The position numbers were made by a program, and so were the translations under genes. From positions 293,560 to 357,559 of IMG/VR virus record IMGVR_UViG_3300044701_000569: a stretch of 64,000 nt of DNA. The stretch is one strand, 5' to 3'. Shown in pieces: positions 1 to 64,000 of the stretch. Numbering within the stretch: position 1 is the first letter of the stretch; every line of letters starts with the position of its first letter. Under the pieces are notes generated by a model. That model was not told the origin of the DNA. It made no database searches and was given only the letters and a program-made list of their open reading frames with translations.

Positions 1-278
1 CGTTCAATTCGTTCACTAGCCTTAGGCTCTGCATAACTCACAGGCAAGTCGTTTACTTCAACGATACGAGCTTTACGGATTCTACGGAAGGGAAATTCTG
101 GGTTGCCTGTAGTAAGTCCAATTTCATCTTCTGCAAACCACTTATGGCGAATCACAGTGCCTGAGTATACATTAAACTCCTGTGTAACAACGCCCTGTGC
201 ATAGAGGTGTCGTTTGTCCCACAGAATGTTCTGTACACGGATTGTAACAGTATTACCCTCTTTAAGCAGTTCGCTCAT
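1..278 (-). CDS. hypothetical phage protein (runs off the window start)
   Basis: ATG at 278 with GAGG upstream, open to base 1 (MSELLKEGNTVTIRVQNILWDKRH...). Not in the ORF track. Downstream of the promoter at 308-335. Confidence 0.7.
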   Translation of the reverse strand, partial: MSELLKEGNTVTIRVQNILWDKRHLYAQGVVTQEFNVYSGTVIRHKWFAEDEIGLTTGNPEFPFRRIRKARIVEVNDLPVSYAEPKASERIE

Positions 279-307
279 GATAAACCCTCGTGATTGACTA
301 TATTATT

Positions 308-335
308 AGTATAGCATCACGAGGGCGTTTGTCAA
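308..335 (-). promoter_or_regulatory. sigma70-like promoter TTGACA-N16-TATACT
   Basis: Read directly; the -35 box contains the TGA stop of ORF 332..550. Confidence 0.8.
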
Positions 336-550
336 CCAGAAATTTTGGCAAATAATGCTTCTGCGTCTGGATAAGTCTTCATTTTGGACACTTGTTGGTC
401 CCAAACTTCCATCATAATCAGTTCAAAAATTGTTTCAGCTTCTGAACCGTGTTGTTCTATCACTTCGCTTACTTCACTCATAGTATCACAGTTCCAAAGT
501 AGATCTGCTAGTTCTACTTGACGTGGGGACAGTCCGCTAAGAGAAATCAT
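332..550 (-). CDS. hypothetical protein
   Basis: 72-aa ORF; start overlaps the upstream stop. Confidence 0.7.
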   Translation of the reverse strand: MISLSGLSPRQVELADLLWNCDTMSEVSEVIEQHGSEAETIFELIMMEVWDQQVSKMKTYPDAEALFAKISG

Positions 551-795
551 AGTTCTACCTTTTGTACACGATCGTATCTAAAGCTGCGCCAAGCACCTGC
601 ATTGGTATCCCAAACATTCACAGTACCAGGCTTACCTTCTTTTTCAGTCTTTGGACGACTGCTTTCTGGAATCACGTCAAATGACTTAGTACAAGTCATT
701 ACTCTCTGTTCACCGTCCAGTTTTAGGAACGTCACTATTAGAGTCTTGCTTCTCAGCATCTCCACTAGTTCCGCTTCCGTTGGAATTCCCTTCAT
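547..795 (-). CDS. SH3/WYL-like beta-barrel protein (DUF2693-like)
   Basis: TFLKLDGEQRVMTCT...VWDTNAGAWRSFRYD pattern. Start uncertain (ORF track gives 885). Confidence 0.65.
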   Translation of the reverse strand: MKGIPTEAELVEMLRSKTLIVTFLKLDGEQRVMTCTKSFDVIPESSRPKTEKEGKPGTVNVWDTNAGAWRSFRYDRVQKVEL

Positions 796-901
796 CTCTG
801 CGATCTTTGTTTCCAAAGATTCTGTCATAGTTACTTCTGTATGCATCATCATCTGCGCCTTTTCTTTTTGAACTACCTTTTCCACCGTGCCATTGGCTCA
901 T
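710..901 (-). CDS. small conserved phage protein (GGKGS...Y..N.DRIFG type)
   Basis: ATGA coupling to the upstream stop at 898; motif recurrent in phage small proteins; 3' end overlaps the next gene. Confidence 0.55.
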   Translation of the reverse strand: MSQWHGGKGSSKRKGADDDAYRSNYDRIFGNKDRRDEGNSNGSGTSGDAEKQDSNSDVPKTGR

Positions 902-1089
902 ACCAATTCCTCAACAACACCTAAGATTTCTGCTCCAATCAGCAGTACACCACCTGCCACAAGCCAGCCTGCGCCAGGTATGATATATCCTGCGGCAACA
1001 ATACTGCTGCCTGCTATCATTCGTAAACCACTCTTAACAAGGCTAACATAAAAGTGACCTTTACTAGGATCCTTTGGTTGAATTTCCAT
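898..1089 (-). CDS. small membrane protein
   Basis: 63 aa with two hydrophobic segments. Confidence 0.7.
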   Translation of the reverse strand: MEIQPKDPSKGHFYVSLVKSGLRMIAGSSIVAAGYIIPGAGWLVAGGVLLIGAEILGVVEELV

Positions 1090-1210
1090 TTTGTTTCTTC
1101 TTTTCTAATTCTCTAGTTAGTTTGCAAGGACCCCAGGTACAATTGGGGTCGTATTTTTGTCTACAGAGTATACATAACTGATCCTTAGGAATATCTTCCT
1201 TTTGGGTCAT
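1064..1210 (-). CDS. small Cys-rich protein (possible Zn finger), 48 aa
   Basis: Hand-translated MTQKEDIPKDQLCILCRQKYDPNCTWGPCKLTRELEKKKQNGNSTKGS; fills the gap; GGAG upstream. Confidence 0.55.
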   Translation of the reverse strand: MTQKEDIPKDQLCILCRQKYDPNCTWGPCKLTRELEKKKQNGNSTKGS

Positions 1211-1211
1211 G

Positions 1212-1904
1212 TCACTCCTTTCGACCACCAAACAACTGTAAGAGGTTAATGAACAAGTTAATAAAGTCCATGTATAGAGTTAATGCACCTCGAACTTCTG
1301 CAACACTATTTGCATCCACTGAGAGTTCTTCGCGGATCTTTTGCGTGTCATATGCTGTCAGTCCTAGAAAGATAATAATAGCCAGTGCTGAAATTACCAT
1401 CTGCATAACTGTACTGCCAATAAAAATGTTAACAATACTAGCAATGATAATTGCAATCAATCCCACAAACATAAACTTGCCCATGCTGTCTAGACTCTGT
1501 TTAGTAAAGTAGCCATAACCACTCATAACACCAAACAGAATAGCTGCGCCCATAAAGGCACTAACAATTGAGCCCATAGTAAACACAGCAAAGATTGTAG
1601 CAAAGCTCAATCCCATTAGTGCTGCAAATCCGTGTAAGCATAATTGTGCTACACCCTTGCTAGGATTATTACCTAGGATCATAGCAACCCCAAAGATTGC
1701 CACCAGCGGTGAAAAGATTACAATCCATTTCATCACACCTGTGAAAAAGAATGCCAACAACTCTGGGCTAGTGCCTACAAAGTAACTAACAATCATTGAC
1801 ACTAGAACAGCTAGGCTCATATGTCCGTAGACACGACCCATTGCTGAATTAATTTCATCAGCAGAACGATAGGACATTCCACCTGTATAACTTGTTCCAA
1901 ACAT
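1212..1904 (-). CDS. Bax inhibitor-1/YccA family membrane protein
   Basis: Seven hydrophobic segments, LTAYDTQKI and ALTLYMDFINLF motifs; AAGGAG before ATG 1904. Confidence 0.92.
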   Translation of the reverse strand: MFGTSYTGGMSYRSADEINSAMGRVYGHMSLAVLVSMIVSYFVGTSPELLAFFFTGVMKWIVIFSPLVAIFGVAMILGNNPSKGVAQLCLHGFAALMGLSFATIFAVFTMGSIVSAFMGAAILFGVMSGYGYFTKQSLDSMGKFMFVGLIAIIIASIVNIFIGSTVMQMVISALAIIIFLGLTAYDTQKIREELSVDANSVAEVRGALTLYMDFINLFINLLQLFGGRKE

Positions 1905-1914
1905 ATTTGTCTCC

Positions 1915-2502
1915 TTAACGTTGATCAACAATTTTATCCACTAGCCCGTAAGCCAGTGCTTCTTCTGCACTCATAAACGTGTCACGATCCATATCACGTT
2001 CAAAGTCCTCGTAGGTCTTACCTGCTGTGTTGTGCTTAACATACAGCTCAGTAAGACGCTTCTTCCAGTACATGATTTCCTTGTAGGAAATCTCAATGTC
2101 TGAAGCCATACCTCTTGCACCACCCGATGGTTGGTGAATCATGTGTCGTGCATTAGGCAGCATCTTGCGCTTGCCTGGCGCACCTGCCTGTGCTAGGAAT
2201 GAACCCATTGAGCAGGCTTGACCCATGATAATAGTCTGCACATCAGGCTTGATAAACTGCATAGTGTCATAGATAGCCATGCCAGCTGTGATTACTCCGC
2301 CTGGTGAATTAATATAAAAATAAATGTCTTGTTCTGTTGCCTGTGACTCTAAGAAGAGCAACTGTGCGACAATTAAATTTGAGCTGTTGTCGTCTACTGG
2401 ACCGTTTAACATTACGATCCTATCTTTGAGTAAGCGACTGTAAATGTCGTAGGATCGCTCACCGCGAGCTTCCTGTTCAATTACCATAGGTACTAAGGGC
2501 AT
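1915..2502 (-). CDS. clpP: ATP-dependent Clp protease proteolytic subunit
   Basis: [18 protein letters not shown]; catalytic Ser (QACSMGS), His (MIHQP), Asp (RDTFM). Confidence 0.97.
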
Positions 2503-2505
2503 ATA

Positions 2506-2742
2506 TTATCTTCTTCCTGTATATCTAATTGTTTCTTTAGGACCAGAACTTGTAAATTCTACTCCCGCCATTGCACCAACATAGGTTCTACCATTGTGCT
2601 TTAACATTAGTTTAACACTTTTATTTAAACTTACAACCAGTGACTTGCCTGGTTTGTATTCTAGCACATCAGCATCTACTTCAATGTCATTGTTGGTGTT
2701 TTTTAACTTGCAGGTATCTGCAAATGTAGAATTACTCTGCAT
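2506..2742 (-). CDS. hypothetical protein
   Basis: 78-aa ORF in a packed operon. Confidence 0.65.
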   Translation of the reverse strand: MQSNSTFADTCKLKNTNNDIEVDADVLEYKPGKSLVVSLNKSVKLMLKHNGRTYVGAMAGVEFTSSGPKETIRYTGRR

Positions 2743-2989
2743 CTTGTGAGCCTCTTAATCTTACATTAGCAACATAGTTTTCTACCAATAGTTTGGTTAT
2801 AGTTGCCATAGCCACTGCTGCAAAGTTTTCTTCGGGCACAGTCTGCATCTGATCAATTACATTAGCAGCCATTGTCTTATAGGCCTCATCTCTACTGATG
2901 CCTACAGCTTTCCAGTCAATTGGCTGTGCTAATTGTCCTTCCATAGCTAATGCTGCTAATTGGTTTACTATCTGTTCTTGTTCTTCCAT
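2732..2989 (-). CDS. hypothetical protein, paralogue of 19791..20033
   Basis: GGAG SD; shared PIDW...AY..MA..V...KLLVEN. Confidence 0.75.
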   Translation of the reverse strand: MEEQEQIVNQLAALAMEGQLAQPIDWKAVGISRDEAYKTMAANVIDQMQTVPEENFAAVAMATITKLLVENYVANVRLRGSQDAE

Positions 2990-2997
2990 AAGTTCTC

Positions 2998-3204
2998 CTA
3001 GTGTACTCTAACCTCTGTTACTTTTTCGTTTGGATCAAAGTGAAAATGCTCAATACACAACTTGGCTATGTTATCCGGAATGACGTTTTGATCCTCACCG
3101 TCTGGTATCCAAATTCCTTTTACTGTTCCATCCTTACCAACAATCAAACCGTAATCGTCTTTGGCTAGGGCATTCTCAAATTCTAATTTTACTCTGTTAG
3201 ACAT
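2998..3204 (-). CDS. hypothetical protein
   Basis: 68-aa ORF in operon. Confidence 0.65.
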   Translation of the reverse strand: MSNRVKLEFENALAKDDYGLIVGKDGTVKGIWIPDGEDQNVIPDNIAKLCIEHFHFDPNEKVTEVRVH

Positions 3205-3805
3205 CTTCTTTTACCTTTTTTAGGATTGTTTTGTGAATACCTGGGTTAACACGTAGTACGTGAGGCATCATTTCGTGTCTGATATAGTTTCTAGTATACT
3301 TGATATTTCTGTTACTGTCATCCTCTAAATACTCTACATTATTTAAGTTGGCCCAAAGTTCTAGGTCTCGTTTGCGAGTTAGACGAAAAGGACGAACTAC
3401 ATTCTGCCTAGTGTGAGGAATAAGTTTTGGAGTACCGTGCATTGAGCTCCAAACCCACGTTTCAACTACGTCGTCTAAATGATGACAGGTTACTACAGTG
3501 TGTCCCCGCCAATACGGACCGTTAAACCACTCATAACGTGCTTCACGCCACCATTCTTCCATGCTCATACCTTTGGGACATTCACCCTCTAATACGTGCT
3601 CGCGATAACGAACGTCTGTGTACTTGGTTCTGCACTGTTCACGCAGCCAAGCGGCAGCACGAATGCCGTGATCCGTTCTGTGATTGAAGTGTGCTACAGT
3701 GACACGATGATTTCTGCGCAGGAAGTCTAGAGCTGCCATTGAGTCAACTCCGCCTGAGCAAGCCAGTACAATGTCTCTGGGCAGTTTGCCCTGCATCTTA
3801 ATCAT
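3197..3805 (-). CDS. tilS: tRNA(Ile)-lysidine synthetase-like PP-loop ATPase (catalytic domain only)
   Basis: ACSGGVDSM PP-loop, HFNH, REARY, HHLDDVVET, RNYIRHE. Start at ATG 3805 coupled to the upstream small ORF. Confidence 0.88.
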   Translation of the reverse strand: MIKMQGKLPRDIVLACSGGVDSMAALDFLRRNHRVTVAHFNHRTDHGIRAAAWLREQCRTKYTDVRYREHVLEGECPKGMSMEEWWREARYEWFNGPYWRGHTVVTCHHLDDVVETWVWSSMHGTPKLIPHTRQNVVRPFRLTRKRDLELWANLNNVEYLEDDSNRNIKYTRNYIRHEMMPHVLRVNPGIHKTILKKVKEDV

Positions 3806-3900
3806 TGGAACAACAGATGCAGTACCCAAAGGGTACCCACTCCAACAAAAAATCCAACACCAAAAATTACTTTATTAAGTTCTTTTTCATCATCGCTCAT
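3802..3900 (-). CDS. small single-TM protein, 32 aa
   Basis: MSDDEKELNKVIFGVGFFVGVGTLWVLHLLFQ; ATGA overlaps at both ends. Confidence 0.65.
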   Translation of the reverse strand: MSDDEKELNKVIFGVGFFVGVGTLWVLHLLFQ

Positions 3901-4241
3901 ACAATTACCTGCTTTTGGGTTGCTGATTTAAAAATACTATTACCTTTTTCTCTAATCAAATCCACTAGATACTGAGGTGTATCCTGTGCAATTTGCATTA
4001 GATCTTCTTGTGTGATTTCACCTGTAGTAGTAAACAACCAAATCTCAGGTGAGCGTTGTGGATTGAACTGTGCTCGCAGAGTCATAGCATGCAGATTGAG
4101 AGGGTGTTCAAATCGCTCGCCCTTAATGTCTGCCAGCAGTTTCTTGTTTTCGTAGCCAGTGATGTCTAGGATAGTTTCAAACCCTAGGCAGTCCCAGTAG
4201 GCAATGAATGTGCGTTCTTTATTTGGCATTGAGTAGCTCAC
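3897..4241 (-). CDS. hypothetical protein
   Basis: 114-aa ORF. Confidence 0.7.
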   Translation of the reverse strand: MSYSMPNKERTFIAYWDCLGFETILDITGYENKKLLADIKGERFEHPLNLHAMTLRAQFNPQRSPEIWLFTTTGEITQEDLMQIAQDTPQYLVDLIREKGNSIFKSATQKQVIV

Positions 4242-4470
4242 TGTATTTCATGATAAAGAAAGTGCGTTTCTTTTCTGAGTAAAAATCCAACATTACGCAG
4301 TCTTTGTAATTGTGTGTTTCTGGATCAAACTCTCTGTGATTGCGATTAACAAACCCTAGCCTATCTTTCATCCGTTCACGAATTAATAATACACTTATAG
4401 GATAGTCCTGCAATAGGTGCCAGCAAACACTTTTCCACTGACTGTGAGTTAATTCAATTGGCTTACTCAT
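4219..4470 (-). CDS. small protein of the F-x-L/M-K-W/Y-S C-terminal family
   Basis: FYSEKKRTFFIMKYS. Confidence 0.7.
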   Translation of the reverse strand: MSKPIELTHSQWKSVCWHLLQDYPISVLLIRERMKDRLGFVNRNHREFDPETHNYKDCVMLDFYSEKKRTFFIMKYSELLNAK

Positions 4471-4852
4471 AATTACTCTGTACCAGAGCCAGCAGTGTTT
4501 GATACTTTTCGTAGGCAGCTCTTACCGCTGAATTTTCTTGACGTATTCTGCACTCACGTTCGTGTTCCACAATTATGTTACTTACTCTAGACACGTTATT
4601 AGAAAAATGGCGATTGTCATGCAATCCAGCACGTTCTACCCAGTCGCCATGTTCTAGTAGAGCACGGAAGCGATCCTCTGGCATGTGGATTTCCACACAC
4701 TTGACATCTTCAACAGGAATCTCCTGGAAAATATCTGGATCACTTTCGCTCCACAGCTGATAGGGCATACGCCTAACCCTACGTTGCATGCGAGAGCTAG
4801 GCTGCACGTATGCATCGTATTTTCTGCAGAATTCATCCACTTCATGCTTCAT
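4463..4852 (-). CDS. hypothetical protein
   Basis: 129-aa ORF. Confidence 0.7.
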   Translation of the reverse strand: MKHEVDEFCRKYDAYVQPSSRMQRRVRRMPYQLWSESDPDIFQEIPVEDVKCVEIHMPEDRFRALLEHGDWVERAGLHDNRHFSNNVSRVSNIIVEHERECRIRQENSAVRAAYEKYQTLLALVQSNYE

Positions 4853-4860
4853 AATTGTGC

Positions 4861-5073
4861 CTATGAATATTTTAGAGCGAAAAAGGTTGCATAGTGTTCT
4901 TTGTAAAATTTAAAAACAGTATGAGAAGGAACGTCTCCTACCATTTCATCCCAGCGTCTTTGATGGAATGCAAAGTCAAAGTCTACACCCTGCACCCAAC
5001 CCTGCTGTCTTAGCTGTCTAACAATGTTCATCACACTGTCAGCTGAACGATTCTCAATCGTTATCTGTACCAA
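4861..5073 (-). CDS. small protein of the F-x-L/M-K-W/Y-S C-terminal family
   Basis: FKFYKEHYATFFALKYS. Start uncertain (TTG 5073). Confidence 0.6.
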   Translation of the reverse strand: MVQITIENRSADSVMNIVRQLRQQGWVQGVDFDFAFHQRRWDEMVGDVPSHTVFKFYKEHYATFFALKYS

Positions 5074-5566
5074 AGCGAGCTCTGAAGCCTTCTGGATCAT
5101 CTTCGTATTCAGTGATGAAGTTCCGTAACGCTTCTTCAACTAGTTCGTTTAGAGTCATGTCACGTTCATGAGCCAGTGTCATCAATTGAAACAGCTCATC
5201 ACGATCCATGTCCAACGGAACGCTTACTCGTTCATCGTATTCTTCACCTGCGATAATAGCCTGTGCCTTTTGGATGAAGTCATCGTCTGATTCCAAATCA
5301 ATGTAATTTACTTCGTCCCAAGCCTGCTTATCTACCTTTAGCTCTGAATCATAGATACGATAGGCTCTATCATTAGCATAGTCGCAGAGTTCAACGCAAT
5401 ATACTCGTTGGTTGTCTCGCGGGGCAAAAATAATGTTTAACGAGTAACCATCCTGTTTCTCATTCCAGCTGGTTAAACAGTAAAGGTCTGAAATATTACC
5501 AAAATACTCACTGCCTTCAGTGATACGGCAATCTACCAATTCCATCCATTCTTTTAGAGTAAGCAT
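5054..5566 (-). CDS. hypothetical protein with C-terminal ribbon-helix-helix-like segment
   Basis: LMTLAHERDMTLNELVEEAL; AGGAG SD; promoter upstream. Confidence 0.7.
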   Translation of the reverse strand: MLTLKEWMELVDCRITEGSEYFGNISDLYCLTSWNEKQDGYSLNIIFAPRDNQRVYCVELCDYANDRAYRIYDSELKVDKQAWDEVNYIDLESDDDFIQKAQAIIAGEEYDERVSVPLDMDRDELFQLMTLAHERDMTLNELVEEALRNFITEYEDDPEGFRARFGTDND

Positions 5567-5591
5567 TAGAGTTCTCCTGTTGTGATAGTTT

Positions 5592-5619
5592 ATTATACTA
5601 TACTAGTCAAATTTGTCAA
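5592..5619 (-). promoter_or_regulatory. sigma70-like promoter TTGACA-N16-TATAAT
   Basis: Read directly. Confidence 0.8.
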
Positions 5620-5622
5620 GTG

Positions 5623-5653
5623 AAAAAAAATGGAGCTCAGCGGCTCCATTTTT
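5623..5653. terminator. intrinsic (possibly bidirectional) terminator
   Basis: A8-TGGAGC-tcagcg-GCTCCA-T5. Confidence 0.75.
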
Positions 5654-5658
5654 CATAA

Positions 5659-6324
5659 TTAATTTAAAATTTGCATTCCCGGATTCTCGTTTATTCTTAC
5701 AATCTTTCCGTTCATGTCAGCTGTATGTGTTAATACATAGTCATAAATTTTGTCTAGTGTAATTTGGCAGTTGTCAGTTTTAGAATAATCAAATCTAGGG
5801 GCAATACTAGATACAATAATTCCATTACTATTGTGATAAGCAAGTCCTAGCATTAAATGGTTTTGATATGCCTTTGATCCTGCATACCCTGCCATTTGTG
5901 TGTTTACAGTTCTGTTAATATCTAAAGACATACTAGTAGTCATAAAAATAATTTTAGATCCAGCTTTCATCTTAGACTGACATTCAAGTGCCAACGCATG
6001 CGGATATACAACATGAACTTTAATTGATCTAAAATAGTCTTTTTCTCTAACAGGTGATTGTAAATCAACTACGTTGTTAGGATAAGATCCTGTATTTGTA
6101 TTATAAATTAAAATATCAATGTTATCAAATCTTTGAGTTGCTTTTTTGAAATCGTTTAGAAAAGTTTCTAATGTTGAAAAGTCTGCAATAAATTGATTTG
6201 GATCATTAGACTGATTTGCTTTATGTGATACAATAATTACATCATGCCCGTTGTGTCTTGCTTTAAGAGCAAAATCATTTCCAAACTTCTTTTCAGTTCC
6301 ACCACCTACAATAACAATATTCAT
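5659..6324 (-). CDS. short-chain dehydrogenase/reductase (SDR)
   Basis: N-terminal Gly-rich IVIVGGG, IDILIYN, catalytic YAGSK. Confidence 0.75.
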   Translation of the reverse strand: MNIVIVGGGTEKKFGNDFALKARHNGHDVIIVSHKANQSNDPNQFIADFSTLETFLNDFKKATQRFDNIDILIYNTNTGSYPNNVVDLQSPVREKDYFRSIKVHVVYPHALALECQSKMKAGSKIIFMTTSMSLDINRTVNTQMAGYAGSKAYQNHLMLGLAYHNSNGIIVSSIAPRFDYSKTDNCQITLDKIYDYVLTHTADMNGKIVRINENPGMQILN

Positions 6325-6339
6325 TTAGTATCCCTTTAA

Positions 6340-6960
6340 TTATTTTATATACAAAGAAAGTTGTGTTTGAGCAGTTAATCTTGGAGTGTCTTGCTCTACA
6401 TTTATATCATGTAAAGAACCAGCTGTATTCATAAAGATAACTCCGTGTCCTTTTGTTCCAGGACATGAGTATATAAGTTTGTTGGGGTCTTTATGATCCC
6501 AAAATTTTGTGCCTTCTTTATTTTCTGTTAGATTTAAAATAGCTGCAAAAACAGTTCGTCGATTATCTAGATGCTTACTCATTTTGTGACCGTTTTGATC
6601 ACAGACAATATTTGTAAAAGACGTTACTCCGCCAATATTCCCTGGAAGCATCCAGGGCCAATTATTAGTAAAACTCTTTTGTAAATCTCCGCTGAATCCA
6701 TCTATTAAATTTACAAAAAGAGAGTGAATGGATTTTGTATATTCTTCAACCCACTCACTCTCTTTTTTTAGGAATGAACGATGTTGATGATCATTCCAAT
6801 TTTTTCTAGTAGTATTTGCTGAACCAAAACTGTCAGACTCTTTAAAATCGTTTGGTATCTCTGTATCCAAAAGATTAAAGTTCCAAATCCAGTGCTTATA
6901 ATAACTAAGCACTGGACCTTGGTTTAGATTTACTAGTTCAGGAACAGATAGTTGTATCAC
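6340..6960 (-). CDS. 2OG-Fe(II) oxygenase-like protein
   Basis: HLD...GTKF...SLHDI...RLT (HxD..H..R). Confidence 0.7.
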   Translation of the reverse strand: MIQLSVPELVNLNQGPVLSYYKHWIWNFNLLDTEIPNDFKESDSFGSANTTRKNWNDHQHRSFLKKESEWVEEYTKSIHSLFVNLIDGFSGDLQKSFTNNWPWMLPGNIGGVTSFTNIVCDQNGHKMSKHLDNRRTVFAAILNLTENKEGTKFWDHKDPNKLIYSCPGTKGHGVIFMNTAGSLHDINVEQDTPRLTAQTQLSLYIK

Positions 6961-7784
6961 TTGCCGTCGTCAATTTGAGCGTTCACAGCCTTAACTAATG
7001 CAGCCAAACGCTTGAGGTCATCTTCACTGAGCACACTGGCAGTAGGAGTTGCAGTAGCCTGGACGCTCTGAGCAAAAGCTTCATCGGCCTTTTCCTTGTC
7101 AATTTCATCCACAACTTCGTAACGGCATGCACGACCCTTGGAATCGTTGTAGTCGTTTGGAATGCTCACTACGTCACGTGGATTAATCTTAACGATTACA
7201 ACACGCTCACCACCAAAGTGGTTGAGGTAATCACGTGAGCAGAAGTGCAAGCCAGTTGAGCAGGTACGATTCTGATCGTCGTCTACGCGGTTACGCTCCA
7301 TCTCAACCACACTGCCAACACTGTTGTTCATAGTGCCAGTGTAGCAGTCCTTGTAGTCATTCTTTACCTTCTTGTAGGCAAGGAAGTGTCCATCTGGAGT
7401 GATAGGCAGGCTGTTCTTTTCCAAGAAGCCATACAGTTCAGTTACAGCTCTCTTACTAGGATTCTGCATGAGATTCTCCATGAATTGGATCATAGGCTCA
7501 ATTGGAAATCCATCCTGTAGCATCTGGATCATGCGATTGGAAAGAGCATTGTGCATTTCCTCGCCCTTCCAGAACAGCTTGTCACCCTGTACAGCTACAT
7601 TGCCCTGTCCATAGTCCAGAACAACCTTCTTGGGTTCAATTACGTCTTTAACAGTGTCCCAGTCACTGGCCTTGATAGCATCAACTACTCGCTGATAGGT
7701 GATATGGGTCTTGTTGATGGTGTGTGGCTTGTTGTCAATTACGACAACAATGTTATTGCCTTGGATTAGAAACGGATATGACAT
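6957..7784 (-). CDS. rIIB: rIIB-like protein
   Basis: NPSKRAVTELYGFL, DGHFLAYK, CSTGLHFCS, KGRACRYEVV; directly downstream of rIIA. Confidence 0.9.
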   Translation of the reverse strand: MSYPFLIQGNNIVVVIDNKPHTINKTHITYQRVVDAIKASDWDTVKDVIEPKKVVLDYGQGNVAVQGDKLFWKGEEMHNALSNRMIQMLQDGFPIEPMIQFMENLMQNPSKRAVTELYGFLEKNSLPITPDGHFLAYKKVKNDYKDCYTGTMNNSVGSVVEMERNRVDDDQNRTCSTGLHFCSRDYLNHFGGERVVIVKINPRDVVSIPNDYNDSKGRACRYEVVDEIDKEKADEAFAQSVQATATPTASVLSEDDLKRLAALVKAVNAQIDDGK

Positions 7785-7785
7785 G

Positions 7786-9942
7786 TTATTCACCTTTGTT
7801 TGCAGAGTCAATTAGGTTGATGTATTCAGCAATAGCAGTGCTATCGCTACGGTAACCGCTCACAGCCTTTAACAACGGATAACGATTGAGCACTTCGTTA
7901 ACCTGAGTTTGGTACTTTTCAACCAGTGCGTCTGGACTGAAGTTTGCATTGGGTGCAAAACGCATGAACAGTCGCTTTACGTTGAACGTACTACCCCTAA
8001 ACTTTTCAACTTCCAGCAGTTCCTTAACAAACATCTTGTAAGGGCTGTTGTCGCCAATCAATCCAAGGATCGTATTGTTATTATACTCGTAAATGCTGCC
8101 TGTGTCAAGACTAGATTTCACCATTCCCAACATAATTTTGGAAATGTCTTTGCCGTTGAGCACAGTGGCAACATGTTCTTCAAAGTTCACCCAGTTTTTG
8201 CGAGCACGGATGGCTTCAATATCACCCTTGCGAACACCGTAGATTTCACCAGTGAACAAACCAGTGAGTGCGGTTACGTCATCATACAGTTCCTTGCCGC
8301 TGGCATAGCCTTTGGAGCTCTGCATGCTGAAACCGCTCAGTGGAACATAGTAGTAGGTTTGATTGGCATCAAACGAGTCAGCCTTGCCTGCATCGCGCCA
8401 CACCATTTCATCACGACGGCTGTAACCGCCGTTGTCACGACGCTCCAACTTCATAATAGTCACATTGCGAGCTACACCCTGACGATCCTTCTTCTTCAGT
8501 GTGCTGGCTTGAAACTGACGTTCTGCGGGCGGATTATAGATGCTCTTGAAAAATGCCTTAACATTCATAGGCTTAGAGCGATCCGCAGGCTCCAAAATCC
8601 AAATAGTACGGCTGTCGCTGTCAGTTTCGCGATAGTGGAACTTAACACGTTCTGCGGCACCTGTCTTGAGGTCGCTCACAACAAAGTGGCTATAACCGTC
8701 CACAGACAGGTGCCAAGCACGGAAGGTAATGCGATGTCCGTCTTTGTCCAGCTTATCTGAATATTCCAAACTGTCCTTGAGGGTAGTTAAGCCCTTCTTG
8801 CCACGGCTGACTTGTAGTCCCTTGAGTTGGACATTGAACTTGCGAGCCAGTGTCTCAGTGTTTAGGATAAACGTCTGCGGACGCTGATAGCTGTCTGGAT
8901 TATAAGTAGCCAGTTTGGTGTCAACAGCATACTTCTTAACAGCAGCCGTCCAAAGACTGTGATCCTTCTTCTTGTACAAGAAGATAGCACGATCCCAAAG
9001 ATTCTTGATAGCATCTGCTTCATCTGCAAGACGAATGCTCAACTGAGCGTTCAGTGCTTCCAGTTTACGCTTGATACTGTCAATGGTTTGCGGAATATAG
9101 CTCAAACCCTCGCGGCTGGCTTGGAAGTCCAATTCACCAATAGCAAAATGGATTTCAAGTCCACAGCTCAACAGTCCACGGAGTTCTCCCAGTGTAGACT
9201 CAGCGTTGGGCACATCAATTGGATATGCAATATTGCCCATAATAGCGTAACTGTTGCGAGTGTTTGAATACGCATGAATGCCCTGCACAATATCGCGGCT
9301 TTCATACTGCGGATCTTCAAAGGCAAAGTTAGTGCCGTCTACAACAGGACGCAGAGCAAAATACTTGTAGACTGTGCGAGCTTCCTGACGGAACTTGTCA
9401 AAGTCCCAACGATCGTTCACAGCGAACTTGATCTCAACACCGCTAGGCTCATCCGTTTCATCCTGGCTCATCAGTGCAATACTGGGCACACCTTCATTGT
9501 TGATAAAAGCGGTGTAAACACCCTTGATGCCATCACGGATTGCCACCACAGTAAAATTGTCAGTGTAGCTGAACGGGCTCTTAGAACCCAAACCTAACGC
9601 ACCAATAAACTCGTTTGAGTTAGTTTTGGTGCTTTCAAAATAGGTAGTATAGATGTTGGTAACCTGCTCGTGAGTCAAGCCTGTGCCGTAGTCACGAATA
9701 CGGAAGGTAGGATCCAAACTGTTGGGAAGGTGTACATCAAACGGAGTGCCAGTCTTGCCTGCGGCAGCATGACTGTCCACAGCATTACAGGAAAGCTCAC
9801 GGATGATAGCGCGGATCTTGTTAGCATACAAGCCGCTGGAAAGAATGTTGAACGCTTTGGCTGAGTTGCGAATACGGAATTCGCCAATCTGGCCTACGTT
9901 GGAAAGGATAGCTTCGTTTTGGGGAGCAGTATTAAGAATCAT
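7786..9942 (-). CDS. rIIA: rIIA-like protein (GHKL ATPase N-terminus)
   Basis: LYANKIRAIIRELSCNAVDSH, IRDYGTGL, GALGLGSKSPFSYTD, ASREGLSY. Confidence 0.92.
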   Translation of the reverse strand: MILNTAPQNEAILSNVGQIGEFRIRNSAKAFNILSSGLYANKIRAIIRELSCNAVDSHAAAGKTGTPFDVHLPNSLDPTFRIRDYGTGLTHEQVTNIYTTYFESTKTNSNEFIGALGLGSKSPFSYTDNFTVVAIRDGIKGVYTAFINNEGVPSIALMSQDETDEPSGVEIKFAVNDRWDFDKFRQEARTVYKYFALRPVVDGTNFAFEDPQYESRDIVQGIHAYSNTRNSYAIMGNIAYPIDVPNAESTLGELRGLLSCGLEIHFAIGELDFQASREGLSYIPQTIDSIKRKLEALNAQLSIRLADEADAIKNLWDRAIFLYKKKDHSLWTAAVKKYAVDTKLATYNPDSYQRPQTFILNTETLARKFNVQLKGLQVSRGKKGLTTLKDSLEYSDKLDKDGHRITFRAWHLSVDGYSHFVVSDLKTGAAERVKFHYRETDSDSRTIWILEPADRSKPMNVKAFFKSIYNPPAERQFQASTLKKKDRQGVARNVTIMKLERRDNGGYSRRDEMVWRDAGKADSFDANQTYYYVPLSGFSMQSSKGYASGKELYDDVTALTGLFTGEIYGVRKGDIEAIRARKNWVNFEEHVATVLNGKDISKIMLGMVKSSLDTGSIYEYNNNTILGLIGDNSPYKMFVKELLEVEKFRGSTFNVKRLFMRFAPNANFSPDALVEKYQTQVNEVLNRYPLLKAVSGYRSDSTAIAEYINLIDSANKGE

Positions 9943-9987
9943 TGTGTGCCTTTCGTGTGCCTGTGTGTTTAACTAACCTACATATAT

Positions 9988-10015
9988 AGTATAGCACCGT
10001 AGCGAGATTTGTCAA
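9988..10015 (-). promoter_or_regulatory. sigma70-like promoter TTGACA-N16-TATACT for rIIA
   Basis: Read directly; -35 overlaps the stop of the upstream ORF. Confidence 0.8.
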
Positions 10016-10266
10016 CCAGAATTCTTAATTAGATAAAGAGTCATGTCTCGTTCATCCAATTTTACCAAATCGTTTGGATACTTATTGGATCCAGAATCCA
10101 AACGCTTGCCTGTGGGCACCTTAATAACCTTAATCATCTTGTTATTAAGTTTGATAACTTTACCAAATTGGAGACTGTTATGACTTGGGTAAGCCACGTA
10201 GTCATCCAATTTGATAGGACGCCCAAGTTTATCCCTGTGATCAGGAACAGTTTTGGGCACCGTCAT
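10012..10266 (-). CDS. hypothetical SH3-like protein
   Basis: DKLGRPIKLDDYVAY; TAATG coupling at 10266. Confidence 0.7.
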   Translation of the reverse strand: MTVPKTVPDHRDKLGRPIKLDDYVAYPSHNSLQFGKVIKLNNKMIKVIKVPTGKRLDSGSNKYPNDLVKLDERDMTLYLIKNSG

Positions 10267-11348
10267 TAGAACGCATCCCAATGATAAGAGCGTTCTTTCA
10301 CTTTGCTCAGTGTCACTCTGTCACCCAAATCGTTGATAAAGATGAACTTGCCTGAGCCAGCATCAACCTGCTTTAGGTCTTCTGGTCCAAAACGAGCACA
10401 CTCCCAATCAAAGTCCACTTCGCCATCCTCATCCACAGCTTCTGGATTTGGATTCTTGTAGTCCAGGCTTAGACGCTGTGTCAACGGATTACCGTGCCAT
10501 TCTGTGCTTTCTAGAAGCTCTTCTGAAATGTCCAAACCTTTGGGCTGTAGAGTAACCTTGTAGCGAGTTTCTGAGCTGAACTCTGGACGAGCGTTCAACA
10601 TTTTCATTACCTGCTGAGGAGTCTCATTGTAACGGTTCATTTCTTCAACCATTGCCTTGAGCATGTCAAAGTTGAACTGATCAAACATTGTAGAAATCTT
10701 GCAAACTGTTTGAATGTGTGTCTTGTTCTTGAGATTATCTTCGCAGTACTCTACAATGAAATCCTGTTCAAGACCTTTGAAATCCAACATGTAGTAAATG
10801 CGTCCAGGACGGTTTCGCATGTGTTCATTTACACGCCACTTGTCGTTGCAGGTGATGATAAACATCTTCTTTGAAGGATATACACCGTCAAGAAGAGTCA
10901 GCATCTTTTCCTGGTCATCACGATCGTAGACTTTTTCAAACTCATCAAAGAGAATGACTGTGGGCTGTTCAATCATCTGCATAAAAGCATTAAATCCTTC
11001 GCCGCACCAAGGTTCATTAATTACAATAGTGGGCACACCCTCTGCCTGTGCATCAAGTGACAGCATCTTGGCTAGCAGTGTCTTGCCTGAACCTTTTTCA
11101 CCAGTGAGCATTACACCAGTTGAAGCTGTGCGATCCTTAAAGGTATTAAAAATTCGCTGAGCGTTGCGCTTTGTGTCGCCATAGATCTTGCCCTTGATTT
11201 CAAATCCATCAATCTGCTCAAGATAGAATACTGAGTTCATCTTGTCAAATTTAACTGTATATGTGCCTGCAGGTAGAGCATCATGGAGATCCATGGCTTC
11301 TTTGGTGCTGACATTGAAGCGAGTACCAGATTTTAGAAAGTATGTCAT
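10266..11348 (-). CDS. AAA+ family ATPase
   Basis: Walker A GEKGSGKT, Walker B ILFDEFEK, LLDG, NRPGR. Confidence 0.92.
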   Translation of the reverse strand: MTYFLKSGTRFNVSTKEAMDLHDALPAGTYTVKFDKMNSVFYLEQIDGFEIKGKIYGDTKRNAQRIFNTFKDRTASTGVMLTGEKGSGKTLLAKMLSLDAQAEGVPTIVINEPWCGEGFNAFMQMIEQPTVILFDEFEKVYDRDDQEKMLTLLDGVYPSKKMFIITCNDKWRVNEHMRNRPGRIYYMLDFKGLEQDFIVEYCEDNLKNKTHIQTVCKISTMFDQFNFDMLKAMVEEMNRYNETPQQVMKMLNARPEFSSETRYKVTLQPKGLDISEELLESTEWHGNPLTQRLSLDYKNPNPEAVDEDGEVDFDWECARFGPEDLKQVDAGSGKFIFINDLGDRVTLSKVKERSYHWDAF

Positions 11349-11357
11349 GTCTTGCCC

Positions 11358-11561
11358 TTAATCTTTGTTTGTTACGTGAGTTTTAAACAACAGTCCAGCT
11401 AGGATCAAAATACCCCATGCCTGCATCCAGCCAATTTCGTTGACACCATTAATGGCACCAACTAGACAGTAATTCCAAAGTAGCATTACTGGAAGGCTGA
11501 GAATTAGACCAATCAGAACAACTAGTCCAATTGCGGCTGTTACAAGTCCTAACATTTTCAT
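11358..11561 (-). CDS. small membrane protein
   Basis: Two TM segments, LWNY...IGWMQAWG. Confidence 0.75.
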   Translation of the reverse strand: MKMLGLVTAAIGLVVLIGLILSLPVMLLWNYCLVGAINGVNEIGWMQAWGILILAGLLFKTHVTNKD

Positions 11562-11631
11562 AGAGTTCTTTCTTTGTTGTTTATAGTTTTATTATAGATA
11601 GAAATAGCTGTTTTGTCTACCTCTAAATAGC

Positions 11632-12096
11632 TCAGATCTCTTTATTTTTTTCTTTTGTTAGAGCTGCCACCAGCAAGAATCTTTCATATGACTTGCGCAC
11701 AGTTGGATTCTCTAACAATTTTTCTTGTTCTTCCATCATAGCGTTGACTCCTGCTTCAGCAAGGTCGCGAGTGCTGGCGAACTCTAGGCTAAAGAACTCA
11801 TCACCAAAAGCAGCTTTCATTTCTTCCCAGGCAGCACGTTGTCGTGGAGTAATTGGACGTTCTTTTGGTTTGGCTTCACTAGCAGCATATATTGCTTTTG
11901 AAATAGCATCTTCGGCTACTCGGCCTGCGGCAATCATTGGAGCATAAGCAGGATCAATACCATAGCGACGTGAAGAGCCACCAGGATACACACAGACTAG
12001 ATGTGAACCCTTTGGAAAACTATCCATAAGTTCGCTGTCGTATTCAGCTACAGGCTTGTAGCGACGACCTTCTTTAATGTAGTACAGCTTTTTCAT
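11632..12096 (-). CDS. hypothetical protein
   Basis: ATGA-coupled start MKKLYY. Confidence 0.7.
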   Translation of the reverse strand: MKKLYYIKEGRRYKPVAEYDSELMDSFPKGSHLVCVYPGGSSRRYGIDPAYAPMIAAGRVAEDAISKAIYAASEAKPKERPITPRQRAAWEEMKAAFGDEFFSLEFASTRDLAEAGVNAMMEEQEKLLENPTVRKSYERFLLVAALTKEKNKEI

Positions 12097-12350
12097 GATG
12101 ACCACTTTAAAATGAACATTGTAGCATCTTTTGACGATTCAAACAACCACACCAAGCCCATTGTTTCAAACGGTCCACTGATATAGTTTGATACCCAATC
12201 ATCAATAGCAGCACCTTGCTCCCATGTCATTGGTTTGAGAACAACACGAGTCCAACCTAACTCGCACAGCATGCTGGCAAGAACTTCGAAGTCAATCTCT
12301 TTGGCAATCTCACTAGCCATTCTTTCAGCTAATTGATCTTGTAAATTCAT
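12093..12350 (-). CDS. small protein of the F-x-L/M-K-W/Y-S C-terminal family
   Basis: WLFESSKDATMFILKWSS. Confidence 0.7.
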   Translation of the reverse strand: MNLQDQLAERMASEIAKEIDFEVLASMLCELGWTRVVLKPMTWEQGAAIDDWVSNYISGPFETMGLVWLFESSKDATMFILKWSS

Positions 12351-12580
12351 GTCCAACGCATTATAAAATGGGTTAGAGTTCTGTCATCATCTATTTCAAC
12401 AGTCATGCCTTGAACTCTAGCCCGTAGGTTTTTCTTGCACCAATCATCTAACTCATCAGTGTGGTTAGCCCAAAACTGGATATCAGTGAGTACAATTAAA
12501 TGCTTTGCATCACTGGTTAATGCATAATCAGCAACTATGAACTTGTTACGTTTCCAGTCTGCAAACAGATCTTCCGTCAT
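12347..12580 (-). CDS. small protein of the F-x-L/M-K-W/Y-S C-terminal family
   Basis: IDDDRTLTHFIMRWT. Confidence 0.7.
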   Translation of the reverse strand: MTEDLFADWKRNKFIVADYALTSDAKHLIVLTDIQFWANHTDELDDWCKKNLRARVQGMTVEIDDDRTLTHFIMRWT

Positions 12581-13413
12581 ACTTCAATACAGATATTTGG
12601 ATTCCACCCTGTTTGCTCATAACCACTATAACCTCTAGGATTACAAACAACTCTAGTCTCGCCAATTACGTAATCAAAGCAGTGATGAGTATGACCGTGT
12701 GTCCACAGTTTAATCTGTGGTCGATCAGCAATAAAATTTCCTAGTTCACTGTGATAGCCACCGTTCATAATTCTGTCATTCTTATATTGTTCGTGACAGC
12801 TTTGGAAACTGGGGCTGTGATGTCCAACAACTACGTACTTTTTTGAGGAGTCACTGTCCACAGTCTTTCTAATAAACTCTAACGTTTCGCGATGACGATG
12901 CACTGTAGTAGCAGGTTTTAGTTTACTGTAGCCCTTAGTGTCATCTCTAATCAAACGAAAGTCATTGATCATATTAGTCAAAGAATGTAACGTTACTGGA
13001 TCACCCCTGTTGCAGTCAGTCCACAGTGTACCTCCCACAAATGTAACATCGTCAATTTCTTTTAGATCTCTTTCTAAGAAGTAGACATTAGGAAACTTAG
13101 AACACTCATCTCTAAGATGCTGAATACTGCCTTCCCATCTACCATGATAGAACTCGTGATTACCAGCAAGATAAATCACATGCGGAAACTGAAACGAGCA
13201 TCGCTTTAAGAAATCACGAAATAACTGTGCTCGTGCCTGACCATGAACCAACTGTCTTAGTTCTAAGTGACTATATTTTGTTTCGGGATGACTGTGTAGA
13301 TCTTCAGCAACCATAATGTCGCCTGAGAGGATTAACACATCACAAGCTTCGTTGTTTGTGATGTTGATATCAGCAAACTCTAAATGAAGGTCTGATACAA
13401 TTTTAATTCTCAT
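12577..13413 (-). CDS. calcineurin-like metallophosphoesterase
   Basis: SDLH, LSGD, AGNHE, GHHSP, HGHTH, NPRGY. Confidence 0.93.
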   Translation of the reverse strand: MRIKIVSDLHLEFADINITNNEACDVLILSGDIMVAEDLHSHPETKYSHLELRQLVHGQARAQLFRDFLKRCSFQFPHVIYLAGNHEFYHGRWEGSIQHLRDECSKFPNVYFLERDLKEIDDVTFVGGTLWTDCNRGDPVTLHSLTNMINDFRLIRDDTKGYSKLKPATTVHRHRETLEFIRKTVDSDSSKKYVVVGHHSPSFQSCHEQYKNDRIMNGGYHSELGNFIADRPQIKLWTHGHTHHCFDYVIGETRVVCNPRGYSGYEQTGWNPNICIEV

Positions 13414-13703
13414 TATGTTAACATCCTTATTAAGCCGATAGTGTCAATAGTTGTTAGAAGCAGGTAGTTAGCCAGCATGCCAAATGATTTCCTAGTATAA
13501 CTAGCCCAAGCATACATAGCACAACCAAGAATCCAAATAGGATACAACACAAGTAAAGGAGGATTGGGGACGGTGACCGCCATAGTGATTGAACATCCAA
13601 TCGATATAGCCCATGCGACAACCTCCACCATAAAACGGAACGAGTTAGATCTCCAATCATCTTTGATCCATTCAAGAGTAGGTCTAAATATTTCATTAAT
13701 CAT
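13413..13703 (-). CDS. membrane protein
   Basis: Three hydrophobic segments. Confidence 0.75.
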   Translation of the reverse strand: MINEIFRPTLEWIKDDWRSNSFRFMVEVVAWAISIGCSITMAVTVPNPPLLVLYPIWILGCAMYAWASYTRKSFGMLANYLLLTTIDTIGLIRMLT

Positions 13704-13899
13704 TGTGATTATACTTTAAAATTTCAATTTCACCATCCGCCTTCTTGCGATGACGTAGGTAACCATCTTCACAGAGGCTGTCGATAGTCTTTTCAATAGA
13801 GTGCAATACAATTGACTTATAAAAAAGAACAAAAGTTGCAATACTTCCAATAATATATGCTAGAAACAAATAGCCCCAGCCTGGCATCATGTCAAACAT
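13696..13899 (-). CDS. small membrane protein
   Basis: N-terminal TM helix. Confidence 0.7.
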   Translation of the reverse strand: MFDMMPGWGYLFLAYIIGSIATFVLFYKSIVLHSIEKTIDSLCEDGYLRHRKKADGEIEILKYNHND

Positions 13900-13900
13900 C

Positions 13901-14164
13901 TTACTTTCCTTTGTCTATAGTGCTGAGCAGTTTAATATTCTCTAGTTCCACTTTACGTTTAGCTTCGTCCCACATGAACCAAACGCCTAATCCGCCAAAA
14001 TAAACTACGAACCAGATTGGTGTGCGCAGTTCCTTATCAACTGTAAAGTAGTCTAGTACTAGATTTAGTACTAACATACTTATGATTACACCGCAAAGAA
14101 AAATCAATCCCTTGCCTATATAAGTCAAAAAGTATCTCCATACTCTTGGAATTTTTAGTAACAT
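13901..14164 (-). CDS. membrane protein
   Basis: Two TM segments; start at ATG 14164. Confidence 0.65.
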   Translation of the reverse strand: MLLKIPRVWRYFLTYIGKGLIFLCGVIISMLVLNLVLDYFTVDKELRTPIWFVVYFGGLGVWFMWDEAKRKVELENIKLLSTIDKGK

Positions 14165-14165
14165 A

Positions 14166-14849
14166 TTACACCTTAAAAAGTTTAACATAGTTGAGGCGAG
14201 TCTCATTTACGTCAAAGGAACGATTCTTTACCTGAGACTTTATCTTTGCTTTGATCCTCTTGCGCTCACCTACTTCAAGTCGATCCTTAGTCATAAAACT
14301 CACAAGATTACCTGTGAGGTCTGCAACATAGTTATAGCTCTGCCACTGTTCAGAAAAGAAGCGAGAAAGTATTTTAGCAACACCCTCTACATTATCCTTC
14401 TCCTTGCCAATATATTGACTATCTCTGTATTCTGTGCGTAGCAGTTTCTTAAAGGCAGCGTCTTCAACTTCACGACGCACTAGTTCTGGAACATAAGCTA
14501 ATAGGCCTACTTTCTGAAAGTCTACTGTATCGCCACTCACAACCTTGAATACATCCTCTTGAAAGCCTGTAAGTTGACCTCCAATTACTCCTAGGGTATA
14601 ACGACGGAAGTGCTTGAGAGCAACATCCACAGCATCGTAGTCAGCTTCTGTAACTTCTAGCTTGTTATAATCTGATGGCAACCAATTCGCAGCATCTTGG
14701 AAATGATACTTTACCAAATCCTTGTTTGCATGAATGGTTTGATTATTGGTTTCTGAAAATCTTTGAGCAACTTTTACGTAGCCGCCGTTCTTGCGATAGG
14801 CTGCAAATGCTACTGCAAGAACGTCTTGAACGGGGAATGTTGTTTTCAT
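14166..14849 (-). CDS. hypothetical protein (possible C-terminal OB-like fold)
   Basis: 227 aa with its own promoter; ends ETRLNYVK. Confidence 0.7.
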   Translation of the reverse strand: MKTTFPVQDVLAVAFAAYRKNGGYVKVAQRFSETNNQTIHANKDLVKYHFQDAANWLPSDYNKLEVTEADYDAVDVALKHFRRYTLGVIGGQLTGFQEDVFKVVSGDTVDFQKVGLLAYVPELVRREVEDAAFKKLLRTEYRDSQYIGKEKDNVEGVAKILSRFFSEQWQSYNYVADLTGNLVSFMTKDRLEVGERKRIKAKIKSQVKNRSFDVNETRLNYVKLFKV

Positions 14850-14880
14850 GTGTGCCTCTGTAAGTGCCTATTACACTGTT

Positions 14881-14908
14881 AGTATAACAGAAAGGCACAA
14901 GTTGTCAA
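14881..14908 (-). promoter_or_regulatory. sigma70-like promoter TTGACA-N16-TATACT
   Basis: Read directly. Confidence 0.8.
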
Positions 14909-14911
14909 CCA

Positions 14912-15421
14912 TTATCCAAAAAACCTATCAAATGTAATATCCTGAACTCTAGTCTTTTTATCCATATGACCTTCATCTTTGATATTTCCAATAGGTTTAA
15001 ATCCGTGTTTCACTATATGTTCTTTTATAAACTGTCGTTCAACTTGATTGATTTCAAACTTGTAATCGTTGATATTTTCTCGAGGATAGTCAGTCATGTC
15101 CCATATTTGGATTTTAACGTCATTTTTATTAATTTCTGGAAAATGCTTTATAATATCCAACATGTCGTTACCGGCAGTCTTTTTACTTGGAACAGTAGGC
15201 CATCCAGGAATATGAAATGCTTGTCGATAAATTCTTTCGCCAAAGGTTTTAGTATTAGAATCGTATTGAACACCAAATTTCATAGTTTTTTCGTAATAAT
15301 AAAATGCATATACATAACTCTGTACACCCATTTTACGCATATCGTCTTTTATCTTATATGCGGTAAGATAGCAGCTCAAATCAAATTCAAATGTTGGCAG
15401 TTTATTTGTATCAATAATCAT
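14912..15421 (-). CDS. divergent GIY-YIG-like protein
   Basis: SYVYAF...MKFG...GERIYRQ...VERQFI...PIGN. Confidence 0.5.
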   Translation of the reverse strand: MIIDTNKLPTFEFDLSCYLTAYKIKDDMRKMGVQSYVYAFYYYEKTMKFGVQYDSNTKTFGERIYRQAFHIPGWPTVPSKKTAGNDMLDIIKHFPEINKNDVKIQIWDMTDYPRENINDYKFEINQVERQFIKEHIVKHGFKPIGNIKDEGHMDKKTRVQDITFDRFFG

Positions 15422-15801
15422 TTTGGTAGTTCCTGTTGAATTCTAACAGCAGTCCAAGGTCCTGCGCCATAATCAACGATTGCAATATTATTGTCCTTGC
15501 AAATCATTATAACATAGTCACGCACTTCTTGCCAAGTAGTGTCCATTAGCCATTCAGTCATTCCGGCACCCAGTGTACAGCAACGAAAACGAAAATGACC
15601 TAGAACACTATCCTCAATCCATTTAATGATTGCAGGATCTTCATGATAGCACAGCCAACTATAGCTGGCTTCCCAAAACGGACCGTAAGGAAGCTGATAC
15701 TTGCCTAATCGTCCATTTGGATTACTATTGGTGATACCAGGCTTAGTATGCTGAAGCCCATTAGCCAGAACAATAGGATTGAAAGTATAATACCAAGCCA
15801 T
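15418..15801 (-). CDS. divergent GIY-YIG/T5orf172-like protein
   Basis: WYYTF...KPGITN..PNGRLGKYQ...IEDSV. Confidence 0.5.
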   Translation of the reverse strand: MAWYYTFNPIVLANGLQHTKPGITNSNPNGRLGKYQLPYGPFWEASYSWLCYHEDPAIIKWIEDSVLGHFRFRCCTLGAGMTEWLMDTTWQEVRDYVIMICKDNNIAIVDYGAGPWTAVRIQQELPK

Positions 15802-15802
15802 G

Positions 15803-16906
15803 TTAGAATCCTTGATCCCATTGTCCTAGTTGATCTCTAACTGTTGGAATGCTGATAGTCTTAGCGATATGCTTGAGACCATTGCTTACAACATAGTTAG
15901 AATCCAAAGGTTGATATCCCGGGCGATTCTTATCCAACAGCAAACACGCTTTCTTGATACCCAACTGTGATGCGTTAGCAGTTCCAAAACGTTTTTGTAG
16001 TTCTTTGGCAAGTTTAACAGTGTCCTTGTCAGATACTGTAATACCCGCTTCTTCATTCTCTTGAATAAAGATAGCAAAACTTGTCAGCATACAACCATCA
16101 ATACTTTGATGCTTAAAGTTATTCACTAACCAGGTAAGGCTCTTTTCAAGAAGTCGCCCGGGCTTCTGCTCGTCCTTGTCAAGGTCAAATGTAAGATATA
16201 CTTCATTCAAGTTGTGAATTGCGTATGCAATACGATTGCCTGCTCGTTTGATTTCAACACTAGGTACACGAGTAACTACAGCATCAATCTGAGGTGCAGG
16301 ATAAATGCCTGTAGCAACTTTAATAAAGTGCTGGTCAAAAATATCAACGCCACGCTTGTTGCGAACATTAATAGCAAGAAACAAGTGTCCTGCCATAAGA
16401 AGGGCAAGAGCAAATGTCTTTTCAAAGTCGCCTTGATCTGGAACGTCAGCTACCCAAAACGGCAACTTCGTTAGACCCTGACGGATGCGGTTAGTGGATG
16501 TGTGTGTACTGTCTGCGTTAAGAACAATGTTACCATACTTGGCAGGCATCTTTAGCCCAAGACTAGTCATTGCAAATTGATCAAACCAATCACGCTCTAG
16601 TTTAGCGCAGTGATTTGGAGACGTATCTCTATTAAATGCTGGGTGACTAAAAACATGTTCGACAGGAACATCTTCGTAATAGGGTGTAAGATTAATTAAT
16701 CCAAAATATTGATTAAGTCTGCCCTGCCAAGGACCAACTACTGCATCAACGCCTTTAGCTAGATCAGTTAGCGGGATAAGTCCGTTGGGGTAATTTTCGC
16801 TCATTGCTCTACAGTCAATGAACGCAGGTTCAACTGTAAAGGGTTTATTGTAACTCTGCATGAATGTTTGCAGAGAATTGTGCGCAACAGCGCGACGTGT
16901 AGCCAT
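15803..16906 (-). CDS. hypothetical protein with degenerate ParB/Srx-like N-terminal domain
   Basis: FNRDTSPNH...NADSTHT resembles the Y/FQR...DGQHR arrangement. Confidence 0.5.
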   Translation of the reverse strand: MATRRAVAHNSLQTFMQSYNKPFTVEPAFIDCRAMSENYPNGLIPLTDLAKGVDAVVGPWQGRLNQYFGLINLTPYYEDVPVEHVFSHPAFNRDTSPNHCAKLERDWFDQFAMTSLGLKMPAKYGNIVLNADSTHTSTNRIRQGLTKLPFWVADVPDQGDFEKTFALALLMAGHLFLAINVRNKRGVDIFDQHFIKVATGIYPAPQIDAVVTRVPSVEIKRAGNRIAYAIHNLNEVYLTFDLDKDEQKPGRLLEKSLTWLVNNFKHQSIDGCMLTSFAIFIQENEEAGITVSDKDTVKLAKELQKRFGTANASQLGIKKACLLLDKNRPGYQPLDSNYVVSNGLKHIAKTISIPTVRDQLGQWDQGF

Positions 16907-16983
16907 AATAGTTTCCTTTTCTCTAACCCTGTGGGTTACTAAAATTCGGTTATTTCAGCGAAATGCTCTCTAACCGTAGTACT

Positions 16984-17011
16984 ATTATAGCTTGATTTTG
17001 TTTATTGTCAA
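16984..17011 (-). promoter_or_regulatory. sigma70-like promoter TTGACA-N16-TATAAT
   Basis: Read directly; -35 overlaps the stop of 17008..17532. Confidence 0.8.
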
Positions 17012-17532
17012 CTGTTTAGAAGATCTTTTTCTTCTTTTGTGAGCTTATCTTTGACGTCTCTAGTATCAAATACTTCGTTGCCGGTAAATCCGCGATCATC
17101 AATCCAACGAGTGTATAGTCCAGGTTCACGTCCAAATGCTTCAATTTCCCAAGGAGTGTCCCAATAGTCCATTTCATCCGAGTACAGTTCGCCCTGGAAT
17201 TTAGTGTTACGAGCAGGACGCCACATGTTCTTCATTTCGCCCTTAGCATACTGCTTTACATGCACCATTTCATGACAAAGTGTTCTGAGCTGTTTAGATA
17301 GTTTTTTATCTTCATTACCGATGCGTATGTTAAACTCTTTTGGTCTTCCGCCAAAATCGTTGTCTAGGTATTCGCAGTCACCCTCTAAATCACCCATATC
17401 TGGAACGAAGAATATACTAACAGTAAGAGTATCTGCTAATCGTTTAGTCATCATCTTTTCAGCACAAAAACGAGCTAGGTCTTTGGCTAGCTTCTTCTGC
17501 ATGCTTGTTCCGCCTCGACAGTAGACTTTCAT
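17008..17532 (-). CDS. zincin metallopeptidase-like protein
   Basis: TLCHEMVHVKQY and PWEIEA. Confidence 0.8.
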   Translation of the reverse strand: MKVYCRGGTSMQKKLAKDLARFCAEKMMTKRLADTLTVSIFFVPDMGDLEGDCEYLDNDFGGRPKEFNIRIGNEDKKLSKQLRTLCHEMVHVKQYAKGEMKNMWRPARNTKFQGELYSDEMDYWDTPWEIEAFGREPGLYTRWIDDRGFTGNEVFDTRDVKDKLTKEEKDLLNS

Positions 17533-17561
17533 CGTAGCTCTCCCTTGCTATTCGTACTTAT

Positions 17562-17978
17562 CTACATAAACTGCTTATTTAATAGTAGCATATTATTCTC
17601 AGTCCAAAATACATTTTTAAGCCCAAAACTAGTGATTGCCCGCATACAACCTGCACAGGGTTTAGCCAGTCCTTCTACCCAACTGCTTGATCCATTATCT
17701 GGGTGTTTAATTCTTACAATATAGATGTCGCATTTAGCGAGCTGATCTTGAGTGATTAGACGCAGTGCATTTTTAATTGCGTCAATTTCAGCGTGAAGAT
17801 AGATGCTGTCTTGATTTTTACCCCACTCCCACATCAAAGGATGGGTTTTGTAGCTGTTTACACCAGTGGCGATTAGATGCCCTTTGTACACGATCCCTGC
17901 GGCTAGTTTATACCTACCCCGAACACCGGGATTTTCAGCCGCCAGACGCATTAACATCTGTTTAATTTTGGGATTCAT
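17562..17978 (-). CDS. cytidine/deoxycytidylate deaminase family protein
   Basis: LHAE and PCAGC zinc motifs. Confidence 0.88.
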   Translation of the reverse strand: MNPKIKQMLMRLAAENPGVRGRYKLAAGIVYKGHLIATGVNSYKTHPLMWEWGKNQDSIYLHAEIDAIKNALRLITQDQLAKCDIYIVRIKHPDNGSSSWVEGLAKPCAGCMRAITSFGLKNVFWTENNMLLLNKQFM

Positions 17979-18007
17979 TTTAAAGATCCTAATTGCCTAT
18001 ATATTTT

Positions 18008-18035
18008 ATTATAGCGACAATTTTGGATCTGTCAA
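18008..18035 (-). promoter_or_regulatory. sigma70-like promoter TTGACA-N16-TATAAT
   Basis: Read directly. Confidence 0.75.
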
Positions 18036-18251
18036 TCAGTATCTGTAGACAATTCTGCCTTTGGACAGATCGTATGGACTCATTTCCAATTTAACTCGAT
18101 CGCCCATAATAATACGGATTTTGTTTTGACGCAGTCTTCCGCCTGTATAAGCGATTAACGTGTGTTCGTTGTCTAATTCTACTTTGAACATTTGATTTGG
18201 CAGCACTTCAGTAACAGTGCCGTCAAATTCAATTAACTCATCCTTGGGCAT
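18036..18251 (-). CDS. infA: translation initiation factor IF-1
   Basis: [14 protein letters not shown]...[26 protein letters not shown]. Confidence 0.96.
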
Positions 18252-18429
18252 CGGTTACCTTCGCTATGGAGAGGCCTCCATCTTCCAATACCTTAATGTG
18301 TAGCTTGTCGCCTGGCTTCCATCCCATACGTTCTGAAATTTCAGGGGGGATAGTCATTAGTACATTTTTGTCATCGCCGGGGATATCCTTAAAGATTTCT
18401 TCGGCTTTATAAGTCATCTTTTTTGTCAT
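18238..18429 (-). CDS. AbrB/MazE-type DNA-binding protein
   Basis: [19 protein letters not shown]. Confidence 0.75.
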
Positions 18430-18436
18430 GCTTTAT

Positions 18437-19171
18437 TTACCTTGGTTCATACAGTTCGTAAGAATTTGTCATACTGTAGAGACAGAAATCGTATCCACGT
18501 ACTCGCATTTTAGGCAGTGTGCTTCTAATGCCAATTTCTTTCTTAGAGCTAATATAATTCCAAGCTGAGTTACCCATATCTTTAAAAGGAACAGCAACCT
18601 TTAGAAGATTGTTATTCTTATTACTAAAATAAAAGTTTGCAGACTTTTCATTCTTAGAGTATTTAGAAATTTCTTTTACAAATGTCCAAGCTTCATCAGA
18701 AGTATAAGCACCTCTATCATTTGTTAAACTACTATATTCTTTGAATAGAGAGTCTGTTTCAATACTTTCTTTATAAAAGACCGGAAGTTTGACTAGAATG
18801 GGAAGCCTATCGCTTCTAACTGATCGAGACTCTTCTAGAGTGAGCTCCATCTCTCGCATAAAGTCACTGATGTGTTCGCTCTTAAGTCGACGCATTAGTA
18901 GCTTGTGTTTAAAATACTTGCGTATAAGCTCTGCAGTTCTTAAGGAATCTAGCGACGGATTATGTAGACTAGTATAGTTAACTAAAGCATCATAGATTTC
19001 ATGCGGCTGTTTACCAGCATTAGAATAATCAACCACTACTGCAAGTGAATCAACTGTAAACTCGTGGATACGATAAGATATGTTAGGAATAGAAGTTGTT
19101 GCTTCTTCCTCATCATCAAAAATAAAATTATTACTGTGAGTTGTCGCCAGTATCTGTGCAATGGGTTTCAT
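18437..19171 (-). CDS. hypothetical protein
   Basis: 244-aa ORF. Confidence 0.7.
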   Translation of the reverse strand: MKPIAQILATTHSNNFIFDDEEEATTSIPNISYRIHEFTVDSLAVVVDYSNAGKQPHEIYDALVNYTSLHNPSLDSLRTAELIRKYFKHKLLMRRLKSEHISDFMREMELTLEESRSVRSDRLPILVKLPVFYKESIETDSLFKEYSSLTNDRGAYTSDEAWTFVKEISKYSKNEKSANFYFSNKNNNLLKVAVPFKDMGNSAWNYISSKKEIGIRSTLPKMRVRGYDFCLYSMTNSYELYEPR

Positions 19172-19404
19172 TAAAGATCCTTATCAAACTCTTTTGTTGT
19201 GTAGTAATCTAAAAGTTGACGCTCAATATGTCCTAGAGTAATACCGTAAGATCCCGAAGTAATAAATCTAAAGGGTAGTTTACCCCAACCTCGATTTCTT
19301 AAATATTGCCTGTATGCTTCTCTGTGTTTTTTATTTGTGGCATCAAAATTTACTTCAGGTCGACCTTTATTAAGCATCGTCTTCGTCTTCATTAGCTTCG
19401 CCAA
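19171..19404 (-). CDS. hypothetical protein
   Basis: 77-aa basic ORF. Confidence 0.7.
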   Translation of the reverse strand: MAKLMKTKTMLNKGRPEVNFDATNKKHREAYRQYLRNRGWGKLPFRFITSGSYGITLGHIERQLLDYYTTKEFDKDL

Positions 19405-19789
19405 ACGGCAATGGCAAATCTTCTTCGGCTTCGTCTTCTTCCTCTTCTTCTCGCGAAGCTTTCTTAGTCTTTACATAGTCCATAGGAGTGATGCTTAGTG
19501 TGCGTCCATCTACTCGCATCTGTTCTTCTAGTGTAAACAGTTTAGTAAGACTACCCGGACCTTCCCATACTTCATTCATAGCAGCATTAATATCGTTTAA
19601 CGATACTCTGCTTAGGCGCAGTACACCAAAATAACGCTGTAGGTATCCAAGATAGACTTCCGGAATCAACTTGTGATCGGAGAACTTAAAGGTTCCATTG
19701 AACCCAGCTGGATGCATTGGGTTTTCTGCGAACTCGGGCCTATTGTAAAAAGAGATTTTATCTTCACATGCCTTTTGATAATCAAACAT
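19370..19789 (-). CDS. hypothetical protein with acidic C-terminal tail
   Basis: EEEEEDEAEED...EDEDDA. Confidence 0.7.
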   Translation of the reverse strand: MFDYQKACEDKISFYNRPEFAENPMHPAGFNGTFKFSDHKLIPEVYLGYLQRYFGVLRLSRVSLNDINAAMNEVWEGPGSLTKLFTLEEQMRVDGRTLSITPMDYVKTKKASREEEEEDEAEEDLPLPFGEANEDEDDA

Positions 19790-19790
19790 A

Positions 19791-20033
19791 TTAACGTTTT
19801 CCTAGTAGTTTAAGGTTAAGAACAAAGTTTTCTACAAGTAGTTTAACAATGATTGCCTTGTCTGTCAAGAGGTCATTCTTCATTTCCATAACATGACTAG
19901 CCATCATTGCATACGCTTGTTTTTCTGTGATGTTAAGATCCGTCCAATCAATTGGATCTTCCATCTCCATCTCCATTGCTAGTTCAATTAGCAATGCAAG
20001 ATTTGGATCTGTTGGTTCAAAAATGTCACTCAA
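19791..20033 (-). CDS. hypothetical protein, paralogue of 2732..2989
   Basis: DPIDW...KLLVENFVLN. Confidence 0.75.
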   Translation of the reverse strand: MSDIFEPTDPNLALLIELAMEMEMEDPIDWTDLNITEKQAYAMMASHVMEMKNDLLTDKAIIVKLLVENFVLNLKLLGKR

Positions 20034-20036
20034 TGT

Positions 20037-20774
20037 TTAGTCCCAAAGTGCTTGATAATATTTTCCAAAAAGACGGAAGCCGTTAGTGATACGAGCTTGA
20101 TATTCCTTCATTCCGTCCCAGTCAGTCTCAGCAGTATGGTTTGGTCCGTCTACCATTTGATAAAGTTTGGCAGTACCATCGTCGTTCCACTCAACTACTT
20201 TAGAACGGAGATCGTACTCTCCCTTGCGGAATTGATCTTCCCAGCTTTCATCAAGTTCGGATTCAAATGCAAAAATCATCTGATCCATAACCCAATCCCA
20301 ACGTTTGAAATGATTAGTATCAGTGTCCCATTCGTTTTCTTTTGGAGGAGCACTGGTAGAGCGTAGCTCTTCAGGCACGTCTTCGTCATCAACAAAAGGT
20401 GCGCCGTGCTTAGATGCCTTTAGCTGTTTAAGCATAGGCAGTGCAATAAGAGCAAGAGTATGATCCATGCTCCAGGTATCGTAACGATCAATACGAATCT
20501 TTATCTTGCGCTCACGCTTGCTTTCAACCCACTTTAAAAATTTGTAAAGCCAAGTTTCTGAACGATCATCGCTCCAGCGGTCCACATCAGGATTATCTTT
20601 GGTGGGTCTTGGTACTACATTACCGTGAGCTAACCACTCACCAAAATCATGCACCCAGTTAGGCTTGCTTTCAATGCCAAACTCGTCTTTTACAGGCTTC
20701 GCCCAAAAGCAGAGCAGCTCTGCTAGCTGGTAGGGTCCAAACCAATTCTTGTAGGGTCCAATATAGACTTTCAT
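20037..20774 (-). CDS. conserved hypothetical phage protein
   Basis: IRIDRYDTWSMDHTLA...GFRLFGKYYQALWD. Confidence 0.8.
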   Translation of the reverse strand: MKVYIGPYKNWFGPYQLAELLCFWAKPVKDEFGIESKPNWVHDFGEWLAHGNVVPRPTKDNPDVDRWSDDRSETWLYKFLKWVESKRERKIKIRIDRYDTWSMDHTLALIALPMLKQLKASKHGAPFVDDEDVPEELRSTSAPPKENEWDTDTNHFKRWDWVMDQMIFAFESELDESWEDQFRKGEYDLRSKVVEWNDDGTAKLYQMVDGPNHTAETDWDGMKEYQARITNGFRLFGKYYQALWD

Positions 20775-21121
20775 TTTTCCACCTTTGTATTTCGTTTATC
20801 TCTAAAGAGTTTAACATCCTTCATTGCACTTGTCAAGGCCGTAGCATAATTTAAAGCCTGTTGTTCACTCATGCAAATGGTGGTTTCGTGTTCCAAATAT
20901 CCTTTTGTAAGTAGATTCCAAAACTGTCGCCAGCGAGTTATACTCCAAAAAGGACTTTTCACTGTAACGTGTATGTTTACACTAACACCAGTGTCGTCAG
21001 CTTCTACCCAAAGATGATGTGTATGGTCAGGTTGTCCGCAGCCGCAAACAACATCATAAACTTTTGAGTCTCCCCAATCGTTTACTATTAAAATGCCTTC
21101 TGCTGGTTTTTGTATCTTCAT
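20771..21121 (-). CDS. hypothetical protein (CxC-H motif)
   Basis: VCGCGQPDHTH. Confidence 0.7.
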   Translation of the reverse strand: MKIQKPAEGILIVNDWGDSKVYDVVCGCGQPDHTHHLWVEADDTGVSVNIHVTVKSPFWSITRWRQFWNLLTKGYLEHETTICMSEQQALNYATALTSAMKDVKLFRDKRNTKVEK

Positions 21122-21849
21122 TGTGCTTTTGATTCTATACTGAGATCCTTGCTCTTTAGAGCAAACATATGGTCTCGTAGTTTTTCCATTAGCCCTTGAT
21201 TTCTCAACATTTTAAAAACTAGGTTTTCAACTGAAAACTCTCCGCCTGATTCTAGTCCAGCTTTTCTCATTCTCTTTAAGTCATCCCATTGTTGATTCAC
21301 TTCAACGAGACTGTCTGACTTAAGAACAGTTTTGATTTCGCCACTGTACTGTTTGTATTTTCTTTGTACATCCTGACTGTTAATGTCAACCTGTTCTTTC
21401 TTAGGTTCACTGACCCATTTATCTTTGAGAACACTGTAGATACCTAGACTGTGATGCTCTTGTGCTACATCCTGTACATAGACTTCAACGTCAATGCCTT
21501 TTACTTTGATATCATACTGTGTGTTGTATTGATTCTTCTTAGCATCAAATAATTCTGGAAACTCAGGCTCATTTTCTGGAACTTTAGCTACTATATGTAG
21601 ATCAATGTCACTGTATTTTGTATAGGAATAAGCAGCATTAGATCCGCTCACTGTTATATCAACTAACGATATCTTAACACCTATAAAATCTATAAAGTCT
21701 TTGATTACTTCCAGTAGACCCTTACGTATCGCTGGGTGCATTCTTCCACTGTTATCCCACAGTTTAGGATTTAGATCGTCGTGAAACACTACAGCTGAAT
21801 CCACGCTGACTTCATTTTTTTGCGATACGGTAAACTCTTTAATTAGCAT
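21118..21849 (-). CDS. Pol-beta superfamily nucleotidyltransferase
   Basis: SGSNA...SDIDLH...VEVYVQ; TAAATA 4 nt before the ATG. Confidence 0.85.
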   Translation of the reverse strand: MLIKEFTVSQKNEVSVDSAVVFHDDLNPKLWDNSGRMHPAIRKGLLEVIKDFIDFIGVKISLVDITVSGSNAAYSYTKYSDIDLHIVAKVPENEPEFPELFDAKKNQYNTQYDIKVKGIDVEVYVQDVAQEHHSLGIYSVLKDKWVSEPKKEQVDINSQDVQRKYKQYSGEIKTVLKSDSLVEVNQQWDDLKRMRKAGLESGGEFSVENLVFKMLRNQGLMEKLRDHMFALKSKDLSIESKAQ

Positions 21850-21871
21850 ACAGTATTTAGCGCATCAAAAA

Positions 21872-22090
21872 TCAATTCAGCATAGATCCGCCGCTAAACG
21901 GCTTAACATCGTCTCGGCTTTCAGAAATACGATCAATTATTGCTTCAAATCCCTCAGTATCTAAATAGGTTTTATACATGCTGAGAGCAATAACACTCAT
22001 AATAGCGGCTATTTCCATAGGATCGTAATCTTCTAACATTAGATCTGTAAATGTTAAAAATTTACGATACAATTCATCTTGATCATTCAA
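21872..22090 (-). CDS. hypothetical protein
   Basis: 72-aa ORF. Confidence 0.7.
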   Translation of the reverse strand: MNDQDELYRKFLTFTDLMLEDYDPMEIAAIMSVIALSMYKTYLDTEGFEAIIDRISESRDDVKPFSGGSMLN

Positions 22091-22562
22091 TGAAACGCTC
22101 CTTTAGTCTTTGTTGACGCTCAAGTTCATGTTCGTCGCAAAGTGTACGCATCCAACCGCCTGTGCGCCAGCTTCCAGGAGTTCCGCATTCCTCACAGGTT
22201 GTAGCAGCCATAGCTTCTGCCATACGTACCATGCCGTGAATCTGTTCATCGCCGCCACTGTAGTAAAAACGCAGACCGCCAAACTTTTCCTTAACCTGCA
22301 TAGCAACAACCTGCTCTACATGTGGTGTGCGAGGATAACCTGGCTCGCCTGTTTCTACACCCTTTTCAACTTCCCACTGTCTGCGCTTTTCAACCCAATC
22401 AATATGATGTTGAATACAGGCACAAAGATTGTTGATAATATTGTACCAACCTTCTCCACAACTAAAACCCCAGCACATGGCTGTTTCGTTCATTGGTGAG
22501 TTTCTGTCCCTAAAAATCTTAGGGTACTTTTCGCACAACTGTTTATCTAGTTCTTCTCTCAT
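22083..22562 (-). CDS. conserved phage protein with C-terminal Zn ribbon
   Basis: QVKEKFGGLRFY, CEECG...LCDEH. Confidence 0.8.
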   Translation of the reverse strand: MREELDKQLCEKYPKIFRDRNSPMNETAMCWGFSCGEGWYNIINNLCACIQHHIDWVEKRRQWEVEKGVETGEPGYPRTPHVEQVVAMQVKEKFGGLRFYYSGGDEQIHGMVRMAEAMAATTCEECGTPGSWRTGGWMRTLCDEHELERQQRLKERFIE

Positions 22563-22573
22563 AATACAACTCC

Positions 22574-22993
22574 TTAGGATAGTCCTGCTAGTAACTTATA
22601 GTTATTCCATGCCTTTTGTGCTGCTGGATTCTTAGCAACTTCTTCCTCAGGCGCAAATGTGTCAAGCCAGTAGTAGGGCAAGCGACGCGGGTGAGCACCA
22701 AACTTACGAGGCTGATGGAACTTACCTTGATTCCATAATTCAATGCTTACATTACGAAAACGCTCTTCATCTTCGTCTTTGTAACCAGCCCATTCTGGAT
22801 TAGAACCGCCAAAAAATCCACGCATTAGATTAGCATCAGATCCTCCAGCATAACCTTGCCAAATACCTTGCCACTGCTCATCATTATTGGGATCAAAGTC
22901 TGTTCTAGCCACAATAACCAAAACATCATTAATATCTACGATGCCTTCCACAATATCACGAATGCAACGGCTGTAACTCAATCCAATTTTCAT
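22574..22993 (-). CDS. hypothetical protein
   Basis: 139-aa ORF; TTGACA-N16-TATCAT promoter at 23027-23054. Confidence 0.75.
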   Translation of the reverse strand: MKIGLSYSRCIRDIVEGIVDINDVLVIVARTDFDPNNDEQWQGIWQGYAGGSDANLMRGFFGGSNPEWAGYKDEDEERFRNVSIELWNQGKFHQPRKFGAHPRRLPYYWLDTFAPEEEVAKNPAAQKAWNNYKLLAGLS

Positions 22994-23069
22994 TTTAAGG
23001 GCCTCAATAAAAAACTTTATGCTTATATGATAGCAGATTTAATTTCGTTGTCAACCACTAAATAATAGT

Positions 23070-23510
23070 ATGGAAGATGCTTACACTACAGCATTTTACG
23101 ATCTAGTCAAGGACACTCAAGAGCGTTCAGGTTTCGAATTGCCAGAACAGATTGAGGCGTATGTAGTCATGCTGTTGGCTAATTTTGTTGATCGTCCAAA
23201 CTTTCTCCCAACTCGATCATTTGCAGAAGCATACTTAAAACTTCATCGTCCTGCAGACCTGTCAGCTAAAGAACTAGGTGATACCTGTCTTTTTGTTACC
23301 GGTGTATTTCCTACCTACGGTTCAAACAGAGGCATGAATAGACGCTACTATCAAACTATTGGTATAGGATCTTATGAAATGGTCGCTGAAGTAATGCACA
23401 GAGATTTGTTTATCAATCTTGCAACCCACTTTGAGTTTATCAGCGACTTTATAGAATTAACTGTAAGGAATAAAAATCTAGGGGCCGTAACCCCTAGATT
23501 TGATTTATGA
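23070..23510 (+). CDS. hypothetical protein (late, possibly leaderless)
   Basis: TAAATA at 23059-23064, 5 nt before the ATG. Confidence 0.75.
   Translation: MEDAYTTAFYDLVKDTQERSGFELPEQIEAYVVMLLANFVDRPNFLPTRSFAEAYLKLHRPADLSAKELGDTCLFVTGVFPTYGSNRGMNRRYYQTIGIGSYEMVAEVMHRDLFINLATHFEFISDFIELTVRNKNLGAVTPRFDL
23473..23501. terminator. hairpin between convergent genes
   Basis: aaatctagggg-ccgtaa-cccctagattt. Confidence 0.65.
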
Positions 23511-24011
23511 ATTTAATACCTTAGCAACTGAATTCATAACACTAGCAATACGTCCAATGTCACGAAGCTGTTCAACTGTATAGCCTTCTGTCTTCAGTGT
23601 TTCATAATGTGCCTTAACACAGAAATGACACTTGCCTACAATACTGGCAGCAAGACTAAACGCTTCAAAGTTTGACTTAGTAGTTCCGCCATGACTAGCA
23701 ATAGCGTTCATGCGTAACTGTGCTGGCAATCCTTTCAGCGCAGGATCATCAGCCATCTCAACATAGGGGTACCAGGTATTGTTTTGGGCCATAGTTGATG
23801 CGGCTGTCATTGCTGACTCTGCGTATACTGGAGCATCTGCTAATAGTACAGCAAGTACTTTACCGTTGCCTGTTGAGGCAAGTGCGGCTACAGCACAACC
23901 CATAGCTACATCTGCATCTAGTGTACTACGCAATAGAACAGCGTCAAGATTTAACTTGGTGTCCTTTGCGTAGTCTGGCAACGCAGTTTTAATTGCGTCA
24001 ATGAATGCCAT
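23505..24011 (-). CDS. ahpD: alkyl hydroperoxidase D
   Basis: LPDYAKDTKLNL, MAQNNTWY, LRMN, GKCHFCVKAH. Confidence 0.93.
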   Translation of the reverse strand: MAFIDAIKTALPDYAKDTKLNLDAVLLRSTLDADVAMGCAVAALASTGNGKVLAVLLADAPVYAESAMTAASTMAQNNTWYPYVEMADDPALKGLPAQLRMNAIASHGGTTKSNFEAFSLAASIVGKCHFCVKAHYETLKTEGYTVEQLRDIGRIASVMNSVAKVLNS

Positions 24012-24544
24012 TACAGTGTCTCTCCGCCTACTGCACGATTACATGCACAAAGTTCACCAGTTTGTAGAGCGTCTAGTACACGCAGAGTTTCTTCTGGGCT
24101 ACGACCTACGTTCAAGTTGTTGACAGTAACGTGCTGGATAACATTGTTTGGGTCAACGATGAATGTAGCACGAAGTGCTGCGCCTGCTGGAGCGTAGAAT
24201 ACACCAAGTTGATTGATTAGGCTTAGTTCACCACGCTGTGTGTCTGCGAACTGTGTATGTGTAATCTTAGCAAGATCAGGATGTGCCTTCTGCCATGCTA
24301 GCTTGCAGAACTCATTGTCTGTGCTTCCTGTGAGCAATACTGCATCACGATCCTTAAAGTCGCCTGTTAGCTTGTCGTAAGCAACGATTTCTGTTGGGCA
24401 AACGAATGTAAAGTCCTTAGGGTAATATACAATTACCTTCCACTTGCCTTCAAATGACTCGTCTGTAATGTCAAAGAATTGATCACTACCTGGGTTTACG
24501 CCTGTAACGGCAAATGCTTCTAGCTTATCGCCAACTGTTTTCAT
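24011..24544 (-). CDS. ahpC: alkyl hydroperoxide reductase C (2-Cys peroxiredoxin)
   Basis: YPKDFTFVCPTE, ALRATFIVDP, VGRS, LCAC. Confidence 0.95.
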   Translation of the reverse strand: MKTVGDKLEAFAVTGVNPGSDQFFDITDESFEGKWKVIVYYPKDFTFVCPTEIVAYDKLTGDFKDRDAVLLTGSTDNEFCKLAWQKAHPDLAKITHTQFADTQRGELSLINQLGVFYAPAGAALRATFIVDPNNVIQHVTVNNLNVGRSPEETLRVLDALQTGELCACNRAVGGETL

Positions 24545-24601
24545 GTGTGTCTCCTTATGTTATGAAAAATACTCAGTAGAAGTTTGCTACTTCATTCATT
24601 A

Positions 24602-24630
24602 AGTATACATTTATTTACAATTAAAATCAA
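24602..24630 (-). promoter_or_regulatory. ahpC promoter TTGATT-N17-TATACT with internal TAAATA
   Basis: Read directly. Confidence 0.7.
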
Positions 24631-24650
24631 CTATTATTTGTGGATTTTTT

Positions 24651-24687
24651 ATTGTATTTTTCTATTACTGTAATTGATTAAACCAAT
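24651..24687. promoter_or_regulatory. putative OxyR binding site
   Basis: ATTG-N7-CTAT-N7-ATTG-N7-CAAT versus consensus ATAG-N7-CTAT-N7-ATAG-N7-CTAT, upstream of ahpC. Confidence 0.7.
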
Positions 24688-25292
24688 TACAGACTTAGAT
24701 CTAAAAGATGACGGCCTTCTCGTATTTCGCCTCTTACAAAAGAGTTGAAAGCCAATGTTGTTCGTGTATAATTGTTTCTTGTTGGTGCTACAGAATGTGT
24801 GATCTTGCTAGGAAATAAAACTATGTCTCCTGTATTTACAGGACAAGTTGCCATAGTAGTGTTCCATTGATTATCAGAACCTGCAGGTATATAAATCTGT
24901 TGAAACTCTTTCTTATGAAAGATTATTGCATCATAGTTTCTATTAGCATTTATATATAGACACCCAGATACTAAACTATTTTGATGCTGATGTTCGTGAA
25001 AATACTGTCCTGGGTCTAACCAACTTAACCAGCTTTGAGTAATTTCTATAGTTAAATTATTCTTTGGGGAATAAACCTTCTTAAGATAATTGTCTAGTTC
25101 ATTTTGAACTATGGTCCTAATATTAGTCATCTCTGGTCTATCCAAAACATATTGATCATCGCCCATAAGATTACCTATGTTCTGCATAGCAGTCGTTTTT
25201 TCATTATCAAAGAATTCGAGTTCGCCCTGATGGAAGTTTCTAGGCATTTGACTGATAGAAACAGCGGTTGGGAATATATCTACAATAGGCAT
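24687..25292 (-). CDS. 2OG-Fe(II) oxygenase (TIGR02466-like)
   Basis: HQHQNSLVSGCLY, LFPS..THSV, RTTLAFN. Confidence 0.85.
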   Translation of the reverse strand: MPIVDIFPTAVSISQMPRNFHQGELEFFDNEKTTAMQNIGNLMGDDQYVLDRPEMTNIRTIVQNELDNYLKKVYSPKNNLTIEITQSWLSWLDPGQYFHEHQHQNSLVSGCLYINANRNYDAIIFHKKEFQQIYIPAGSDNQWNTTMATCPVNTGDIVLFPSKITHSVAPTRNNYTRTTLAFNSFVRGEIREGRHLLDLSL

Positions 25293-25391
25293 GGTGTTCC
25301 TTACATTATAGTAGTAGTTATTGTTAACTGTCAGAATTTAAAGGTAAAAGTGGTAAATACATGTAGCGCAGAGCGTGAGGGGCATACAAAT

Positions 25392-25670
25392 ATGGAATTT
25401 CTAAAACTCGTGGGCGAGGTAGGGTTTCCGATTGCTGCTGCTATAGCAGCCGGTTATTTCGTCTTTTTAACAGTAAAATTTATTCTGCAGGGCGTAAACA
25501 GCAGTGTAAACGGATTAAAAAACATTATTAGTGCTCTGGACAATCGTGTCCAGACTATGAACAACGACCTAGTTAAGATTGATGCGCTGTTAAGCTACGT
25601 TATTGGTGTTAGACCTAACGTTGACAGACTAGCAGCTAACGAAGGCAAAGAGGATGCTAGGAGAGATTAA
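25392..25670 (+). CDS. YvrJ-like small membrane protein
   Basis: VGFPI motif, TM helix, coiled coil; GAGG SD and TAAATA upstream. Start reassigned from 25104. Confidence 0.75.
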   Translation: MEFLKLVGEVGFPIAAAIAAGYFVFLTVKFILQGVNSSVNGLKNIISALDNRVQTMNNDLVKIDALLSYVIGVRPNVDRLAANEGKEDARRD

Positions 25671-26014
25671 TGAATACCAATGAATTAGTACAAGCAATTA
25701 ATCAATACGGATTTCCTATTATAGCTGCAATGGGCTTAGGATACTTTGTATATTACATCTGGCAGTGGGCAACACAGGAAATTAAACCAGTGCTTGGGGA
25801 CGCAAGCTCAACCCTAATTAAACTTGTGGATCGTATTCGCATGTTAGACAATGACATGATACGTCTCAACACAAAACTATCAATGGTGCTAGAGTATCGT
25901 CAAGAAATTGAAGCCGCTGCTACACAAAAAGAAAAAGAAGACCTAGAAGAGCTATTGCACAAGTATAAGAGCTTCAGCAAAGGTTTTGATTCTACAGGTG
26001 ATGCTAAAAAATGA
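25670..26014 (+). CDS. YvrJ-like small membrane protein (paralogue of the previous gene)
   Basis: YGFPI...GYFV...DRIRMLDNDMIRL. Confidence 0.75.
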   Translation: MNTNELVQAINQYGFPIIAAMGLGYFVYYIWQWATQEIKPVLGDASSTLIKLVDRIRMLDNDMIRLNTKLSMVLEYRQEIEAAATQKEKEDLEELLHKYKSFSKGFDSTGDAKK

Positions 26015-26154
26015 CAGGACTGTTAAATGCTATAAGCGGTAAAGTTTTTACTGAATGCGACCTAGTCGCAGCACTAGGGGTAGGATTCTTAATTGGAACG
26101 CTCTACACACTTACTGTTTTAATGTTGTTACACAAGCTTCAAGGCGTGTTTTAA
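26011..26154 (+). CDS. possible small membrane protein, 47 aa
   Basis: ATGA-coupled; LVAALGVGFLIGTLYTLTVLMLL; overlaps the 3' end of the convergent gene. Confidence 0.4.
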   Translation: MTGLLNAISGKVFTECDLVAALGVGFLIGTLYTLTVLMLLHKLQGVF

Positions 26155-26698
26155 TAATATCAATCACTGAATCACTGAGTACTACTTCATAGTGATTTAG
26201 CTCTACTTCTACCAGTTCCATATCTTCATGATGCTTCATGCTGTCAATAGTAACTACACCGTCGTTGGGTGCTATCATAAAAGGGCTTTGTCCTCGTAAC
26301 GTAACTACGTTAGTCCACGGATGTTGTATCTTAATTTTATCTGCTTGCCTCATGGGCCAACTGTTGGGACCTATGTCTCTCATTAGTCTAGAGAACGGTA
26401 AAAAATACTGTACATAATTTGCTACTTCTGCTCCGCCGTAGGGCGTACTAAGAGTCACAGCACCCAGCACTTGTTTAGGCATATGATTGGCTAGATGTAG
26501 AGAGTATATACCGCCTAAACTATGTGCTATAAAAAATATATCTTTTGTATTCATTAACGACAGTTTCATTGCAGCTAGATTATTTTCAAATCCGTCTCTA
26601 CTGTCGTAGTCAATGTCTATGCCCCTGCCTAGCTTGCTTCTAATATAATTAAAACTTTCGCTAGTAGCACTAGCACCATGTATGTAAACTAGGTTCAT
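26111..26698 (-). CDS. alpha/beta hydrolase (lipase/esterase-like)
   Basis: YIHG oxyanion segment, AHSLGG nucleophile, NDGVV, NHYEV. Confidence 0.88.
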   Translation of the reverse strand: MNLVYIHGASATSESFNYIRSKLGRGIDIDYDSRDGFENNLAAMKLSLMNTKDIFFIAHSLGGIYSLHLANHMPKQVLGAVTLSTPYGGAEVANYVQYFLPFSRLMRDIGPNSWPMRQADKIKIQHPWTNVVTLRGQSPFMIAPNDGVVTIDSMKHHEDMELVEVELNHYEVVLSDSVIDIIKTRLEACVTTLKQ

Positions 26699-28740
26699 TT
26701 CTCAGTTGCAATCCATTCGCCTTGCCAATCGTCACCTAGGTTCTGCTGTTTCATGAACTGGCAACGTTCAAACCAAATTTCGTAATACTTGTCCATTTGT
26801 CCATTAAATGTTCCCTTCATCATAGCACACATTTCAGCAGCTTCGTCAAACTTTTTCTGTTTGTACCAAGCATGCATGGCATTATGGGTATCACGATCCA
26901 TAATATATTCACGTTCGTTGCCCTTTATTCTCAGCACTGTGTATATGTTGTCAGCAACAGTTTTTCCTTTGGGCTGTAGGTTGTCTAGGTATAGATAGAA
27001 AAAGTCATCTTTGGTTCTGTTGTAGGTTTCAGCACCAATGATAGCCAACACACCATAGGCTTTGCAACGTGCTTCTAGTCGTGCAGCAGTACTAACCATG
27101 TCACCTAGTATGTCATAGCCGTGGCGTTCAGTTGATCCCATCTCACCTATAAATCCAGTGCCTGTGTTACAACCCCATCCCATAGCAGCAGGAGGTAAGC
27201 CCTGTGCTTCCATGTCTGCTGTATAACGATCCACAGCATCCAACATTTCTAGTCCTACCTTAACAATGGTGCGAGCATGATTAGGATCATCAATTGGAGC
27301 ACCATGCATGTGCATGCTAGCGTCACCTACATACTTAATAACCATACCTTTGTTGTTCATGATAGGTATAGTAATAGCATCCATATAGCCATTCATATAC
27401 TTGGCTAAGCCACCTACATCATCTCCATAGTGTTCACCAATTGGTGTGAAGCCACGTAGGTCTGAGAACATAACTGATACATCTTTACGCACACCTCGCT
27501 TGATAAGTTCTGGATCTTTCTGTAGCATCTCTACTACTTCCTTAGAGCAGTAGCCTGCAAACTGTTTCTTGATTGCCTGCTTCTGTAGGAATTCACTTAC
27601 AAACTTAATGCCATAAGTATGCAGAGCCACGAGTACAAAAGTAATCGTGCTTGCCGTCGCGTCTCCCAGGAAGGCTCCGTTATGGAAATAGTAATAAGAA
27701 GCAGCCACAGGGGTAATGATCCCCACAACAGTTGTAACGAGTCCGACATAAGTCCACCTTGATAGTAAAATTATTAGGGCACCTACTACAAGTATAAACA
27801 TGTATTCTGCGCTCTGTGCCCAGTCAGGACGCTGAATATTGCTGCCATTAAACATTGTTCCCAGCAGTGCTGCCTGCACATCTTGGGGATACACTGAACC
27901 CTTTGCTGTGGGTACAGGATTAGATAAGCCTGCGGCACTTACACCTACTATAACCACAGCACCATTAAAATCTTTGGGCAAATCAGCTGCACTAACACTC
28001 TTGTTAGTCTGACTCCAATCAACCCATACTCTACCATCTTGTTCTGTAGAGATAATACCAAATTTAGGTATTCTCAATTTTTCTACACCGTACTCGTTCA
28101 GTTTAATTTGAAAATTAGGATCACCTGCAATTACTCGTAGAGCTTCTAATGAAAGGCTGGGATACAGTACACCATCCACTGCTACCACAAGAGGTAATCT
28201 TCTGGTAACTCCGTCTATCTCAGTCATGGTGCTGACTATACCTACGCCCGCTGCATTCTTTTCCAGTGAAGGAACGTTTGCAATTATACCTTCTGCTGTG
28301 GGTATCTTGTGCAGGTACTCACTGCCCACAATAGCAGCGCCAGGATTCTTAGGTTGATTCTTTGTCTTATCGCTGGGTTGATTAGGTAGTATTACTGGTA
28401 GCTGTGCCAGTGTATTGGCTAAGAAAGCATCTCCGTTGAATCTGTCTTTCTCTGGCATCATCACGTTGAATATTACTAGTCCTGCGTTTCTAGCATACAG
28501 GTTGTGTATTAGTTCTGCATACACAGTTCTAGGAAAAGGCCACTGTCCCCATTTATCAAGTGATGCTTCATCTATGTTTACTGTATAGATATTGTTCTCT
28601 GTAGGTTCCTTAGAAGTAATAAGCCTGTCAAAGTAGTTTAACTTAACAGCTTCTAAGAATACAGGCTGCGACATAAACGTTGCCAGCAGTACGAATAGGG
28701 TTACAAATGCCCATAGTGGGTTGACAAATAGTTTCTTCAT
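26695..28740 (-). CDS. CHASE2-domain class III adenylate cyclase
   Basis: IDEASL..GQWPFPR, DGVTRR (CHASE2), three TM helices, FSDLRGFT, KYVGD, GDMVSTAARLE. Confidence 0.93.
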   Translation of the reverse strand: MKKLFVNPLWAFVTLFVLLATFMSQPVFLEAVKLNYFDRLITSKEPTENNIYTVNIDEASLDKWGQWPFPRTVYAELIHNLYARNAGLVIFNVMMPEKDRFNGDAFLANTLAQLPVILPNQPSDKTKNQPKNPGAAIVGSEYLHKIPTAEGIIANVPSLEKNAAGVGIVSTMTEIDGVTRRLPLVVAVDGVLYPSLSLEALRVIAGDPNFQIKLNEYGVEKLRIPKFGIISTEQDGRVWVDWSQTNKSVSAADLPKDFNGAVVIVGVSAAGLSNPVPTAKGSVYPQDVQAALLGTMFNGSNIQRPDWAQSAEYMFILVVGALIILLSRWTYVGLVTTVVGIITPVAASYYYFHNGAFLGDATASTITFVLVALHTYGIKFVSEFLQKQAIKKQFAGYCSKEVVEMLQKDPELIKRGVRKDVSVMFSDLRGFTPIGEHYGDDVGGLAKYMNGYMDAITIPIMNNKGMVIKYVGDASMHMHGAPIDDPNHARTIVKVGLEMLDAVDRYTADMEAQGLPPAAMGWGCNTGTGFIGEMGSTERHGYDILGDMVSTAARLEARCKAYGVLAIIGAETYNRTKDDFFYLYLDNLQPKGKTVADNIYTVLRIKGNEREYIMDRDTHNAMHAWYKQKKFDEAAEMCAMMKGTFNGQMDKYYEIWFERCQFMKQQNLGDDWQGEWIATEK

Positions 28741-28776
28741 AAAGTATTTATGAAGAAAAAGATTCTAAAAAGGTTT

Positions 28777-30450
28777 TTATTGTCCCTGTGTTACAGTTAT
28801 AGGACCACAGCTTATGTTAGCACACGAATGTGTGATTGAATAGTGCTGCTGTGTTGGTCCTGACTGTGTTACAGTAATACCTGTAGCGCCGCCACTTAGT
28901 GTTATGTTGCTCATGTGTGCTGCACTACCTTGTTGCAGCACATTTACTGTCTTGTTGCCGCCACTAAGAGCTAGTTCAAGGTAATGATTACCACTGTCTT
29001 TCTGTTCAACTGTTACACTGTTATTATTGCTACTAACATTAGCACTAATACCTTTAGTACCACCCGTGCTCTGTTGCGTAATATTCAGTGTATTATTGCT
29101 GCCTGATAAGAACAGTTCACTATAGTTTGTAGCAGATCCTGATGTAGAAGTTTGATTCACTGTTACGTTGTTAAACGAACCTGTACTGCGCACTTCAGCA
29201 TAATTATTTTTAGTACCTAACTGTGTAATGTTAATAGTACTCGAATTACCTATTTGTTCAACAATTACTCTTGTGTCCTGTGAAGCTCTACCTTGAAAAC
29301 CTGTAACTCTATTCACTACACCTGAGTTAGCATTGAATGGTGCGGAACTTCCACCGCAGCAAAGTGTACTAGGATTAGCTACACTACCACTACCTACATC
29401 TGTCGCTGTAGTTGCATTGTTGCTGTCATAATAAAAGGTGATCTCAGCTATCTGCATACTGTCGCAGTTTAGGCCGCACCCGTCGCCAGCTTTGGTTGTT
29501 GGAAAGAAAATGTAATAATAAACATAAGCGGTAGAGTTAGTAACAGTAATCATTGCACTAGTGTCAAACCTATTATTGCTTAGATTTAGATTACCATCCT
29601 GTATCAGTGTCCATGTAGTGCCATTATTTGAGCCGTACAGTTTGTAACTGGTGGGATCTCTACCAGGAAAGTCGTTGGCTGTGGTTAATGTAAAACCCGT
29701 AACTACTCGACCCGTATTTAATTTAACGGTAACTCCCGCATTGTATTTGTCAAAGTTTAGATATTTAGTATAGGGATTATTATCAAAAGCATTAGCTGCG
29801 CCTTCATTTGGCGGACTGTTGTTGCTGGTAGGATAATGATTAGTGATATAAACATTACTACTGTTGTTATAGATAGCTGTTGGTACAGGACTAGGTGCAG
29901 GTGCTGTACTACTAGGTGTTTGTGTAGCAGTTTGTCCCTGTGTTAACGGAACCGTAGAATAATTAGCATCAGCATAAGTGTTTGCTTGTTGTATAGTAGG
30001 ATTAAGTGTACCAGTCCACGATACTCCGCTGGTGTCACTCATGCCTGATGATCCGCTGAATAACTGTCCTGTGTTATTATCATTACCTACAAAGAAGAAA
30101 TAATCAGGACCTATATTAACAATCTTACCAGTGCCTAGTGTACCTGCTACAGTTCCGTTACTGTTGTAAACTTTAGCTTCATAAGGATAACTGGCATTAC
30201 CAGTTAAACTAAATTTAACGTACTGCCCTGTCTGCCAACTCCACTGTCCTGATGTCCAGGGAATTTTGTAAGCTGTACCTGGCTGTTTACTGTAGATTTC
30301 GCAGGTAGTTGTATACAAGCAGGCGCTTACGTTCCATTGGCTGTCAGCAATTTGATATCTGCCAAACTGAATGTCAGTGAGATCAGCCCGTGCTGCCGTT
30401 GACAGGAATAATAGTGCTATAGCAAATAAAAATTTTTTTATCTGTTCCAT
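28777..30450 (-). CDS. secreted discoidin (F5/8C-like) plus curlin-repeat protein
   Basis: Signal peptide; NAFDNN..TKYL, TANDFPGRDP..YKLYGSNNGTTW, MQIAEI; C-terminal QxG/N repeats. Confidence 0.8.
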   Translation of the reverse strand: MEQIKKFLFAIALLFLSTAARADLTDIQFGRYQIADSQWNVSACLYTTTCEIYSKQPGTAYKIPWTSGQWSWQTGQYVKFSLTGNASYPYEAKVYNSNGTVAGTLGTGKIVNIGPDYFFFVGNDNNTGQLFSGSSGMSDTSGVSWTGTLNPTIQQANTYADANYSTVPLTQGQTATQTPSSTAPAPSPVPTAIYNNSSNVYITNHYPTSNNSPPNEGAANAFDNNPYTKYLNFDKYNAGVTVKLNTGRVVTGFTLTTANDFPGRDPTSYKLYGSNNGTTWTLIQDGNLNLSNNRFDTSAMITVTNSTAYVYYYIFFPTTKAGDGCGLNCDSMQIAEITFYYDSNNATTATDVGSGSVANPSTLCCGGSSAPFNANSGVVNRVTGFQGRASQDTRVIVEQIGNSSTINITQLGTKNNYAEVRSTGSFNNVTVNQTSTSGSATNYSELFLSGSNNTLNITQQSTGGTKGISANVSSNNNSVTVEQKDSGNHYLELALSGGNKTVNVLQQGSAAHMSNITLSGGATGITVTQSGPTQQHYSITHSCANISCGPITVTQGQ

Positions 30451-31520
30451 TGTCTCACCGTTACAACTGTGCTGCCGTTGCCCACTGTGCGTGTTTCAAT
30501 ATCATTAGAGTTTACGCTAACATTGTAGGTAACATTATCAAACTTTTCGCCTGTTCTAATACTAATGATATTGCCTCGCAACTCATCCTGTTTGTAATAA
30601 TAGTTACGTCCTTTTTCATTTCCACATTCATTGAAGGGATAACAGGTATTGCCTCCTAGTGTGCCGTCTTCAACTTTGCCTGCTGTGGCTGCGGCAATTA
30701 TCTTTGTTTCAGCAGCTTCCTGTGCTCTCAATGCTGCTAGTCCGCTAGCTCCCTGTTGGTGGGAATTTTTTTCCTCTTGTGTTTCTTTAACTGCGGGGCG
30801 TTTTCTTTCTTCTTGTTCTGTTCTAGCTTCTACTATAGCACCAGGCATTTTAAGGATACTGTCATTACGTGCTACTTGAGATAGATCCATAGGAACCTGC
30901 ACAGGTGGCAGTGGAGGTTGATTAGAATCTACAACGTAAGTAGCCGTGAATGCTTGGTTAAGCACTACACTGCCCAATGCTGTCATAACTTCAATAGAAC
31001 CTGTTATGCAATTTCCTGCAATCTCATATTTCTTCAGTGCTTCTTCAGTTGTACAGCTGGGCAGTAGAACCACCATGCTTCTACCTGCTTCGTCAACTGT
31101 CATTGAAAAATCTGTGCCGCGCACAGCAATAGTGGCTGTGGGAGTTTTTATGTTTACCTGCTGAGGATTATTTTTAGCAATCTGTCCTGAAGCGTATCTC
31201 ACAGAACCCAGTGCTACTTTGATTCCCAGTTTACCTGCGTCTGCATTTTTAGGATCGTACACGAAGTCATCAATAACCAAGCGACTGTTTGCTGTAATCT
31301 TTACATTGGTATTATCTATAAATTTTAACTCAGCACTGGTGTTGGAACCAACTATGATTAAATCGTCACTGAGAATGCCTGTGCTTCTGGTTAGAGCAGA
31401 TTTTTTCTTTGCTCGTTCCAGTTGGGCATGTTCCCCAGTCAGTGAAGTCACACTTCCAATGTTTGCTTCAGCGATACTGGGGATTGATAAACACGCCAAC
31501 AACAACCATAATAGTTTCAT
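30438..31520 (-). CDS. FecR-domain periplasmic protein
   Basis: Signal peptide, IDDFVYDP, KTPTATIAVRGTDF. Confidence 0.88.
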   Translation of the reverse strand: MKLLWLLLACLSIPSIAEANIGSVTSLTGEHAQLERAKKKSALTRSTGILSDDLIIVGSNTSAELKFIDNTNVKITANSRLVIDDFVYDPKNADAGKLGIKVALGSVRYASGQIAKNNPQQVNIKTPTATIAVRGTDFSMTVDEAGRSMVVLLPSCTTEEALKKYEIAGNCITGSIEVMTALGSVVLNQAFTATYVVDSNQPPLPPVQVPMDLSQVARNDSILKMPGAIVEARTEQEERKRPAVKETQEEKNSHQQGASGLAALRAQEAAETKIIAAATAGKVEDGTLGGNTCYPFNECGNEKGRNYYYKQDELRGNIISIRTGEKFDNVTYNVSVNSNDIETRTVGNGSTVVTVRQWNR

Positions 31521-32194
31521 TACTTCCCTGTTGACACAATTACTGTGTTAGAGTTACCGTTGGTGTTGATTGAAACAGTGGTATCAACTATACCATGCTG
31601 TGTAACTGTATGTGTGTTACTGGTGCCTAGAACTGTAGCTAACAAGTGATGTCCGCCGCCTGCACTAGGACCACTCATGGTATTAGTAAAGGTATTGGAA
31701 TCGCCTGTTATAGATATGTTAGCAGTACTGTTACTGGTTTGGATATTTTGTGTAACTGTATTGCTATTGCCTGTAATACCCAAGGTGTTGGTAATGTTAG
31801 CACCTTTGATAGTCTGAGTCACTGTATTCATGTTACCGCTAATGGTTGTAGTAGAAGTAACTGAAGTACAGGCAGTTGTGCCATCACCGCAATTCATTGT
31901 TACGGTGTTGTTGTTTCCAGTGATATTTTTAATTATTGTGTTTGAATCACCTACGACTGTGTAGTCAAGAATGTTTCCATCACCGGTCTGTGTTGCTGTC
32001 ATTGAGTTGTTATTTCCAGTGATAGTAGAATGAGTTGCAACTGATCCTACCTTATTTAGAGCACCAACCTGAGTAATAGTCACAGTGTTACTATTACCGA
32101 TCTGTTCAATATAAACAGCATTGTTTGCGAATGCAGCCTGAGTAAACATCACACTCACTACTGCTGCCGCACTAGCCATTAATATTTTTTTCAT
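31520..32194 (-). CDS. curlin-repeat protein (CsgA/CsgB-like)
   Basis: Signal peptide; IEQIGNSN, ITQVGALN, ATQTGDGN and repeated (I/T)xGxxN; rich in N, T, G. Confidence 0.8.
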   Translation of the reverse strand: MKKILMASAAAVVSVMFTQAAFANNAVYIEQIGNSNTVTITQVGALNKVGSVATHSTITGNNNSMTATQTGDGNILDYTVVGDSNTIIKNITGNNNTVTMNCGDGTTACTSVTSTTTISGNMNTVTQTIKGANITNTLGITGNSNTVTQNIQTSNSTANISITGDSNTFTNTMSGPSAGGGHHLLATVLGTSNTHTVTQHGIVDTTVSINTNGNSNTVIVSTGK

Positions 32195-32268
32195 AATTAT
32201 TGCCCTCTTTGATCCCGTTACTGTTGATAGGACGGATCTTCCTTATATGACATAGCCCTATGTCTATT

Positions 32269-33165
32269 TTATTTTTTTTCTTCTGCCTTTTCTTCTGCCT
32301 TGGTTTCTGCCTTGTTTTGCGCTGCAGGTTGTGTGACTGCTGCATCACCTGGTTGAGGCCAAGGTGCTGCAACTGGTTTAGAAAATGCCCAGTGTCCTTT
32401 ACGAGCACCATCATTGATTAGCTCAATCACTGCCCCGTGAACTGCTAACTGTGTTGCTCTGTTAATGCTTTCATTTGCAGCTACACCTGATTCTAGCTCA
32501 AATGCTTTCTGTCCCAGTTCATAGAATTTGATTACACCCACTCTATCCTGAACTGAAGCTACAGTTTTCTTAACCATTACAGATGAAAGAACTTCACCGC
32601 TGGACACACTAACTGCTCGTAGACTGATAACTACTTCATCCTGTCTGTATTCTGTTGAAGCACCAATGCCCAACAGTCTAGCACCATTACCGCCACTTAC
32701 TGTGTTTGAGTCATAGCCCACAATACCGCCTTCCAGCAGTATTCCTGCGAACACCATTGGAGGTAAAGGCTGTGCTTTATCTCCTTGATAGAGTTCTCTC
32801 ATCTGACGTATAAGTTGACGCTCTTTGATAATGTTGTCTAGTCCCCCACGCTCTACTACTTTGAACCATTGTCCGCCGCCTATGGTTTGTAGGCTTTGAA
32901 TTAGATAGTTGTCTGCGCCCTGTGTTACAGCAGAACTTAGACTGGCTATGTTCTGTACTGATTTTCTTTGTCCTGTTAGGTCTCTAAAGTTGTAGACAGC
33001 CACAGTCAATGCTCCCTGTGCAGGAGGTGCTAGTTGTGGTTCTTTCTTTAGCTCAGGAACAGTTACAACAGGATCATCCCAAGTTCTTAATTTAGCTGTG
33101 TTTATACTGGCACAACCTGAAAGCACTGTTGCTGCTAAAAGTGTTGAAATTAATTTTAGTTTCAT
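32269..33165 (-). CDS. csgG: curli secretion channel lipoprotein CsgG
   Basis: Lipobox LSGC; AVYNFRDLTGQRK, SSAVTQG, WFKVVER, LLEGGIVGYD. Confidence 0.93.
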   Translation of the reverse strand: MKLKLISTLLAATVLSGCASINTAKLRTWDDPVVTVPELKKEPQLAPPAQGALTVAVYNFRDLTGQRKSVQNIASLSSAVTQGADNYLIQSLQTIGGGQWFKVVERGGLDNIIKERQLIRQMRELYQGDKAQPLPPMVFAGILLEGGIVGYDSNTVSGGNGARLLGIGASTEYRQDEVVISLRAVSVSSGEVLSSVMVKKTVASVQDRVGVIKFYELGQKAFELESGVAANESINRATQLAVHGAVIELINDGARKGHWAFSKPVAAPWPQPGDAAVTQPAAQNKAETKAEEKAEEKK

Positions 33166-33617
33166 GGTGCGATCCATCCAAAGTCCCCGATCGGAACTGT
33201 CATTGTTGTAACATTGCCCTGTGCATCTCTAATTGTAATTTCAATTAGATTGCCTGTCTTTGTATATGTTATTGTTCCACCATTAAACGCAAAGGTGCCC
33301 ATTACCTGTGAGCCAGTACCTTCAAATAGCTTTTCAGTAATCTGTCTTGCTAGTTCATTATACACACGACTTTCTAGGTTAGCTATAAATCTAGCCATAG
33401 TTGTGTTTTTAGCATCTAGTTCTTCTTTTAATTGTTCTGCTTTCTTTTCAGCTGTTATAGCTAGTCTTCTACTTAATTCTTGATTGTAAACAGACAGTAC
33501 GTGACTGCTGTAGCCTATGCCTGAAAAGGAAGGATTGTTAAATTGAAATACTATTTCACTTGCATTTGCAGATGATGCAAGAATGGCAAATGTTGCCGCG
33601 GTTATTATTTTCTTCAT
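33162..33617 (-). CDS. csgF: curli assembly protein CsgF
   Basis: Signal peptide then IVFQFNNPSFSG (CsgF FxNPxFGG motif); GGAGG SD; coupled to csgG. Confidence 0.85.
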   Translation of the reverse strand: MKKIITAATFAILASSANASEIVFQFNNPSFSGIGYSSHVLSVYNQELSRRLAITAEKKAEQLKEELDAKNTTMARFIANLESRVYNELARQITEKLFEGTGSQVMGTFAFNGGTITYTKTGNLIEITIRDAQGNVTTMTVPIGDFGWIAP

Positions 33618-33655
33618 CGTGCCCTCCAGAAGAATAGAGATTTCTTCTACAGTAT

Positions 33656-33661
33656 TATTTA
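33656..33661 (-). promoter_or_regulatory. TAAATA late-type promoter of the curli operon
   Basis: Motif recurs upstream of structural-region genes. Confidence 0.6.
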
Positions 33662-33692
33662 AGCACAACTATGAGAAAGTTTAGTATGTAGA

Positions 33693-35333
33693 TTATTTGG
33701 AAGCAATGTATCCAGGAGTAGGAGTCTGCTGGTCATCATTCCAGTTAAATCCTGCACCCATTACTACTGTTTTACCTAGCTTTTTAACTAGGTCACTACC
33801 ATCTTTAATTATTGTATAATCAAGTGTGTCTGTTCTCAAGAACATGATAGTAGTTATACCATCTGCTAGATGATAGCTTTCATAGGCTATTCTTGCATAG
33901 ACCTTGTTCATTTTTTCTACGTCAACTGTGCCATCCTGATTAATTGCTGTAGCAATCAACTTGTCAGAGTTTTTAATCTTGTCAAGATTTAGCACAAGTG
34001 CCTTTATGGTGTTATAGAAAAGTTCATAAGTTTTATTGAAGTCACTAAATGGTTCAAGAATTTCTTCGTTTAGTGCTTGAAAACCTTTTGGATTCCAGTT
34101 GTACTTGTTGCCTAACTTAGCTTTGCCTTTTATTACGTTGTATTGATTACCATCAAATTTATTAAGAGGAACCTTGATTCGATTTCCCTTCTTATCAGTA
34201 CTATAAATTGTAGCGTTATCAGGAGCAGCTGATAAAATAGCATTAATGCCTTTTCTCCATGGTTCCCAACCAGCAGTAGCTTTTGCAATACTCTTACTGT
34301 TTAGTCGACCACCCGTTGACGCACTAGCTTTAATCTCAAGTTCAGTGTCGCCAACCTTGAGATCGCCTTTCTTTGCTTTCTCCGCAGGATTGCCCATCAT
34401 TGATAGTGCCATCTCTCCTGGTCCAATTGCTCCAGAAGTCTTACCAGGACTATAACTAAAAATGTTTTGTTCTACAAAGATGTCAAAAAGTTTCTTGTAC
34501 TTAGGATTAACATTGTCTTTGATGTTACCTCTGTCTGTACCTATCACAGACAACATATTGATAACATCGCCCTTAACACAAGCAGCTAAGAAATCTTTAA
34601 TTTCTTTAGGGTCTACGTCTGCTTCAGATTGAATGTCAACAATTTTACCAAATAGTGCCTGCTTTAAGGTTTTAGTAAATTCCGCTGCGTTAACAGCTCG
34701 TTTAGTTGCTAGTGTTCTTTCTTTAGAAGTCATTGCGCCGAGGTCTTCTTCTTGGTAGCCTTGAACTTTATTGCCAAGTGCTACTAGATAGCTACTAACT
34801 TCTCTTACAAAACTTTCAGCTTCTTTTTGTTTTCCAACAGCAATATCTTTTGCTGATTTAAGTTCCTCAACCTGTTTAGTCAACTGATCAAGATTCTTAC
34901 GCATAGGGGTAATAAATTGCTTCTTAACCTTTTCGTCAATATTTGAAGCTTCAATAGCTTTGATCTGATCCTTTAAAGTTGCAATAGTGCTTAGAATTGA
35001 AGAATCTACTTCTTCAGACTCTCTAATGCTCTCAACAGGTGCAGGTTGTGGTGTAGCTGGTTGTGGCTGTGCAGGTTTAGCAACAGGTGCAGGCTGCGGC
35101 GTAGCTGGTTGTGGTTTTTCTTGTTGTTGTATGTTTGCTTTAGACAAGAAAGCAGCAATACTATCTGACATCTGTTTAAGTTTATTTGCAACAGATGTTT
35201 TAACATTTTGTTTTTCTGGCGGTAGTTGTGAAAGTGCAGATCCAATTACATCAAGATCGTGAATTGCTTTTTGAGCTTCAAGGTCTGATTGCTCAACAGC
35301 TTCTTTAATAACTAATAACTCTCTAAATTTCAT
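33693..35333 (-). CDS. large protein with coiled-coil N-terminus and PD-(D/E)xK nuclease-like C-terminus
   Basis: GPGE...KGDL...LEIKAS; PQPA repeats; TAAATA upstream. Confidence 0.65.
   Translation of the reverse strand: MKFRELLVIKEAVEQSDLEAQKAIHDLDVIGSALSQLPPEKQNVKTSVANKLKQMSDSIAAFLSKANIQQQEKPQPATPQPAPVAKPAQPQPATPQPAPVESIRESEEVDSSILSTIATLKDQIKAIEASNIDEKVKKQFITPMRKNLDQLTKQVEELKSAKDIAVGKQKEAESFVREVSSYLVALGNKVQGYQEEDLGAMTSKERTLATKRAVNAAEFTKTLKQALFGKIVDIQSEADVDPKEIKDFLAACVKGDVINMLSVIGTDRGNIKDNVNPKYKKLFDIFVEQNIFSYSPGKTSGAIGPGEMALSMMGNPAEKAKKGDLKVGDTELEIKASASTGGRLNSKSIAKATAGWEPWRKGINAILSAAPDNATIYSTDKKGNRIKVPLNKFDGNQYNVIKGKAKLGNKYNWNPKGFQALNEEILEPFSDFNKTYELFYNTIKALVLNLDKIKNSDKLIATAINQDGTVDVEKMNKVYARIAYESYHLADGITTIMFLRTDTLDYTIIKDGSDLVKKLGKTVVMGAGFNWNDDQQTPTPGYIASK
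35033..35115 (-). repeat. intragenic duplication encoding PQPATPQPAPV twice
   Basis: Two near-identical caacaggtgcagg...gtagctggttgtgg units 48 nt apart. Confidence 0.8.
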
Positions 35334-35359
35334 GGGCAACCCTAAATCTTATAATATAT

Positions 35360-36055
35360 TTATACTATTTTAGGGAACAGCATGTCTGTACAAAACAGAT
35401 CCACTTCTGCTTCGTTAAGCCCTAGACTTTTCATTACATTAGGTGTATGGGGGTTTTGACGCTGATTGTCACAGTACCAGTTCTGTGCCTTAACAGTATC
35501 TTCTAAGGCTGCTGAATCAGCATAGTCACTGATCTCGTCAAAATAGGCTCGTAGGTTATTAAGTGCTATGTTTATAATTGCTACAGCTTCTTCTTCTGTG
35601 TTGACATTTCCAGCAGCCAACATCTTATCTGTAAAAATATTCTTAGCCCACTGTGGCAGTTCTCTCTGCTTCTTAGGTATAAAATCTTCTACACTATCCT
35701 TGTAGCCTAGAATCATAGGATGATTCGCGCCACCACTCGAAGGACTAAAATCGTGAAACGCACCTGTTATCTTATTCTTACCAGCAATAACATCAAAGCC
35801 GTAGATAGGTCCGCCGTTGGTAAGGCTAGGAAACACACAGACGTGCATCATCCAAAGACCTTTGCTTTCTCTAGCATCTACAACATCAATATGAGCCCTA
35901 CGCACATGTAGATTAGCCCATACACGATTAACCCAGCCCCCGTCGCTCTTATTAAATTGCGACATTCCCGGTTCGTTAATTTCAACTGCGTGTTCTTCAA
36001 ATATCTTGATAATCTCGTCTTTGCAATCAATTAGCTTTTCCCAAATTACACTCAC
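35360..36055 (-). CDS. ferredoxin-dependent bilin reductase, PcyX/PcyA-like
   Basis: RRAHIDVVD, MMHVCVFP, PIYGFDVIAG, RELPQWA..IF, YCDNQRQNPHT; next to heme oxygenase. Confidence 0.88.
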   Translation of the reverse strand: MSVIWEKLIDCKDEIIKIFEEHAVEINEPGMSQFNKSDGGWVNRVWANLHVRRAHIDVVDARESKGLWMMHVCVFPSLTNGGPIYGFDVIAGKNKITGAFHDFSPSSGGANHPMILGYKDSVEDFIPKKQRELPQWAKNIFTDKMLAAGNVNTEEEAVAIINIALNNLRAYFDEISDYADSAALEDTVKAQNWYCDNQRQNPHTPNVMKSLGLNEAEVDLFCTDMLFPKIV

Positions 36056-36585
36056 TCTTTAATCTCCGACATCTGTTGGAATAACTTAGTTGCAAAGTCA
36101 AAACAAATCTTAGCTTCTTCAGCCATGCTATCGTTTAGTCTAGCACGTATTCTTTCTTTCAGTTCTTCAACTGGTTCATTGAATTGATACATCTTTCCTG
36201 AACCCGGTACTCGCTTTGCTAACATCTGTCCACCACTCAAGTCGCCCATATGTCGAACATAAATGTGTGCCATTAACTTGTCCGGATCATCCTGTATCTT
36301 AACTAGATGATCCATGTATTCTTTTACTACGGGCAGCAACGGTGGTTGCTTATTAGTATCTGTCCATAGTTCTTGATAATCTTCGTGTATTGCAGGAGCA
36401 CGTCTTACATCAAGTATACCGTGTACCATTGCAAATACTTCTAGAAGATTATACTGAGGGTGCTGATTAAAAAGGAACGTTGCATAACGTTCCTTTGATA
36501 GGTTACTAGAAAACATCTCACGGACAAATTCTTGCCGTTCAGCAGCTTTATGATGTTCCCAAGTTAGTTCTTTTAAGTTGCTCAT
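36052..36585 (-). CDS. biliverdin-producing heme oxygenase
   Basis: LKELTWEHHKAAE, AHIYVRHMGDLSGGQ, EEAKICF. Confidence 0.92.
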   Translation of the reverse strand: MSNLKELTWEHHKAAERQEFVREMFSSNLSKERYATFLFNQHPQYNLLEVFAMVHGILDVRRAPAIHEDYQELWTDTNKQPPLLPVVKEYMDHLVKIQDDPDKLMAHIYVRHMGDLSGGQMLAKRVPGSGKMYQFNEPVEELKERIRARLNDSMAEEAKICFDFATKLFQQMSEIKE

Positions 36586-36599
36586 ATTATTATATAGCG

Positions 36600-36911
36600 T
36601 TACTCTTGTTCTACTTTCACTTGAAGTGGAAATCCGTGATTCCTACTTGCAGTAATTGTTTCAGCACTCTTCTGTTCTGCTATTTCAAAAAAGTATGTAC
36701 CCACTACAGCTTTACCTTCTGTATGTATGGTCATTGTAATGTGTTCAGCACTTTTCTCAGAATGCTTGTAAATCTGTTTTAGAATTTCTACTACCCAATT
36801 CATTGGGGTAATTTCGTCATTGAACATAATAACATTAAACTTTTTAGGTTCAACTGTCTGCTTCTTAATCTTTTCGTCAATTTTAATATCGATATCTGTT
36901 GCTATACTCAT
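36600..36911 (-). CDS. clpS: N-end rule adaptor ClpS
   Basis: VIMFNDEITPMNWV, IHTEGKAVVG, FPLQVKVE. Confidence 0.92.
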   Translation of the reverse strand: MSIATDIDIKIDEKIKKQTVEPKKFNVIMFNDEITPMNWVVEILKQIYKHSEKSAEHITMTIHTEGKAVVGTYFFEIAEQKSAETITASRNHGFPLQVKVEQE

Positions 36912-36927
36912 TTTGTTCTCCTGGTAA

Positions 36928-36948
36928 GGTGGGGGGATTTCTCCCCCC
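36928..36948. terminator. GC hairpin after hsp20
   Basis: ggggga-tttc-tccccc; no clear U-tract. Confidence 0.45.
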
Positions 36949-36957
36949 TAGACTAGA

Positions 36958-37422
36958 TTACTCGCTGTCTATTGTTAATGCTTCAGCTTTTGAAGGTGCT
37001 GTAATAGCAATCTTCTTAGGCTGTAGCTCTTCTGGTACACGGCGCTTGAGATGAATGTTTAACATTCCTAGCTCAAGTGTTGCACCATCCACTTCAACGT
37101 GGTCGGCGAGAGTGAACTCTCTACGGAAATTGCGTCCGCCGATTCCCTTGTGTAGATATGTCACACTGTCATCTCCTTTTGGAGAAATCCCTTCAATACG
37201 AAGAACATTCTTGTCCTTTGTAATTTCCAAGTTATCCATAGCAAAGCCAGCCACGGCAACGCTGATAATATACTCGTCGTCGTTTAGCTGTACAATATTA
37301 TATGGAGGGTATCCACCGCTTGAATTAGCTGAGTACTGTCGTTCAATTTCGTTAAACAGTCTATCAAAACCAATTGTGGCTCTGTGGAATGAAGGTAAGT
37401 CTAGAGTTGTAAGTCTTGTCAT
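36958..37422 (-). CDS. small heat shock protein Hsp20 (IbpA-like)
   Basis: IGFDRLF, YPPYNI, AVAGF, YLHKGI..RNF.REFTLA. Confidence 0.95.
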   Translation of the reverse strand: MTRLTTLDLPSFHRATIGFDRLFNEIERQYSANSSGGYPPYNIVQLNDDEYIISVAVAGFAMDNLEITKDKNVLRIEGISPKGDDSVTYLHKGIGGRNFRREFTLADHVEVDGATLELGMLNIHLKRRVPEELQPKKIAITAPSKAEALTIDSE

Positions 37423-37476
37423 GTTTTTCTCCTTTAATAAGCAAGAACTTTATAATGAGCCCTAACGGCGCTCATT
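37423..37476 (-). ncRNA. ROSE-like RNA thermometer in the hsp20 leader
   Basis: 5' hairpin plus UUCUUGCU-uauuaa-AGGAGAA pairing the SD with a bulged G. Confidence 0.7.
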
Positions 37477-37477
37477 T

Positions 37478-38587
37478 TTATTTACCAATTGTAGATGACT
37501 CAAAAACACTGTTATGAGTTTGAGTACAGCGTACAAAGGTAGTGCATTTGCTAAGTTGCTTCAGCGTCTTAGCGCCTGCGTATGTACAGGTACTGCGCAA
37601 TCCGCCCAGTATATCCTGCACAGTATTTAGTACCGCTCCTTTGTAGGGTACTAAAACAGTACGGCCTTCTGAAGACCTGTAGTCCTTCAGTCCGCCAAAA
37701 TGTTTGTTGTTGGCACTTTCTGAACTCATACCGTAAAACTGTACAAATTTCTTTTCTTGAATTTTACGTTTACGAGCTGTTAGATGGTCTCCAACTTCGT
37801 ATTCTAATTCATTAGTTTCGTAAAACTTAGAGATAACTTCGCCCCCGCCTTCGTCGTGTCCTGCCAGCATACCACCAAGCATTACAAAGTCGGCACCGGC
37901 AGCAAATGCTTTAGCAACATCACCAGGACAAGTGCATCCACCATCAGCAATAATATGACCGCCCAGACCGTGAGCTGCGTCGGCACATTCAATAACTGCA
38001 CTAAGTTGTGGGTACCCAACGCCAGTCTGGATACGAGTAGTACAGACACTACCAGGACCAATACCAACTTTAACAATATCTGCACCTCGCAGTATTAACT
38101 CCTGTGTCATGTCACCAGTAACAACGTTGCCGGCAATAATTGTATGTAGTGGAAATTCTTTACGAATCTTTGAAACATAGTCAGCAAAGTGTTCGCTATA
38201 ACCGTTAGCAATGTCAATACAGATAAACTTAATATCAGTAAAGTGGGCGCATAAGTCAACTAACTTATCAAAGTCGGCAGCACCTGTTCCGGTAGAAATA
38301 GCAAGATGATTACCGCTAAATGGATAACCCTTACTCCAATCATTATAGTCGTAGTTTTTAACTAAACATGTAAACATTTTATGCTTTGCTAATGCATCAG
38401 CTATAGCAAATGTACCAACACCATCCATGTTAGCGGCCATAATAGGTATGCCAGTCCATGTTTGTTCACTGTGCTTGAACGTATATGTGCGCTCAAGGGT
38501 TACTTCTTTACGACTAGATAGAGTTGACCGCTTAGGACGAATTAATACGTCCTTGTAATCAAGTTTAACGTCTTGATCGATTCTCAT
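37478..38587 (-). CDS. guaC: GMP reductase
   Basis: [44 protein letters not shown]. Confidence 0.95.
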
Positions 38588-38841
38588 TACTTCCTCTTAT
38601 TTGAGTATGGATTGGGGAAATTATCTTCATTTCTTGCCTGCTTTTTAAGCCATCTTGATCTAGCAGCAGCCTTGGCCTTCTTACGTCTTATACTGGGCTT
38701 TTCGTAAAATTCTTTTTCTCTGAGTTCTTGAAGAATTCCAGAATCTTGTACCTTCTTCTTGAATCTTCTAATGGCTCCATTAATGTCTCCATTACGGACT
38801 TCAACTACAAGTCCTCTAAACTCATCATTCACCTTCTTCAC
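38587..38841 (-). CDS. rpsU: 30S ribosomal protein bS21
   Basis: [25 protein letters not shown]. Confidence 0.92.
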
Positions 38842-39229
38842 TGATACCTCCTAGAGCTGATGAAAGAATACTGATGTTGTATATTCTGTTGCTACTTATA
38901 TGATTATAAACAGAGTCTACAGCATTTGTCAACCAATAAGTTTTTGGTTTGGCAATCATAAAACTGAGTAAGTCTTTTATATAAGGTGGACATTGGTCTA
39001 CGTCCACTATAACAATCTGACAAAGATTAAACACAGACAATAACCAATCTATATCGGCAGAAGCATACTGTTGCTTATCATAAAGATATACATTGATGCT
39101 TTCTTTTGTGTTTGGAAAGACTTCATTTTGTATTTGTTGTTGTAAATCTGCACTAGGAAAAATCACTAGCACACCAACAGCATCACTGAATACCTTGTCA
39201 GGCGGTGTAATTAAATTAATGTTTGTCAC
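38825..39229 (-). CDS. hypothetical protein
   Basis: 134 aa, LITPPD N-terminus. Confidence 0.75.
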   Translation of the reverse strand: MTNINLITPPDKVFSDAVGVLVIFPSADLQQQIQNEVFPNTKESINVYLYDKQQYASADIDWLLSVFNLCQIVIVDVDQCPPYIKDLLSFMIAKPKTYWLTNAVDSVYNHISSNRIYNISILSSALGGISEEGE

Positions 39230-40554
39230 TTGTCTCTACGTAGCTTATTAAAGAGTGTGTTTTCATCTTGTTCAGAATTTTGTTTGTAACCAATTTCTTC
39301 TTCCCAAGGTAATTTATCAATCTTCCCTTTTATATATAGAGTCTTGTACATCTTTAGAGTTTGATCTGGATGAGCAGCCTTCCAAGAAGTTTTAGAATTT
39401 TGAAATTCGCTATCTAATTCTTTTGCATCGTATTCTGCAGAGCGACGCAGTTCATCTTCACTCAACGTTTCGCTGTCTGACAGTTCCAAGGACTTTAAAG
39501 GTTTTTTTTTGAGCTCGGTGTCTACTGGGGATTCTTCTTGTTGTGCGACTGGAGTTTCAACTCGTGGTGGCTCTGGGTCTCTTTCAACCACTTCTCTGAC
39601 ATCTGGCTCAGCTTCTTTGGCGGGTTCTTGTGCTGTGTTGACTTGTGGGGTTTGTGTTTGAACCAACTCATTTTGTGTCTCCTTTACAGGGAATGGCCAG
39701 GGAGAAGTAGTTACTGTTGGTTCCTGTTTTAGATTAAGCTCGTATAGATCACTTGCCATTTCTTTTTCAGATTCTTCTTCCTGTCTACGTTTCTTTTCAG
39801 CCTTATGGTAGTCCCAGGTATATTGACTTGCAATTAGTAGTAGAACTGCTAATGGATCAAATACAAAGATTAAAATAACAATGACCCAACGCACTGCTTC
39901 TTCAAGCATATTTTCGTTTGCACGATCACCGTATATAAACTCAGCAATGTATTTGATTGGGCCAACTTCTGCTTCAATTTTACGAATATTTGCTGCAATA
40001 GGCGCACGTTGCTCGTTTATAGATGCTATCTCTTTTTGTGCAGCAGCGATTTCATCAACCAATCGTTTTCTGTCTGCAGCCTGACTTCTACGTATTTGCA
40101 GAGCACGTTCTGCTCCACTTTGAGCAGTTGTGCGACTCATTGTTTGGTTAACTACGTCGTCCAGTTGTTGTATTAGTTTTTGGTTAGCTTCAATAATAGT
40201 TCTTTGATTTCGAATTCTTTCGTCATAGACTACAATGCTTGCTTGTGCGTCACTGCCTACTAGTGTTTGATCAAGGTGCGCTTTTGATAAGAATCCAAAA
40301 ATGCCCATAGAAGTAATAAACATAAGAACAAACACTGCAACGGCTAGATAGGTCTTTAGCCACCATGCTGCAATGCTCCAATATCTATGTAGCCATACTG
40401 CGGTTACTAGCTTACCAACTTCTAGTGCTACGCCCATAACCACAATTGGTACTACAGCGGCAGCGAAAATGGCTGCAAGGCCAGCTACGCTGTAATATAT
40501 TGCTATCACACTAATGCTCAGTGCAGATAGAAAGGTAATTAAGGTCATGAACAT
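39226..40554 (-). CDS. membrane-anchored coiled-coil protein
   Basis: Three N-terminal TM helices, coiled coil, EVGPIKYIA, FVFDPLA TM, acidic tail. Confidence 0.8.
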   Translation of the reverse strand: MFMTLITFLSALSISVIAIYYSVAGLAAIFAAAVVPIVVMGVALEVGKLVTAVWLHRYWSIAAWWLKTYLAVAVFVLMFITSMGIFGFLSKAHLDQTLVGSDAQASIVVYDERIRNQRTIIEANQKLIQQLDDVVNQTMSRTTAQSGAERALQIRRSQAADRKRLVDEIAAAQKEIASINEQRAPIAANIRKIEAEVGPIKYIAEFIYGDRANENMLEEAVRWVIVILIFVFDPLAVLLLIASQYTWDYHKAEKKRRQEEESEKEMASDLYELNLKQEPTVTTSPWPFPVKETQNELVQTQTPQVNTAQEPAKEAEPDVREVVERDPEPPRVETPVAQQEESPVDTELKKKPLKSLELSDSETLSEDELRRSAEYDAKELDSEFQNSKTSWKAAHPDQTLKMYKTLYIKGKIDKLPWEEEIGYKQNSEQDENTLFNKLRRDK

Positions 40555-40615
40555 CTAGTGATTTCTCCTCAGTTAACTATTTAAACTCTTTTCGTATGTC
40601 ATTTATCTACGCAGT

Positions 40616-41047
40616 TTAGTTTCTTCTCATTTGGCTAATTTCTTTAGCCTGTTCATCATTAATAATTGGTACTGCATTGCTCTTGTGCATAGTAGCAATA
40701 CCCTTAATAAGAGTACCAGTATAGCGATTTGGTTCTTTCTTAGCACAAGCATGTTGTAAATCTTTAATCTCAGAATTTAAACTAGGAATACGAGGACCTG
40801 TATCTCTGCGGTATGCAGGTGTTTCTAAAAGTTTAGGAGTAGCTTCTACGGGTTTTTTGCTACGTTTTCCATTAAGATAGTCCGTAAACTCTTCTAGGGT
40901 CATTGGACTTAGACGGATGCTCTTTAAGAATTTATTATGTTCGCGCCAACGTAATTCTAATGCGGCTTGTTTGGCCTTGGTTAGTTTAGTCTTGCGTTTC
41001 TTGTAATTAGTTGTGGTAAGATATGGCCCAACCAAATGCATTGTCAT
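40616..41047 (-). CDS. conserved phage protein (HKSNAVP motif)
   Basis: KGIATMHKSNAVPI; promoter TTGACA-N16-TATAGT at 41079-41106. Confidence 0.8.
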   Translation of the reverse strand: MTMHLVGPYLTTTNYKKRKTKLTKAKQAALELRWREHNKFLKSIRLSPMTLEEFTDYLNGKRSKKPVEATPKLLETPAYRRDTGPRIPSLNSEIKDLQHACAKKEPNRYTGTLIKGIATMHKSNAVPIINDEQAKEISQMRRN

Positions 41048-41112
41048 AAAAATCTCCGCTATAGTGACACGTTGTATTACTATAGCAGAGTTTTGTAATC
41101 TGTCAAGTATGT

Positions 41113-41562
41113 TTAGTTACACCAACTAGTTTTGGCTTCACCGTAATACTCGCGAGCAAATCCATTTTCTATCAGCATTGCTCTCAAACTCTTGCCGTCC
41201 AAAAGAACATCACCTAACACACGCCCGCCGTACTTGTCCCAATCCATAAGAACAACTTGACGTTTGGTAGCCTGAGCGATCATTTTCTTTGTGAAAGCTG
41301 ATGCATTCTGTCCTCGTTGATCTTCTTGAGGACATTTAGCTCTAAATCCCTTTTCTGGAGTATCAACTCCAAAAACTCTAACTGAAAGTTCCTTTTTAAG
41401 AGGATCTGGAAGGAAGGGTGCTTCAAACGCAACTGTATCTCCGTCAATTACTCGCGTGATGTTTGCATCGTATGTTACGCCTGCTTTTTGCTTTTGCGCT
41501 AACACTGGTGTAACTAAAACTAGTGATAAAACTAGAGTTGTTAAAAACTTCATCATATACAT
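41113..41562 (-). CDS. secreted thermonuclease (SNase family)
   Basis: Signal peptide, VIDGDT, GVDTPE, DKYGGRVL. Confidence 0.92.
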   Translation of the reverse strand: MYMMKFLTTLVLSLVLVTPVLAQKQKAGVTYDANITRVIDGDTVAFEAPFLPDPLKKELSVRVFGVDTPEKGFRAKCPQEDQRGQNASAFTKKMIAQATKRQVVLMDWDKYGGRVLGDVLLDGKSLRAMLIENGFAREYYGEAKTSWCN

Positions 41563-41620
41563 ATTTCCTTATAACCTTTTTAGGTTTATCATAATGTATG
41601 TATATTTATGATATGCAGAT

Positions 41621-41647
41621 AAAAAGAAAGGCGCCCTAGAGCGCCTT
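41621..41647 (-). terminator. intrinsic terminator ending the tmRNA transcript
   Basis: AAGGCGC-tctagg-GCGCCTT then TCTTTTT. Confidence 0.75.
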
Positions 41648-41999
41648 CCTCACTGTTCTGTTGCCCGGTAAGTGAACCGCGAACCTGCTGTTTCTTAGGC
41701 AGCTAGCGCAAAGTTGTTGTCATTGACAGCAACGTTTACGAATAGTTCAGGAGTAAAGGTTTTTGTGCCGTTTACTTGATTTTGCTTCTTTTACGGAGAT
41801 CGCCTACCGTGTTGCCGTCTCTACTATCTCACCCAATCGATCCTAGTTCAGCCCCATCATAAAAGGACAATTAGCATGACAGTTACAATGACTGTAAATC
41901 CTACTAAAAATCTTACTAGATCGTCTTCCATAACTATCCTTTTATGGTGGAGCTGGCGGGAGTTGCACCCGCGTCTTGAATGCCTTCGCTTTGAAGGGA
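41648..41999 (-). ncRNA. ssrA: circularly permuted (two-piece) tmRNA
   Basis: Acceptor piece ...GCGGGTGCAACTCCCGCCAGCTCCACCA ends at 41945 and precedes the coding piece, which starts GGGGCTG at 41855. G3:U70 pair present. Tag frame ends NDNNFALAA-TAA at 41695. Outer ends approximate. Confidence 0.92.
41857..41931 (-). CDS. putative 24-aa TM peptide inside the tmRNA intervening segment
   Basis: AAGGA SD, ATG, MEDDLVRFLVGFTVIVTVMLIVLL, TGA. Confidence 0.5.
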   Translation of the reverse strand: MEDDLVRFLVGFTVIVTVMLIVLL

Positions 42000-42012
42000 T
42001 TACAACAATTTC

Positions 42013-42216
42013 TTAAACAGGCTGAATGTTACTTGCCTGTTGTCCTTTTGGACCCATTGTGATTTCAAATCTTACACTCTGTCCTTCTTGTAGGCTTTTG
42101 TAGCCACTAGAAGAAATTTGTGAAAAATGAGCAAACACATCTGCGCCGCCATTGTCTGGAGTAATGAAACCAAAACCTTTAGCTTCGTTAAACCATTTTA
42201 CTTTACCTGTTACCAT
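42013..42216 (-). CDS. cspA: cold-shock protein
   Basis: GKVKWFN, KGFGFI (RNP1), VFAHFS (RNP2). Confidence 0.96.
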
Positions 42217-42224
42217 TTTATTTT

Positions 42225-42285
42225 CCTATGTGTTATATATTACTAATATTTGTTCAGTTCATCTAACTCTTATATAACACACAGG
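42225..42285 (-). promoter_or_regulatory. 15-bp RBS-occluding stem in the cspA leader
   Basis: CCUGUGUGUUAUAUA pairs with UAUAUAACACAUAGG, which includes the SD AGG. Confidence 0.65.
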
Positions 42286-42379
42286 TTACTAACTAGTCTC
42301 AATTTATCTTACTAAAATTTTCGTATAGTGCATTATTGCACAGTTTGTAGATTTGTCAACCTACATTCTATTTAGCTGG

Positions 42380-42511
42380 TTAATCATATGGCTTTAAAAA
42401 ATCATCATTTTTTGAATCTTCTTCAAAATTGCTCCAATCATAGGTTGCTAACTTATAAATCCAAAAAGCATGTAATCCTATTACAAAAGTCAAAAGAAAT
42501 AGATTTGTCAT
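42380..42511 (-). CDS. small single-TM protein, 43 aa
   Basis: MTNLFLLTFVIGLHAFWIYKLATYDWSNFEEDSKNDDFLKPYD; ATGA-coupled. Confidence 0.65.
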   Translation of the reverse strand: MTNLFLLTFVIGLHAFWIYKLATYDWSNFEEDSKNDDFLKPYD

Positions 42512-42729
42512 ATTTTTTTATTCTCATATGTATAAACGAGTTTAGTTACATCATCAACCTTGACTAACCATCCGTCTTTGTTTACTATGTATACATCGCC
42601 AGGTTTGTAGAGTGCGCTTTTTCCGCCTTCTACTCCTTCTCTAGTTACACCCATAACTTCTCCAGGCCATTCGCCTTCAACTCTCCAGCTGGTCCCAGCT
42701 TGTGATATGTTATAATCTACCCACAGCAT
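42508..42729 (-). CDS. hypothetical protein
   Basis: 73-aa ORF in operon. Confidence 0.7.
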   Translation of the reverse strand: MLWVDYNISQAGTSWRVEGEWPGEVMGVTREGVEGGKSALYKPGDVYIVNKDGWLVKVDDVTKLVYTYENKKI

Positions 42730-43383
42730 TTAGACTCCACTGGCTAAAACAATCTTACAGATATGTTCTAACCGTTCAATGTGTTCAAAAGTACGCCACG
42801 GGCTTGTATCTATAGCAACAACCCCATGTCCTTTAATACCTATAATATCATGAGCTATGACACCATTCTTGTCAACACCTAATCTATCAATTGTTTCATC
42901 TGCCAGCTTTTGACTGATAGGCGGCACATCTGGTACATTTGGTGCTACCTTTGTGTAACGTCCTAGTTCTGGAAAGTCCTTTACCAGTTTGTCTAGTTCA
43001 ATGCCCTTGTGCATTGCTGCTACACAATATGTTGGATGAAAGTGCATTACTACTCTAACATCGTTGCTGTGTTGTCCCATTTCTTTTTGCAGTCCAAAAT
43101 GCAACGGAATCTCTCCGCTGGGCTTTAGATTTGCACTGATGTCAGTGTATTCCATTTCCTCCCAAGCATAATTAAACGCTGCTGAACCAACACCACTATT
43201 AATAGTTCTCCAGATTCTAATTTTCTTAAACAGCTCTGGTTGCATTGTTTGCTTACGAATGCCGCTGGGAGTGATATAGAAATGATCTCTATCATGATGT
43301 CGGATACTAACATTGCCGTCGCGGCTAGTAATCCAGTTTCTATTATAAGCCGAAACCATTGTTTCGCATATTGTTTCTAACAT
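42730..43383 (-). CDS. class II aldolase/adducin family protein
   Basis: DGNVS, ITPSG, PSGEIPLH, VMHFHP, GHGV. Confidence 0.9.
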   Translation of the reverse strand: MLETICETMVSAYNRNWITSRDGNVSIRHHDRDHFYITPSGIRKQTMQPELFKKIRIWRTINSGVGSAAFNYAWEEMEYTDISANLKPSGEIPLHFGLQKEMGQHSNDVRVVMHFHPTYCVAAMHKGIELDKLVKDFPELGRYTKVAPNVPDVPPISQKLADETIDRLGVDKNGVIAHDIIGIKGHGVVAIDTSPWRTFEHIERLEHICKIVLASGV

Positions 43384-44549
43384 TAATGTTTACCTATTAA
43401 ACTTGCTATTTCACGAGCTGTGTATGCGCTTAATGTCCATCCTAGGTGCCCGTGACCTGTGTTATACCACACACCTAGGTTTCTTGTGCTTCTAGTAACT
43501 ATGGGCATCATATTAGGAGTCATTGGCCTTAGACCTGCCCAAGGAGTAATTGATTCCATGTTTACTTCAGGAAACAGTCTCTCTGTCCATTCTTTCAAAG
43601 GCCTTATGCGGTCCTGGATAATGTCTGTGTTATATCCATTTAATTCCGCTGTTCCTGCTACCCGTAAACGTCCTTCACCTAGACGAGCAGTAACAATTTT
43701 TGCTTCATCATCTAATAAACTTACCCAGGGTGCTGGTCCTGGATCGTTAATTGTGATGCTGTATCCTTTAACAGGATAGATAGGCAAATCGTCGCCTACT
43801 CTTTTAGCAATGGCTCTGCTGCCTGCGCCTGCACAAACTACAACAGGCCCTGTTTCTAAGAACTGGTAAATGTCATAGTTTTTTATTGTCTTTTGTTTAA
43901 ATTTTACATTGTACTTCGTTTCAAGTACCTTTGATAATTCAACGCAGAACTTGTGTATGTCGCCGGTGAAGTCTTGTTCATTATAAAAACCGCCAACAAC
44001 AGTATCAATGCTGTTCTTTAGAGCAGGCTCAATTGAAAGTATTTCGTCCTTGCCTACTTCCCAACGATTCAATCCTGCTTCTTTGTAAAGTCTGTTTGTA
44101 TCTCTTGCAAACTCTAGTTCTTTTTCTGAACGATAGATATGTAGGATACCTTTTTCAACTTTATCAAATTCAATACCTTCTTCTAGTGCAATCTGTTTAT
44201 AGAGTGCGTGTGCCTCTATAGCCATCTCACAGGTCTTTCTAGTATTGTTTTCTCTATTTTTGATGTGTGTTAAAAACTGAGCAAGCCAGCGATACTTCTC
44301 TAGGCTAGGCTTAGGATTAATCAGTAGTGGTGCATCTTTCTTAAAGAGCCACTTAACACCCTTGTGTACGCTGCGCCAACTATTCCAAACTTCAGCATTA
44401 CTTGCACTGAGCTGTCCGCCATTAGCAAAAGAGGTAGCCATTGCTGGATACCTCTTTTCGTCAACGACAGTAACTTGGCAACGTGACTTTGCCAAATAGT
44501 AAGCGGTGGTGATGCCTGTGATTCCGGCGCCGATTACTGTTACTTGCAT
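43383..44549 (-). CDS. dadA: D-amino acid dehydrogenase
   Basis: GAGITG, TSFANGGQL, YPVKGYS, WAGLRPMTP, TGHGHLGWT; start at ATG 44549. Confidence 0.92.
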   Translation of the reverse strand: MQVTVIGAGITGITTAYYLAKSRCQVTVVDEKRYPAMATSFANGGQLSASNAEVWNSWRSVHKGVKWLFKKDAPLLINPKPSLEKYRWLAQFLTHIKNRENNTRKTCEMAIEAHALYKQIALEEGIEFDKVEKGILHIYRSEKELEFARDTNRLYKEAGLNRWEVGKDEILSIEPALKNSIDTVVGGFYNEQDFTGDIHKFCVELSKVLETKYNVKFKQKTIKNYDIYQFLETGPVVVCAGAGSRAIAKRVGDDLPIYPVKGYSITINDPGPAPWVSLLDDEAKIVTARLGEGRLRVAGTAELNGYNTDIIQDRIRPLKEWTERLFPEVNMESITPWAGLRPMTPNMMPIVTRSTRNLGVWYNTGHGHLGWTLSAYTAREIASLIGKH

Positions 44550-44553
44550 TAAT

Positions 44554-44751
44554 TTACATAGTGTTCTTTTTGTCCTGGATTTCTCCACGACGGGCCTTGG
44601 ATAGCTTACCAAGCTCACCTAGTGCCTTGCGAGCGCGAGCGGCTGCTGCCTTAACGCCCTTACCTTCAAATGCTTCTGATTCCTTAAGATAATTGTTAAA
44701 TGCTAGAACAATTTCTTCGTGTACGGAATTTGTTGTGGTTGTATCAGTCAT
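44554..44751 (-). CDS. histone H1-like (Hc1-type) basic protein
   Basis: FEGKGVKAAAARARKAL...RRGEIQ. Confidence 0.7.
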   Translation of the reverse strand: MTDTTTTNSVHEEIVLAFNNYLKESEAFEGKGVKAAAARARKALGELGKLSKARRGEIQDKKNTM

Positions 44752-45341
44752 GTGTTTTCTCCTGTAATGATATTATATATTTCTTTCCAACTCTTCACCC
44801 TAGGAATCATGGCATCAACATAATCCATGTTATGTCCATGTTCCACAAGCAACGGTTTAAGTCCAACATTGAGTCCTGCTTTACAGTTGTCAATCTTGTC
44901 TTCGATCCACCAGCATTGGGTATCACGATACTGTTCAAGAACCTTGTCCTTGTCTGCACCTGTGTCTAGAAAGATAAAGTGATCAAAAGCTGTCTCACCA
45001 AATAGTTTGCGCACATTCATCTTGCGCAATCGTTGAGCGTTTCGATCTTTGCTTAGGCTGGTGATGCAATGAAAAACATAACCATATTCTTCATGCAATC
45101 TCTTAACGTAATGCTGTGCATCACGTAGTGCAGGAAGGAAACCAATGCTTGCTGATTCGTTAAAAATCTTAATCAGCTTCCTACCCTGTTCGTCATCGAT
45201 GCCATAACGTTTACCAATAGAGTAAACGAATTGTCCACCGTCTTGTTTTCTAAATCCGTGTTCTTCCATCCAACAGTGGAAGGCCCATTCCCAATCAAGA
45301 ATGACACCGTCTGCGTCTGTAAGTATTACTCTGTCTTTCAT
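44748..45341 (-). CDS. HAD-family phosphatase (5'-nucleotidase-like)
   Basis: DADGV, ITS, WIED. Confidence 0.85.
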   Translation of the reverse strand: MKDRVILTDADGVILDWEWAFHCWMEEHGFRKQDGGQFVYSIGKRYGIDDEQGRKLIKIFNESASIGFLPALRDAQHYVKRLHEEYGYVFHCITSLSKDRNAQRLRKMNVRKLFGETAFDHFIFLDTGADKDKVLEQYRDTQCWWIEDKIDNCKAGLNVGLKPLLVEHGHNMDYVDAMIPRVKSWKEIYNIITGENT

Positions 45342-45372
45342 CTGTTCTCTCTTTGGCTATTACTACTTTTAA

Positions 45373-45400
45373 AGTATAGCACAAAGTTTGGATTTGTCAA
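45373..45400 (-). promoter_or_regulatory. sigma70-like promoter TTGACA-N16-TATACT
   Basis: Read directly; -35 overlaps the PAAR gene stop. Confidence 0.8.
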
Positions 45401-46446
45401 GAGTAATATAACTTGAGTCCAGACTCGTAGTTACCTTTATACATTGTGGTAACCTTGCCTCTTTGTTTGGATTTATTTCTATCGTAGCTGAGATGAATCC
45501 AAATTGTGTTGCCGTGCTCAAAAATAATTTGATCGTAATCTATGTTATCTCTTATCCACTGCGCTCTCGGCAAGTAGTCACGTGGTGCTAATCCAGGCCA
45601 CTGTATGTCCATAGCCATTCCGTTGCAGTGTTGGCTTCCGCTTGAACCTTGTCTAAATCCACTATTAATTCTAATTCCGGGATATTTTCGGTTTACTGGT
45701 TCTGCTACATTTTCTGCTAGATATTTTAAGTTACCCATTAGATCCTGTATTGAATAGCCCTTTTGTGACTGCAATTGATGTTTGAAAACACAGTTAAGAG
45801 TAAAGTCTTTTACGGTGTAGTTAGTTGAGAGCCTATAATTGTAATCAATACTTGAGGGTAGATTAGATGTATCTACATCTCTACGCTCAGGAGCATCACC
45901 TTGTCTTCCGCTGTTATCCACTGTAGAGGGAGAAGTTGGAGCACCTGGTTGTGTGCTTCTATCGTTAGGCGAACTATATGCACTAAATCTAGGATTTGAT
46001 CCCCCGCCGCTTGTTGGTGCACCGTCTTCGCCGCCTTCATCATCTTCAGCGGCACCAGCACCTTCATTGACAATGGCATTTGAACCTGCTGCTGAATAGG
46101 GATCAGTAGCTACTAATACTCCTTCTACAAGTACAGCACTACCGTTGCTTACTGAAAGGTCTCCAACAAAAACTGTAGACTGAAGTTCAACCACAGTAGT
46201 TGCGCCACAGATTCTATCATCGTCATGCCTGTGTACAGGGTTGCTATAGACAAAAACAGATGGGGCGCCTTCAGCAGTTTTAGGATTACAATGCGGGCTA
46301 GCAGGGCACAAACTATCCGGCTGGGCGGGATCCTCGTGTTCTATTACAGGGATACTATTAACAAATACTGTTTGGGGATTTTCAGCAATTAACTGACCCC
46401 CACTGTGTGTATTGGGATCTCCTTGTACTGCCCACAACTTGCTCAT
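45397..46446 (-). CDS. PAAR spike-tip protein fused to peptidase M15
   Basis: GDPNTHSGG, TVFVNSIPV, PVHRHDD..CGA; G/D/S linker; SGFR..SQH..GMAMD...WIHLS. Confidence 0.88.
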   Translation of the reverse strand: MSKLWAVQGDPNTHSGGQLIAENPQTVFVNSIPVIEHEDPAQPDSLCPASPHCNPKTAEGAPSVFVYSNPVHRHDDDRICGATTVVELQSTVFVGDLSVSNGSAVLVEGVLVATDPYSAAGSNAIVNEGAGAAEDDEGGEDGAPTSGGGSNPRFSAYSSPNDRSTQPGAPTSPSTVDNSGRQGDAPERRDVDTSNLPSSIDYNYRLSTNYTVKDFTLNCVFKHQLQSQKGYSIQDLMGNLKYLAENVAEPVNRKYPGIRINSGFRQGSSGSQHCNGMAMDIQWPGLAPRDYLPRAQWIRDNIDYDQIIFEHGNTIWIHLSYDRNKSKQRGKVTTMYKGNYESGLKLYYS

Positions 46447-46455
46447 TTCAACACC

Positions 46456-46746
46456 TTAAACCATTTGGATTCCGCTGGTACTTGAAATGTATTGCTTGGC
46501 CATTTCGCCATCGGTCTTGTGTACAAAAACTAAAGTGTTCTTGTTTATTTTAATTCTAGCACTAGGATTAATAGTAAAACTAAAAGGTCCTAGGCCCAGT
46601 CCTTGGTGTGTTGCCATTACAACCATTGGTTTTTCAATCGTAATAGTAGTTGAGTCTTCCTCTACGAAGCGAGCAACAAGTTCCTCTCCTCCAGTAGTTT
46701 TCATAGATACTGCGTCTTGTGATTTGTATGGTGCTTCTATTAACAT
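46456..46746 (-). CDS. Sm/LSm-like fold protein
   Basis: KTTGGEELVAR...IEKP...YISSTSGI. Confidence 0.65.
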   Translation of the reverse strand: MLIEAPYKSQDAVSMKTTGGEELVARFVEEDSTTITIEKPMVVMATHQGLGLGPFSFTINPSARIKINKNTLVFVHKTDGEMAKQYISSTSGIQMV

Positions 46747-46749
46747 AAA

Positions 46750-47010
46750 TTAAGTTCCTATTGTGTGTCCAGTTCCGTTAAATCCGGTTTCATCTATATA
46801 CTTGGCTAGCTGATCGTAGCCACCAATATACTTTTCTCCTAAGAAAATTTGTGGCACTGAACGTGCATCAGGAACTGCTTCAAGTAGTTCTTCCTTAGTG
46901 TATCCGTCGCCAATTTTCTTTTCTTCAAACGGGATATTTCTTGCCTTTAATAGGGCCTTGGCTCTATCACAGTATGAGCAGTTATATTTGCTCCAAATAG
47001 TTGCTAGCAT
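46750..47010 (-). CDS. glutaredoxin
   Basis: CSYC, SVPQIF, IGGY. Confidence 0.93.
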   Translation of the reverse strand: MLATIWSKYNCSYCDRAKALLKARNIPFEEKKIGDGYTKEELLEAVPDARSVPQIFLGEKYIGGYDQLAKYIDETGFNGTGHTIGT

Positions 47011-47037
47011 TTATATGTTTCCTTTATTAACAATTAA

Positions 47038-48138
47038 TTATAGCGCAGGTAGTTCGTCGTAGTCAATAGCATCACTCATAACACCAATGACATAATTAGT
47101 TGACTCATTTTCTTGCAGTGCTGTCTGCTTCTTGCTGGTATCGCTGTGCTTGTTGAACCAAGGAATAGGAGTAGACTTAGGAGCAGGGTTCCAATACTTA
47201 ATACCTATCTGCTTCAGCGCATCAGTTGCAGTGAAGTCTACAAAGTCTTTTAAGATACCTGCATTCAAACCAATAACTGGTCCCTTCTGGAATAGATAGT
47301 CTGCCCATTCTTTTTCTTCTCTAATAACATCCTTGTAAATCTGTATTACTTCTGATTCACAATCTTTAGCGGCTTGAGCAAAGCGATTGTCTTCTTTAAC
47401 TACTTGATTAATCAAGTAGGCAGTCCAACCTTTGTGTAGCAACTCGTCTTGTAGGATCAAGCTAATGATGTTACCATTACCAATAAAGATCTTATTCTCT
47501 ACCATAGCAAGGCTTGTTGCAAATGATACCATAAAGCGGAATGCTTCCAATCCATAACTAGCATGTAGAGCTAGATAGATTGCTTTAACGTGTTCGTACT
47601 CATCAACTGCTTCGCCTAGTTCTTTGCGACAGTTAATAAGATGTAGCTTATCATAATACAAACCAATGCTTGATGCCATGTCTACAATTTCTTGTGTGTC
47701 GTGAATGGTGTTGAACACATCCTTAGGTACATTGTAGATGTTGCGGATGATATGACTGTAGCTCTTACTGTGAATGTTAGTTTCAAAGAAGCCCCAGTTA
47801 TACATCAGTGCTTCTACTTCTGGAAGACTGCACACAGGCGTAAACACCTGCGTTGGACCTCTACCCTGAAGGCTATCCAAAGCAGTTTGGCGAAGTAGGT
47901 TACTAGTAAAAATATGCTTGACAGCATCACTGGCCTCTTTAAAGTCGTTTGCATCTTTGGTTAATGAGATTTCTTCAGGTTGCCAAAAGAATCCACGTGC
48001 AGTGCTATCATAGTCTGCAATCTTTTTGTACTTGACTTCTTCAAAACGCTGAATCGTTACTGGACCTTCGGGATCCAAAAACATTTTACGTGATAGATAA
48101 TCTGTCTTTGTGCTTAGATTATATTGCTGTTTGCTCAT
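47038..48138 (-). CDS. nrdB: ribonucleotide reductase class Ia beta subunit
   Basis: FFWQPEE, LDSLQGR, ETNIHSKSY, DELLH. Confidence 0.96.
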   Translation of the reverse strand: MSKQQYNLSTKTDYLSRKMFLDPEGPVTIQRFEEVKYKKIADYDSTARGFFWQPEEISLTKDANDFKEASDAVKHIFTSNLLRQTALDSLQGRGPTQVFTPVCSLPEVEALMYNWGFFETNIHSKSYSHIIRNIYNVPKDVFNTIHDTQEIVDMASSIGLYYDKLHLINCRKELGEAVDEYEHVKAIYLALHASYGLEAFRFMVSFATSLAMVENKIFIGNGNIISLILQDELLHKGWTAYLINQVVKEDNRFAQAAKDCESEVIQIYKDVIREEKEWADYLFQKGPVIGLNAGILKDFVDFTATDALKQIGIKYWNPAPKSTPIPWFNKHSDTSKKQTALQENESTNYVIGVMSDAIDYDELPAL

Positions 48139-48377
48139 TTATGATTTCCTGTTATTTTTTCAATTTCATTTACTATAGTCTTAAGCGTAGTCATTCTCCA
48201 CTGCCTAGATTCAGGAATTTCAATTTTAAATTCCTGTTCAATTGATATCATTATTTCAGCTAGATCAAGACTATCTGCACCTAATTCATTTATTAAATTA
48301 GAGTGCGGTTTAATGTCACTGATATTAACTCCTAATTGGTCAACTAGAAGAGTTTTAATTCTACTTTCTATGTTCAT
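48135..48377 (-). CDS. acyl carrier protein
   Basis: ELGADSLD phosphopantetheine motif, EQEFKIEIP; ATGA overlaps with nrdA and nrdB. Confidence 0.85.
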   Translation of the reverse strand: MNIESRIKTLLVDQLGVNISDIKPHSNLINELGADSLDLAEIMISIEQEFKIEIPESRQWRMTTLKTIVNEIEKITGNHK

Positions 48378-50716
48378 AGTTTGCAGGATTCGCAATCGTC
48401 GTCTTCAAAATTGACTTCTTGTTGAGGTTGAAACTCTACTTCAGGATGGAATCCATTTATCTTTTCTTCTACTGCTTTACTGCCTGCTTTGTTAATCAGA
48501 CTGTAGTAGAAAGTTTTAATTCCCCATAGTTGACTCTGCATCAAGTTCTTAGCAATTAGTGTTGTAGGAACTTTGCGTTCAGTAAAGTGTGCAGGATTAT
48601 AGAAAGTATTAGTTGAAATACTTTGATCTACATATGCCTGTAGTACAGCCGCTGTCTTTAGATAGCCAGCACAGTCTTTTTGTTCCCACATGAGCTGATA
48701 CTTATTCTTCAACTTTTGATACTCAGGAACAACTTGTGTAAATGAGCCTGCCTTTGATTCTTTAGTACTGATAAGACTCATTGGCATTTCAATACCGTTA
48801 GTGCTGTTAATAACAACACTACTCGATTCTACAGGAGCAATAGCCATTTGAGTTGCATTTCTAACTCCGTACTGTTTCATATCTGCTCGCAGAGTTTCCC
48901 AGTCTAGTTCTGGAGTAAAGTCTGCTAATTCATTAACACCTTGGGCTCTAAGTTCCCAGGGAAACTGTCCCTTACCATAACGTGTCTTGTCGCTATTCAA
49001 ACAGGGGCCGCGCTCTTTGGCTAATTCAACCGTTGCTTCAGTTAGATAGTATGCTTGATGTTCCATCCAAGTCTTAACTTCTTGTAGTGCATCCTTCTCG
49101 CCATACTTAAGGCTGCGCTTTGCATGCCAGTAGGCTAGGTTAGTAACACCAATACCTAATGGACGAATTTCATCATTACTTAATTTACTTTGTATACTCA
49201 AAAAGTCCTGATAGTCAAGAATATTATTAAGGCTGCGATGTAAAATTCTACAGGCTCTGCGCATGTCTTCTGGATTGCGGAATGCTCCCCAATTGATGCT
49301 GCCTAGTGTGCATAGGGCAATACGACCTGCATCGTCATCTAAACGCTTGAAGGGCTTAGTTGGCAGTAGGATTTCGCAACAGAGGTTGCTCTGATAAATG
49401 GTATCGTACTCAGGATCAAACGGACCTTGATTCATAACATTGTCAATAAACACAAGATAGATACGTCCTGTGTCTGTGCGCTCTTTGAGTATGCCACCTT
49501 TGAAAACATCTTCAGCATTCATAGTCTTCTTGCGCAGATCCTTACGCTTCTCATACTTTACATAGAGTTCTTCAAATAGCTTTGCATCTTTATAAAAAGC
49601 CTCGTACAAATCAGGTACTTCGTTTGGATCAAAGAAAGTTATGTTTTCTTTATTTTTAAATCTTCTCCAGAAGAAGGCACTAAGCACAACCCCATAATCC
49701 ATATGACGGACTCTTGTTTCTTCCGTTCCTTGGTTGTTTTTAAGTACGATGAGATCATCAAACTGATGATGCCAAATAGGATAGAATACAGTAGCACTTG
49801 CATTGCGGATACCTCCTTGTGAGCATGAGCGCAGATCACCAAACCATTTCTTCAAGAAGGGTATCATGCCAGTGTGCATAATTTCTCCGCCGCGGATGGG
49901 CGAACCTAGAGGCCTAAGACGACCAATTTCAAGACCAATGCCAGCACGTTTGCTGGCATACTTGGCCATCATCTCCCCACTAGCAAATATGCTATCCAAA
50001 TCGTCGTCACTGCGGATAAGAACACAACTAGAAAACTGTTTAGTAGGAGTCCCAAGCCCAGCCAACACAGGAGTAGCAAGAGTAAACAAACCATCTGAAG
50101 CACAGTTGTAGTACTCTTTGATGAGACGCATACGGGCCGTGTTAGGTTCTTCTTTATGAAATACAGTTGCGGCAGCAACCATATAACGAACTTGTGGTGT
50201 TTCATAGATTTCCTTTGTCGCACGATTGCGTACCAAATATTTTTCAATTAATTGTTCAATGGCAGCATACGAATACATTTCGTCTTTTTCGTGATCTATG
50301 ATCTCGTCCATTTTGTTCCAATCATCTTCCGAATACCATGTAAGAAGATCAGCTGTATATAATCCAACTTCAACATTTCTCTTTACAATGTCGTAGAGGC
50401 GGGGAGGCTCGTATGAGCCATAAACATCCTTTCTCAACATAGAGAGTCTTTGATTACCTGCTACGTATTGATAGTTAACATGACCAATGTCTGGGTTAGT
50501 TTCAACATCAATGAGGTCTACTACTGCTCGAAGTGTTATACCGTCAATCTCTTGTGTAGTAATACCGTCGTAGAAATGAGGTTGTGCTTTGATTTCAATC
50601 ATTGACTGACTAACATCTGCTATTCCGCTACAAACCTTAGCAACCTGTGCCTGCCACTTTTCAATTGTAAGTGGCTCAATTGTGCCGTTTCTTTTAGTTA
50701 CACTTATCTTGTTCAT
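48374..50716 (-). CDS. nrdA: ribonucleotide reductase class Ia alpha subunit
   Basis: ATP cone, QFSSCVL, QSNLCCEI, CTL, KTFYY, C-terminal CESCKL. Confidence 0.97.
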   Translation of the reverse strand: MNKISVTKRNGTIEPLTIEKWQAQVAKVCSGIADVSQSMIEIKAQPHFYDGITTQEIDGITLRAVVDLIDVETNPDIGHVNYQYVAGNQRLSMLRKDVYGSYEPPRLYDIVKRNVEVGLYTADLLTWYSEDDWNKMDEIIDHEKDEMYSYAAIEQLIEKYLVRNRATKEIYETPQVRYMVAAATVFHKEEPNTARMRLIKEYYNCASDGLFTLATPVLAGLGTPTKQFSSCVLIRSDDDLDSIFASGEMMAKYASKRAGIGLEIGRLRPLGSPIRGGEIMHTGMIPFLKKWFGDLRSCSQGGIRNASATVFYPIWHHQFDDLIVLKNNQGTEETRVRHMDYGVVLSAFFWRRFKNKENITFFDPNEVPDLYEAFYKDAKLFEELYVKYEKRKDLRKKTMNAEDVFKGGILKERTDTGRIYLVFIDNVMNQGPFDPEYDTIYQSNLCCEILLPTKPFKRLDDDAGRIALCTLGSINWGAFRNPEDMRRACRILHRSLNNILDYQDFLSIQSKLSNDEIRPLGIGVTNLAYWHAKRSLKYGEKDALQEVKTWMEHQAYYLTEATVELAKERGPCLNSDKTRYGKGQFPWELRAQGVNELADFTPELDWETLRADMKQYGVRNATQMAIAPVESSSVVINSTNGIEMPMSLISTKESKAGSFTQVVPEYQKLKNKYQLMWEQKDCAGYLKTAAVLQAYVDQSISTNTFYNPAHFTERKVPTTLIAKNLMQSQLWGIKTFYYSLINKAGSKAVEEKINGFHPEVEFQPQQEVNFEDDDCESCKL

Positions 50717-50749
50717 TTTTGTTTGCCAGTACTTTCTTATGTGTGATAT

Positions 50750-51175
50750 TTATTGAAGTGACGGCATAGAGAACTTCTGTTGCGAAACAAGTCCATTAGG
50801 TAACTCTCGTTTGTGTACATGTGTGTCCTCTAAGTATCCGATTACTCTATCATCTACATGGAGTAGATAATATATTTTTGATTCAGCAGGGCTGTATTTT
50901 ATATGTATCTCAAAGGTACTCTTTGAAAACATATCTGTTAATTGCAAAGTATAACAAATCGCCAGAATTTTTACGAATGCGCAGTAAGTGTTTTCCTGGA
51001 TAAGTTCCCAAGGTGAAGGCCATGTGCTCCTGTCATAAGGATCACATTGATATCGTACTATAGGAACTGGCTTGAAAAAATTAATAACAGCTTGTAGAGG
51101 ATCCGTATGATCCTCTAATGTGTTTCTAAAACTTCTCCAGGCTGCTAGTCGCTGTTCGTAATTCTTGCTAAACAT
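50750..51175 (-). CDS. hypothetical protein
   Basis: 141 aa, WPSPWELI. Confidence 0.75.
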   Translation of the reverse strand: MFSKNYEQRLAAWRSFRNTLEDHTDPLQAVINFFKPVPIVRYQCDPYDRSTWPSPWELIQENTYCAFVKILAICYTLQLTDMFSKSTFEIHIKYSPAESKIYYLLHVDDRVIGYLEDTHVHKRELPNGLVSQQKFSMPSLQ

Positions 51176-52797
51176 TAACCCTTGGTTCTTACTCTGTAAT
51201 AGAAATCTGCATCATCACTACTAGTAGAGTTTAACACCATCAGAGCTACTGTGTCAAGTATAGTATCGCCATCTTCGTCAAAATTCTGCGCACTAAATTT
51301 TAAGTTTTCTGCAAAATTAACGTCACCGACATAGTCATAATCATCCGAAAGAGTTTGGATGTCGCTGTATGGATCAACTACAATTTTAATTACGCCTGAA
51401 CGATGTGCCTGGACTTGATTACTTCTATAAACATAATCAATTTCTATGCCTTTGATTGAATTGGCTGGGAATTTGGCTATCTTAGTAGTTTCGTTAAATT
51501 CAACCAATCTTACATATTCTGTAAATGAATGCTGTACCACAGCAGGTGTGTCTACTTCTGGTAAGAAAGGAACGTTGAAAAGGAATTCTAGATTGGTACC
51601 TAATTCTTCTGAACGTTGAAACCAATCTCCTTCGCTTACATTGGTATGTTTTAGGAAAGTTACAACAGGGTGTTGGGGGTTTATAGATGATCCGCCTTCA
51701 TTACCTACATTGAAAAACTTGTTGTTTATACTCTTGTTGTAAACACCGTTCGTTATGCGAATAGCTTCGTTGTCAATGTCATCAAACACACAGTTTGTAA
51801 TTAAATTATGTAGTGGTCCTGTTAGCTGTCCGCTAGTGCCAAGTACTGTTGTTTCGCCAAAGCCAAACCCTTCTAGCATATTAGTAAATTTACTGTCTTT
51901 GAATGTGTTATGTTTGACGTCAAATCTAGAAGACACACCGTATGCAAAACCATTAATGTTAACATTCTCAAAGGTGTTATATGATGTTGTTACAGCAGTG
52001 CTCAGAGCGTTCATCTGTATAGCAATGCTGTTGGCTGTAAAGTCAACGCCTGTTAACCAAACACCATTAATATTAATGTCTTTGAACATGCTCTGTGTGC
52101 AGTTTTCTAATCTAAATGCAGGAACATTATCATACACAATGTCAATAGTAAATCTACTCATTGAAATATGTTTAGCTTGATTAGTTTCTGTAGTTATACT
52201 GTCACTAGCAACAGTTGTTATTGTAGTTGCACCATTTACAGTTCTAAATGCAGGTGTAGTTCCTGTGATTCTAAACACAGTCTTTTCAGGTCCTGCCCCT
52301 TCAATAGTTACATAAGGTGGAATATAGATAGTAGAGGATAGTTCATATACACCAGGTTCTACATAAAGAACAACTCTGCTCTGAGGATTAGTTCTATTAG
52401 CATCATTAATGAACAGCTGATATATAGCACGTTGGAAAGCTGCGGTTTGATCAGTGCCGTCGCCTGGACAACCAAACGCTCTGACACTTACTCTGTCATC
52501 TAATCTTGCCTGTAACGTTCTAGATACAGGACTGTTTACAGTAGCACCTGTTTGAATATAAGGAGCATCGTCTCTGTAAGTATAGGTGCTAGCGTATTCA
52601 AAAAGATTTGTATGTTGTGTAAGAACTTCTGTATTTCCTACATAAGGCGAACCTTCGGAAACAGCGCCGTTTCCTATATAAAGTTTTTGTGAATCTACAG
52701 CCCAGCCAAACTCGCCGCTAGCTAGCTGCGGTACGCCCGAACCTTCATTTTCTCGACCTCTACGGATCTGAATACGGCTTATCTGAATAACTGCCAC
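51175..52797 (-). CDS. virion fibre/tailspike-like protein (Mtd-N-like domain plus pectin-lyase beta-helix)
   Basis: IQIRRG..LASGEFGWAVD.KLYIGNG; VSVRAFG..GDG.DQTAAFQRAI; PGVY. Confidence 0.8.
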   Translation of the reverse strand: MAVIQISRIQIRRGRENEGSGVPQLASGEFGWAVDSQKLYIGNGAVSEGSPYVGNTEVLTQHTNLFEYASTYTYRDDAPYIQTGATVNSPVSRTLQARLDDRVSVRAFGCPGDGTDQTAAFQRAIYQLFINDANRTNPQSRVVLYVEPGVYELSSTIYIPPYVTIEGAGPEKTVFRITGTTPAFRTVNGATTITTVASDSITTETNQAKHISMSRFTIDIVYDNVPAFRLENCTQSMFKDININGVWLTGVDFTANSIAIQMNALSTAVTTSYNTFENVNINGFAYGVSSRFDVKHNTFKDSKFTNMLEGFGFGETTVLGTSGQLTGPLHNLITNCVFDDIDNEAIRITNGVYNKSINNKFFNVGNEGGSSINPQHPVVTFLKHTNVSEGDWFQRSEELGTNLEFLFNVPFLPEVDTPAVVQHSFTEYVRLVEFNETTKIAKFPANSIKGIEIDYVYRSNQVQAHRSGVIKIVVDPYSDIQTLSDDYDYVGDVNFAENLKFSAQNFDEDGDTILDTVALMVLNSTSSDDADFYYRVRTKG

Positions 52798-52826
52798 GAG
52801 TCTCTCCTACGCATTATTTTATATAT

Positions 52827-53507
52827 TTATGCGTACTTCTCGTAATAGTCGTATACCCTATTCCACCATTTTTGTTCCCATTCTTCAAATTCATCGGGCC
52901 ACAAATCAAACTGCTGATATTCTTCGTCTCGTGTACACATAAAAACATGTCCTTCACGTATGTTTGTGCCGTGAATTTCATTGTGCGCTAGAGCATAAGC
53001 AGTCATTTGAAGATAGTAATCCTCAATCCACTCTTTCTTTTTAGGCTTGTTGCTCTGCTTAAAGTCCATAATGCAGGCTTGCCCTTTGTAGATACCTACT
53101 AGGTCTGTTGTACCTGCATAAAGTTGCGGGATATACAGAGGAACTTCGCTGCCCCAGATTTCCGTTACATCGTCTAGTGCATGTACTTTAACCCGAGTAG
53201 CCATTGCGTGAGCTTTTTGTGCATAGGGATTGCTGCCGGGAGTAGGCCATACACCTGAAGCAATGTAGTCTTCTAGGTATTTGTGCATGCGAGTTCCAAC
53301 GCCCGCAGCTTCTGTTGTTATCTCTTGAGCTTTGGCTTCACCTACACGTTTGCGCCATTCTATTAGGTGCGTCATGTCCTTGGTAGCTCCAAGGATTGTT
53401 GTAACGCTGGCTACGGGTGTTCCGTTTGGTGTTAGGTATCTTCTCTTGCCGTTTACTTCTGTACGCTGTAGAGGTTCGTAGGTATACTTGTTAGTTATTA
53501 GTGACAT
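52827..53507 (-). CDS. PD-(D/E)xK exonuclease
   Basis: SVTTIL, GTRMH, SEV, YAGTTD, DFKQS, QMTAY. Confidence 0.88.
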   Translation of the reverse strand: MSLITNKYTYEPLQRTEVNGKRRYLTPNGTPVASVTTILGATKDMTHLIEWRKRVGEAKAQEITTEAAGVGTRMHKYLEDYIASGVWPTPGSNPYAQKAHAMATRVKVHALDDVTEIWGSEVPLYIPQLYAGTTDLVGIYKGQACIMDFKQSNKPKKKEWIEDYYLQMTAYALAHNEIHGTNIREGHVFMCTRDEEYQQFDLWPDEFEEWEQKWWNRVYDYYEKYA

Positions 53508-53522
53508 AATAACAATATAGCA

Positions 53523-53843
53523 TCAAAGCGATTTTAAGTCAACCGCATTCTTTGCCATATTACCTACAGTGTCTCCTGGCCTGCCAGGATTGCCAGGTAG
53601 GTTAGCAAGGTCGTCAGTTTCGCTTGATTTTAATTCTATATTGAGTTTGTCAAAGTTTGTGACTAGCTTCTGTAGTCTAGGATCTGCATCGTATGCAGCT
53701 TTGAAGAGATCATAGGTAAAGTTTCCTTTACCCATGTTCTGCATTAGTTTGTCTAGTTTTTCTATTGACAGTTTAAACTTGCCGCCATCTTTCAAATGCT
53801 TAAGAACTTGAAAGATTGTGTTTGCGTCAGTTGTTTCTGTTAC
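53523..53843 (-). CDS. hypothetical protein, probably made as a -1 frameshift extension of 53840..54580
   Basis: Frame open from the A9G run; no ATG/GTG or SD ahead of the TTG at 53795. Confidence 0.6.
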   Translation of the reverse strand, partial: VTETTDANTIFQVLKHLKDGGKFKLSIEKLDKLMQNMGKGNFTYDLFKAAYDADPRLQKLVTNFDKLNIELKSSETDDLANLPGNPGRPGDTVGNMAKNAVDLKSL

Positions 53844-54580
53844 TTTTTTTTTGAACCTGTGCGCTCTACGCTTTCACGTCTCGCACGGCCCATTTCTTCG
53901 TCACCACCAGCTGCTGGTTCAGCAGCATCAGTTGAAGGTGCAACTTCTTCTTCGTCACCTGCAGGTGCTAACTCGTCATCAACTGTAGGTTCCATTTCTG
54001 GTTCTGCGCCCATAGGCTCTACTGGTTCTGCTTCGCCTGTTAGCATGCCTACACCCTGTGTTAGTGTAGAACGTGTTGACTCCATTGCAGCATACATAGC
54101 TTCTAGTGCAGGCTTAACTGTTGATGTAAACTGTTCTGCTTGTGCAGAACCCATTTCATCACGAATAGCGTCGGCTAGTTCAAGCATAGACTCTGTCTGC
54201 ATTTCAGCAGTGTCTTCCATCCAACCAGTAACACGATCAACCATATCCTTAGCTGCCATTACTAGTTCGGCCTTGTCTTCTTCGCCTTCGTTTAGTCTGC
54301 TGATTGCTTCGTCAATTGCTTCTGCTACAGATCCGCGTTCTGATAGTGCAGCATTTAGAACATCTAGGAAGAGCTTGTTCTTTTGGTAATCTTCTTTCTG
54401 TACAGCGTCAAAACTTTCTGTAGTTTGTACCTGTGATAGCTTGGTGCGTATCTTATTGCGAACATCCTGAAGCTGTTCAGTTGTGAACTTGTCAAGATCA
54501 ATTCTAGCTCCAAAACGTTGAGCTAGGCTCTCGTTGAGCTTCTTTGCGGATACTGGTTTTGTAAATTCTCTAATGTTCAT
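53840..54580 (-). CDS. acidic coiled-coil protein, prohead core/scaffold-like
   Basis: MNIREF N-terminus, LNE/TES sites, Glu/Pro-rich tail; TAAATA upstream. Confidence 0.6.
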   Translation of the reverse strand: MNIREFTKPVSAKKLNESLAQRFGARIDLDKFTTEQLQDVRNKIRTKLSQVQTTESFDAVQKEDYQKNKLFLDVLNAALSERGSVAEAIDEAISRLNEGEEDKAELVMAAKDMVDRVTGWMEDTAEMQTESMLELADAIRDEMGSAQAEQFTSTVKPALEAMYAAMESTRSTLTQGVGMLTGEAEPVEPMGAEPEMEPTVDDELAPAGDEEEVAPSTDAAEPAAGGDEEMGRARRESVERTGSKKK

Positions 54581-54619
54581 TGTCTCTTCCCAAATGACTT
54601 GTATGTTTTATTTATGCGA

Positions 54620-55042
54620 TCAGAATATAAATTTATCTAAATCCTGTTTTAAGGCCTTGGATTTAGCTATGGAAATGTCTAACCTGTGTAGTCTAGATTC
54701 TACTACACTTATATCGTCTGTTCTACGGATACGGTTTCTATAGTAAAGAGCATCATTATAGTGCTTTAGTAGCTCTAGATCTACATTCATGATACGATCA
54801 ACGTGATTCCTACCCTCAGCTAGGCTTTTAGCCAGCGCAATAGCAGAGATCTTAAAATTAGTTACTCCAACTCGTGCGTTCTTAGCACAGTCATATACTT
54901 GGTAACCTTTAGAATTCTTACGGATAGCATAACTACCAATACGAATACTGTTACCTCGCTGATAGGGCATAATTATACTGGAGTTTTCAAGCCCAGTTTC
55001 AATTAGTTCCATAAGTTCATCTGCGACAGAGTCAAAGTTCAT
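54620..55042 (-). CDS. hypothetical protein
   Basis: 140-aa ORF. Confidence 0.75.
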   Translation of the reverse strand: MNFDSVADELMELIETGLENSSIIMPYQRGNSIRIGSYAIRKNSKGYQVYDCAKNARVGVTNFKISAIALAKSLAEGRNHVDRIMNVDLELLKHYNDALYYRNRIRRTDDISVVESRLHRLDISIAKSKALKQDLDKFIF

Positions 55043-55235
55043 TTTTCTTCACCATGATTTGATTGTTATAAACAATCTTAGTTATAAGACTTTTCCTAAC
55101 TAGATCGATAATAATGACTCGCTCTCTTTCGTTAAAGCTGGACAAGGGAGCAATGTCATTCATGTTCTCTAATATAGCACGTTCTTCGTTAGTTGTAAAG
55201 ACACTAAATCCCTTGATCAGCTCATTTATTTTCAT
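55032..55235 (-). CDS. hypothetical protein (MKINE N-terminus)
   Basis: 67-aa ORF. Confidence 0.7.
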   Translation of the reverse strand: MKINELIKGFSVFTTNEERAILENMNDIAPLSSFNERERVIIIDLVRKSLITKIVYNNQIMVKKNEL

Positions 55236-55474
55236 ATGTTCTTAACCATTACCTTGTCGCCAGGTTTGATACCTCTATCTACTGTTCCTTTGACCTGTGT
55301 GTCCAATGTTAGGTTGCCGCGGTCGTCTTTGGTTATAGCGCCGGGCTTGCTAGGATCTTTAGGCACTACGGTCTTGACCTGTGTCTTTGGATCTACAAGG
55401 ACTGTTTCCTTATCATCATCGCTCATGATTTGAAGGATTGGACTTTGTTCTAATACAATTTCATTTATTTTCAT
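55232..55474 (-). CDS. hypothetical protein (MKINE N-terminus)
   Basis: 80-aa ORF, AAGGA SD. Confidence 0.7.
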   Translation of the reverse strand: MKINEIVLEQSPILQIMSDDDKETVLVDPKTQVKTVVPKDPSKPGAITKDDRGNLTLDTQVKGTVDRGIKPGDKVMVKNI

Positions 55475-55569
55475 TTTTCTGTCCTTGAAAGACTCTATTT
55501 GAATTTTTCGACAGATGGTGAGTCCGTAAAAAAATCCACGTAATAATATAATATTATTTAGCGTGAATT

Positions 55570-55806
55570 TTAGAACTTCATTAATATTGTAACGACTGTG
55601 GTTAAGAGTCCAGCGACTATTGTTGTAGCTGCGCCAACTATAACTTTGACTAGGCTGTTTTGGCCCTGACGCATGTCTTCATGTATGGTAGATATCTTTT
55701 GTTCTACGCTGGTTAGTCTATCGTCTAGCTGCTGGTAGCGAAGTGCGCACAAGTCAACGTGTGCTTCTAAACTTTGCTTTTCTAAACTTGTGGGTGCAGA
55801 TGACAT
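55570..55806 (-). CDS. coiled-coil plus C-terminal TM protein (XhlA/holin-like)
   Basis: SLEAHVDLCALRY, coiled coil, hydrophobic C-terminus. Confidence 0.65.
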   Translation of the reverse strand: MSSAPTSLEKQSLEAHVDLCALRYQQLDDRLTSVEQKISTIHEDMRQGQNSLVKVIVGAATTIVAGLLTTVVTILMKF

Positions 55807-55876
55807 CTACTTTAATCTCCGTAATAACACAAAAAAGGTTAGTGTGCCTAGAAAATAGATGCCTGAGTGGATTTGT

Positions 55877-56272
55877 TTAACTGATAGTATTTAGTTCAAA
55901 CACTATATTTTTTGTCTGTTTGTTCTTGCTATCAAATACACAATCTTTTAGTTTAATAGTTTCTTGTAGTCCGTTTATTATAGGAACTAAATGAAAATCA
56001 CTGTCCAGCATTTCAACTGTAAGACCACCTTCGTACTCAACATTAAACTCCCCACTCCATACAGTGTGTTCGCCCTTGTAACTTGATCCAAACCTAAAAT
56101 CTTTTACACTAACAGTTTCTGTTTTTAGATTTTCTAAATCAATGTTTACCCGCAGTGTGAGCGTTTGTAGAAATGTTAGATAGTTCTGTTGCTGATGCCA
56201 AACAGGATCAGATTTGTTAAAACGTGCATCCGTTTTGGTTATATCAACTAGGGTATAGAACTTAAATCTCAT
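55877..56272 (-). CDS. hypothetical late protein
   Basis: TLVDITKT...QQQNY; TAAATA 5 nt before the ATG. Confidence 0.75.
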   Translation of the reverse strand: MRFKFYTLVDITKTDARFNKSDPVWHQQQNYLTFLQTLTLRVNIDLENLKTETVSVKDFRFGSSYKGEHTVWSGEFNVEYEGGLTVEMLDSDFHLVPIINGLQETIKLKDCVFDSKNKQTKNIVFELNTIS

Positions 56273-56290
56273 GTAGTTATTTACAGAGAT

Positions 56291-56320
56291 AAAAAAAACG
56301 CCACTATAAAAGTGGCGTTT
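56291..56320 (-). terminator. intrinsic terminator
   Basis: AAACGCCAC-ttttata-GTGGCG-T8 on the minus strand. Confidence 0.8.
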
Positions 56321-56348
56321 CCCTTCCCATCCCTAGGAATATTAGCTA

Positions 56349-56720
56349 TTAAGCTAGTGTGATGCTTGAAGCTTCTGCAACAGTTGTGTCGTTAGCTGCT
56401 ACTGCTGTACCTAGTCCTAGTGCTACTACTAGGTGACGTAGACGAACCTGTAGGCTTGCTGCACTCTGAGCATGACCGTCCATAATCACGTGGATTGTGC
56501 CGCTGTTGTCATTGGTTACGAAAACCATCTGTCCGCCAATTTCACGTAGGATTAGGTCTAGTTCTGAACCGTATGCTGCGTCATAGCTGCGTAGGTCAAT
56601 AGCTGTGTTGCTGTCGTCCTTGATTGTGATCAAGAAAGCCTTGAGCTGAACTGTGCTGTAAATTGTACCAGCTGAAGGTACTGTATTAGCTTTTGGTGTA
56701 AAATCAAAAGTCGCTGCCAT
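56349..56720 (-). CDS. small putative virion structural protein
   Basis: Strong TAAGGAG SD, TAAATA promoter, own terminator, Ala/Thr-rich. Confidence 0.65.
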   Translation of the reverse strand: MAATFDFTPKANTVPSAGTIYSTVQLKAFLITIKDDSNTAIDLRSYDAAYGSELDLILREIGGQMVFVTNDNSGTIHVIMDGHAQSAASLQVRLRHLVVALGLGTAVAANDTTVAEASSITLA

Positions 56721-56809
56721 TTTATATCTCCTTAAATGTCTCTAATGGCAAACTCACTACTCTGTGAGCTTGATATAATTATTTAGTCAAACGGAGAAAA
56801 ATTGGGTTG

Positions 56810-57754
56810 TTATTGCTTATTTTTGGCTCTTTTGTGAAGAGCTCTTAGATTCTGTATATAACCAGGGCCAGCCTGTACTATATCGTCTATCATGTCAATA
56901 ATAGGCATATAAGCTTCTACGTAGGCTGCAGGTATAGTTCTACCTTCTATTGCACTAATTAAAAACTGTCTAGTTAACATGAGTTTATCAGCGCCTACAA
57001 GATATCTATACATTGCGATATCTTTATTAATAATGCTTATATCTGGTTTGCTTACTGTAGGTTCAGGATCAGTAGCAAACTCTTTCTCCATGTTGTTGTT
57101 TGCAGCCCAGTGTTCAAAATCTGTAATGATATCCGAACTGCGTAGTTTTGCTCTAACAGCAAATATTAATCGTGTAGCAACAACTCGCTTGTCCTGTCGT
57201 GTAATATGCTGCCAGTTACCAAGCTCTCTACGTATTTCTTTATAGTCTTTATTTGTTATTCTAAGTATAGTTTCAAGTTTAATGAACAATGCAGTTGGCA
57301 GTGTTGGCTCTTTTCCCTGTGCTAGATCTCTAATGTATCTATTGAGATCTAGCATAGGTATTTTAGTTTTCTTTTTAAGAGCTATAGCAGCATCAGGGTC
57401 TTTTAGTTTTTCTTGAGCACTATCGCTGCCTACTAAGAAATAGATAAAATTGTAGAGGTCGGTACCCATAATACGATAGAACTTGTACAGTTCAAAACCT
57501 GCTGTTTTCTTTGCGTAGTCTCTTACTGTGGCTGCATAAGAAGGATAGCGGCGTAGTGTTTCTAATACCAACAGCATTAGGTATAGTCGTTCACAGCAAT
57601 CTGAATAGGTCAGTTTCTGTGAACTACCGTCGTCTTTGGTCATCCTTGACTCAAAGATATCTTGTAGGAAAGAAAATGGTTTATCTTTGGAAGGTGTAAT
57701 TTCGTGACCCCCTTCCATCAATGCCCACTCTAGTGCTGTGTATCGCTTTTCCAT
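56810..57754 (-). CDS. hypothetical late protein
   Basis: 314 aa; ALMEGGH motif. Confidence 0.75.
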   Translation of the reverse strand: MEKRYTALEWALMEGGHEITPSKDKPFSFLQDIFESRMTKDDGSSQKLTYSDCCERLYLMLLVLETLRRYPSYAATVRDYAKKTAGFELYKFYRIMGTDLYNFIYFLVGSDSAQEKLKDPDAAIALKKKTKIPMLDLNRYIRDLAQGKEPTLPTALFIKLETILRITNKDYKEIRRELGNWQHITRQDKRVVATRLIFAVRAKLRSSDIITDFEHWAANNNMEKEFATDPEPTVSKPDISIINKDIAMYRYLVGADKLMLTRQFLISAIEGRTIPAAYVEAYMPIIDMIDDIVQAGPGYIQNLRALHKRAKNKQ

Positions 57755-57758
57755 TTAA

Positions 57759-58247
57759 TTACTTTGCGTTGTTCTCAATCCAAGTCATTACATCATAGAG
57801 ATCGTTTACAAGTTGATTAGGACCAACTGGTTCACCTTGTCCTAGTTCTGCTTGCTTGCTCTGCTTGCGAATAGCTGCTAAAACATTAATAGCATCGTCA
57901 GCGGTCTTGATGTAGGCTTCACGAATTGTGCTTTCCTGCTCAACAGGATCTTTAGCTTTACGCACAGGACCTGCACTCTTTAATTGTGCCTGCGCCATGC
58001 CCATTAACTTTTGTATTGCCTTTGGATCTAAGCCAGTGCGCTTAACAACATCCATTAGACTATTAGGACCAAATGGTGTACCAAATTCTGTCATTGCACT
58101 GCCTAAGCTGGCCATTTGATTTGATTCAACATCATCTTTGTGACTTGCTGCCATGTCCATTAGAGTGCGACCTAGCTCTGCTAGTTTTGCTTGCTGCGGA
58201 TCAATGCTAGTTTTTTGCATCTCAACCATTACATCTTTAATTTTCAT
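57759..58247 (-). CDS. hypothetical late protein
   Basis: 162 aa; MKIKDV N-terminus. Confidence 0.75.
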   Translation of the reverse strand: MKIKDVMVEMQKTSIDPQQAKLAELGRTLMDMAASHKDDVESNQMASLGSAMTEFGTPFGPNSLMDVVKRTGLDPKAIQKLMGMAQAQLKSAGPVRKAKDPVEQESTIREAYIKTADDAINVLAAIRKQSKQAELGQGEPVGPNQLVNDLYDVMTWIENNAK

Positions 58248-58259
58248 TTTATGTTTCCT

Positions 58260-59354
58260 TTAGTTTGGTGTCCAACGATGACGTGGAACTAATTTTGTTT
58301 TAGAGCCTAGAGCCATATAGCCTTCGCCACCTTGCTCTCCGCCTGTTGATGCTTTTACATCCGCATCAGCTGCATCCAACTGATCAATTAGATCGTTTTT
58401 TACGCTCATAATCTTATTTACTAATTCAAATACAGCAGGCAGTGCGTTAGGATTAGCTTTGTTTAGCTCTGCTATCTTTGCCTGCTTGCCTGCGCTTACT
58501 GTTGATGCCTGTAACCAATTAAAGAATCCATCAGCAGATAAATTGTCTAACTGTTTTGCCTTTGCTGTTTGATTCACAAAGGTATAGATAATGTTCTTCA
58601 TGTCACTCAGCCCTGCCACGGGTGCTAGGAATTGATCAATAGCTTTACCATTCTTAGCTGCTAAAGATCTAATCTCTTTTACGTGGCTGGTGTCAACCTT
58701 AGGCGTGTGAGTTACATAGGTTTGTCCTAGTACTACTGCTTCTGGACTGTTTAGTTCAGCAATGTTCTCAATTGGAGTTCCGTTCTTGCTGCCAAACTCA
58801 TCATACTTCATGTGTACAACCACACCAACCTTGGCTCTTGCTGAACGCTTGCCTAGGTCACTGCTTGGGTCAACTGTATAGGTTACCTTGTTAGGAGTAA
58901 ATTGAATACCTTCTTTGGTAGACTGAAATGGTTTGCCTGGATGCCACAGTAGGTCTCCGTAGACATATCCTCTAAAGTCTGGTGGTGTACTCTTTTCCAT
59001 GATAGTGAAGATGCCGGCCATGTCATTACCAAACTTTTCTCTCCAGTCTTCGCCTTTGCCAGAGCTTTTAATAAAGTTAGCCAGGTCTTCTGGGTTTGTG
59101 CTTTTGTTTCTTCCCCAGCCATTCTTGCCAACAAGAACAAACTTGCCGTCTTCTTCTCTACCCCAATACACAGTAGGATTACCGTCCCACTTGATACTAA
59201 CATCACTGGTGTCTTTGCCTAGCTTGTCTAATACATCTGCTGCTTCGTTAGCACCTGCGGCACCATCAACAAAAACTAAATCTTCAAGGTGCTGATAGTC
59301 TCTACCAACCTTGGCAGCTTCTGTTAACAATGTTTTAAATTCTTGAAATCTCAT
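58260..59354 (-). CDS. KxDG ligase/nucleotidyltransferase-like protein (DUF6267-like)
   Basis: HLEDL, IKWDGNP, YGDLL, FTPN, GEGY, KLVPR. Confidence 0.7.
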   Translation of the reverse strand: MRFQEFKTLLTEAAKVGRDYQHLEDLVFVDGAAGANEAADVLDKLGKDTSDVSIKWDGNPTVYWGREEDGKFVLVGKNGWGRNKSTNPEDLANFIKSSGKGEDWREKFGNDMAGIFTIMEKSTPPDFRGYVYGDLLWHPGKPFQSTKEGIQFTPNKVTYTVDPSSDLGKRSARAKVGVVVHMKYDEFGSKNGTPIENIAELNSPEAVVLGQTYVTHTPKVDTSHVKEIRSLAAKNGKAIDQFLAPVAGLSDMKNIIYTFVNQTAKAKQLDNLSADGFFNWLQASTVSAGKQAKIAELNKANPNALPAVFELVNKIMSVKNDLIDQLDAADADVKASTGGEQGGEGYMALGSKTKLVPRHRWTPN

Positions 59355-60133
59355 CTGTTGAATGCTCCAGAACTCATAGAGCTGTGATTGAGCAGAGCAC
59401 CACTTAGTTCTCTAATACGATTTAGGTGCTTGTCAGCTAGTGTTTCTTTCTGTGGATACTCTTTCCAAGCAGGATCTGCTTTTAGGTCTGCTAGGAACTG
59501 CTGTCCTCTAGTGCCTAATGCTGCAACAATAGATTCTACTGATCCTAGATCCTTTGCGCCTGCGTTTGGTCCTATCAGTGTCTTAGCTATTTCATCTAAG
59601 TCTGTTGATACTATACTATCATCAGCTCTGTTTAGCAAGCCTTTAAACGCACTCCACTTCATATCTTTTTCTTTAGCAAGTTTAGCCATTGCTAACTGTT
59701 TGTTTAATCCCTTATAGGGACTGCCTTTGGGTATATCATGAATGTGAAACTTGCTTACCACTTCACTGTTTGGCACCAGCATTAAATCCACCTGGTGTGA
59801 CTGATCACCTACAGGAACTTTAACGTGTACATTGATACCAATTACCTTAGTTTCAAAGCCTGCTTTCTTAAAGAGATCTTCAAGTGCTTTCTTAGTTGGC
59901 AGTGGCTTGTCTGTGCCCAGTGCTGCCATTACGGCATCTTGGTCTACAATTACATCCAAGTCGCCGCTCTTTTTACCTGGTGTAGGGGTTGCGCCTGAAC
60001 CAATTGGAAAGCCTTTAATCTTGATGTTATCAAGTACTGAATTAATAGACTTTGTTAGTTGAGGAATAACAGCATGATCAAAATCGCTGGTTCCATCAAA
60101 TACATTGCCACCTTCTTTAAGAATTGCCTTCAT
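59351..60133 (-). CDS. Pol-beta superfamily nucleotidyltransferase-like protein
   Basis: IGSG...SGDLDVIVD...QVDLM; EGGNVF near the N-terminus. Confidence 0.75.
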   Translation of the reverse strand: MKAILKEGGNVFDGTSDFDHAVIPQLTKSINSVLDNIKIKGFPIGSGATPTPGKKSGDLDVIVDQDAVMAALGTDKPLPTKKALEDLFKKAGFETKVIGINVHVKVPVGDQSHQVDLMLVPNSEVVSKFHIHDIPKGSPYKGLNKQLAMAKLAKEKDMKWSAFKGLLNRADDSIVSTDLDEIAKTLIGPNAGAKDLGSVESIVAALGTRGQQFLADLKADPAWKEYPQKETLADKHLNRIRELSGALLNHSSMSSGAFNR

Positions 60134-60386
60134 TTCTTTCCTTAGATTCAATTATTTTAGTTATAGCTCTGCGAAACTTACGTGGATCTCCGCTTTTAAT
60201 TGAATTTAAAAAGCGACGCTCAAGCTCTGAAGCAGTTTCTACATCATATGTTGAATGTATTCTGCTCAGTAAATTAATGGAACTTTCAATAATGTTGTTG
60301 GCTGTGGTATCGATAAAACGATCCGCATCACGCTTTCCATAAACACTGTTCAGCTCTTCTAATATACTTCTAGTACGTTTTCTCAT
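60117..60386 (-). CDS. hypothetical late protein
   Basis: MRKRTRSILEEL; SD and TAAATA upstream. Confidence 0.75.
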   Translation of the reverse strand: MRKRTRSILEELNSVYGKRDADRFIDTTANNIIESSINLLSRIHSTYDVETASELERRFLNSIKSGDPRKFRRAITKIIESKERNEGNS

Positions 60387-60531
60387 TGCACTTTCCTATA
60401 TTATTATTTAGTGTAATATAAAGAGATTAAATCTTTTTAGTAAATCCTTGACTTTTATCATGGTTTACACTATATACTAAATACGTAGCTGATGTTATCA
60501 GCAACACAACACACACATATAGAGGAAAAAC

Positions 60532-60675
60532 ATGTTAAGTAAACTATTCAGACGACTGTTTTGTCAGCCGTCAGATCTCGAAGCTTTTATTCTAAGCAAG
60601 CGTCCAACTAATGCAGCCGAAGTAGACTATTGGACAATCCAGTACAATCATACTAACAAGGGAGCATGGTTATGA
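60532..60675 (+). CDS. small protein, 47 aa
   Basis: GAGG SD; MLSKLFRRLFCQPSDLEAFILSKRPTNAAEVDYWTIQYNHTNKGAWL. Confidence 0.7.
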   Translation: MLSKLFRRLFCQPSDLEAFILSKRPTNAAEVDYWTIQYNHTNKGAWL

Positions 60676-60806
60676 AGACGCTCACACACAGATTTTTCAG
60701 CGGACTCTTTTTCTTTTTTGAAGCAATGGGCAAGGCTCGAGCTGCTGCAGAACTTTCACGTATGGGCAAGTACGAAGAAGCTAAACGTATAGTATCTCGA
60801 GATTAA
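60672..60806 (+). CDS. small basic protein, 44 aa
   Basis: GGAG SD, ATGA-coupled; MKTLTHRFFSGLFFFFEAMGKARAAAELSRMGKYEEAKRIVSRD. Confidence 0.7.
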   Translation: MKTLTHRFFSGLFFFFEAMGKARAAAELSRMGKYEEAKRIVSRD

Positions 60807-60807
60807 A

Positions 60808-61017
60808 ATGTTCCATGAATTCAAAACAGTTGATCATAACATATTGGGTTCATGGTGCAATCGTTGGGGCTACGTCACAACTATAGCAACGTTTAACAAC
60901 AACGATATTGTTGTTAAAACCATAACACCATATAAAACCAAATTGATTAGACACTTTGATGATTGGGAAACCTGCGAAGAGTTTATTGATTTGATAGAAG
61001 AAGATAGGAGATATTAA
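60808..61017 (+). CDS. hypothetical protein
   Basis: 69-aa ORF in the plus-strand operon. Confidence 0.65.
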   Translation: MFHEFKTVDHNILGSWCNRWGYVTTIATFNNNDIVVKTITPYKTKLIRHFDDWETCEEFIDLIEEDRRY

Positions 61018-61112
61018 TGCCAAAAACTGAAACAGTATCCAGAATTGGATTCGTTACAAGTCTTTCGCTGATGATAACACTGTATTACAGTTTTCTAATC
61101 AGTGTATTTTAA
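61017..61112 (+). CDS. small TM peptide, 31 aa
   Basis: AGGAG SD, TAATG coupling; MPKTETVSRIGFVTSLSLMITLYYSFLISVF. Confidence 0.55.
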   Translation: MPKTETVSRIGFVTSLSLMITLYYSFLISVF

Positions 61113-61197
61113 CACTTGACAGAACTAAATAAACTGCTATTATTAGCACTGTAATAGAAATATTACAAGTCATACACACACATACAGGAGAAATATA

Positions 61198-61509
61198 ATG
61201 ACTACAGATTTTACAAAGCAAGCACAAGAAATGGCAACTCAGTTTGCCGATCAGATCAAGGCAGCAGTGCCTCAGGTCAAGTTTAATAAGAATGGATATG
61301 AGATCCGCACACAGATGCTAGAAATGGCACAGAATCAAGTGTGGCAGGACTTTCATGCTCGTTGGGGACAGTTTGAGTCTTCAGTTAGCAAGGATGGTAA
61401 GGAAGTGGTAACAAAGGTAGAAATGCCCGCAGTTCCTGGTGCTGACAAGGTGCTAGAAGCTGCTGAAAAGTTCTACAATTTTGTAAATAACACTAACACA
61501 AATAAGTGA
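61198..61509 (+). CDS. conserved hypothetical phage protein
   Basis: NKNGYEIR...AEKFYNFV; AGGAG SD; dual promoter at 61116-61143. Confidence 0.8.
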   Translation: MTTDFTKQAQEMATQFADQIKAAVPQVKFNKNGYEIRTQMLEMAQNQVWQDFHARWGQFESSVSKDGKEVVTKVEMPAVPGADKVLEAAEKFYNFVNNTNTNK

Positions 61510-61573
61510 TGTTAAAAGTATATTAGTAATAAGGGCATAGCCCGTTATTTAAGATGTAATTATATACAGAGCA

Positions 61574-61612
61574 GCCCCTGGAGTAGCAGTACTTCAGGGG
61601 TTAATCTTTTTT
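61574..61612. terminator. terminator between convergent genes
   Basis: gcccctggagta-gcag-tacttcaggggt followed by a T-run. Confidence 0.7.
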
Positions 61613-63170
61613 AGAATATTAAAGCGTAGACGAAAAGATCATCTTGACTTATATTAGAAGCTAGGCGATTGTTTATATCTGTGAGATCACTAATATCTAC
61701 TGGAATAGTTGGCTTGTTTGTTAAGTCTGCGTAACTGCCAGAAAACAGTGTAGGCGTATCGCTAAGGTCGTTGTAACTTGTAACTAGTGTTGGTTTATTA
61801 GTTAGGTCTTCGTAGCTTCCTGAAAACAATGTTGGAAGTCCAGTTAAGTCGTCATAGCTGCCGCTGAACAATGTAGGAAGATCTGTTAAATCATTATAGC
61901 TGACAGTTGTTAAGTAACCTTGAGTTGTTACATAAGTTTCAGTAGCATATCCTGTTAGAGCAGAAATAGTAATAAATCCTGCGTTATTTGTTAAATCTCC
62001 GGTGTCCGAAGGTATTGTTGGTTTATTAGTTAGATCGTTGTAACTGCCGCTGAACAGAGTTGGTTTACCGCTCAACTGGTCATAAGTGATGTTAGGAATA
62101 TCTCTGCCATCAAAATTCAATCGTTTGCCTGTGCCAATGTTTGTCCAGTATTGAGTATTGCTTGTTGGCAAACTTTCGTTATCAAAGTTTGCAACATATA
62201 TGCTGCCATTATCATACACAGCATCCCCTGCAAGATAGCGTGTATTTTCTCCGCCAGGTAACAGTGTATGATTAGCGGTCCATTGCGGGGCAACTGCTAA
62301 CGAAGTTGGTTTATCAGTTAAGTCATTATAGCTGCCGCTGAACAGTGAAGGTAGGTCAGTCAACTGATTATAGCTAGTAACTCCTCCTGAAACTGTTACA
62401 CTTACAATTCCATCAGCATCAATTGTTAGACCAGAACCTATTTTAATTCCGCCCAGTATGCTGTTGGATGCTTTTGGTAAGCTATATCCTGCACCACTGG
62501 AAGAAAGAACATTGTTGTTATCACTAAGTTGGCTGATGTCAGTTGGTATAGTGGGTTTATCAGTCAGTTGAGTGTAACTTGTAATTAGGGTAGGTTTATT
62601 AGTTAGATCGTTGTAGCTTCCGCTGAATCCGTCTACAGTACCATCTGCATTTTTTGTTAGGCCTCGACCAATTTTAATTCCGCCTTTTACAGATCCACTA
62701 GCTTCCGGAACGTCAGTGATAAAACCTCTACCGTTTACAAATGATTCAGTAGCATATCCGGTTAATGCTGTATTTGTAATAAAACCAGCACTGTTTGTAA
62801 GCTGGCTGGTATTTGTTGGTACAGTTGGTTTATTTGTTAAGTCGTCGTAGTTGCCGCTGAATAGGGTTGGCTTGTTTGTTAAATCTGCGTAACTGCCGCT
62901 AAATCCGCTTATAACCTGATTGTTAATTCTAATAGTAGTGCCATCAACTTTAACACCACCTTTGGTTGTTGCCGATGCAGTGGGTAGTGTATAAGTTACT
63001 CCACCGCCTCCATCAGTGCCGCCTGTTGATAACGGAACACCACCAGGAGTTTCACCGTCAGACAGTCTTAGTACGCCGTCTGAAATATCAAAGAAAAGGT
63101 TTCCAACTTCGCCTACGAAAACGTCAATATCAGCATTGACCAAACCGGCTTTAATTTTACGAAACGCCAT
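61611..63170 (-). CDS. repeat-rich virion fibre protein
   Basis: About 13 (LF)SGSYxDLTxKPT repeats, three PxAS...GG(V/I)K repeats, internal W..RYLAGDAVYDNG.IY (CBM5/12-like). Confidence 0.8.
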   Translation of the reverse strand: MAFRKIKAGLVNADIDVFVGEVGNLFFDISDGVLRLSDGETPGGVPLSTGGTDGGGGVTYTLPTASATTKGGVKVDGTTIRINNQVISGFSGSYADLTNKPTLFSGNYDDLTNKPTVPTNTSQLTNSAGFITNTALTGYATESFVNGRGFITDVPEASGSVKGGIKIGRGLTKNADGTVDGFSGSYNDLTNKPTLITSYTQLTDKPTIPTDISQLSDNNNVLSSSGAGYSLPKASNSILGGIKIGSGLTIDADGIVSVTVSGGVTSYNQLTDLPSLFSGSYNDLTDKPTSLAVAPQWTANHTLLPGGENTRYLAGDAVYDNGSIYVANFDNESLPTSNTQYWTNIGTGKRLNFDGRDIPNITYDQLSGKPTLFSGSYNDLTNKPTIPSDTGDLTNNAGFITISALTGYATETYVTTQGYLTTVSYNDLTDLPTLFSGSYDDLTGLPTLFSGSYEDLTNKPTLVTSYNDLSDTPTLFSGSYADLTNKPTIPVDISDLTDINNRLASNISQDDLFVYALIF

Positions 63171-63199
63171 CCCTTAGCCCCCTATACGATATTTATCGG

Positions 63200-63424
63200 T
63201 TACTGTTTAGGAATTGGTTTCTCGTCTTGTGTTAGTTTTTGTATTACAGGACTGATTTTGCCTTGATCAGCTTTCTTTAATTCAATGTCTTGCTGAAGTG
63301 GAGGAACAAACACTGGATTCTGATCAAAGTCTTTTGGATCTTTTGGTGGCAGTTCGTTAGAAGACTCGCCGTCTAGCTTGTCAATAATATCGGCCAAAGC
63401 CCTCATAAATTCTGCTGCTCTCAT
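63200..63424 (-). CDS. hypothetical late protein
   Basis: MRAAEF, FVPPLQQ; TAAATA 5 nt before the ATG. Confidence 0.75.
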   Translation of the reverse strand: MRAAEFMRALADIIDKLDGESSNELPPKDPKDFDQNPVFVPPLQQDIELKKADQGKISPVIQKLTQDEKPIPKQ

Positions 63425-63438
63425 ACTATTATTTACCG

Positions 63439-63861
63439 TTATTCTGTTCTGTCTTTGTTATCTATGGCTCCGCCTGTTACCCAGGCACTACAAGAACGTG
63501 TTCCAGCGCATTTGAAATGGAGGAAATTGCAGTATCCTAAATCTGCTTTGTGTATTGTAGCCATTCCGTCAACATTTGCGTCATCACCTTTGATGCCGTC
63601 TTCCATGCACTTCCACATCTTGTCTGATACATCAAAAGCTGCACAATTACCACATTTCATAGTCTTAGCAGTCTTTTCTGTGATGTTCCAACGACGGGCA
63701 GCATCCTTCCAATATGATTCTGGCTCTTCAGGATTAGCAGGACCGTAGTGATAATCATCTATGGCCTTTTGACGATTCTTTAAGTTAACATCTATGTCGT
63801 AGGTTGCTATAGGACAGCCCTTGTTAGCTGCTTCTACAATGTTGATATACTTGCGATACAT
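63439..63861 (-). CDS. Cys-rich protein (possible Fe-S/Zn binding)
   Basis: CGNC..F, GYC, FKC..RSC.AW; GGAG SD before ATG 63861. Confidence 0.75.
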   Translation of the reverse strand: MYRKYINIVEAANKGCPIATYDIDVNLKNRQKAIDDYHYGPANPEEPESYWKDAARRWNITEKTAKTMKCGNCAAFDVSDKMWKCMEDGIKGDDANVDGMATIHKADLGYCNFLHFKCAGTRSCSAWVTGGAIDNKDRTE

Positions 63862-64000
63862 TAATAAATCTCCCGCCATTGTAGACTAACTCTAGCAGTA
63901 CCATCTGCTGATCCAATATTAGTTACTGCTATCACATAGATTTCGCTGTCTGTGCTGTCATAGTTCTGTACAATGTAGTTCTTTTTAGCACTACTGGGAA
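63861..64000 (-). CDS. C-terminus of a probable structural protein (partial)
   Basis: Open frame ...EIYVIAVTNIGSADGTARVSLQWREIY-TAA. Confidence 0.6.
   Translation of the reverse strand, partial: PSSAKKNYIVQNYDSTDSEIYVIAVTNIGSADGTARVSLQWREIY

What the first reader, a model, noticed from the sequence alone, without database searches (positions are those of the whole stretch)
21118..63861. Capsid-targeting-like N-termini mark a set of probably packaged and injected proteins
Seen: MLIKEF (21849), MKFRELLVIKEA (35333), MNIREF (54580), MKINEL (55235), MKINEIVLEQ (55474), MKIKDVMVEM (58247), MRFQEFKTLLTEA (59354), MKAILKEGG (60133), MRAAEF (63424), MYRKYINIVEA (63861), nearly all under TAAATA promoters. 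Known: T4 internal proteins carry the capsid-targeting sequence MKTYQEFIAE, removed by the prohead protease after (I/L)xE. Inference: these proteins, including two nucleotidyltransferases, a ligase-like protein and a nuclease, travel in the head and act at the moment of infection.
Basis: partly seen in the sequence, partly recalled or inferred. Interest (0 to 1): 0.65.

Follow-up and report, generated by a model that had tools for sequence, protein, structure and literature searches.

The report
Head-targeting tags on jumbo-phage proteins
Seven of the ten listed proteins of this uncultivated 358-kb RaK2/PA5oct-like jumbo phage carry a conserved, detachable N-terminal tag that closely resembles the phage T4 capsid-targeting sequence, so they are probably loaded into the phage head; packaging, cleavage and injection are inferred, not shown.

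Summary
All ten N-termini are in the sequence as written.

A stricter, anchored motif is real. M-[KR]-[ILF]-x-[ED]-[ILF] is usually followed 2-15 residues later by [LIV]-x-E|[A/S/G].
- It is about 3-fold enriched at position 1 and is the top of 60 arrangements in two genomes.
- It is conserved in orthologues from about 150 IMG/VR loci, with synonymous codon turnover.
- It sits on at least 21 unrelated protein families.
- It is gained and lost among orthologues and is absent from cyanophage homologues.

Seven of the ten fit: 21849, 35333, 54580, 55235, 55474, 58247 and 59354. Three do not: 60133, 63424 and 63861.

The phage has a T4-type prohead protease. In the cultured relative PA5oct, tagged proteins are enriched among mass-spectrometry-detected virion proteins (7/89 against 5/394, p=0.002). 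Window 53.8-60.4 kb is syntenic with a PA5oct virion-protein cluster. Tagged genes lie in late units (11 of 245 genes) and never in early units (0 of 114).

Cargo includes a pol-beta nucleotidyltransferase and a ligase-like protein. The PolX-like enzyme has only an LxE site. No nuclease was found among the ten.

Verdict: a new variant of the T4 capsid-targeting system. Packaging and injection are inferred.

The parts
21118..21849 (-). 243-aa pol-beta-type nucleotidyltransferase with tag MLIKEF (matrix score 9.5). Leaderless late start.
   Evidence: PF01909, E 6e-5. TAAATA box at 21854-21859 with a 4-nt spacer. Orthologues at 45-54% identity keep M-x-L-x-E-[FL]; a subset is about 8 aa shorter, lacks the tag and has a stop codon just upstream.
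33693..35333 (-). 546-aa protein of unknown function. Tag MKFREL, then VIKE|A at residues 8-12.
   Evidence: TATAAATA box at 35357-35362, 23 nt upstream. Orthologues show MR[FY]xD[FI]K, a variable linker, then [LIV]xE[AST]AN. Score 10.5.
53840..54580 (-). 246-aa homologue of PA5oct virion protein gp237. Tag MNIREF, then KLNE|S at residues 14-18.
   Evidence: phrog_14154 'virion structural protein'. BLASTP to PA5oct gp237 (ESI-MS/MS positive), E 1e-8. CATAAATA box at 54609-54614. Both elements are conserved in 30 loci. Score 13.1.
55032..55235 (-). 67-aa protein with tag MKINEL. Its start overlaps the stop of the upstream gene (ATGA).
   Evidence: Orthologues in 31 loci keep MK[ILV]NE[LI]. Score 13.9.
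55232..55474 (-). 80-aa protein with tag MKINEIVLE.
   Evidence: Five orthologues keep MK[IM]x[ED][IL]; four of the five have [IL]xE at residues 7-9. Best score in the genome, 15.9.
57759..58247 (-). 162-aa protein with tag MKIKDVMVE.
   Evidence: It shares only its first 9 residues with PA5oct virion protein gp238, MKIKDILVE. Among orthologues the tag (MKIxE[IV]TE|A) is present in some and absent in others, which have a stop codon just upstream. Score 8.9.
58260..59354 (-). 364-aa ligase-like protein (DUF6267). It has an N-terminal extension of about 18 aa: MRFQEF-KTL-LTE|A.
   Evidence: PF19782, E 3e-26. K55-x-D57-G58 is invariant. AF2 pLDDT 83.7, with residues 1-19 below 50. The best fold matches are RNA/DNA ligase nucleotidyltransferase domains, Z 5-5.9. 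80 orthologues keep MR[FY]xEF and LTE[AE], with a linker of variable length and sometimes a duplicated LTE. Cyanophage homologues lack the extension.
59351..60133 (-). 260-aa PolX-like nucleotidyltransferase. It has no MKIxEI tag; its N-terminus is MKAILKE|GGN.
   Evidence: Foldseek to DNA polymerase lambda/PolX, E 2e-6, prob 1.0. GS...SGDLD signature; L5, E7, G8 and G9 are invariant even at 28% identity. Residues 1-7 have pLDDT below 50. Matrix score -8.8.
63200..63424 (-). 74-aa protein starting MRAAEF. Leaderless late start. Tag status unresolved.
   Evidence: GGTAAATA box at 63430-63435 with a 5-nt spacer. Score -1.0. The only match in the fetched loci was one locus from a contig of the same sample (L015).
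63439..63861 (-). 140-aa protein of unknown function starting MYRKYINIVE|A. It does not fit the main tag but resembles the T4 CTS in length and in I8-x-E10|A11.
   Evidence: Five distinct orthologous N-termini, in 7 loci; four keep ..Y..I[IV]E|AAN.GCP. Score -6.4. The protein-atlas search returns only viral hypothetical clusters.
60405..60410 (-). TAAATA late-promoter-like box. It heads the unit 60386 -> 60117 (PA5oct gp225-like), 60133, 59354, 58247 and onward.
   Evidence: The region contains no better-than-chance sigma-70-like sites: 33 found against 28.6 expected.
54620..57754 (-). Six untagged late genes interleaved with the tagged ones. Part of the block syntenic with PA5oct gp226-gp239.
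   Evidence: 54620-55042 matches PA5oct gp236 (E 0.002) and 56349-56720 matches gp233 weakly. Orthologue N-termini show no tag. Leaderless box at 56278-56283 and a further box at 56780-56785.

Best explanation
The window comes from a 357.6-kb RaK2/GAP32/PA5oct-like jumbo myovirus with a T4-type head-assembly module. Many of its late proteins carry a short, flexible N-terminal propeptide made of two elements.
- Element (i) is an anchored M-[K/R]-[I/L/F]-x-[E/D]-[I/L/F]. Its hydrophobic residues, spaced i and i+3 around an acidic residue, are the same arrangement as Y4-Q-E-F7 of the T4 CTS.
- Element (ii) follows 2-15 residues later: [L/I/V]-x-E followed by A, S or G. This is the T4 gp21-type cleavage motif.

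Most likely mechanism, inferred by analogy with T4: element (i) docks the protein to the scaffolding core while the prohead assembles. The S77 prohead protease then cuts after the Glu of element (ii), or after E5 where no second site exists. The mature protein stays in the head with the DNA and leaves with it at infection.

In this window the tag is carried by seven proteins:
- a pol-beta-type nucleotidyltransferase (21118-21849);
- a 546-aa protein (33693-35333);
- a homologue of PA5oct virion protein gp237 (53840-54580);
- two small proteins (55032-55235 and 55232-55474);
- a 162-aa protein (57759-58247);
- a ligase-like DUF6267 protein (58260-59354).

Shown here: the tag is real, conserved at the protein level, modular, associated with late units and enriched in a relative's virion proteome.

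Inferred: binding to the core, cleavage, residence in the head rather than elsewhere in the virion, and injection.
For: Head machinery:
- Peptidase_S77 (8.5e-27), a Gp23-type capsid protein, a portal and a scaffold lie at genome 109-116 kb.
- The capsid protein is 65-70% identical to those of Phosso, PA5oct, CBB and GAP32.

The tag is non-random:
- 19 genes against about 6 expected; top of 60 arrangements in two genomes.
- 13 N-termini against 1.35 expected with the position matrix.

Protein-level conservation:
- Orthologues at 45-70% identity keep both elements while the linker length varies.
- Conserved positions use synonymous codons freely: E5 GAA:GAG 13:11, F6 TTT:TTC 12:12, and several Leu codons (five at position 3 of one family, six at position 6 of another).

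Modularity:
- At least 21 unrelated families carry the tag, and family frequencies are bimodal: 43 of 64 families have none.
- Tagless orthologues of two families have a stop codon 1-4 codons upstream.
- Cyanophage DUF6267 and HxGH-nucleotidyltransferase homologues start without it.
- Window 57759-58247 and PA5oct gp238 share only residues 1-9.
- The extension is disordered: pLDDT is below 50 for residues 1-19 of the ligase-like protein.

Link to the virion:
- In PA5oct, GenBank flags 93 virion proteins detected by ESI-MS/MS. The simple motif occurs in 9/89 flagged against 10/394 unflagged genes (p=0.003). The matrix, trained without PA5oct, gives 7/89 against 5/394 (p=0.002).
- The small gene after the portal carries the simple motif in both phages and is MS-positive in PA5oct.
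- Window 53840-60386 is collinear with PA5oct gp225-gp240, where 12 of the 14 genes gp226-gp239 are virion proteins.

Timing: 11 of 245 late-unit genes score >=6 against 0 of 114 early-unit genes, p=0.014.

T4 comparison:
- ipII and ipIII begin MKTYQEFIAE|A, and gp23 has FLTE|A.
- In T4, targeting depends on residues 4 and 7, processing on residues 8 and 10, and the propeptides are 10-19 residues long (PMC9026906).
Against: There is no direct proteomic or N-terminal data for this phage or for any tagged protein.
- The PA5oct data say 'in the virion preparation'. They do not say 'in the head' or 'cleaved'. That proteome also contains RNR, ThyA and ClpP, so it includes some contaminants or unexpected cargo.
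- Only about 8% of PA5oct virion proteins carry the tag, and 5 tagged PA5oct genes are MS-negative. Paralogues (gp380/381) reduce the independence of the counts.
- With the simple motif, the late-versus-early contrast is not significant (13/245 against 3/114, p=0.2).
- The syntenic cluster of CBB has virion proteins but no tag, so the tag is not general in the RaK2-like group.
- The nucleotidyltransferase at 21118-21849 and the two small proteins have no clean second cleavage site.
- The capsid protein's predicted LAE|S site aligns to T4 gp23 residue 77, 12 residues downstream of the FLTE cleavage Glu (residue 65), so it is not positionally equivalent.
- The protease-plus-tag complex prediction gave no answer.
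Confidence: 0.6

Rival explanations
1. The tag directs proteins into the virion or an assembly intermediate, but not into the DNA-filled head interior. It could be a docking peptide for tail, baseplate or fibre assembly, or for a chaperone. In that case the proteins are structural or assembly factors and not injected cargo.
For: PA5oct mass spectrometry only shows association with particles. Several tagged proteins are small and of unknown function. RaK2-like virions have elaborate tail appendages (PMC5259590). One tagged window protein is homologous to a generic 'virion structural protein' family.
Against: The tag reproduces the T4 CTS determinants and a gp21-type site. The same tag sits on the small gene inside the head module, directly after the portal. 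Cargo such as a ligase-like enzyme and nucleotidyltransferases are not plausible tail parts. Recognised tail, sheath, baseplate and fibre proteins in both phages lack the tag.
Confidence: 0.15
2. The motif is a feature of translation initiation or of the mRNA. A/T-rich early codons would help late genes with weak or no Shine-Dalgarno sequence; it would not be a protein signal.
For: Typical tag codons (AAA, ATT, AAT, GAA) are A/T-rich. Two tagged genes are leaderless and several have weak ribosome-binding sites.
Against: Conserved positions show free synonymous turnover, including G/C-ending and CGT/CTG codons, while the residue class is kept. The residue order matters: shifted or permuted patterns with the same composition are 2-6 times rarer. 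The other 27 ORF-opening leaderless late genes and the abundant structural proteins lack the motif. A second conserved element lies at variable distance.
Confidence: 0.04
3. The tag is a degradation or regulatory signal read by a protease system other than the prohead protease. Candidates are the phage's own ClpP, ClpS-like and ClpX-like proteins, or an N-degron exposed after cleavage. It would set protein lifetime and not location.
For: The phage encodes ClpP (window 1915-2412) and a ClpS-like protein (36600-36911), both homologous to PA5oct genes. Cutting after E5 would expose F, L or I.
Against: This would not explain the enrichment in purified particles. It would also not explain the tag on the head-module gene or the match to the T4 CTS determinants. 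Most families have a second site that would leave Ala, Ser or Gly as the new N-terminus.
Confidence: 0.06
4. Chance resemblance plus shared ancestry of a few paralogues; there is no common function. This is most relevant to 60133, 63424 and 63861.
For: The loose (I/L)xE criterion is near chance. These three do not fit the matrix. In 60133 the conserved L-x-E-G-G-N may simply be part of the enzyme core, since it is invariant at 28% identity.
Against: For the seven core members, see the enrichment, conservation, modularity and proteome results. Four of the five distinct orthologues of 63861 keep I-[IV]-E|A-A-N.
Confidence: 0.05

Closest known systems
Capsid targeting sequence (CTS) of phage T4 internal proteins IPI, IPII and IPIII (and Alt), removed by prohead protease gp21
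   Same: - An N-terminal propeptide of about 10-19 residues on otherwise unrelated late proteins.
- Two hydrophobic residues spaced i and i+3 around a Glu: T4 Y4-Q-E-F7, here [ILF]3-x-[ED]-[ILF]6.
- A following [IL]-x-E|A processing site: T4 I8-A-E10|A, here for example LTE|A, IKE|A and ITE|A.
- A T4-type S77 protease and Gp23-type capsid protein in the same genome.
- Cargo genes sit in variable clusters flanked by conserved genes.
Sources.
   Different: - The register is one residue shorter, and position 2-3 is K/R-I/L where T4 has K-T.
- The linker between the two elements varies from 0 to about 15 residues and can be duplicated.
- The repertoire is much larger: at least 14 genes in this genome and at least 21 families in relatives, against a handful in T4.
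- Recognisable enzymes dominate the identifiable cargo: ligase-like, pol-beta nucleotidyltransferase and HxGH nucleotidyltransferase. T4 cargo is small basic anti-restriction proteins.
- Targeting and cleavage are untested here.
Propeptide-bearing ejection and internal head proteins of phiKZ-like giant phages (phiKZ, 201phi2-1, SPN3US), processed by their prohead protease
   Same: Jumbo phages that load many proteins, some of them enzymes, into the head and process them after Glu during maturation (PMC5694885, PMC7411985, PMC10052503; abstracts).
   Different: That lineage is different, with a reported A/S/G-x-E-type motif (from my own knowledge) and long propeptides. No short anchored N-terminal tag equivalent to the one here has been described there. 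This phage belongs to the RaK2-like, T4-core group.
Virion proteome of Pseudomonas phage PA5oct (93 particle-associated proteins, 73 of unknown role)
   Same: It is the nearest cultured relative with proteomics. Its gp150, gp205, gp230, gp238, gp380 and gp381 carry the same tag and are MS-positive. The gp226-gp239 cluster is syntenic with window 53.8-60.4 kb.
   Different: In a search of the PA5oct paper for cleav, propeptide, prohead and internal, no passage mentions an N-terminal motif, propeptides or head-versus-tail assignment for these proteins (PMC7318152). Apart from gp237 and gp225, the proteins themselves are not detectably homologous to those in the window.

Membership tests
T4-type capsid targeting sequence (CTS) / internal-protein propeptide | A short (10-19 aa) propeptide at the extreme N-terminus, outside the folded domain | tested here: met
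   In the ligase-like protein, residues 1-19 have pLDDT below 50 and the fold starts at about residue 20. Cyanophage homologues start at the position equivalent to about residue 19. Tagless orthologues are about 8 aa shorter.
T4-type capsid targeting sequence (CTS) / internal-protein propeptide | Targeting determinants: two hydrophobic residues three positions apart (T4 residues 4 and 7) flanking Glu | tested here: met
   Family-weighted frequencies are: position 3 I/L/F 86%, position 5 E/D 86%, position 6 I/L/F 91%. The T4 sequence was read from NC_000866. The determinants are from PMC9026906. The register is shifted by one residue.
T4-type capsid targeting sequence (CTS) / internal-protein propeptide | A gp21-type processing site, (L/I)-x-E followed by a small residue, at the end of the propeptide | tested here: inconclusive
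   A site is present and conserved in 33693-35333, 53840-54580 and 58260-59354, and in many orthologues of 57759-58247. It is also present in 63439-63861 and 59351-60133. In 12 of 21 tag families no separate site is found after residue 5, only the I/L-x-E inside the motif itself. Actual cleavage was not observed.
T4-type capsid targeting sequence (CTS) / internal-protein propeptide | The same tag on proteins with unrelated mature parts | tested here: met
   At least 21 families were defined by BLAST clustering. Window 57759-58247 and PA5oct gp238 share only residues 1-9.
T4-type capsid targeting sequence (CTS) / internal-protein propeptide | Co-occurrence with a T4-type prohead protease (Peptidase S77), a scaffold core and a Gp23-type capsid protein | tested here: met
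   PF03420, 8.5e-27; PF07068, 4.7e-83; phrog_207 head maturation protease.
T4-type capsid targeting sequence (CTS) / internal-protein propeptide | Expression when proheads assemble (late promoters) | tested here: met
   11 of 13 matrix hits lie in units headed by a TAAATA box, 0 lie in sigma-70-like early units and 2 are unassigned; p=0.014. With the simple motif the contrast is only p=0.2. No transcript data were used.
T4-type capsid targeting sequence (CTS) / internal-protein propeptide | The protein is physically inside the mature head and has lost the propeptide | not testable with these tools
   Only indirect evidence exists: tag enrichment in the PA5oct particle proteome and synteny with its virion-protein cluster.
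T4-type capsid targeting sequence (CTS) / internal-protein propeptide | The tag alone is sufficient to encapsidate a foreign protein | not testable with these tools
   This needs a tag-reporter fusion in a cultured relative such as PA5oct.
ATP-dependent ligase / covalent nucleotidyltransferase superfamily (for 58260-59354) | Motif I K-x-D-G with a nucleotidyltransferase-domain fold | tested here: inconclusive
   K55, D57 and G58 are invariant in 19 orthologues. The top fold matches are RNA/DNA ligase adenylyltransferase domains beginning at K55, but only at Z 5-5.9 and Foldseek E about 0.2. There are no sequence hits to PDB.
Pol-beta / PolX nucleotidyltransferase superfamily (for 59351-60133 and 21118-21849) | G[GS]...D-x-D signature and palm fold | tested here: met
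   59351-60133: GS...SGDLD with invariant D58 and D60; Foldseek to Pol lambda, E 2e-6, prob 1.0. 21118-21849: PF01909 above its cut-off.

The most novel reading that the evidence does not exclude
The tag could act as a sequence-readable cargo manifest for an uncultivated jumbo-phage clade.

On this reading, the phage loads about 14 different proteins into its head. They include a ligase-like enzyme encoded next to a PolX-like polymerase, plus a pol-beta-type and an HxGH-type nucleotidyltransferase. It injects them with the DNA as a ready-made nucleic-acid repair or modification kit.

Cargo status would be switched on and off in evolution simply by gaining or losing an 8-18-residue N-terminal cassette, as seen among orthologues.

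A more speculative extension: where the only cleavage site is I/L-x-E5, processing would expose F, L or I as the new N-terminus. That would make the injected enzyme a short-lived N-degron substrate.
Probability: 0.3. Interest if true: 0.75.

Novelty: new variant of a known kind. Interest (0 to 1): 0.6.

Why it matters
If the tag works as in T4, injected or packaged proteins of RaK2/PA5oct-like jumbo phages could be predicted from sequence alone. That includes the many relatives known only from metagenomes.

It would help to explain the PA5oct particle proteins of unknown role: 73 of the 93 are unassigned, and six of the seven that score on the matrix are annotated only as 'structural protein'.

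It would point to an unusual enzymatic cargo: a ligase-like protein and nucleotidyltransferases. That suggests genome repair or modification, or counter-defence, at the moment of entry.

It would also provide a short cassette for loading foreign proteins into large-capacity capsids, as the T4 CTS does.

Tag gain and loss among orthologues offers a natural experiment on how phages recruit new cargo.

None of the full-text searches run here found a description of such a tag in this phage group.

Tried and rejected
- Near-identity DNA search of 20 kb against GenBank phages: no match.
- tblastn of 53840-54580: one weak hit only. tblastn of the DUF6267 protein: cyanophages only, no RaK2-like phage. 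Direct mapping of most window proteins to published proteomes therefore failed, and synteny was used instead.
- The PA5oct supplementary proteome table is not held. The GenBank 'ESI-MS/MS' notes were used instead.
- The CBB syntenic cluster shows no tag.
- Late-versus-early contrast with the simple motif: p=0.14-0.2, not significant. It becomes significant only with the position matrix.
- A Mann-Whitney test of matrix scores across all PA5oct genes shows no overall shift (p=0.64). The signal is confined to the upper tail, as expected for a tag carried by few proteins.
- Pfam, NCBIfam and PDB sequence searches give nothing for most candidates. The protein-atlas search for 63439-63861 returns only viral hypothetical clusters, so 'nuclease' could not be confirmed for any of the ten.
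- Complex prediction of the S77 protease with residues 1-40 of the ligase-like protein returned no answer, score 0.00. This is not evidence either way.
- Foldseek of the ligase-like model against PDB: no match at E <= 0.001. The wider aligner gave only Z 5-5.9.
- Not used: the read-mapping tools, the two large protein searches, and any non-standard genetic code.

Full report
WHAT THE WINDOW IS

The window is bases 293,560-357,559 of a 357,559-bp IMG/VR phage record. The genome is 39% G+C and most genes lie on the minus strand.

It has a T4-type head module. A Peptidase_S77 prohead protease lies at genome 111,645-112,268 (PF03420, 8.5e-27). A Gp23-type major capsid protein lies at 109,350-110,525. 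A portal, a scaffold-like protein and a small gene after the portal are adjacent.

The capsid protein is 65-70% identical to those of Sinorhizobium phage Phosso, Vibrio phage 2.275.O, Pseudomonas phage PA5oct, Pectobacterium phage CBB and Cronobacter phage GAP32. The phage is therefore an uncultivated member of the RaK2-like jumbo myoviruses. No near-identical cultured phage exists in the collection.

CHECK OF THE OBSERVATION

All ten peptides are at the stated coordinates.

ATAAATA is the most enriched 7-mer upstream of genes, at 19-fold. This agrees with the late-promoter motif reported for CBB and GAP32 (PMC5259590).

A by-product helped to fix start codons. TAAATA followed by exactly 4 or 5 nt and then ATG occurs 30 times in the genome, and 29 of these open ORFs of at least 49 aa. 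Spacers of 3 and 6 nt open none, and a 7-nt spacer opens one ORF in four. This indicates leaderless late mRNAs, and it validates the starts at 21849 and 63424.

Only four of the ten have a TAAATA box directly upstream. Five more lie inside units whose nearest upstream promoter-like site is such a box.

The anchored pattern M-x-[FILVMA]-x-[ED]-[FILVM] is not chance. It occurs in 19 of 458 genes against about 6 expected, and in 3-10 genes when shifted by 1-8 residues. It is the commonest of all 60 orderings of the same elements, both in this genome and, independently, in PA5oct.

COMPARATIVE EVIDENCE THAT THE TAG IS A FUNCTIONAL PROTEIN ELEMENT

Three scans of IMG/VR returned 158 related loci.

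Orthologues of the ligase-like protein (58260-59354) are 60-95% identical. All that start at the equivalent position read MR[FY]xEF[KR], then a linker of variable length, then LTE[A/E], sometimes duplicated.

The same two-part architecture is seen in other families:
- 33693-35333: MR[FY]xD[FI]K ... [LIV]xE[AST]AN.
- 53840-54580: M[NQ]IREF ... KLNE|S.
- 55032-55235: MK[IL]NELI.
- 55232-55474: tag conserved in five orthologues.
- 21118-21849: M-x-L-x-E-[FL].

Conserved positions use synonymous codons freely (E5 GAA/GAG 13:11, F6 TTT/TTC 12:12, several Leu codons: five at position 3 of one family, six at position 6 of another). Selection therefore acts on the peptide and not on the mRNA.

Clustering 1,280 unique proteins from these loci gives 64 families with at least four members. 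The tag frequency is bimodal: 43 families have none, and about 16-21 have it in most members.

The family-weighted consensus is M-[K57 R21]-[I50 L25 F11]-x-[E62 D24]-[I38 L32 F21]-x-[E/G]-[E/A]. Many families read MKIxEITE|A.

THE TAG IS MODULAR

- Some orthologues of 21118-21849 and of 57759-58247 lack the tag and have a stop codon 1-4 codons upstream of their ATG.
- Cyanophage homologues of the DUF6267 protein start directly at the conserved HLE(H)LED segment. Their neighbouring HxGH 'cytidyltransferase' also starts untagged. Relatives of this phage carry tagged versions of both.
- Window 57759-58247 and PA5oct gp238 share residues 1-9 and nothing else.
- In the AlphaFold model of the ligase-like protein (pLDDT 83.7), residues 1-19 are below 50 and the fold begins at about residue 20.

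LINK TO THE VIRION

PA5oct is the nearest cultured relative with proteomics. Its GenBank record marks 93 particle-associated proteins with 'ESI-MS/MS' (PMC7318152). I rebuilt the record and compared N-termini.
- The simple motif occurs in 9 of 89 matched MS-positive genes against 10 of 394 others (p=0.003).
- A position matrix trained only on the environmental families gives 12 PA5oct hits (1.4 expected). Seven of these are MS-positive: 7/89 against 5/394, p=0.002; for proteins of at least 70 aa, 7/89 against 3/273, p=0.003.
- The small gene directly after the portal carries the simple motif in both phages (MILREL here, matrix score 3.0; MKINDI in PA5oct gp150, score 14.2) and is MS-positive in PA5oct.

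Window 53,840-60,386 is collinear with PA5oct gp225-gp240. It is anchored by homologues of gp225, gp236, gp237 and the gp240 exonuclease, and further on by RNR and the baseplate-hub lysozyme. In PA5oct, 12 of the 14 genes gp226-gp239 are virion proteins.

In this genome the matrix finds 13 tagged genes (1.35 expected), plus 55032-55235, which my gene caller had missed. Eleven lie in late units, none in early units and two are unassigned (p=0.014).

A second tagged cluster lies at genome 223-226 kb and includes a tagged HxGH nucleotidyltransferase-like protein.

COMPARISON WITH T4

T4 ipII and ipIII, read from NC_000866, begin MKTYQEFIAE|A, and gp23 contains FLTE|A.

According to PMC9026906:
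- IP propeptides are 10-19 residues long.
- The first 10 residues suffice for targeting.
- Targeting depends mainly on residues 4 and 7.
- Processing depends on residues 8 and 10.
- The review suggests the CTS may be a general way for T4-like phages to load diverse proteins.

The tag found here has the same logic one residue earlier: hydrophobic residues at 3 and 6 around Glu5, then [LIV]-x-E followed by a small residue.

The capsid protein of this phage has a candidate site YLAE|SATAGATSAG. A 57-aa tagged ORF elsewhere in the genome reads MRLRELIE|TASAGATSAG, copying that junction. This fits the Glu being a protease site. However, the capsid site aligns to T4 gp23 residue 77, 12 residues downstream of the FLTE cleavage Glu (residue 65), so its assignment remains a prediction.

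THE TEN CANDIDATES ONE BY ONE

Tag supported (matrix scores 7.8-15.9): 21849, 35333, 54580, 55235, 55474, 58247 and 59354.

Not fitting the tag:
- 60133 has an invariant L-x-E|G-G-N even at 28% identity. Residues 1-7 are disordered in its model, so it could be a bare cleavage site or part of the enzyme core.
- 63861 reads M..Y..I-[IV]-E|A-A-N, a form kept in four of its five distinct orthologues. It resembles the T4 CTS in length and in I8/E10.
- 63424 matched only one fetched locus, from a contig of the same sample, and scores -1.0.

Functions:
- 21118-21849 is a pol-beta-type nucleotidyltransferase (PF01909).
- 59351-60133 is PolX-like (Foldseek to Pol lambda, E 2e-6; GS...SGDLD signature).
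- 58260-59354 is ligase-like (DUF6267; invariant KxDG; weak ligase fold matches, Z 5-5.9).
- No nuclease is recognisable among the ten.

MECHANISM, RIVALS AND LIMITS

The most likely reading (0.6) is a capsid-targeting propeptide removed by the S77 protease, with the mature proteins kept in the head.

- That they are injected and act immediately is a further inference from T4.
- A virion-incorporation signal for a site other than the head interior cannot be excluded (0.15).
- An mRNA or translation explanation is largely refuted.
- A Clp or N-degron role is speculative.
- Chance remains plausible only for the three non-fitting members.

Weak points:
- There is no proteome for this phage.
- PA5oct particle data do not localise proteins and include some metabolic enzymes.
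- Paralogues inflate the counts.
- CBB's syntenic cluster lacks the tag.
- The complex prediction gave no answer.

NOVELTY

Full-text searches returned only T4, P1, P22 and phiKZ-like (SPN3US) work, plus papers that merely cite the T4 CTS. The searches covered the capsid targeting sequence in jumbo or RaK2-like phages, and cleavage in RaK2/GAP32. Nothing was found on this phage group.

The finding is best described as a new variant of a known kind. It is a T4-style CTS system in a distant jumbo lineage, with its own consensus, a much larger and partly enzymatic cargo set, and visible gain and loss of the tag.

Noticed in passing
genome-wide; window examples 21849-21859, 28740-28750, 56272-56283, 63424-63435: Leaderless late genes. 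TAAATA followed by exactly 4-5 nt and then ATG occurs at 30 sites, and 29 of them open ORFs of 49-681 aa. Spacers of 3 and 6 nt open none and a 7-nt spacer one in four. PA5oct shows the same arrangement, for example gp140. One full-text search with leaderless, late-promoter, bacteriophage and TATAAATA terms listed nothing on RaK2-like phages by title or abstract.
   Followed up: partly
window 26695-33617 (minus strand): Six consecutive late genes (681, 557, 360, 224, 302 and 151 aa) all begin with signal-peptide-like or lipoprotein-like N-termini, for example MKKLFVNPLWAFVTLFVLLA and ...LSGCAS. This looks like a block of secreted or envelope proteins directly downstream of the tagged 546-aa gene.
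   Followed up: no
genome 223235-223408 (outside the window); also L012:10938-11096 (CBB_293): A 57-aa tagged ORF, MRLRELIE|TASAGATSAGSVAAV, copies the predicted cleavage junction and mature N-terminus of the major capsid protein (YLAE|SATAGATSAGNVATL). CBB_293 and an IMG/VR family carry the same A-T-S-A-G stretch. Its function is unknown; it might be a decoy, a competitor or a capsid-arm mimic.
   Followed up: partly
window 58260-60133: A PolX-like nucleotidyltransferase and an ATP-ligase-like DUF6267 protein are encoded side by side with overlapping stop and start codons (ATGA). This is a minimal gap-filling and sealing pair. T4-like cyanophages keep the ligase-like gene next to an HxGH 'cytidyltransferase'.
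   Followed up: partly
genome 223235-226203 (outside the window): A second cluster of tagged late genes: 57 aa MRLRELIE..., 362 aa MKSKDVLPE..., 363 aa MRLRQIFEAEGK... (with FGRMN, as in the HxGH-type FGRMNPPTxGH families) and 110 aa MRIEEFSKIE....
   Followed up: no
window 50716-50752: The ribonucleotide reductase large-subunit gene (48374-50716) has an AATAAATA late-type box 30 nt upstream. Its PA5oct homologue is among the particle-associated proteins. Either RNR is expressed late, or the box is not sufficient to define late genes.
   Followed up: no
window 1915-2412, 6957-9942, 36600-36911: The window also encodes ClpP, a ClpS-like adaptor homologue and an rIIA homologue, plus a homologue of the PA5oct gene annotated 'protector from prophage-induced early lysis' (the rIIB function). 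All are shared with PA5oct.
   Followed up: no

What the first reader, a model, noticed from the sequence alone, without database searches (positions are those of the whole stretch)
23505..24687. Phage ahpC-ahpD operon retains an OxyR-type operator
Seen: ATTG-N7-CTAT-N7-ATTG-N7-CAAT (24651-24687; 13 of 16 consensus positions, exact spacing) 20 bp upstream of a TTGATT-N17-TATACT promoter that also contains TAAATA. Known: oxidised OxyR binds four ATAG-type tetrads at this spacing and activates ahpC. Inference: a lytic phage wires its peroxide defence to the host redox sensor, with a late-promoter override.
Basis: partly seen in the sequence, partly recalled or inferred. Interest (0 to 1): 0.65.

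Follow-up and report, generated by a model that had tools for sequence, protein, structure and literature searches.

The report
OxyR-type operator on phage ahpCD
A 358-kb freshwater phage carries a peroxide-detoxifying ahpC-ahpD operon with its own promoter, and upstream sits a four-part DNA site that is conserved in related phages and looks like the binding site of the bacterial peroxide sensor OxyR, so the phage probably lets its host's stress sensor control this gene.

Summary
On the gene's strand, ATTG-N7-CAAT-N7-ATAG-N7-CAAT lies at 24687-24651. It ends 20 nt upstream of TTGATT-N17-TATACT, which precedes ahpC and ahpD.

A 13/16 match is not rare across 64 kb (expected 0.42). It is rare in this 146-nt spacer (P about 0.001), and it is the best of the genome's 134 intergenic regions.

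Comparative evidence is stronger:
- 37 distinct upstream regions from related viral contigs align without gaps over the element. The tetrads are near-invariant while the N7 spacers vary.
- A three-tetrad pattern occurs 52 times in 466 kb of those loci, 45 of them at ahpC.
- The closest cellular ahpCD operons (Burkholderiales) show the same layout.
- The window-type pattern marks oxyR/cytochrome c peroxidase and rubrerythrin promoters in that order, with zero control hits.
- The same cassette drives a different peroxiredoxin in other phages.
- The phage encodes no LysR regulator, and its tmRNA is of the betaproteobacterial type.

The most likely reading is a host-OxyR operator inside a mobile promoter cassette. 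Binding and peroxide induction are untested, and the host is unknown.

The "late-promoter override" is weak: TAAATA is present but atypical in context and distance. "Lytic" is only consistent with the absence of an integrase.

The parts
24651..24687 (-). Four-tetrad operator, ATTG-N7-CAAT-N7-ATAG-N7-CAAT on the gene strand. It consists of two ATWG-N7-CWAT dyads with centres 22 bp apart. Its first base is the last base of the upstream gene's stop codon.
   Evidence: It aligns with columns 6-42 of the 37-sequence cassette alignment.
24670..24690 (.). Perfect inverted repeat GTAATTG-N7-CAATTAC that contains dyad 1. In the near-identical relative L002/L166 the 7-nt centre is inverted while the arms are kept.
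24631..24650 (-). A-rich 20-nt stretch between the operator and the -35. In relatives it corresponds to the A-run plus a further CTAT tetrad, which is degenerate here (CCAC). It may act as an UP-like element.
24602..24630 (-). Sigma-70-type promoter TTGATT-N17-TATACT.
   Evidence: 9 of 12 matches. The same layout is conserved in relatives.
24612..24617 (-). TAAATA hexamer inside the promoter spacer. It is a candidate phage-type promoter core, but atypical.
24572..24593 (-). Predicted 5'-UTR stem-loop immediately after the expected start site (about 24595). Relatives keep a hairpin here with at least eight different stem sequences.
24551..24556 (-). Shine-Dalgarno AAGGAG, 6 nt before the ATG.
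24011..24544 (-). ahpC: 177-aa peroxiredoxin with FVCPTE and a C-terminal C-A-C.
   Evidence: AhpC-TSA, 2.9e-21; TIGR03137, 114.6 bits.
23505..24011 (-). ahpD: 168-aa AhpD/CMD-family protein with C-H-F-C followed by His. Its start overlaps the ahpC stop (TAATG).
   Evidence: CMD; TIGR00777, 113.6 bits.
23474..23501 (-). Intrinsic terminator after ahpD, shared with the convergent gene at 23070-23510.
24687..25292 (-). Upstream neighbour, a 2OG-Fe(II) oxygenase. It is not part of the cassette: it adjoins ahpC in only 1 of 80 related loci.

Best explanation
The 37-bp element is a genuine LysR-type operator, most likely for the host's peroxide sensor OxyR. It belongs to a self-contained expression cassette: operator, sigma-70 promoter, 5' stem-loop, strong ribosome-binding site, ahpC, translationally coupled ahpD, and terminator. 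This cassette circulates among a large group of freshwater phages.

Proposed mechanism (inferred): an OxyR tetramer occupies the two contiguous ATWG-N7-CWAT dyads, about -92 to -56 from the predicted start site. Its proximal dimer is centred near -63, on the face of the helix used by upstream activators that contact the RNA polymerase alpha subunit. When oxidised by H2O2 it raises transcription from a promoter that is already fairly good.

The phage-made AhpC then reduces peroxides and is recycled by AhpD, using host lipoamide-linked reductant.

Shown here: the sequence, its conservation, its specificity to ahpC, and its likeness to bacterial OxyR-regulon sites. Inferred: who binds, the direction of control, and the benefit to the phage.
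For: 1. Conservation. 37 distinct cassette-bearing upstream regions align gap-free over 58 columns. T2 is C(37/37)-W-A(37/37)-T(36/37). T3 starts with A-T in 37/37. T1 has A-T-T in 31-35 of 37. The N7 spacers vary, for example ATTTTTC against AAAAAAC. Dyad 1 matches ATWG-N7-CWAT at 7 or more of 8 positions in 35/37.

2. Specificity. ATWR-N7-CWAT-N7-ATWR occurs 52 times in 466 kb of related loci, 45 of them at the ahpC upstream site in 38 loci. In the 357-kb genome the ahpC spacer is the best of 134 intergenic regions, P = 0.00135.

3. The flanks upstream of the cassette differ between loci: different terminators and genes, and the 2OG oxygenase neighbour in 1 of 80. ahpD follows in 79 of 80.

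4. The nearest cellular AhpC proteins (62-71% identity; Cupriavidus, Collimonas, Oligella, Pelistega, Undibacterium) have four tetrads with ATAG-AAATATW-CWAT next to the -35, then a hairpin. A profile of the phage cassette hits those sites and nothing in shuffled controls.

5. The window-type pattern, with up to 1 mismatch, hits 7 of 401 genomes of that order against 0 for the reversed control. Three hits lie between a LysR gene whose best match is OxyR (224-229 bits) and a di-haem peroxidase gene, and one lies next to rubrerythrin.

6. Published OxyR half-sites include ATTG-N7-CTAT and ATAG-N7-CAAT forms, are A+T rich and follow T-N11-A (PMC3378865). [quoted passage not shown]

7. In viral contigs the exact pattern occurs in 34 stretches, against 0 when the spacing is changed to N9/N5. 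Downstream genes include AhpC, a Prx5-like peroxiredoxin driven by the same cassette (3 loci) and a thioredoxin.

8. No LysR HTH is encoded in the phage genome. The phage tmRNA matches beta_tmRNA.
Against:
- The host is unknown.
- The site ends 20 nt upstream of the -35, whereas in the bacterial ahpCD promoters the fourth tetrad abuts it.
- The promoter (9/12) may not need an activator.
- T4 is poorly conserved across cassettes. Only 8 of 37 have a good contiguous second dyad; 13 of 37 have it 34 bp from the first instead.
- About a third of related loci lack the cassette altogether.
- The aligned sequences share ancestry, so the counts are not independent.
- ORFs flanking strict 16/16 consensus sites in viral contigs show no general enrichment for antioxidant genes (1 of 41).
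- Similarity between phage and bacterial operators is weak (best E = 0.011).
- In B. thailandensis OxyR was reported to repress ahpC, so the sign of control is open.
Confidence: 0.6

Rival explanations
1. The dyads are an operator for some other DNA-binding protein: another host LysR-type regulator, or a phage-encoded factor of a different fold. The resemblance to OxyR sites is then a family trait of LysR boxes.
For: T-N11-A dyads are generic for LysR-type regulators. About 20 other phage promoters carry near-perfect four-tetrad elements upstream of genes unrelated to redox, such as HAD-like, HNH and GcrA-like genes. Strict-consensus sites in phages are not enriched for antioxidant genes.
Against: The tetrads are ATAG/CTAT-like at N7 spacing, which is the OxyR signature rather than that of other described LysR boxes (established knowledge). 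The same pattern sits at oxyR-linked promoters in Burkholderiales. The regulated genes are two peroxiredoxin families and a thioredoxin. No LysR HTH is encoded in the phage genome.
Confidence: 0.18
2. There is no specific regulator. The conserved A/T-rich blocks act as an UP element or as phased A-tracts that bend DNA and strengthen a constitutive promoter, and the tetrad match is a by-product of A/T richness and shared ancestry.
For: The region is 77% A+T. The A-runs (columns 32-36 and 45-49) are as conserved as the tetrads. The promoter has good hexamers. A 13/16 match is expected 0.42 times per 64 kb.
Against: The invariant C of T2 (37/37) and the strict N7 register, kept while spacers flip between T-runs and A-runs, are not what bending alone requires. 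The local P is 0.00135. Changing the spacing removes all 34 viral matches. The link to ahpC is specific.
Confidence: 0.12
3. The inverted repeat GTAATTG-N7-CAATTAC at the upstream gene's stop codon is a transcription terminator or RNA hairpin for the 2OG oxygenase gene, not an operator.
For: It is a perfect 7-bp inverted repeat overlapping the stop codon.
Against: It is an all-A/T-rich stem with no T-run after it, and the terminator scan does not call it. In most relatives dyad 1 is not a perfect palindrome and lies just downstream of a separate G+C-rich terminator hairpin.
Confidence: 0.03
4. One reading: the TAAATA in the spacer is a second, phage-specific (T4-late-like) promoter that expresses ahpCD regardless of OxyR.
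For: TAAATA-containing 8-mers are 6-10 times enriched in intergenic DNA. About 38 copies lie 13-31 nt upstream of start codons, including a tail-fibre-like gene. The hexamer holds a fixed spacer position in about 18 of 27 long cassettes. Some relatives without the operator have CTAAATA or GTAAATA upstream of ahpC.
Against: The ahpC copy is 67 nt from the ATG, against a mode of 18. It is preceded by G, the rarest base at that position. The 8-mer is not TATAAATA. The hexamer occurs 269 times in the genome. The motif also precedes the ribonucleotide reductase gene, so 'late' is unproven. No sigma region 2 match was found in the genome.
Confidence: 0.15

Closest known systems
OxyR operators of Proteobacteria (E. 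coli oxyS/katG/ahpC; P. aeruginosa ChIP-defined sites)
   Same: Four ATAG-type tetrads in an 11-bp register, T-N11-A dyads, very A+T rich, upstream of a peroxidase gene. Half-sites such as ATTG-N7-CTAT and ATAG-N7-CAAT occur among bound P. aeruginosa sites.
   Different: The element is carried on a phage genome. It is 20 nt away from the -35 instead of abutting it. The promoter hexamers are good. Binding is untested.
ahpC-ahpD promoters of Burkholderiales (OxyR binds the B. thailandensis ahpC promoter, PMC6626918)
   Same: Same gene pair: a three-Cys AhpC and a CxxC AhpD. Four tetrads with an ATAG-A/T-rich-CWAT proximal dyad, and a 5' hairpin after the -10.
   Different: 62-71% protein identity only. 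In the bacteria T4 abuts a TAGACA-like -35. Operator similarity is weak by profile (E = 0.011). In B. thailandensis OxyR was reported as a repressor.
Phage auxiliary genes driven by host regulators (cyanophage pstS/phoA with Pho boxes; NtcA sites in cyanophage promoters; from my own knowledge, not checked here)
   Same: A host-derived metabolic or stress gene on a phage genome keeps a binding site for the host's sensor-regulator, so expression follows the state of the host.
   Different: Different regulator, stress and hosts. Here the operator travels with the gene as a mobile cassette, in two architectures.
OxyR acting at phage promoters: Mu mom (own knowledge), lambda pM-pR (PMC2903704), Pf4 (PMC12395586, PMC3378865), P22-like gtr operons (PMC3688519); seen in the lists
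   Same: Host OxyR binds phage DNA and changes phage gene expression.
   Different: Those are temperate or filamentous phages, and the targets are lysogeny, modification or conversion genes. None is a peroxidase operon of a jumbo phage.

Membership tests
OxyR binding site | Four ATAG/CTAT-type tetrads, each separated by 7 nt | tested here: met
   13 of 16 strict, 16 of 16 as ATWG/CWAT, exact spacing.
OxyR binding site | T-N11-A dyad symmetry typical of LysR-type boxes, with an A+T-rich centre | tested here: met
   Both dyads have T at position 2 and A at position 14, and their spacers are A/T rich (description).
OxyR binding site | Placed upstream of, and in helical phase with, the promoter of an oxidative-stress gene | tested here: inconclusive
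   It lies upstream of the ahpC promoter, but 20 nt from the -35. Relatives have gaps of 0, 8-11 or 20-22 nt. Bacterial ahpCD sites abut the -35.
OxyR binding site | Under selection: conserved in relatives beyond the neighbouring sequence | tested here: met
   Tetrad columns are near-invariant and spacers variable in 37 sequences. 45 of 52 pattern hits are at ahpC.
OxyR binding site | The same motif is found at other members of the OxyR regulon in the candidate host lineage | tested here: met
   7 of 401 Burkholderiales-order genomes hit, 0 in the control. The hits include oxyR/di-haem peroxidase divergent promoters (3) and rubrerythrin (1). The true host is unknown.
OxyR binding site | Bound by OxyR; peroxide- and oxyR-dependent transcription | not testable with these tools
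   Needs EMSA or footprinting and reporters.
AhpC/AhpD alkyl hydroperoxide reductase (mycobacterial/Burkholderia type) | AhpC: peroxiredoxin fold with a peroxidatic Cys in an FVCPTE-like motif and two C-terminal resolving Cys | tested here: met
   AhpC-TSA 2.9e-21. FVCPTE and C-A-C are seen in the translation. TIGR03137 scores 114.6 bits, below its 272-bit equivalog cut-off.
AhpC/AhpD alkyl hydroperoxide reductase (mycobacterial/Burkholderia type) | AhpD: CMD fold with CxxC and a nearby His, encoded directly after ahpC | tested here: met
   CMD 2.2e-09. TIGR00777 scores 113.6 bits (cut-off 191.95) and the ahpD core domain 29.4 bits, over its cut-off. C-H-F-C-V-K-A-H is present. The stop and start overlap.
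AhpC/AhpD alkyl hydroperoxide reductase (mycobacterial/Burkholderia type) | Peroxidase activity, with AhpD recycled by lipoamide-linked host enzymes | not testable with these tools
   Biochemical assay needed.
T4-type late promoter | TATAAATA-like octamer at about -10 of a start site close to the gene | tested here: not met
   The octamer here is TGTAAATA, 67 nt from the ATG. The genome's typical copies lie 13-31 nt away and are preceded by A.
T4-type late promoter | Phage-encoded late sigma factor | tested here: inconclusive
   There is no Sigma70_r2 match in the genome, but T4 gp55-like proteins are too divergent for this to count as absence.
Intrinsic terminator (for the inverted repeat at 24670-24690) | G+C-rich stem followed by a T-run | tested here: not met
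   A/T-rich stem, no T-run, not reported by the scan.

The most novel reading that the evidence does not exclude
A mobile, peroxide-responsive expression cassette is shared by hundreds of freshwater phage genomes and is swapped between peroxidase genes (AhpC/AhpD, Prx5-like). The cassette comprises an OxyR-type operator, a sigma-70 promoter, a 5' stabilising hairpin and a ribosome-binding site.

It comes in two operator architectures. In one the dyads are contiguous (centres 22 bp apart, as in this window). In the other they are split (34 bp apart, with the second dyad at or on the -35). These mirror the oxidised and reduced footprints of OxyR, so different phages may have chosen activation or repression-plus-derepression by the host sensor.

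More broadly, near-perfect four-tetrad elements next to weak -35 boxes upstream of unrelated phage genes, and 22-bp tandem arrays of the dyad in another jumbo phage, would mean that phages use, or titrate, OxyR far more widely than is known.
Probability: 0.3. Interest if true: 0.75.

Novelty: new variant of a known kind. Interest (0 to 1): 0.6.

Why it matters
If host OxyR drives this operon, the phage does not merely carry an antioxidant gene. It makes that gene's expression depend on the redox state of the infected cell, through the host's own sensor. This is the oxidative-stress counterpart of the phosphate- and nitrogen-sensing control known for cyanophage auxiliary genes.

AhpC relatives were found on at least 599 viral contigs. 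About half of the 80 loci examined carry the operator cassette, so the arrangement would be common in lakes, where H2O2 follows a daily cycle.

It is directly testable with a 150-bp fragment and a surrogate host. It also offers a compact, portable peroxide-responsive promoter module.

Tried and rejected
- Window-wide significance of the 13/16 match: not significant. The claim rests on location and conservation instead.
- Rfam search of 23000-26000 for a known leader or RNA motif: nothing.
- Host assignment by BLAST of the phage tmRNA against 401 genomes of the Oligella order: only short matches to the conserved tRNA-like part, so uninformative.
- Similar DNA in the phage collection: only weak matches to Methylophilales phage Melnitz for neighbouring ORFs, and to a Ralstonia 'phage' record for ahpC. 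The closest rIIA is in PA5oct-like Pseudomonas jumbo phages at 30% identity.
- A general redox 'regulon' around strict 16/16 OxyR-consensus sites in viral contigs: rejected. Only 1 of 41 flanking ORFs (a thioredoxin) is antioxidant, and 24 loci are tandem arrays.
- A strict regular expression for the full bacterial promoter layout matched only 4 of 73 bacterial loci. The wider similarity was judged.
- IHF and PerR/Fur-type boxes were considered by eye and dropped, because the candidate matches are not conserved across cassettes.
- One Pfam call failed on a wrong frame and was repeated correctly.
- The large protein searches, structure prediction and complex prediction were not used. The proteins are clearly assigned and the question concerns DNA.
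Full report
WHAT IS THERE

The window is the last 64 kb of a 357,559-bp virus record that CheckV rates as complete. It has about 39% G+C, and nearly all genes are on the minus strand. It encodes rIIA, a class I ribonucleotide reductase and a tail-fibre-like protein. No tyrosine integrase was found.

On the minus strand lie three genes:
- 24687-25292 is a 2OG-Fe(II) oxygenase.
- 24011-24544 is a 177-aa AhpC/TSA peroxiredoxin.
- 23505-24011 is a 168-aa AhpD/CMD-family protein.

AhpC has the FVCPTE peroxidatic motif and a C-terminal Cys-Ala-Cys. AhpD has Cys-His-Phe-Cys followed by a His. The two genes overlap by one base (TAATG) and end at an intrinsic terminator at 23501-23474.

THE OBSERVATION

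In the 142-nt spacer before ahpC, the gene strand reads as follows:
- ATTG (24687-24684), N7, CAAT (24676-24673), N7, ATAG (24665-24662), N7, CAAT (24654-24651).
- 20 A-rich bases.
- TTGATT (24630-24625), then a 17-nt spacer that contains TAAATA (24617-24612), then TATACT (24607-24602).
- A short stem-loop (24593-24572) and AAGGAG (24556-24551).

As a search over the whole window the 13/16 match is unremarkable: 1 found against 0.42 expected. Three other measures point the other way:
- Only two sites in the 357-kb genome reach 13/16.
- This spacer scores highest of 134 intergenic regions.
- Dinucleotide shuffles of the spacer reach 13/16 in 0.135% of 20,000 trials.

CONSERVATION AND SPECIFICITY

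AhpC relatives (85-100% identity among the 80 loci kept) occur on at least 599 viral contigs. ahpD follows in 79 of the 80.

Of 67 distinct upstream regions, about 45 share a recognisable cassette although the DNA further upstream differs. The upstream DNA shows different terminators and genes, and the 2OG oxygenase is the neighbour in 1 of 80 loci.

Thirty-seven distinct cassettes align without a gap over 58 columns:
- The second tetrad is C (37/37), T/A, A (37/37), T (36/37).
- The third tetrad begins A-T in 37/37.
- The first tetrad has A-T-T in 31-35 of 37.
- The 7-nt spacers vary freely and even switch between a T-run and an A-run.

The first dyad fits ATWG-N7-CWAT at 7 or more of 8 positions in 35 of 37 cassettes. 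A second good dyad lies in one of two places:
- Contiguous with the first, centres 22 bp apart, in 8 cassettes including the window.
- 34 bp from the first, at or on the -35, in 13 cassettes.

A three-tetrad pattern occurs 52 times in 466 kb of these loci, 45 times at the ahpC site. The specific ATAG-A-rich-CAAT dyad occurs once in the whole genome.

These sequences are related by descent, so the counts are not independent. Even so, fixed tetrads with drifting spacers are what a protein-binding site predicts.

WHO BINDS

The phage genome has no LysR-type HTH, so a host factor is the simplest candidate. Six lines of evidence point to OxyR.

1. The geometry is the OxyR one: four ATAG-type elements in an 11-bp register, T-N11-A, very A+T rich. 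ChIP-defined P. aeruginosa sites include ATTG-N7-CTAT and ATAG-N7-CAAT forms (PMC3378865).

2. The nearest cellular AhpC proteins (62-71% identity) are from Burkholderiales and some Alphaproteobacteria. Three still closer 'MAG' hits look like mis-binned phage contigs. Upstream of those bacterial ahpC genes there are four tetrads with an ATAG-AAATATW-CWAT proximal dyad next to a TAGACA-like -35. An ATAG follows just before the -10, and then a hairpin.

3. A profile built from the phage cassettes finds those bacterial sites: best E = 0.011, 26 hits below E = 10, none in shuffled controls. In whole 6.5-kb loci the top hits fall at the same place.

4. OxyR binds the ahpC promoter of Burkholderia thailandensis, whose AhpC is also recycled by AhpD (PMC6626918).

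5. The window-type pattern ATWG-N7-CWAT-N7-ATAG-RAAAWWW-CWAT, with at most one mismatch, hits 7 of 401 genomes of the Oligella order. The reversed control hits none. Three hits lie between a LysR gene whose best family match is OxyR (224-229 bits, below the equivalog cut-off of 329 but far above any other family) and a divergent di-haem cytochrome c peroxidase/MauG-family gene. One lies next to rubrerythrin.

6. In the viral collection the exact pattern occurs in 34 stretches, and in none when the spacing is changed to N9/N5. The genes downstream include AhpC and a thioredoxin on a 28% G+C contig. They also include, in three loci, a Prx5-like Redoxin peroxiredoxin behind what is plainly the same cassette, with the same -35, spacer, hairpin and ribosome-binding site. 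The module therefore follows peroxidase function rather than one gene.

The phage also carries a permuted tmRNA that matches Rfam beta_tmRNA (108 bits against a gathering score of 84). This fits a betaproteobacterial host or donor.

HOW IT PROBABLY WORKS (INFERENCE)

With a start site near 24595, the operator spans about -92 to -56 and the proximal dyad is centred near -63. An OxyR tetramer on four successive major grooves would sit one to two helical turns upstream of RNA polymerase. In that position it can contact the alpha C-terminal domain. The A-rich 20 nt between could add UP-element-like contacts.

Because the hexamers are fairly good (9/12), I expect basal expression that is raised under peroxide stress.

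Cassettes with the split dyads, whose distal half reaches the -35, could instead be held down by reduced OxyR and released on oxidation. This resembles the two footprints described for E. coli OxyR (established knowledge, not tested here).

The gap between T4 and the -35 takes values near 0, 8-11 and 20-22 nt across cassettes. That is roughly whole helical turns, which suits a face-of-helix-dependent activator.

WHAT SPEAKS AGAINST, AND WHAT IS OPEN

- The host is unknown.
- The fourth tetrad is weakly conserved.
- A third of the relatives express ahpC without the cassette, some behind a CTAAATA-type motif or directly after another gene.
- Sites matching the strict 16/16 consensus in viral contigs are not enriched for antioxidant genes: 1 of 41 flanking ORFs, and 24 loci are tandem arrays. 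The redox link therefore rests on this cassette family plus one thioredoxin, not on a general phage 'OxyR regulon'.
- 'Retained from the host' is plausible from the shared layout, but the operator-level similarity is weak.

THE LATE-PROMOTER IDEA

TAAATA-containing 8-mers (ACTAAATA, GATAAATA) are 8-10 times enriched in intergenic DNA. About 38 copies lie 13-31 nt upstream of start codons, 11 of them at exactly 18 nt, and most are preceded by A. One precedes the tail-fibre-like gene, but another precedes the ribonucleotide reductase gene. The genome therefore does seem to have a phage-type promoter class, though not necessarily a 'late' one.

The ahpC copy is 67 nt from the ATG and preceded by G. 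The hexamer alone occurs 269 times in the genome. It does hold a fixed place in the spacer of about two thirds of the long cassettes. I rate an independent promoter there at about 15%.

COMPARISON AND NOVELTY

The parts are known. They are OxyR operators, ahpC-ahpD operons, phage auxiliary genes under host regulators (Pho boxes and NtcA sites in cyanophages, from my own knowledge), and OxyR acting on Mu, lambda, Pf4 and P22-like phages.

Four full-text searches found no report of an OxyR-type operator on a phage-borne peroxidase operon. I therefore class it as a new variant of a known kind: a host redox-sensor site built into a mobile phage cassette, widespread in freshwater viromes and occurring in two architectures.

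My confidence is about 0.8 that it is a functional protein-binding operator and about 0.6 that the protein is host OxyR.

Noticed in passing
window 41625-42070 (-): The phage encodes a permuted (two-piece) tmRNA. ARAGORN gives the tag peptide VAVNDNNFALAA. Rfam matches tmRNA_permuted (127 bits) and beta_tmRNA (108 bits, gathering score 84). This hints at a betaproteobacterial host or donor. An Oligella genome has the same family at 158 bits.
   Followed up: partly
window 24572-24593 (-), and the matching place in L004-L081: There is a stem-loop of 5-8 bp right after the predicted start site. It is kept in most cassettes with at least eight different stem sequences (CAGTA/ACTG, AGAAC/GTTCT, ACAAC/GTTGT, AGGAC/GTCCT and others), so the structure rather than the sequence is conserved. 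Bacterial ahpCD leaders in Oligella and Pelistega also start with a hairpin. It is probably an mRNA-stabilising 5' hairpin. No Rfam family matches.
   Followed up: partly
whole genome G000; e.g. window 63171-63200 upstream of 61611-63170: There are two intergenic motif classes. One is TAAATA preceded mostly by GA/CA, 13-31 nt (mode 18) before start codons, which looks like a phage-specific promoter class. The other is an extended -35, GGTTGACAA, with TATAAT-type -10 boxes.
   Followed up: partly
L170:9503-9539, L178:7928-7964, L194:8276-8312: Other viral contigs use the same operator-promoter-hairpin-RBS cassette to drive a Prx5-like Redoxin peroxiredoxin (176-178 aa) instead of AhpC.
   Followed up: partly
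L172, L174, L169, L185, L173, L179, L192, L195, L180, L190 and others (sites listed): About 20 viral contigs (36-60% G+C) carry perfect or near-perfect four-tetrad elements with a G+C-rich centre (CTAT-CGGGCCG-ATAG). The last tetrad abuts a weak -35, and TATAAT lies 23-31 nt further on. They sit upstream of genes with no obvious redox role: a 160-aa unknown, HAD-like, GcrA-like and HNH genes. Several genes in one phage group share the element. The binding protein and purpose are unknown.
   Followed up: partly
L275:34-290, 719-780, 1127-1190 (contig of 330,873 bp); also L238, L223: There are tandem arrays of a 22-bp unit, ATAG-N7-CTAT-N7 (about 13 copies in L275), in another jumbo-phage contig. 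They could be iterons, a centromere-like site, or a sink for an OxyR-like protein. Not examined further.
   Followed up: no
L002:2338-3290 and many of L003-L081: In more than half of the related loci ahpC and ahpD are separated by 200-2,900 nt of inserted DNA. In L002 (AhpC 100% identical to the window) the insert encodes a NUMOD3-motif protein, which suggests a homing endonuclease.
   Followed up: partly
window 24677-24683 against L002/L166: Between the window and its near-identical relative, the 7-nt centre of dyad 1 is inverted (GTTTAAT against ATTAAAC) while the inverted-repeat arms are unchanged. This looks like a flip between the arms that leaves the tetrads intact.
   Followed up: no
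window 26695-28740 (-): A 681-aa CHASE2 sensor domain is fused to an adenylate/guanylate cyclase domain. It matches a phage protein family over its full length (phrog_35576, 614 bits), so this is a phage-borne cyclic-nucleotide signalling protein.
   Followed up: no
L082, L083, L084, L125 (genome contigs): MAG contigs labelled Haliscomenobacter, Alphaproteobacteria, Fischerella and Bacteroidota carry the phage-type AhpC (76-85% identity). L082 also carries the phage cassette. They are probably phage contigs binned into bacterial MAGs.
   Followed up: partly
L189:2716-2752: In a prophage region of an isolate genome, the four-tetrad pattern lies between a holin gene and an MsrP-like molybdopterin oxidoreductase gene.
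   Followed up: no
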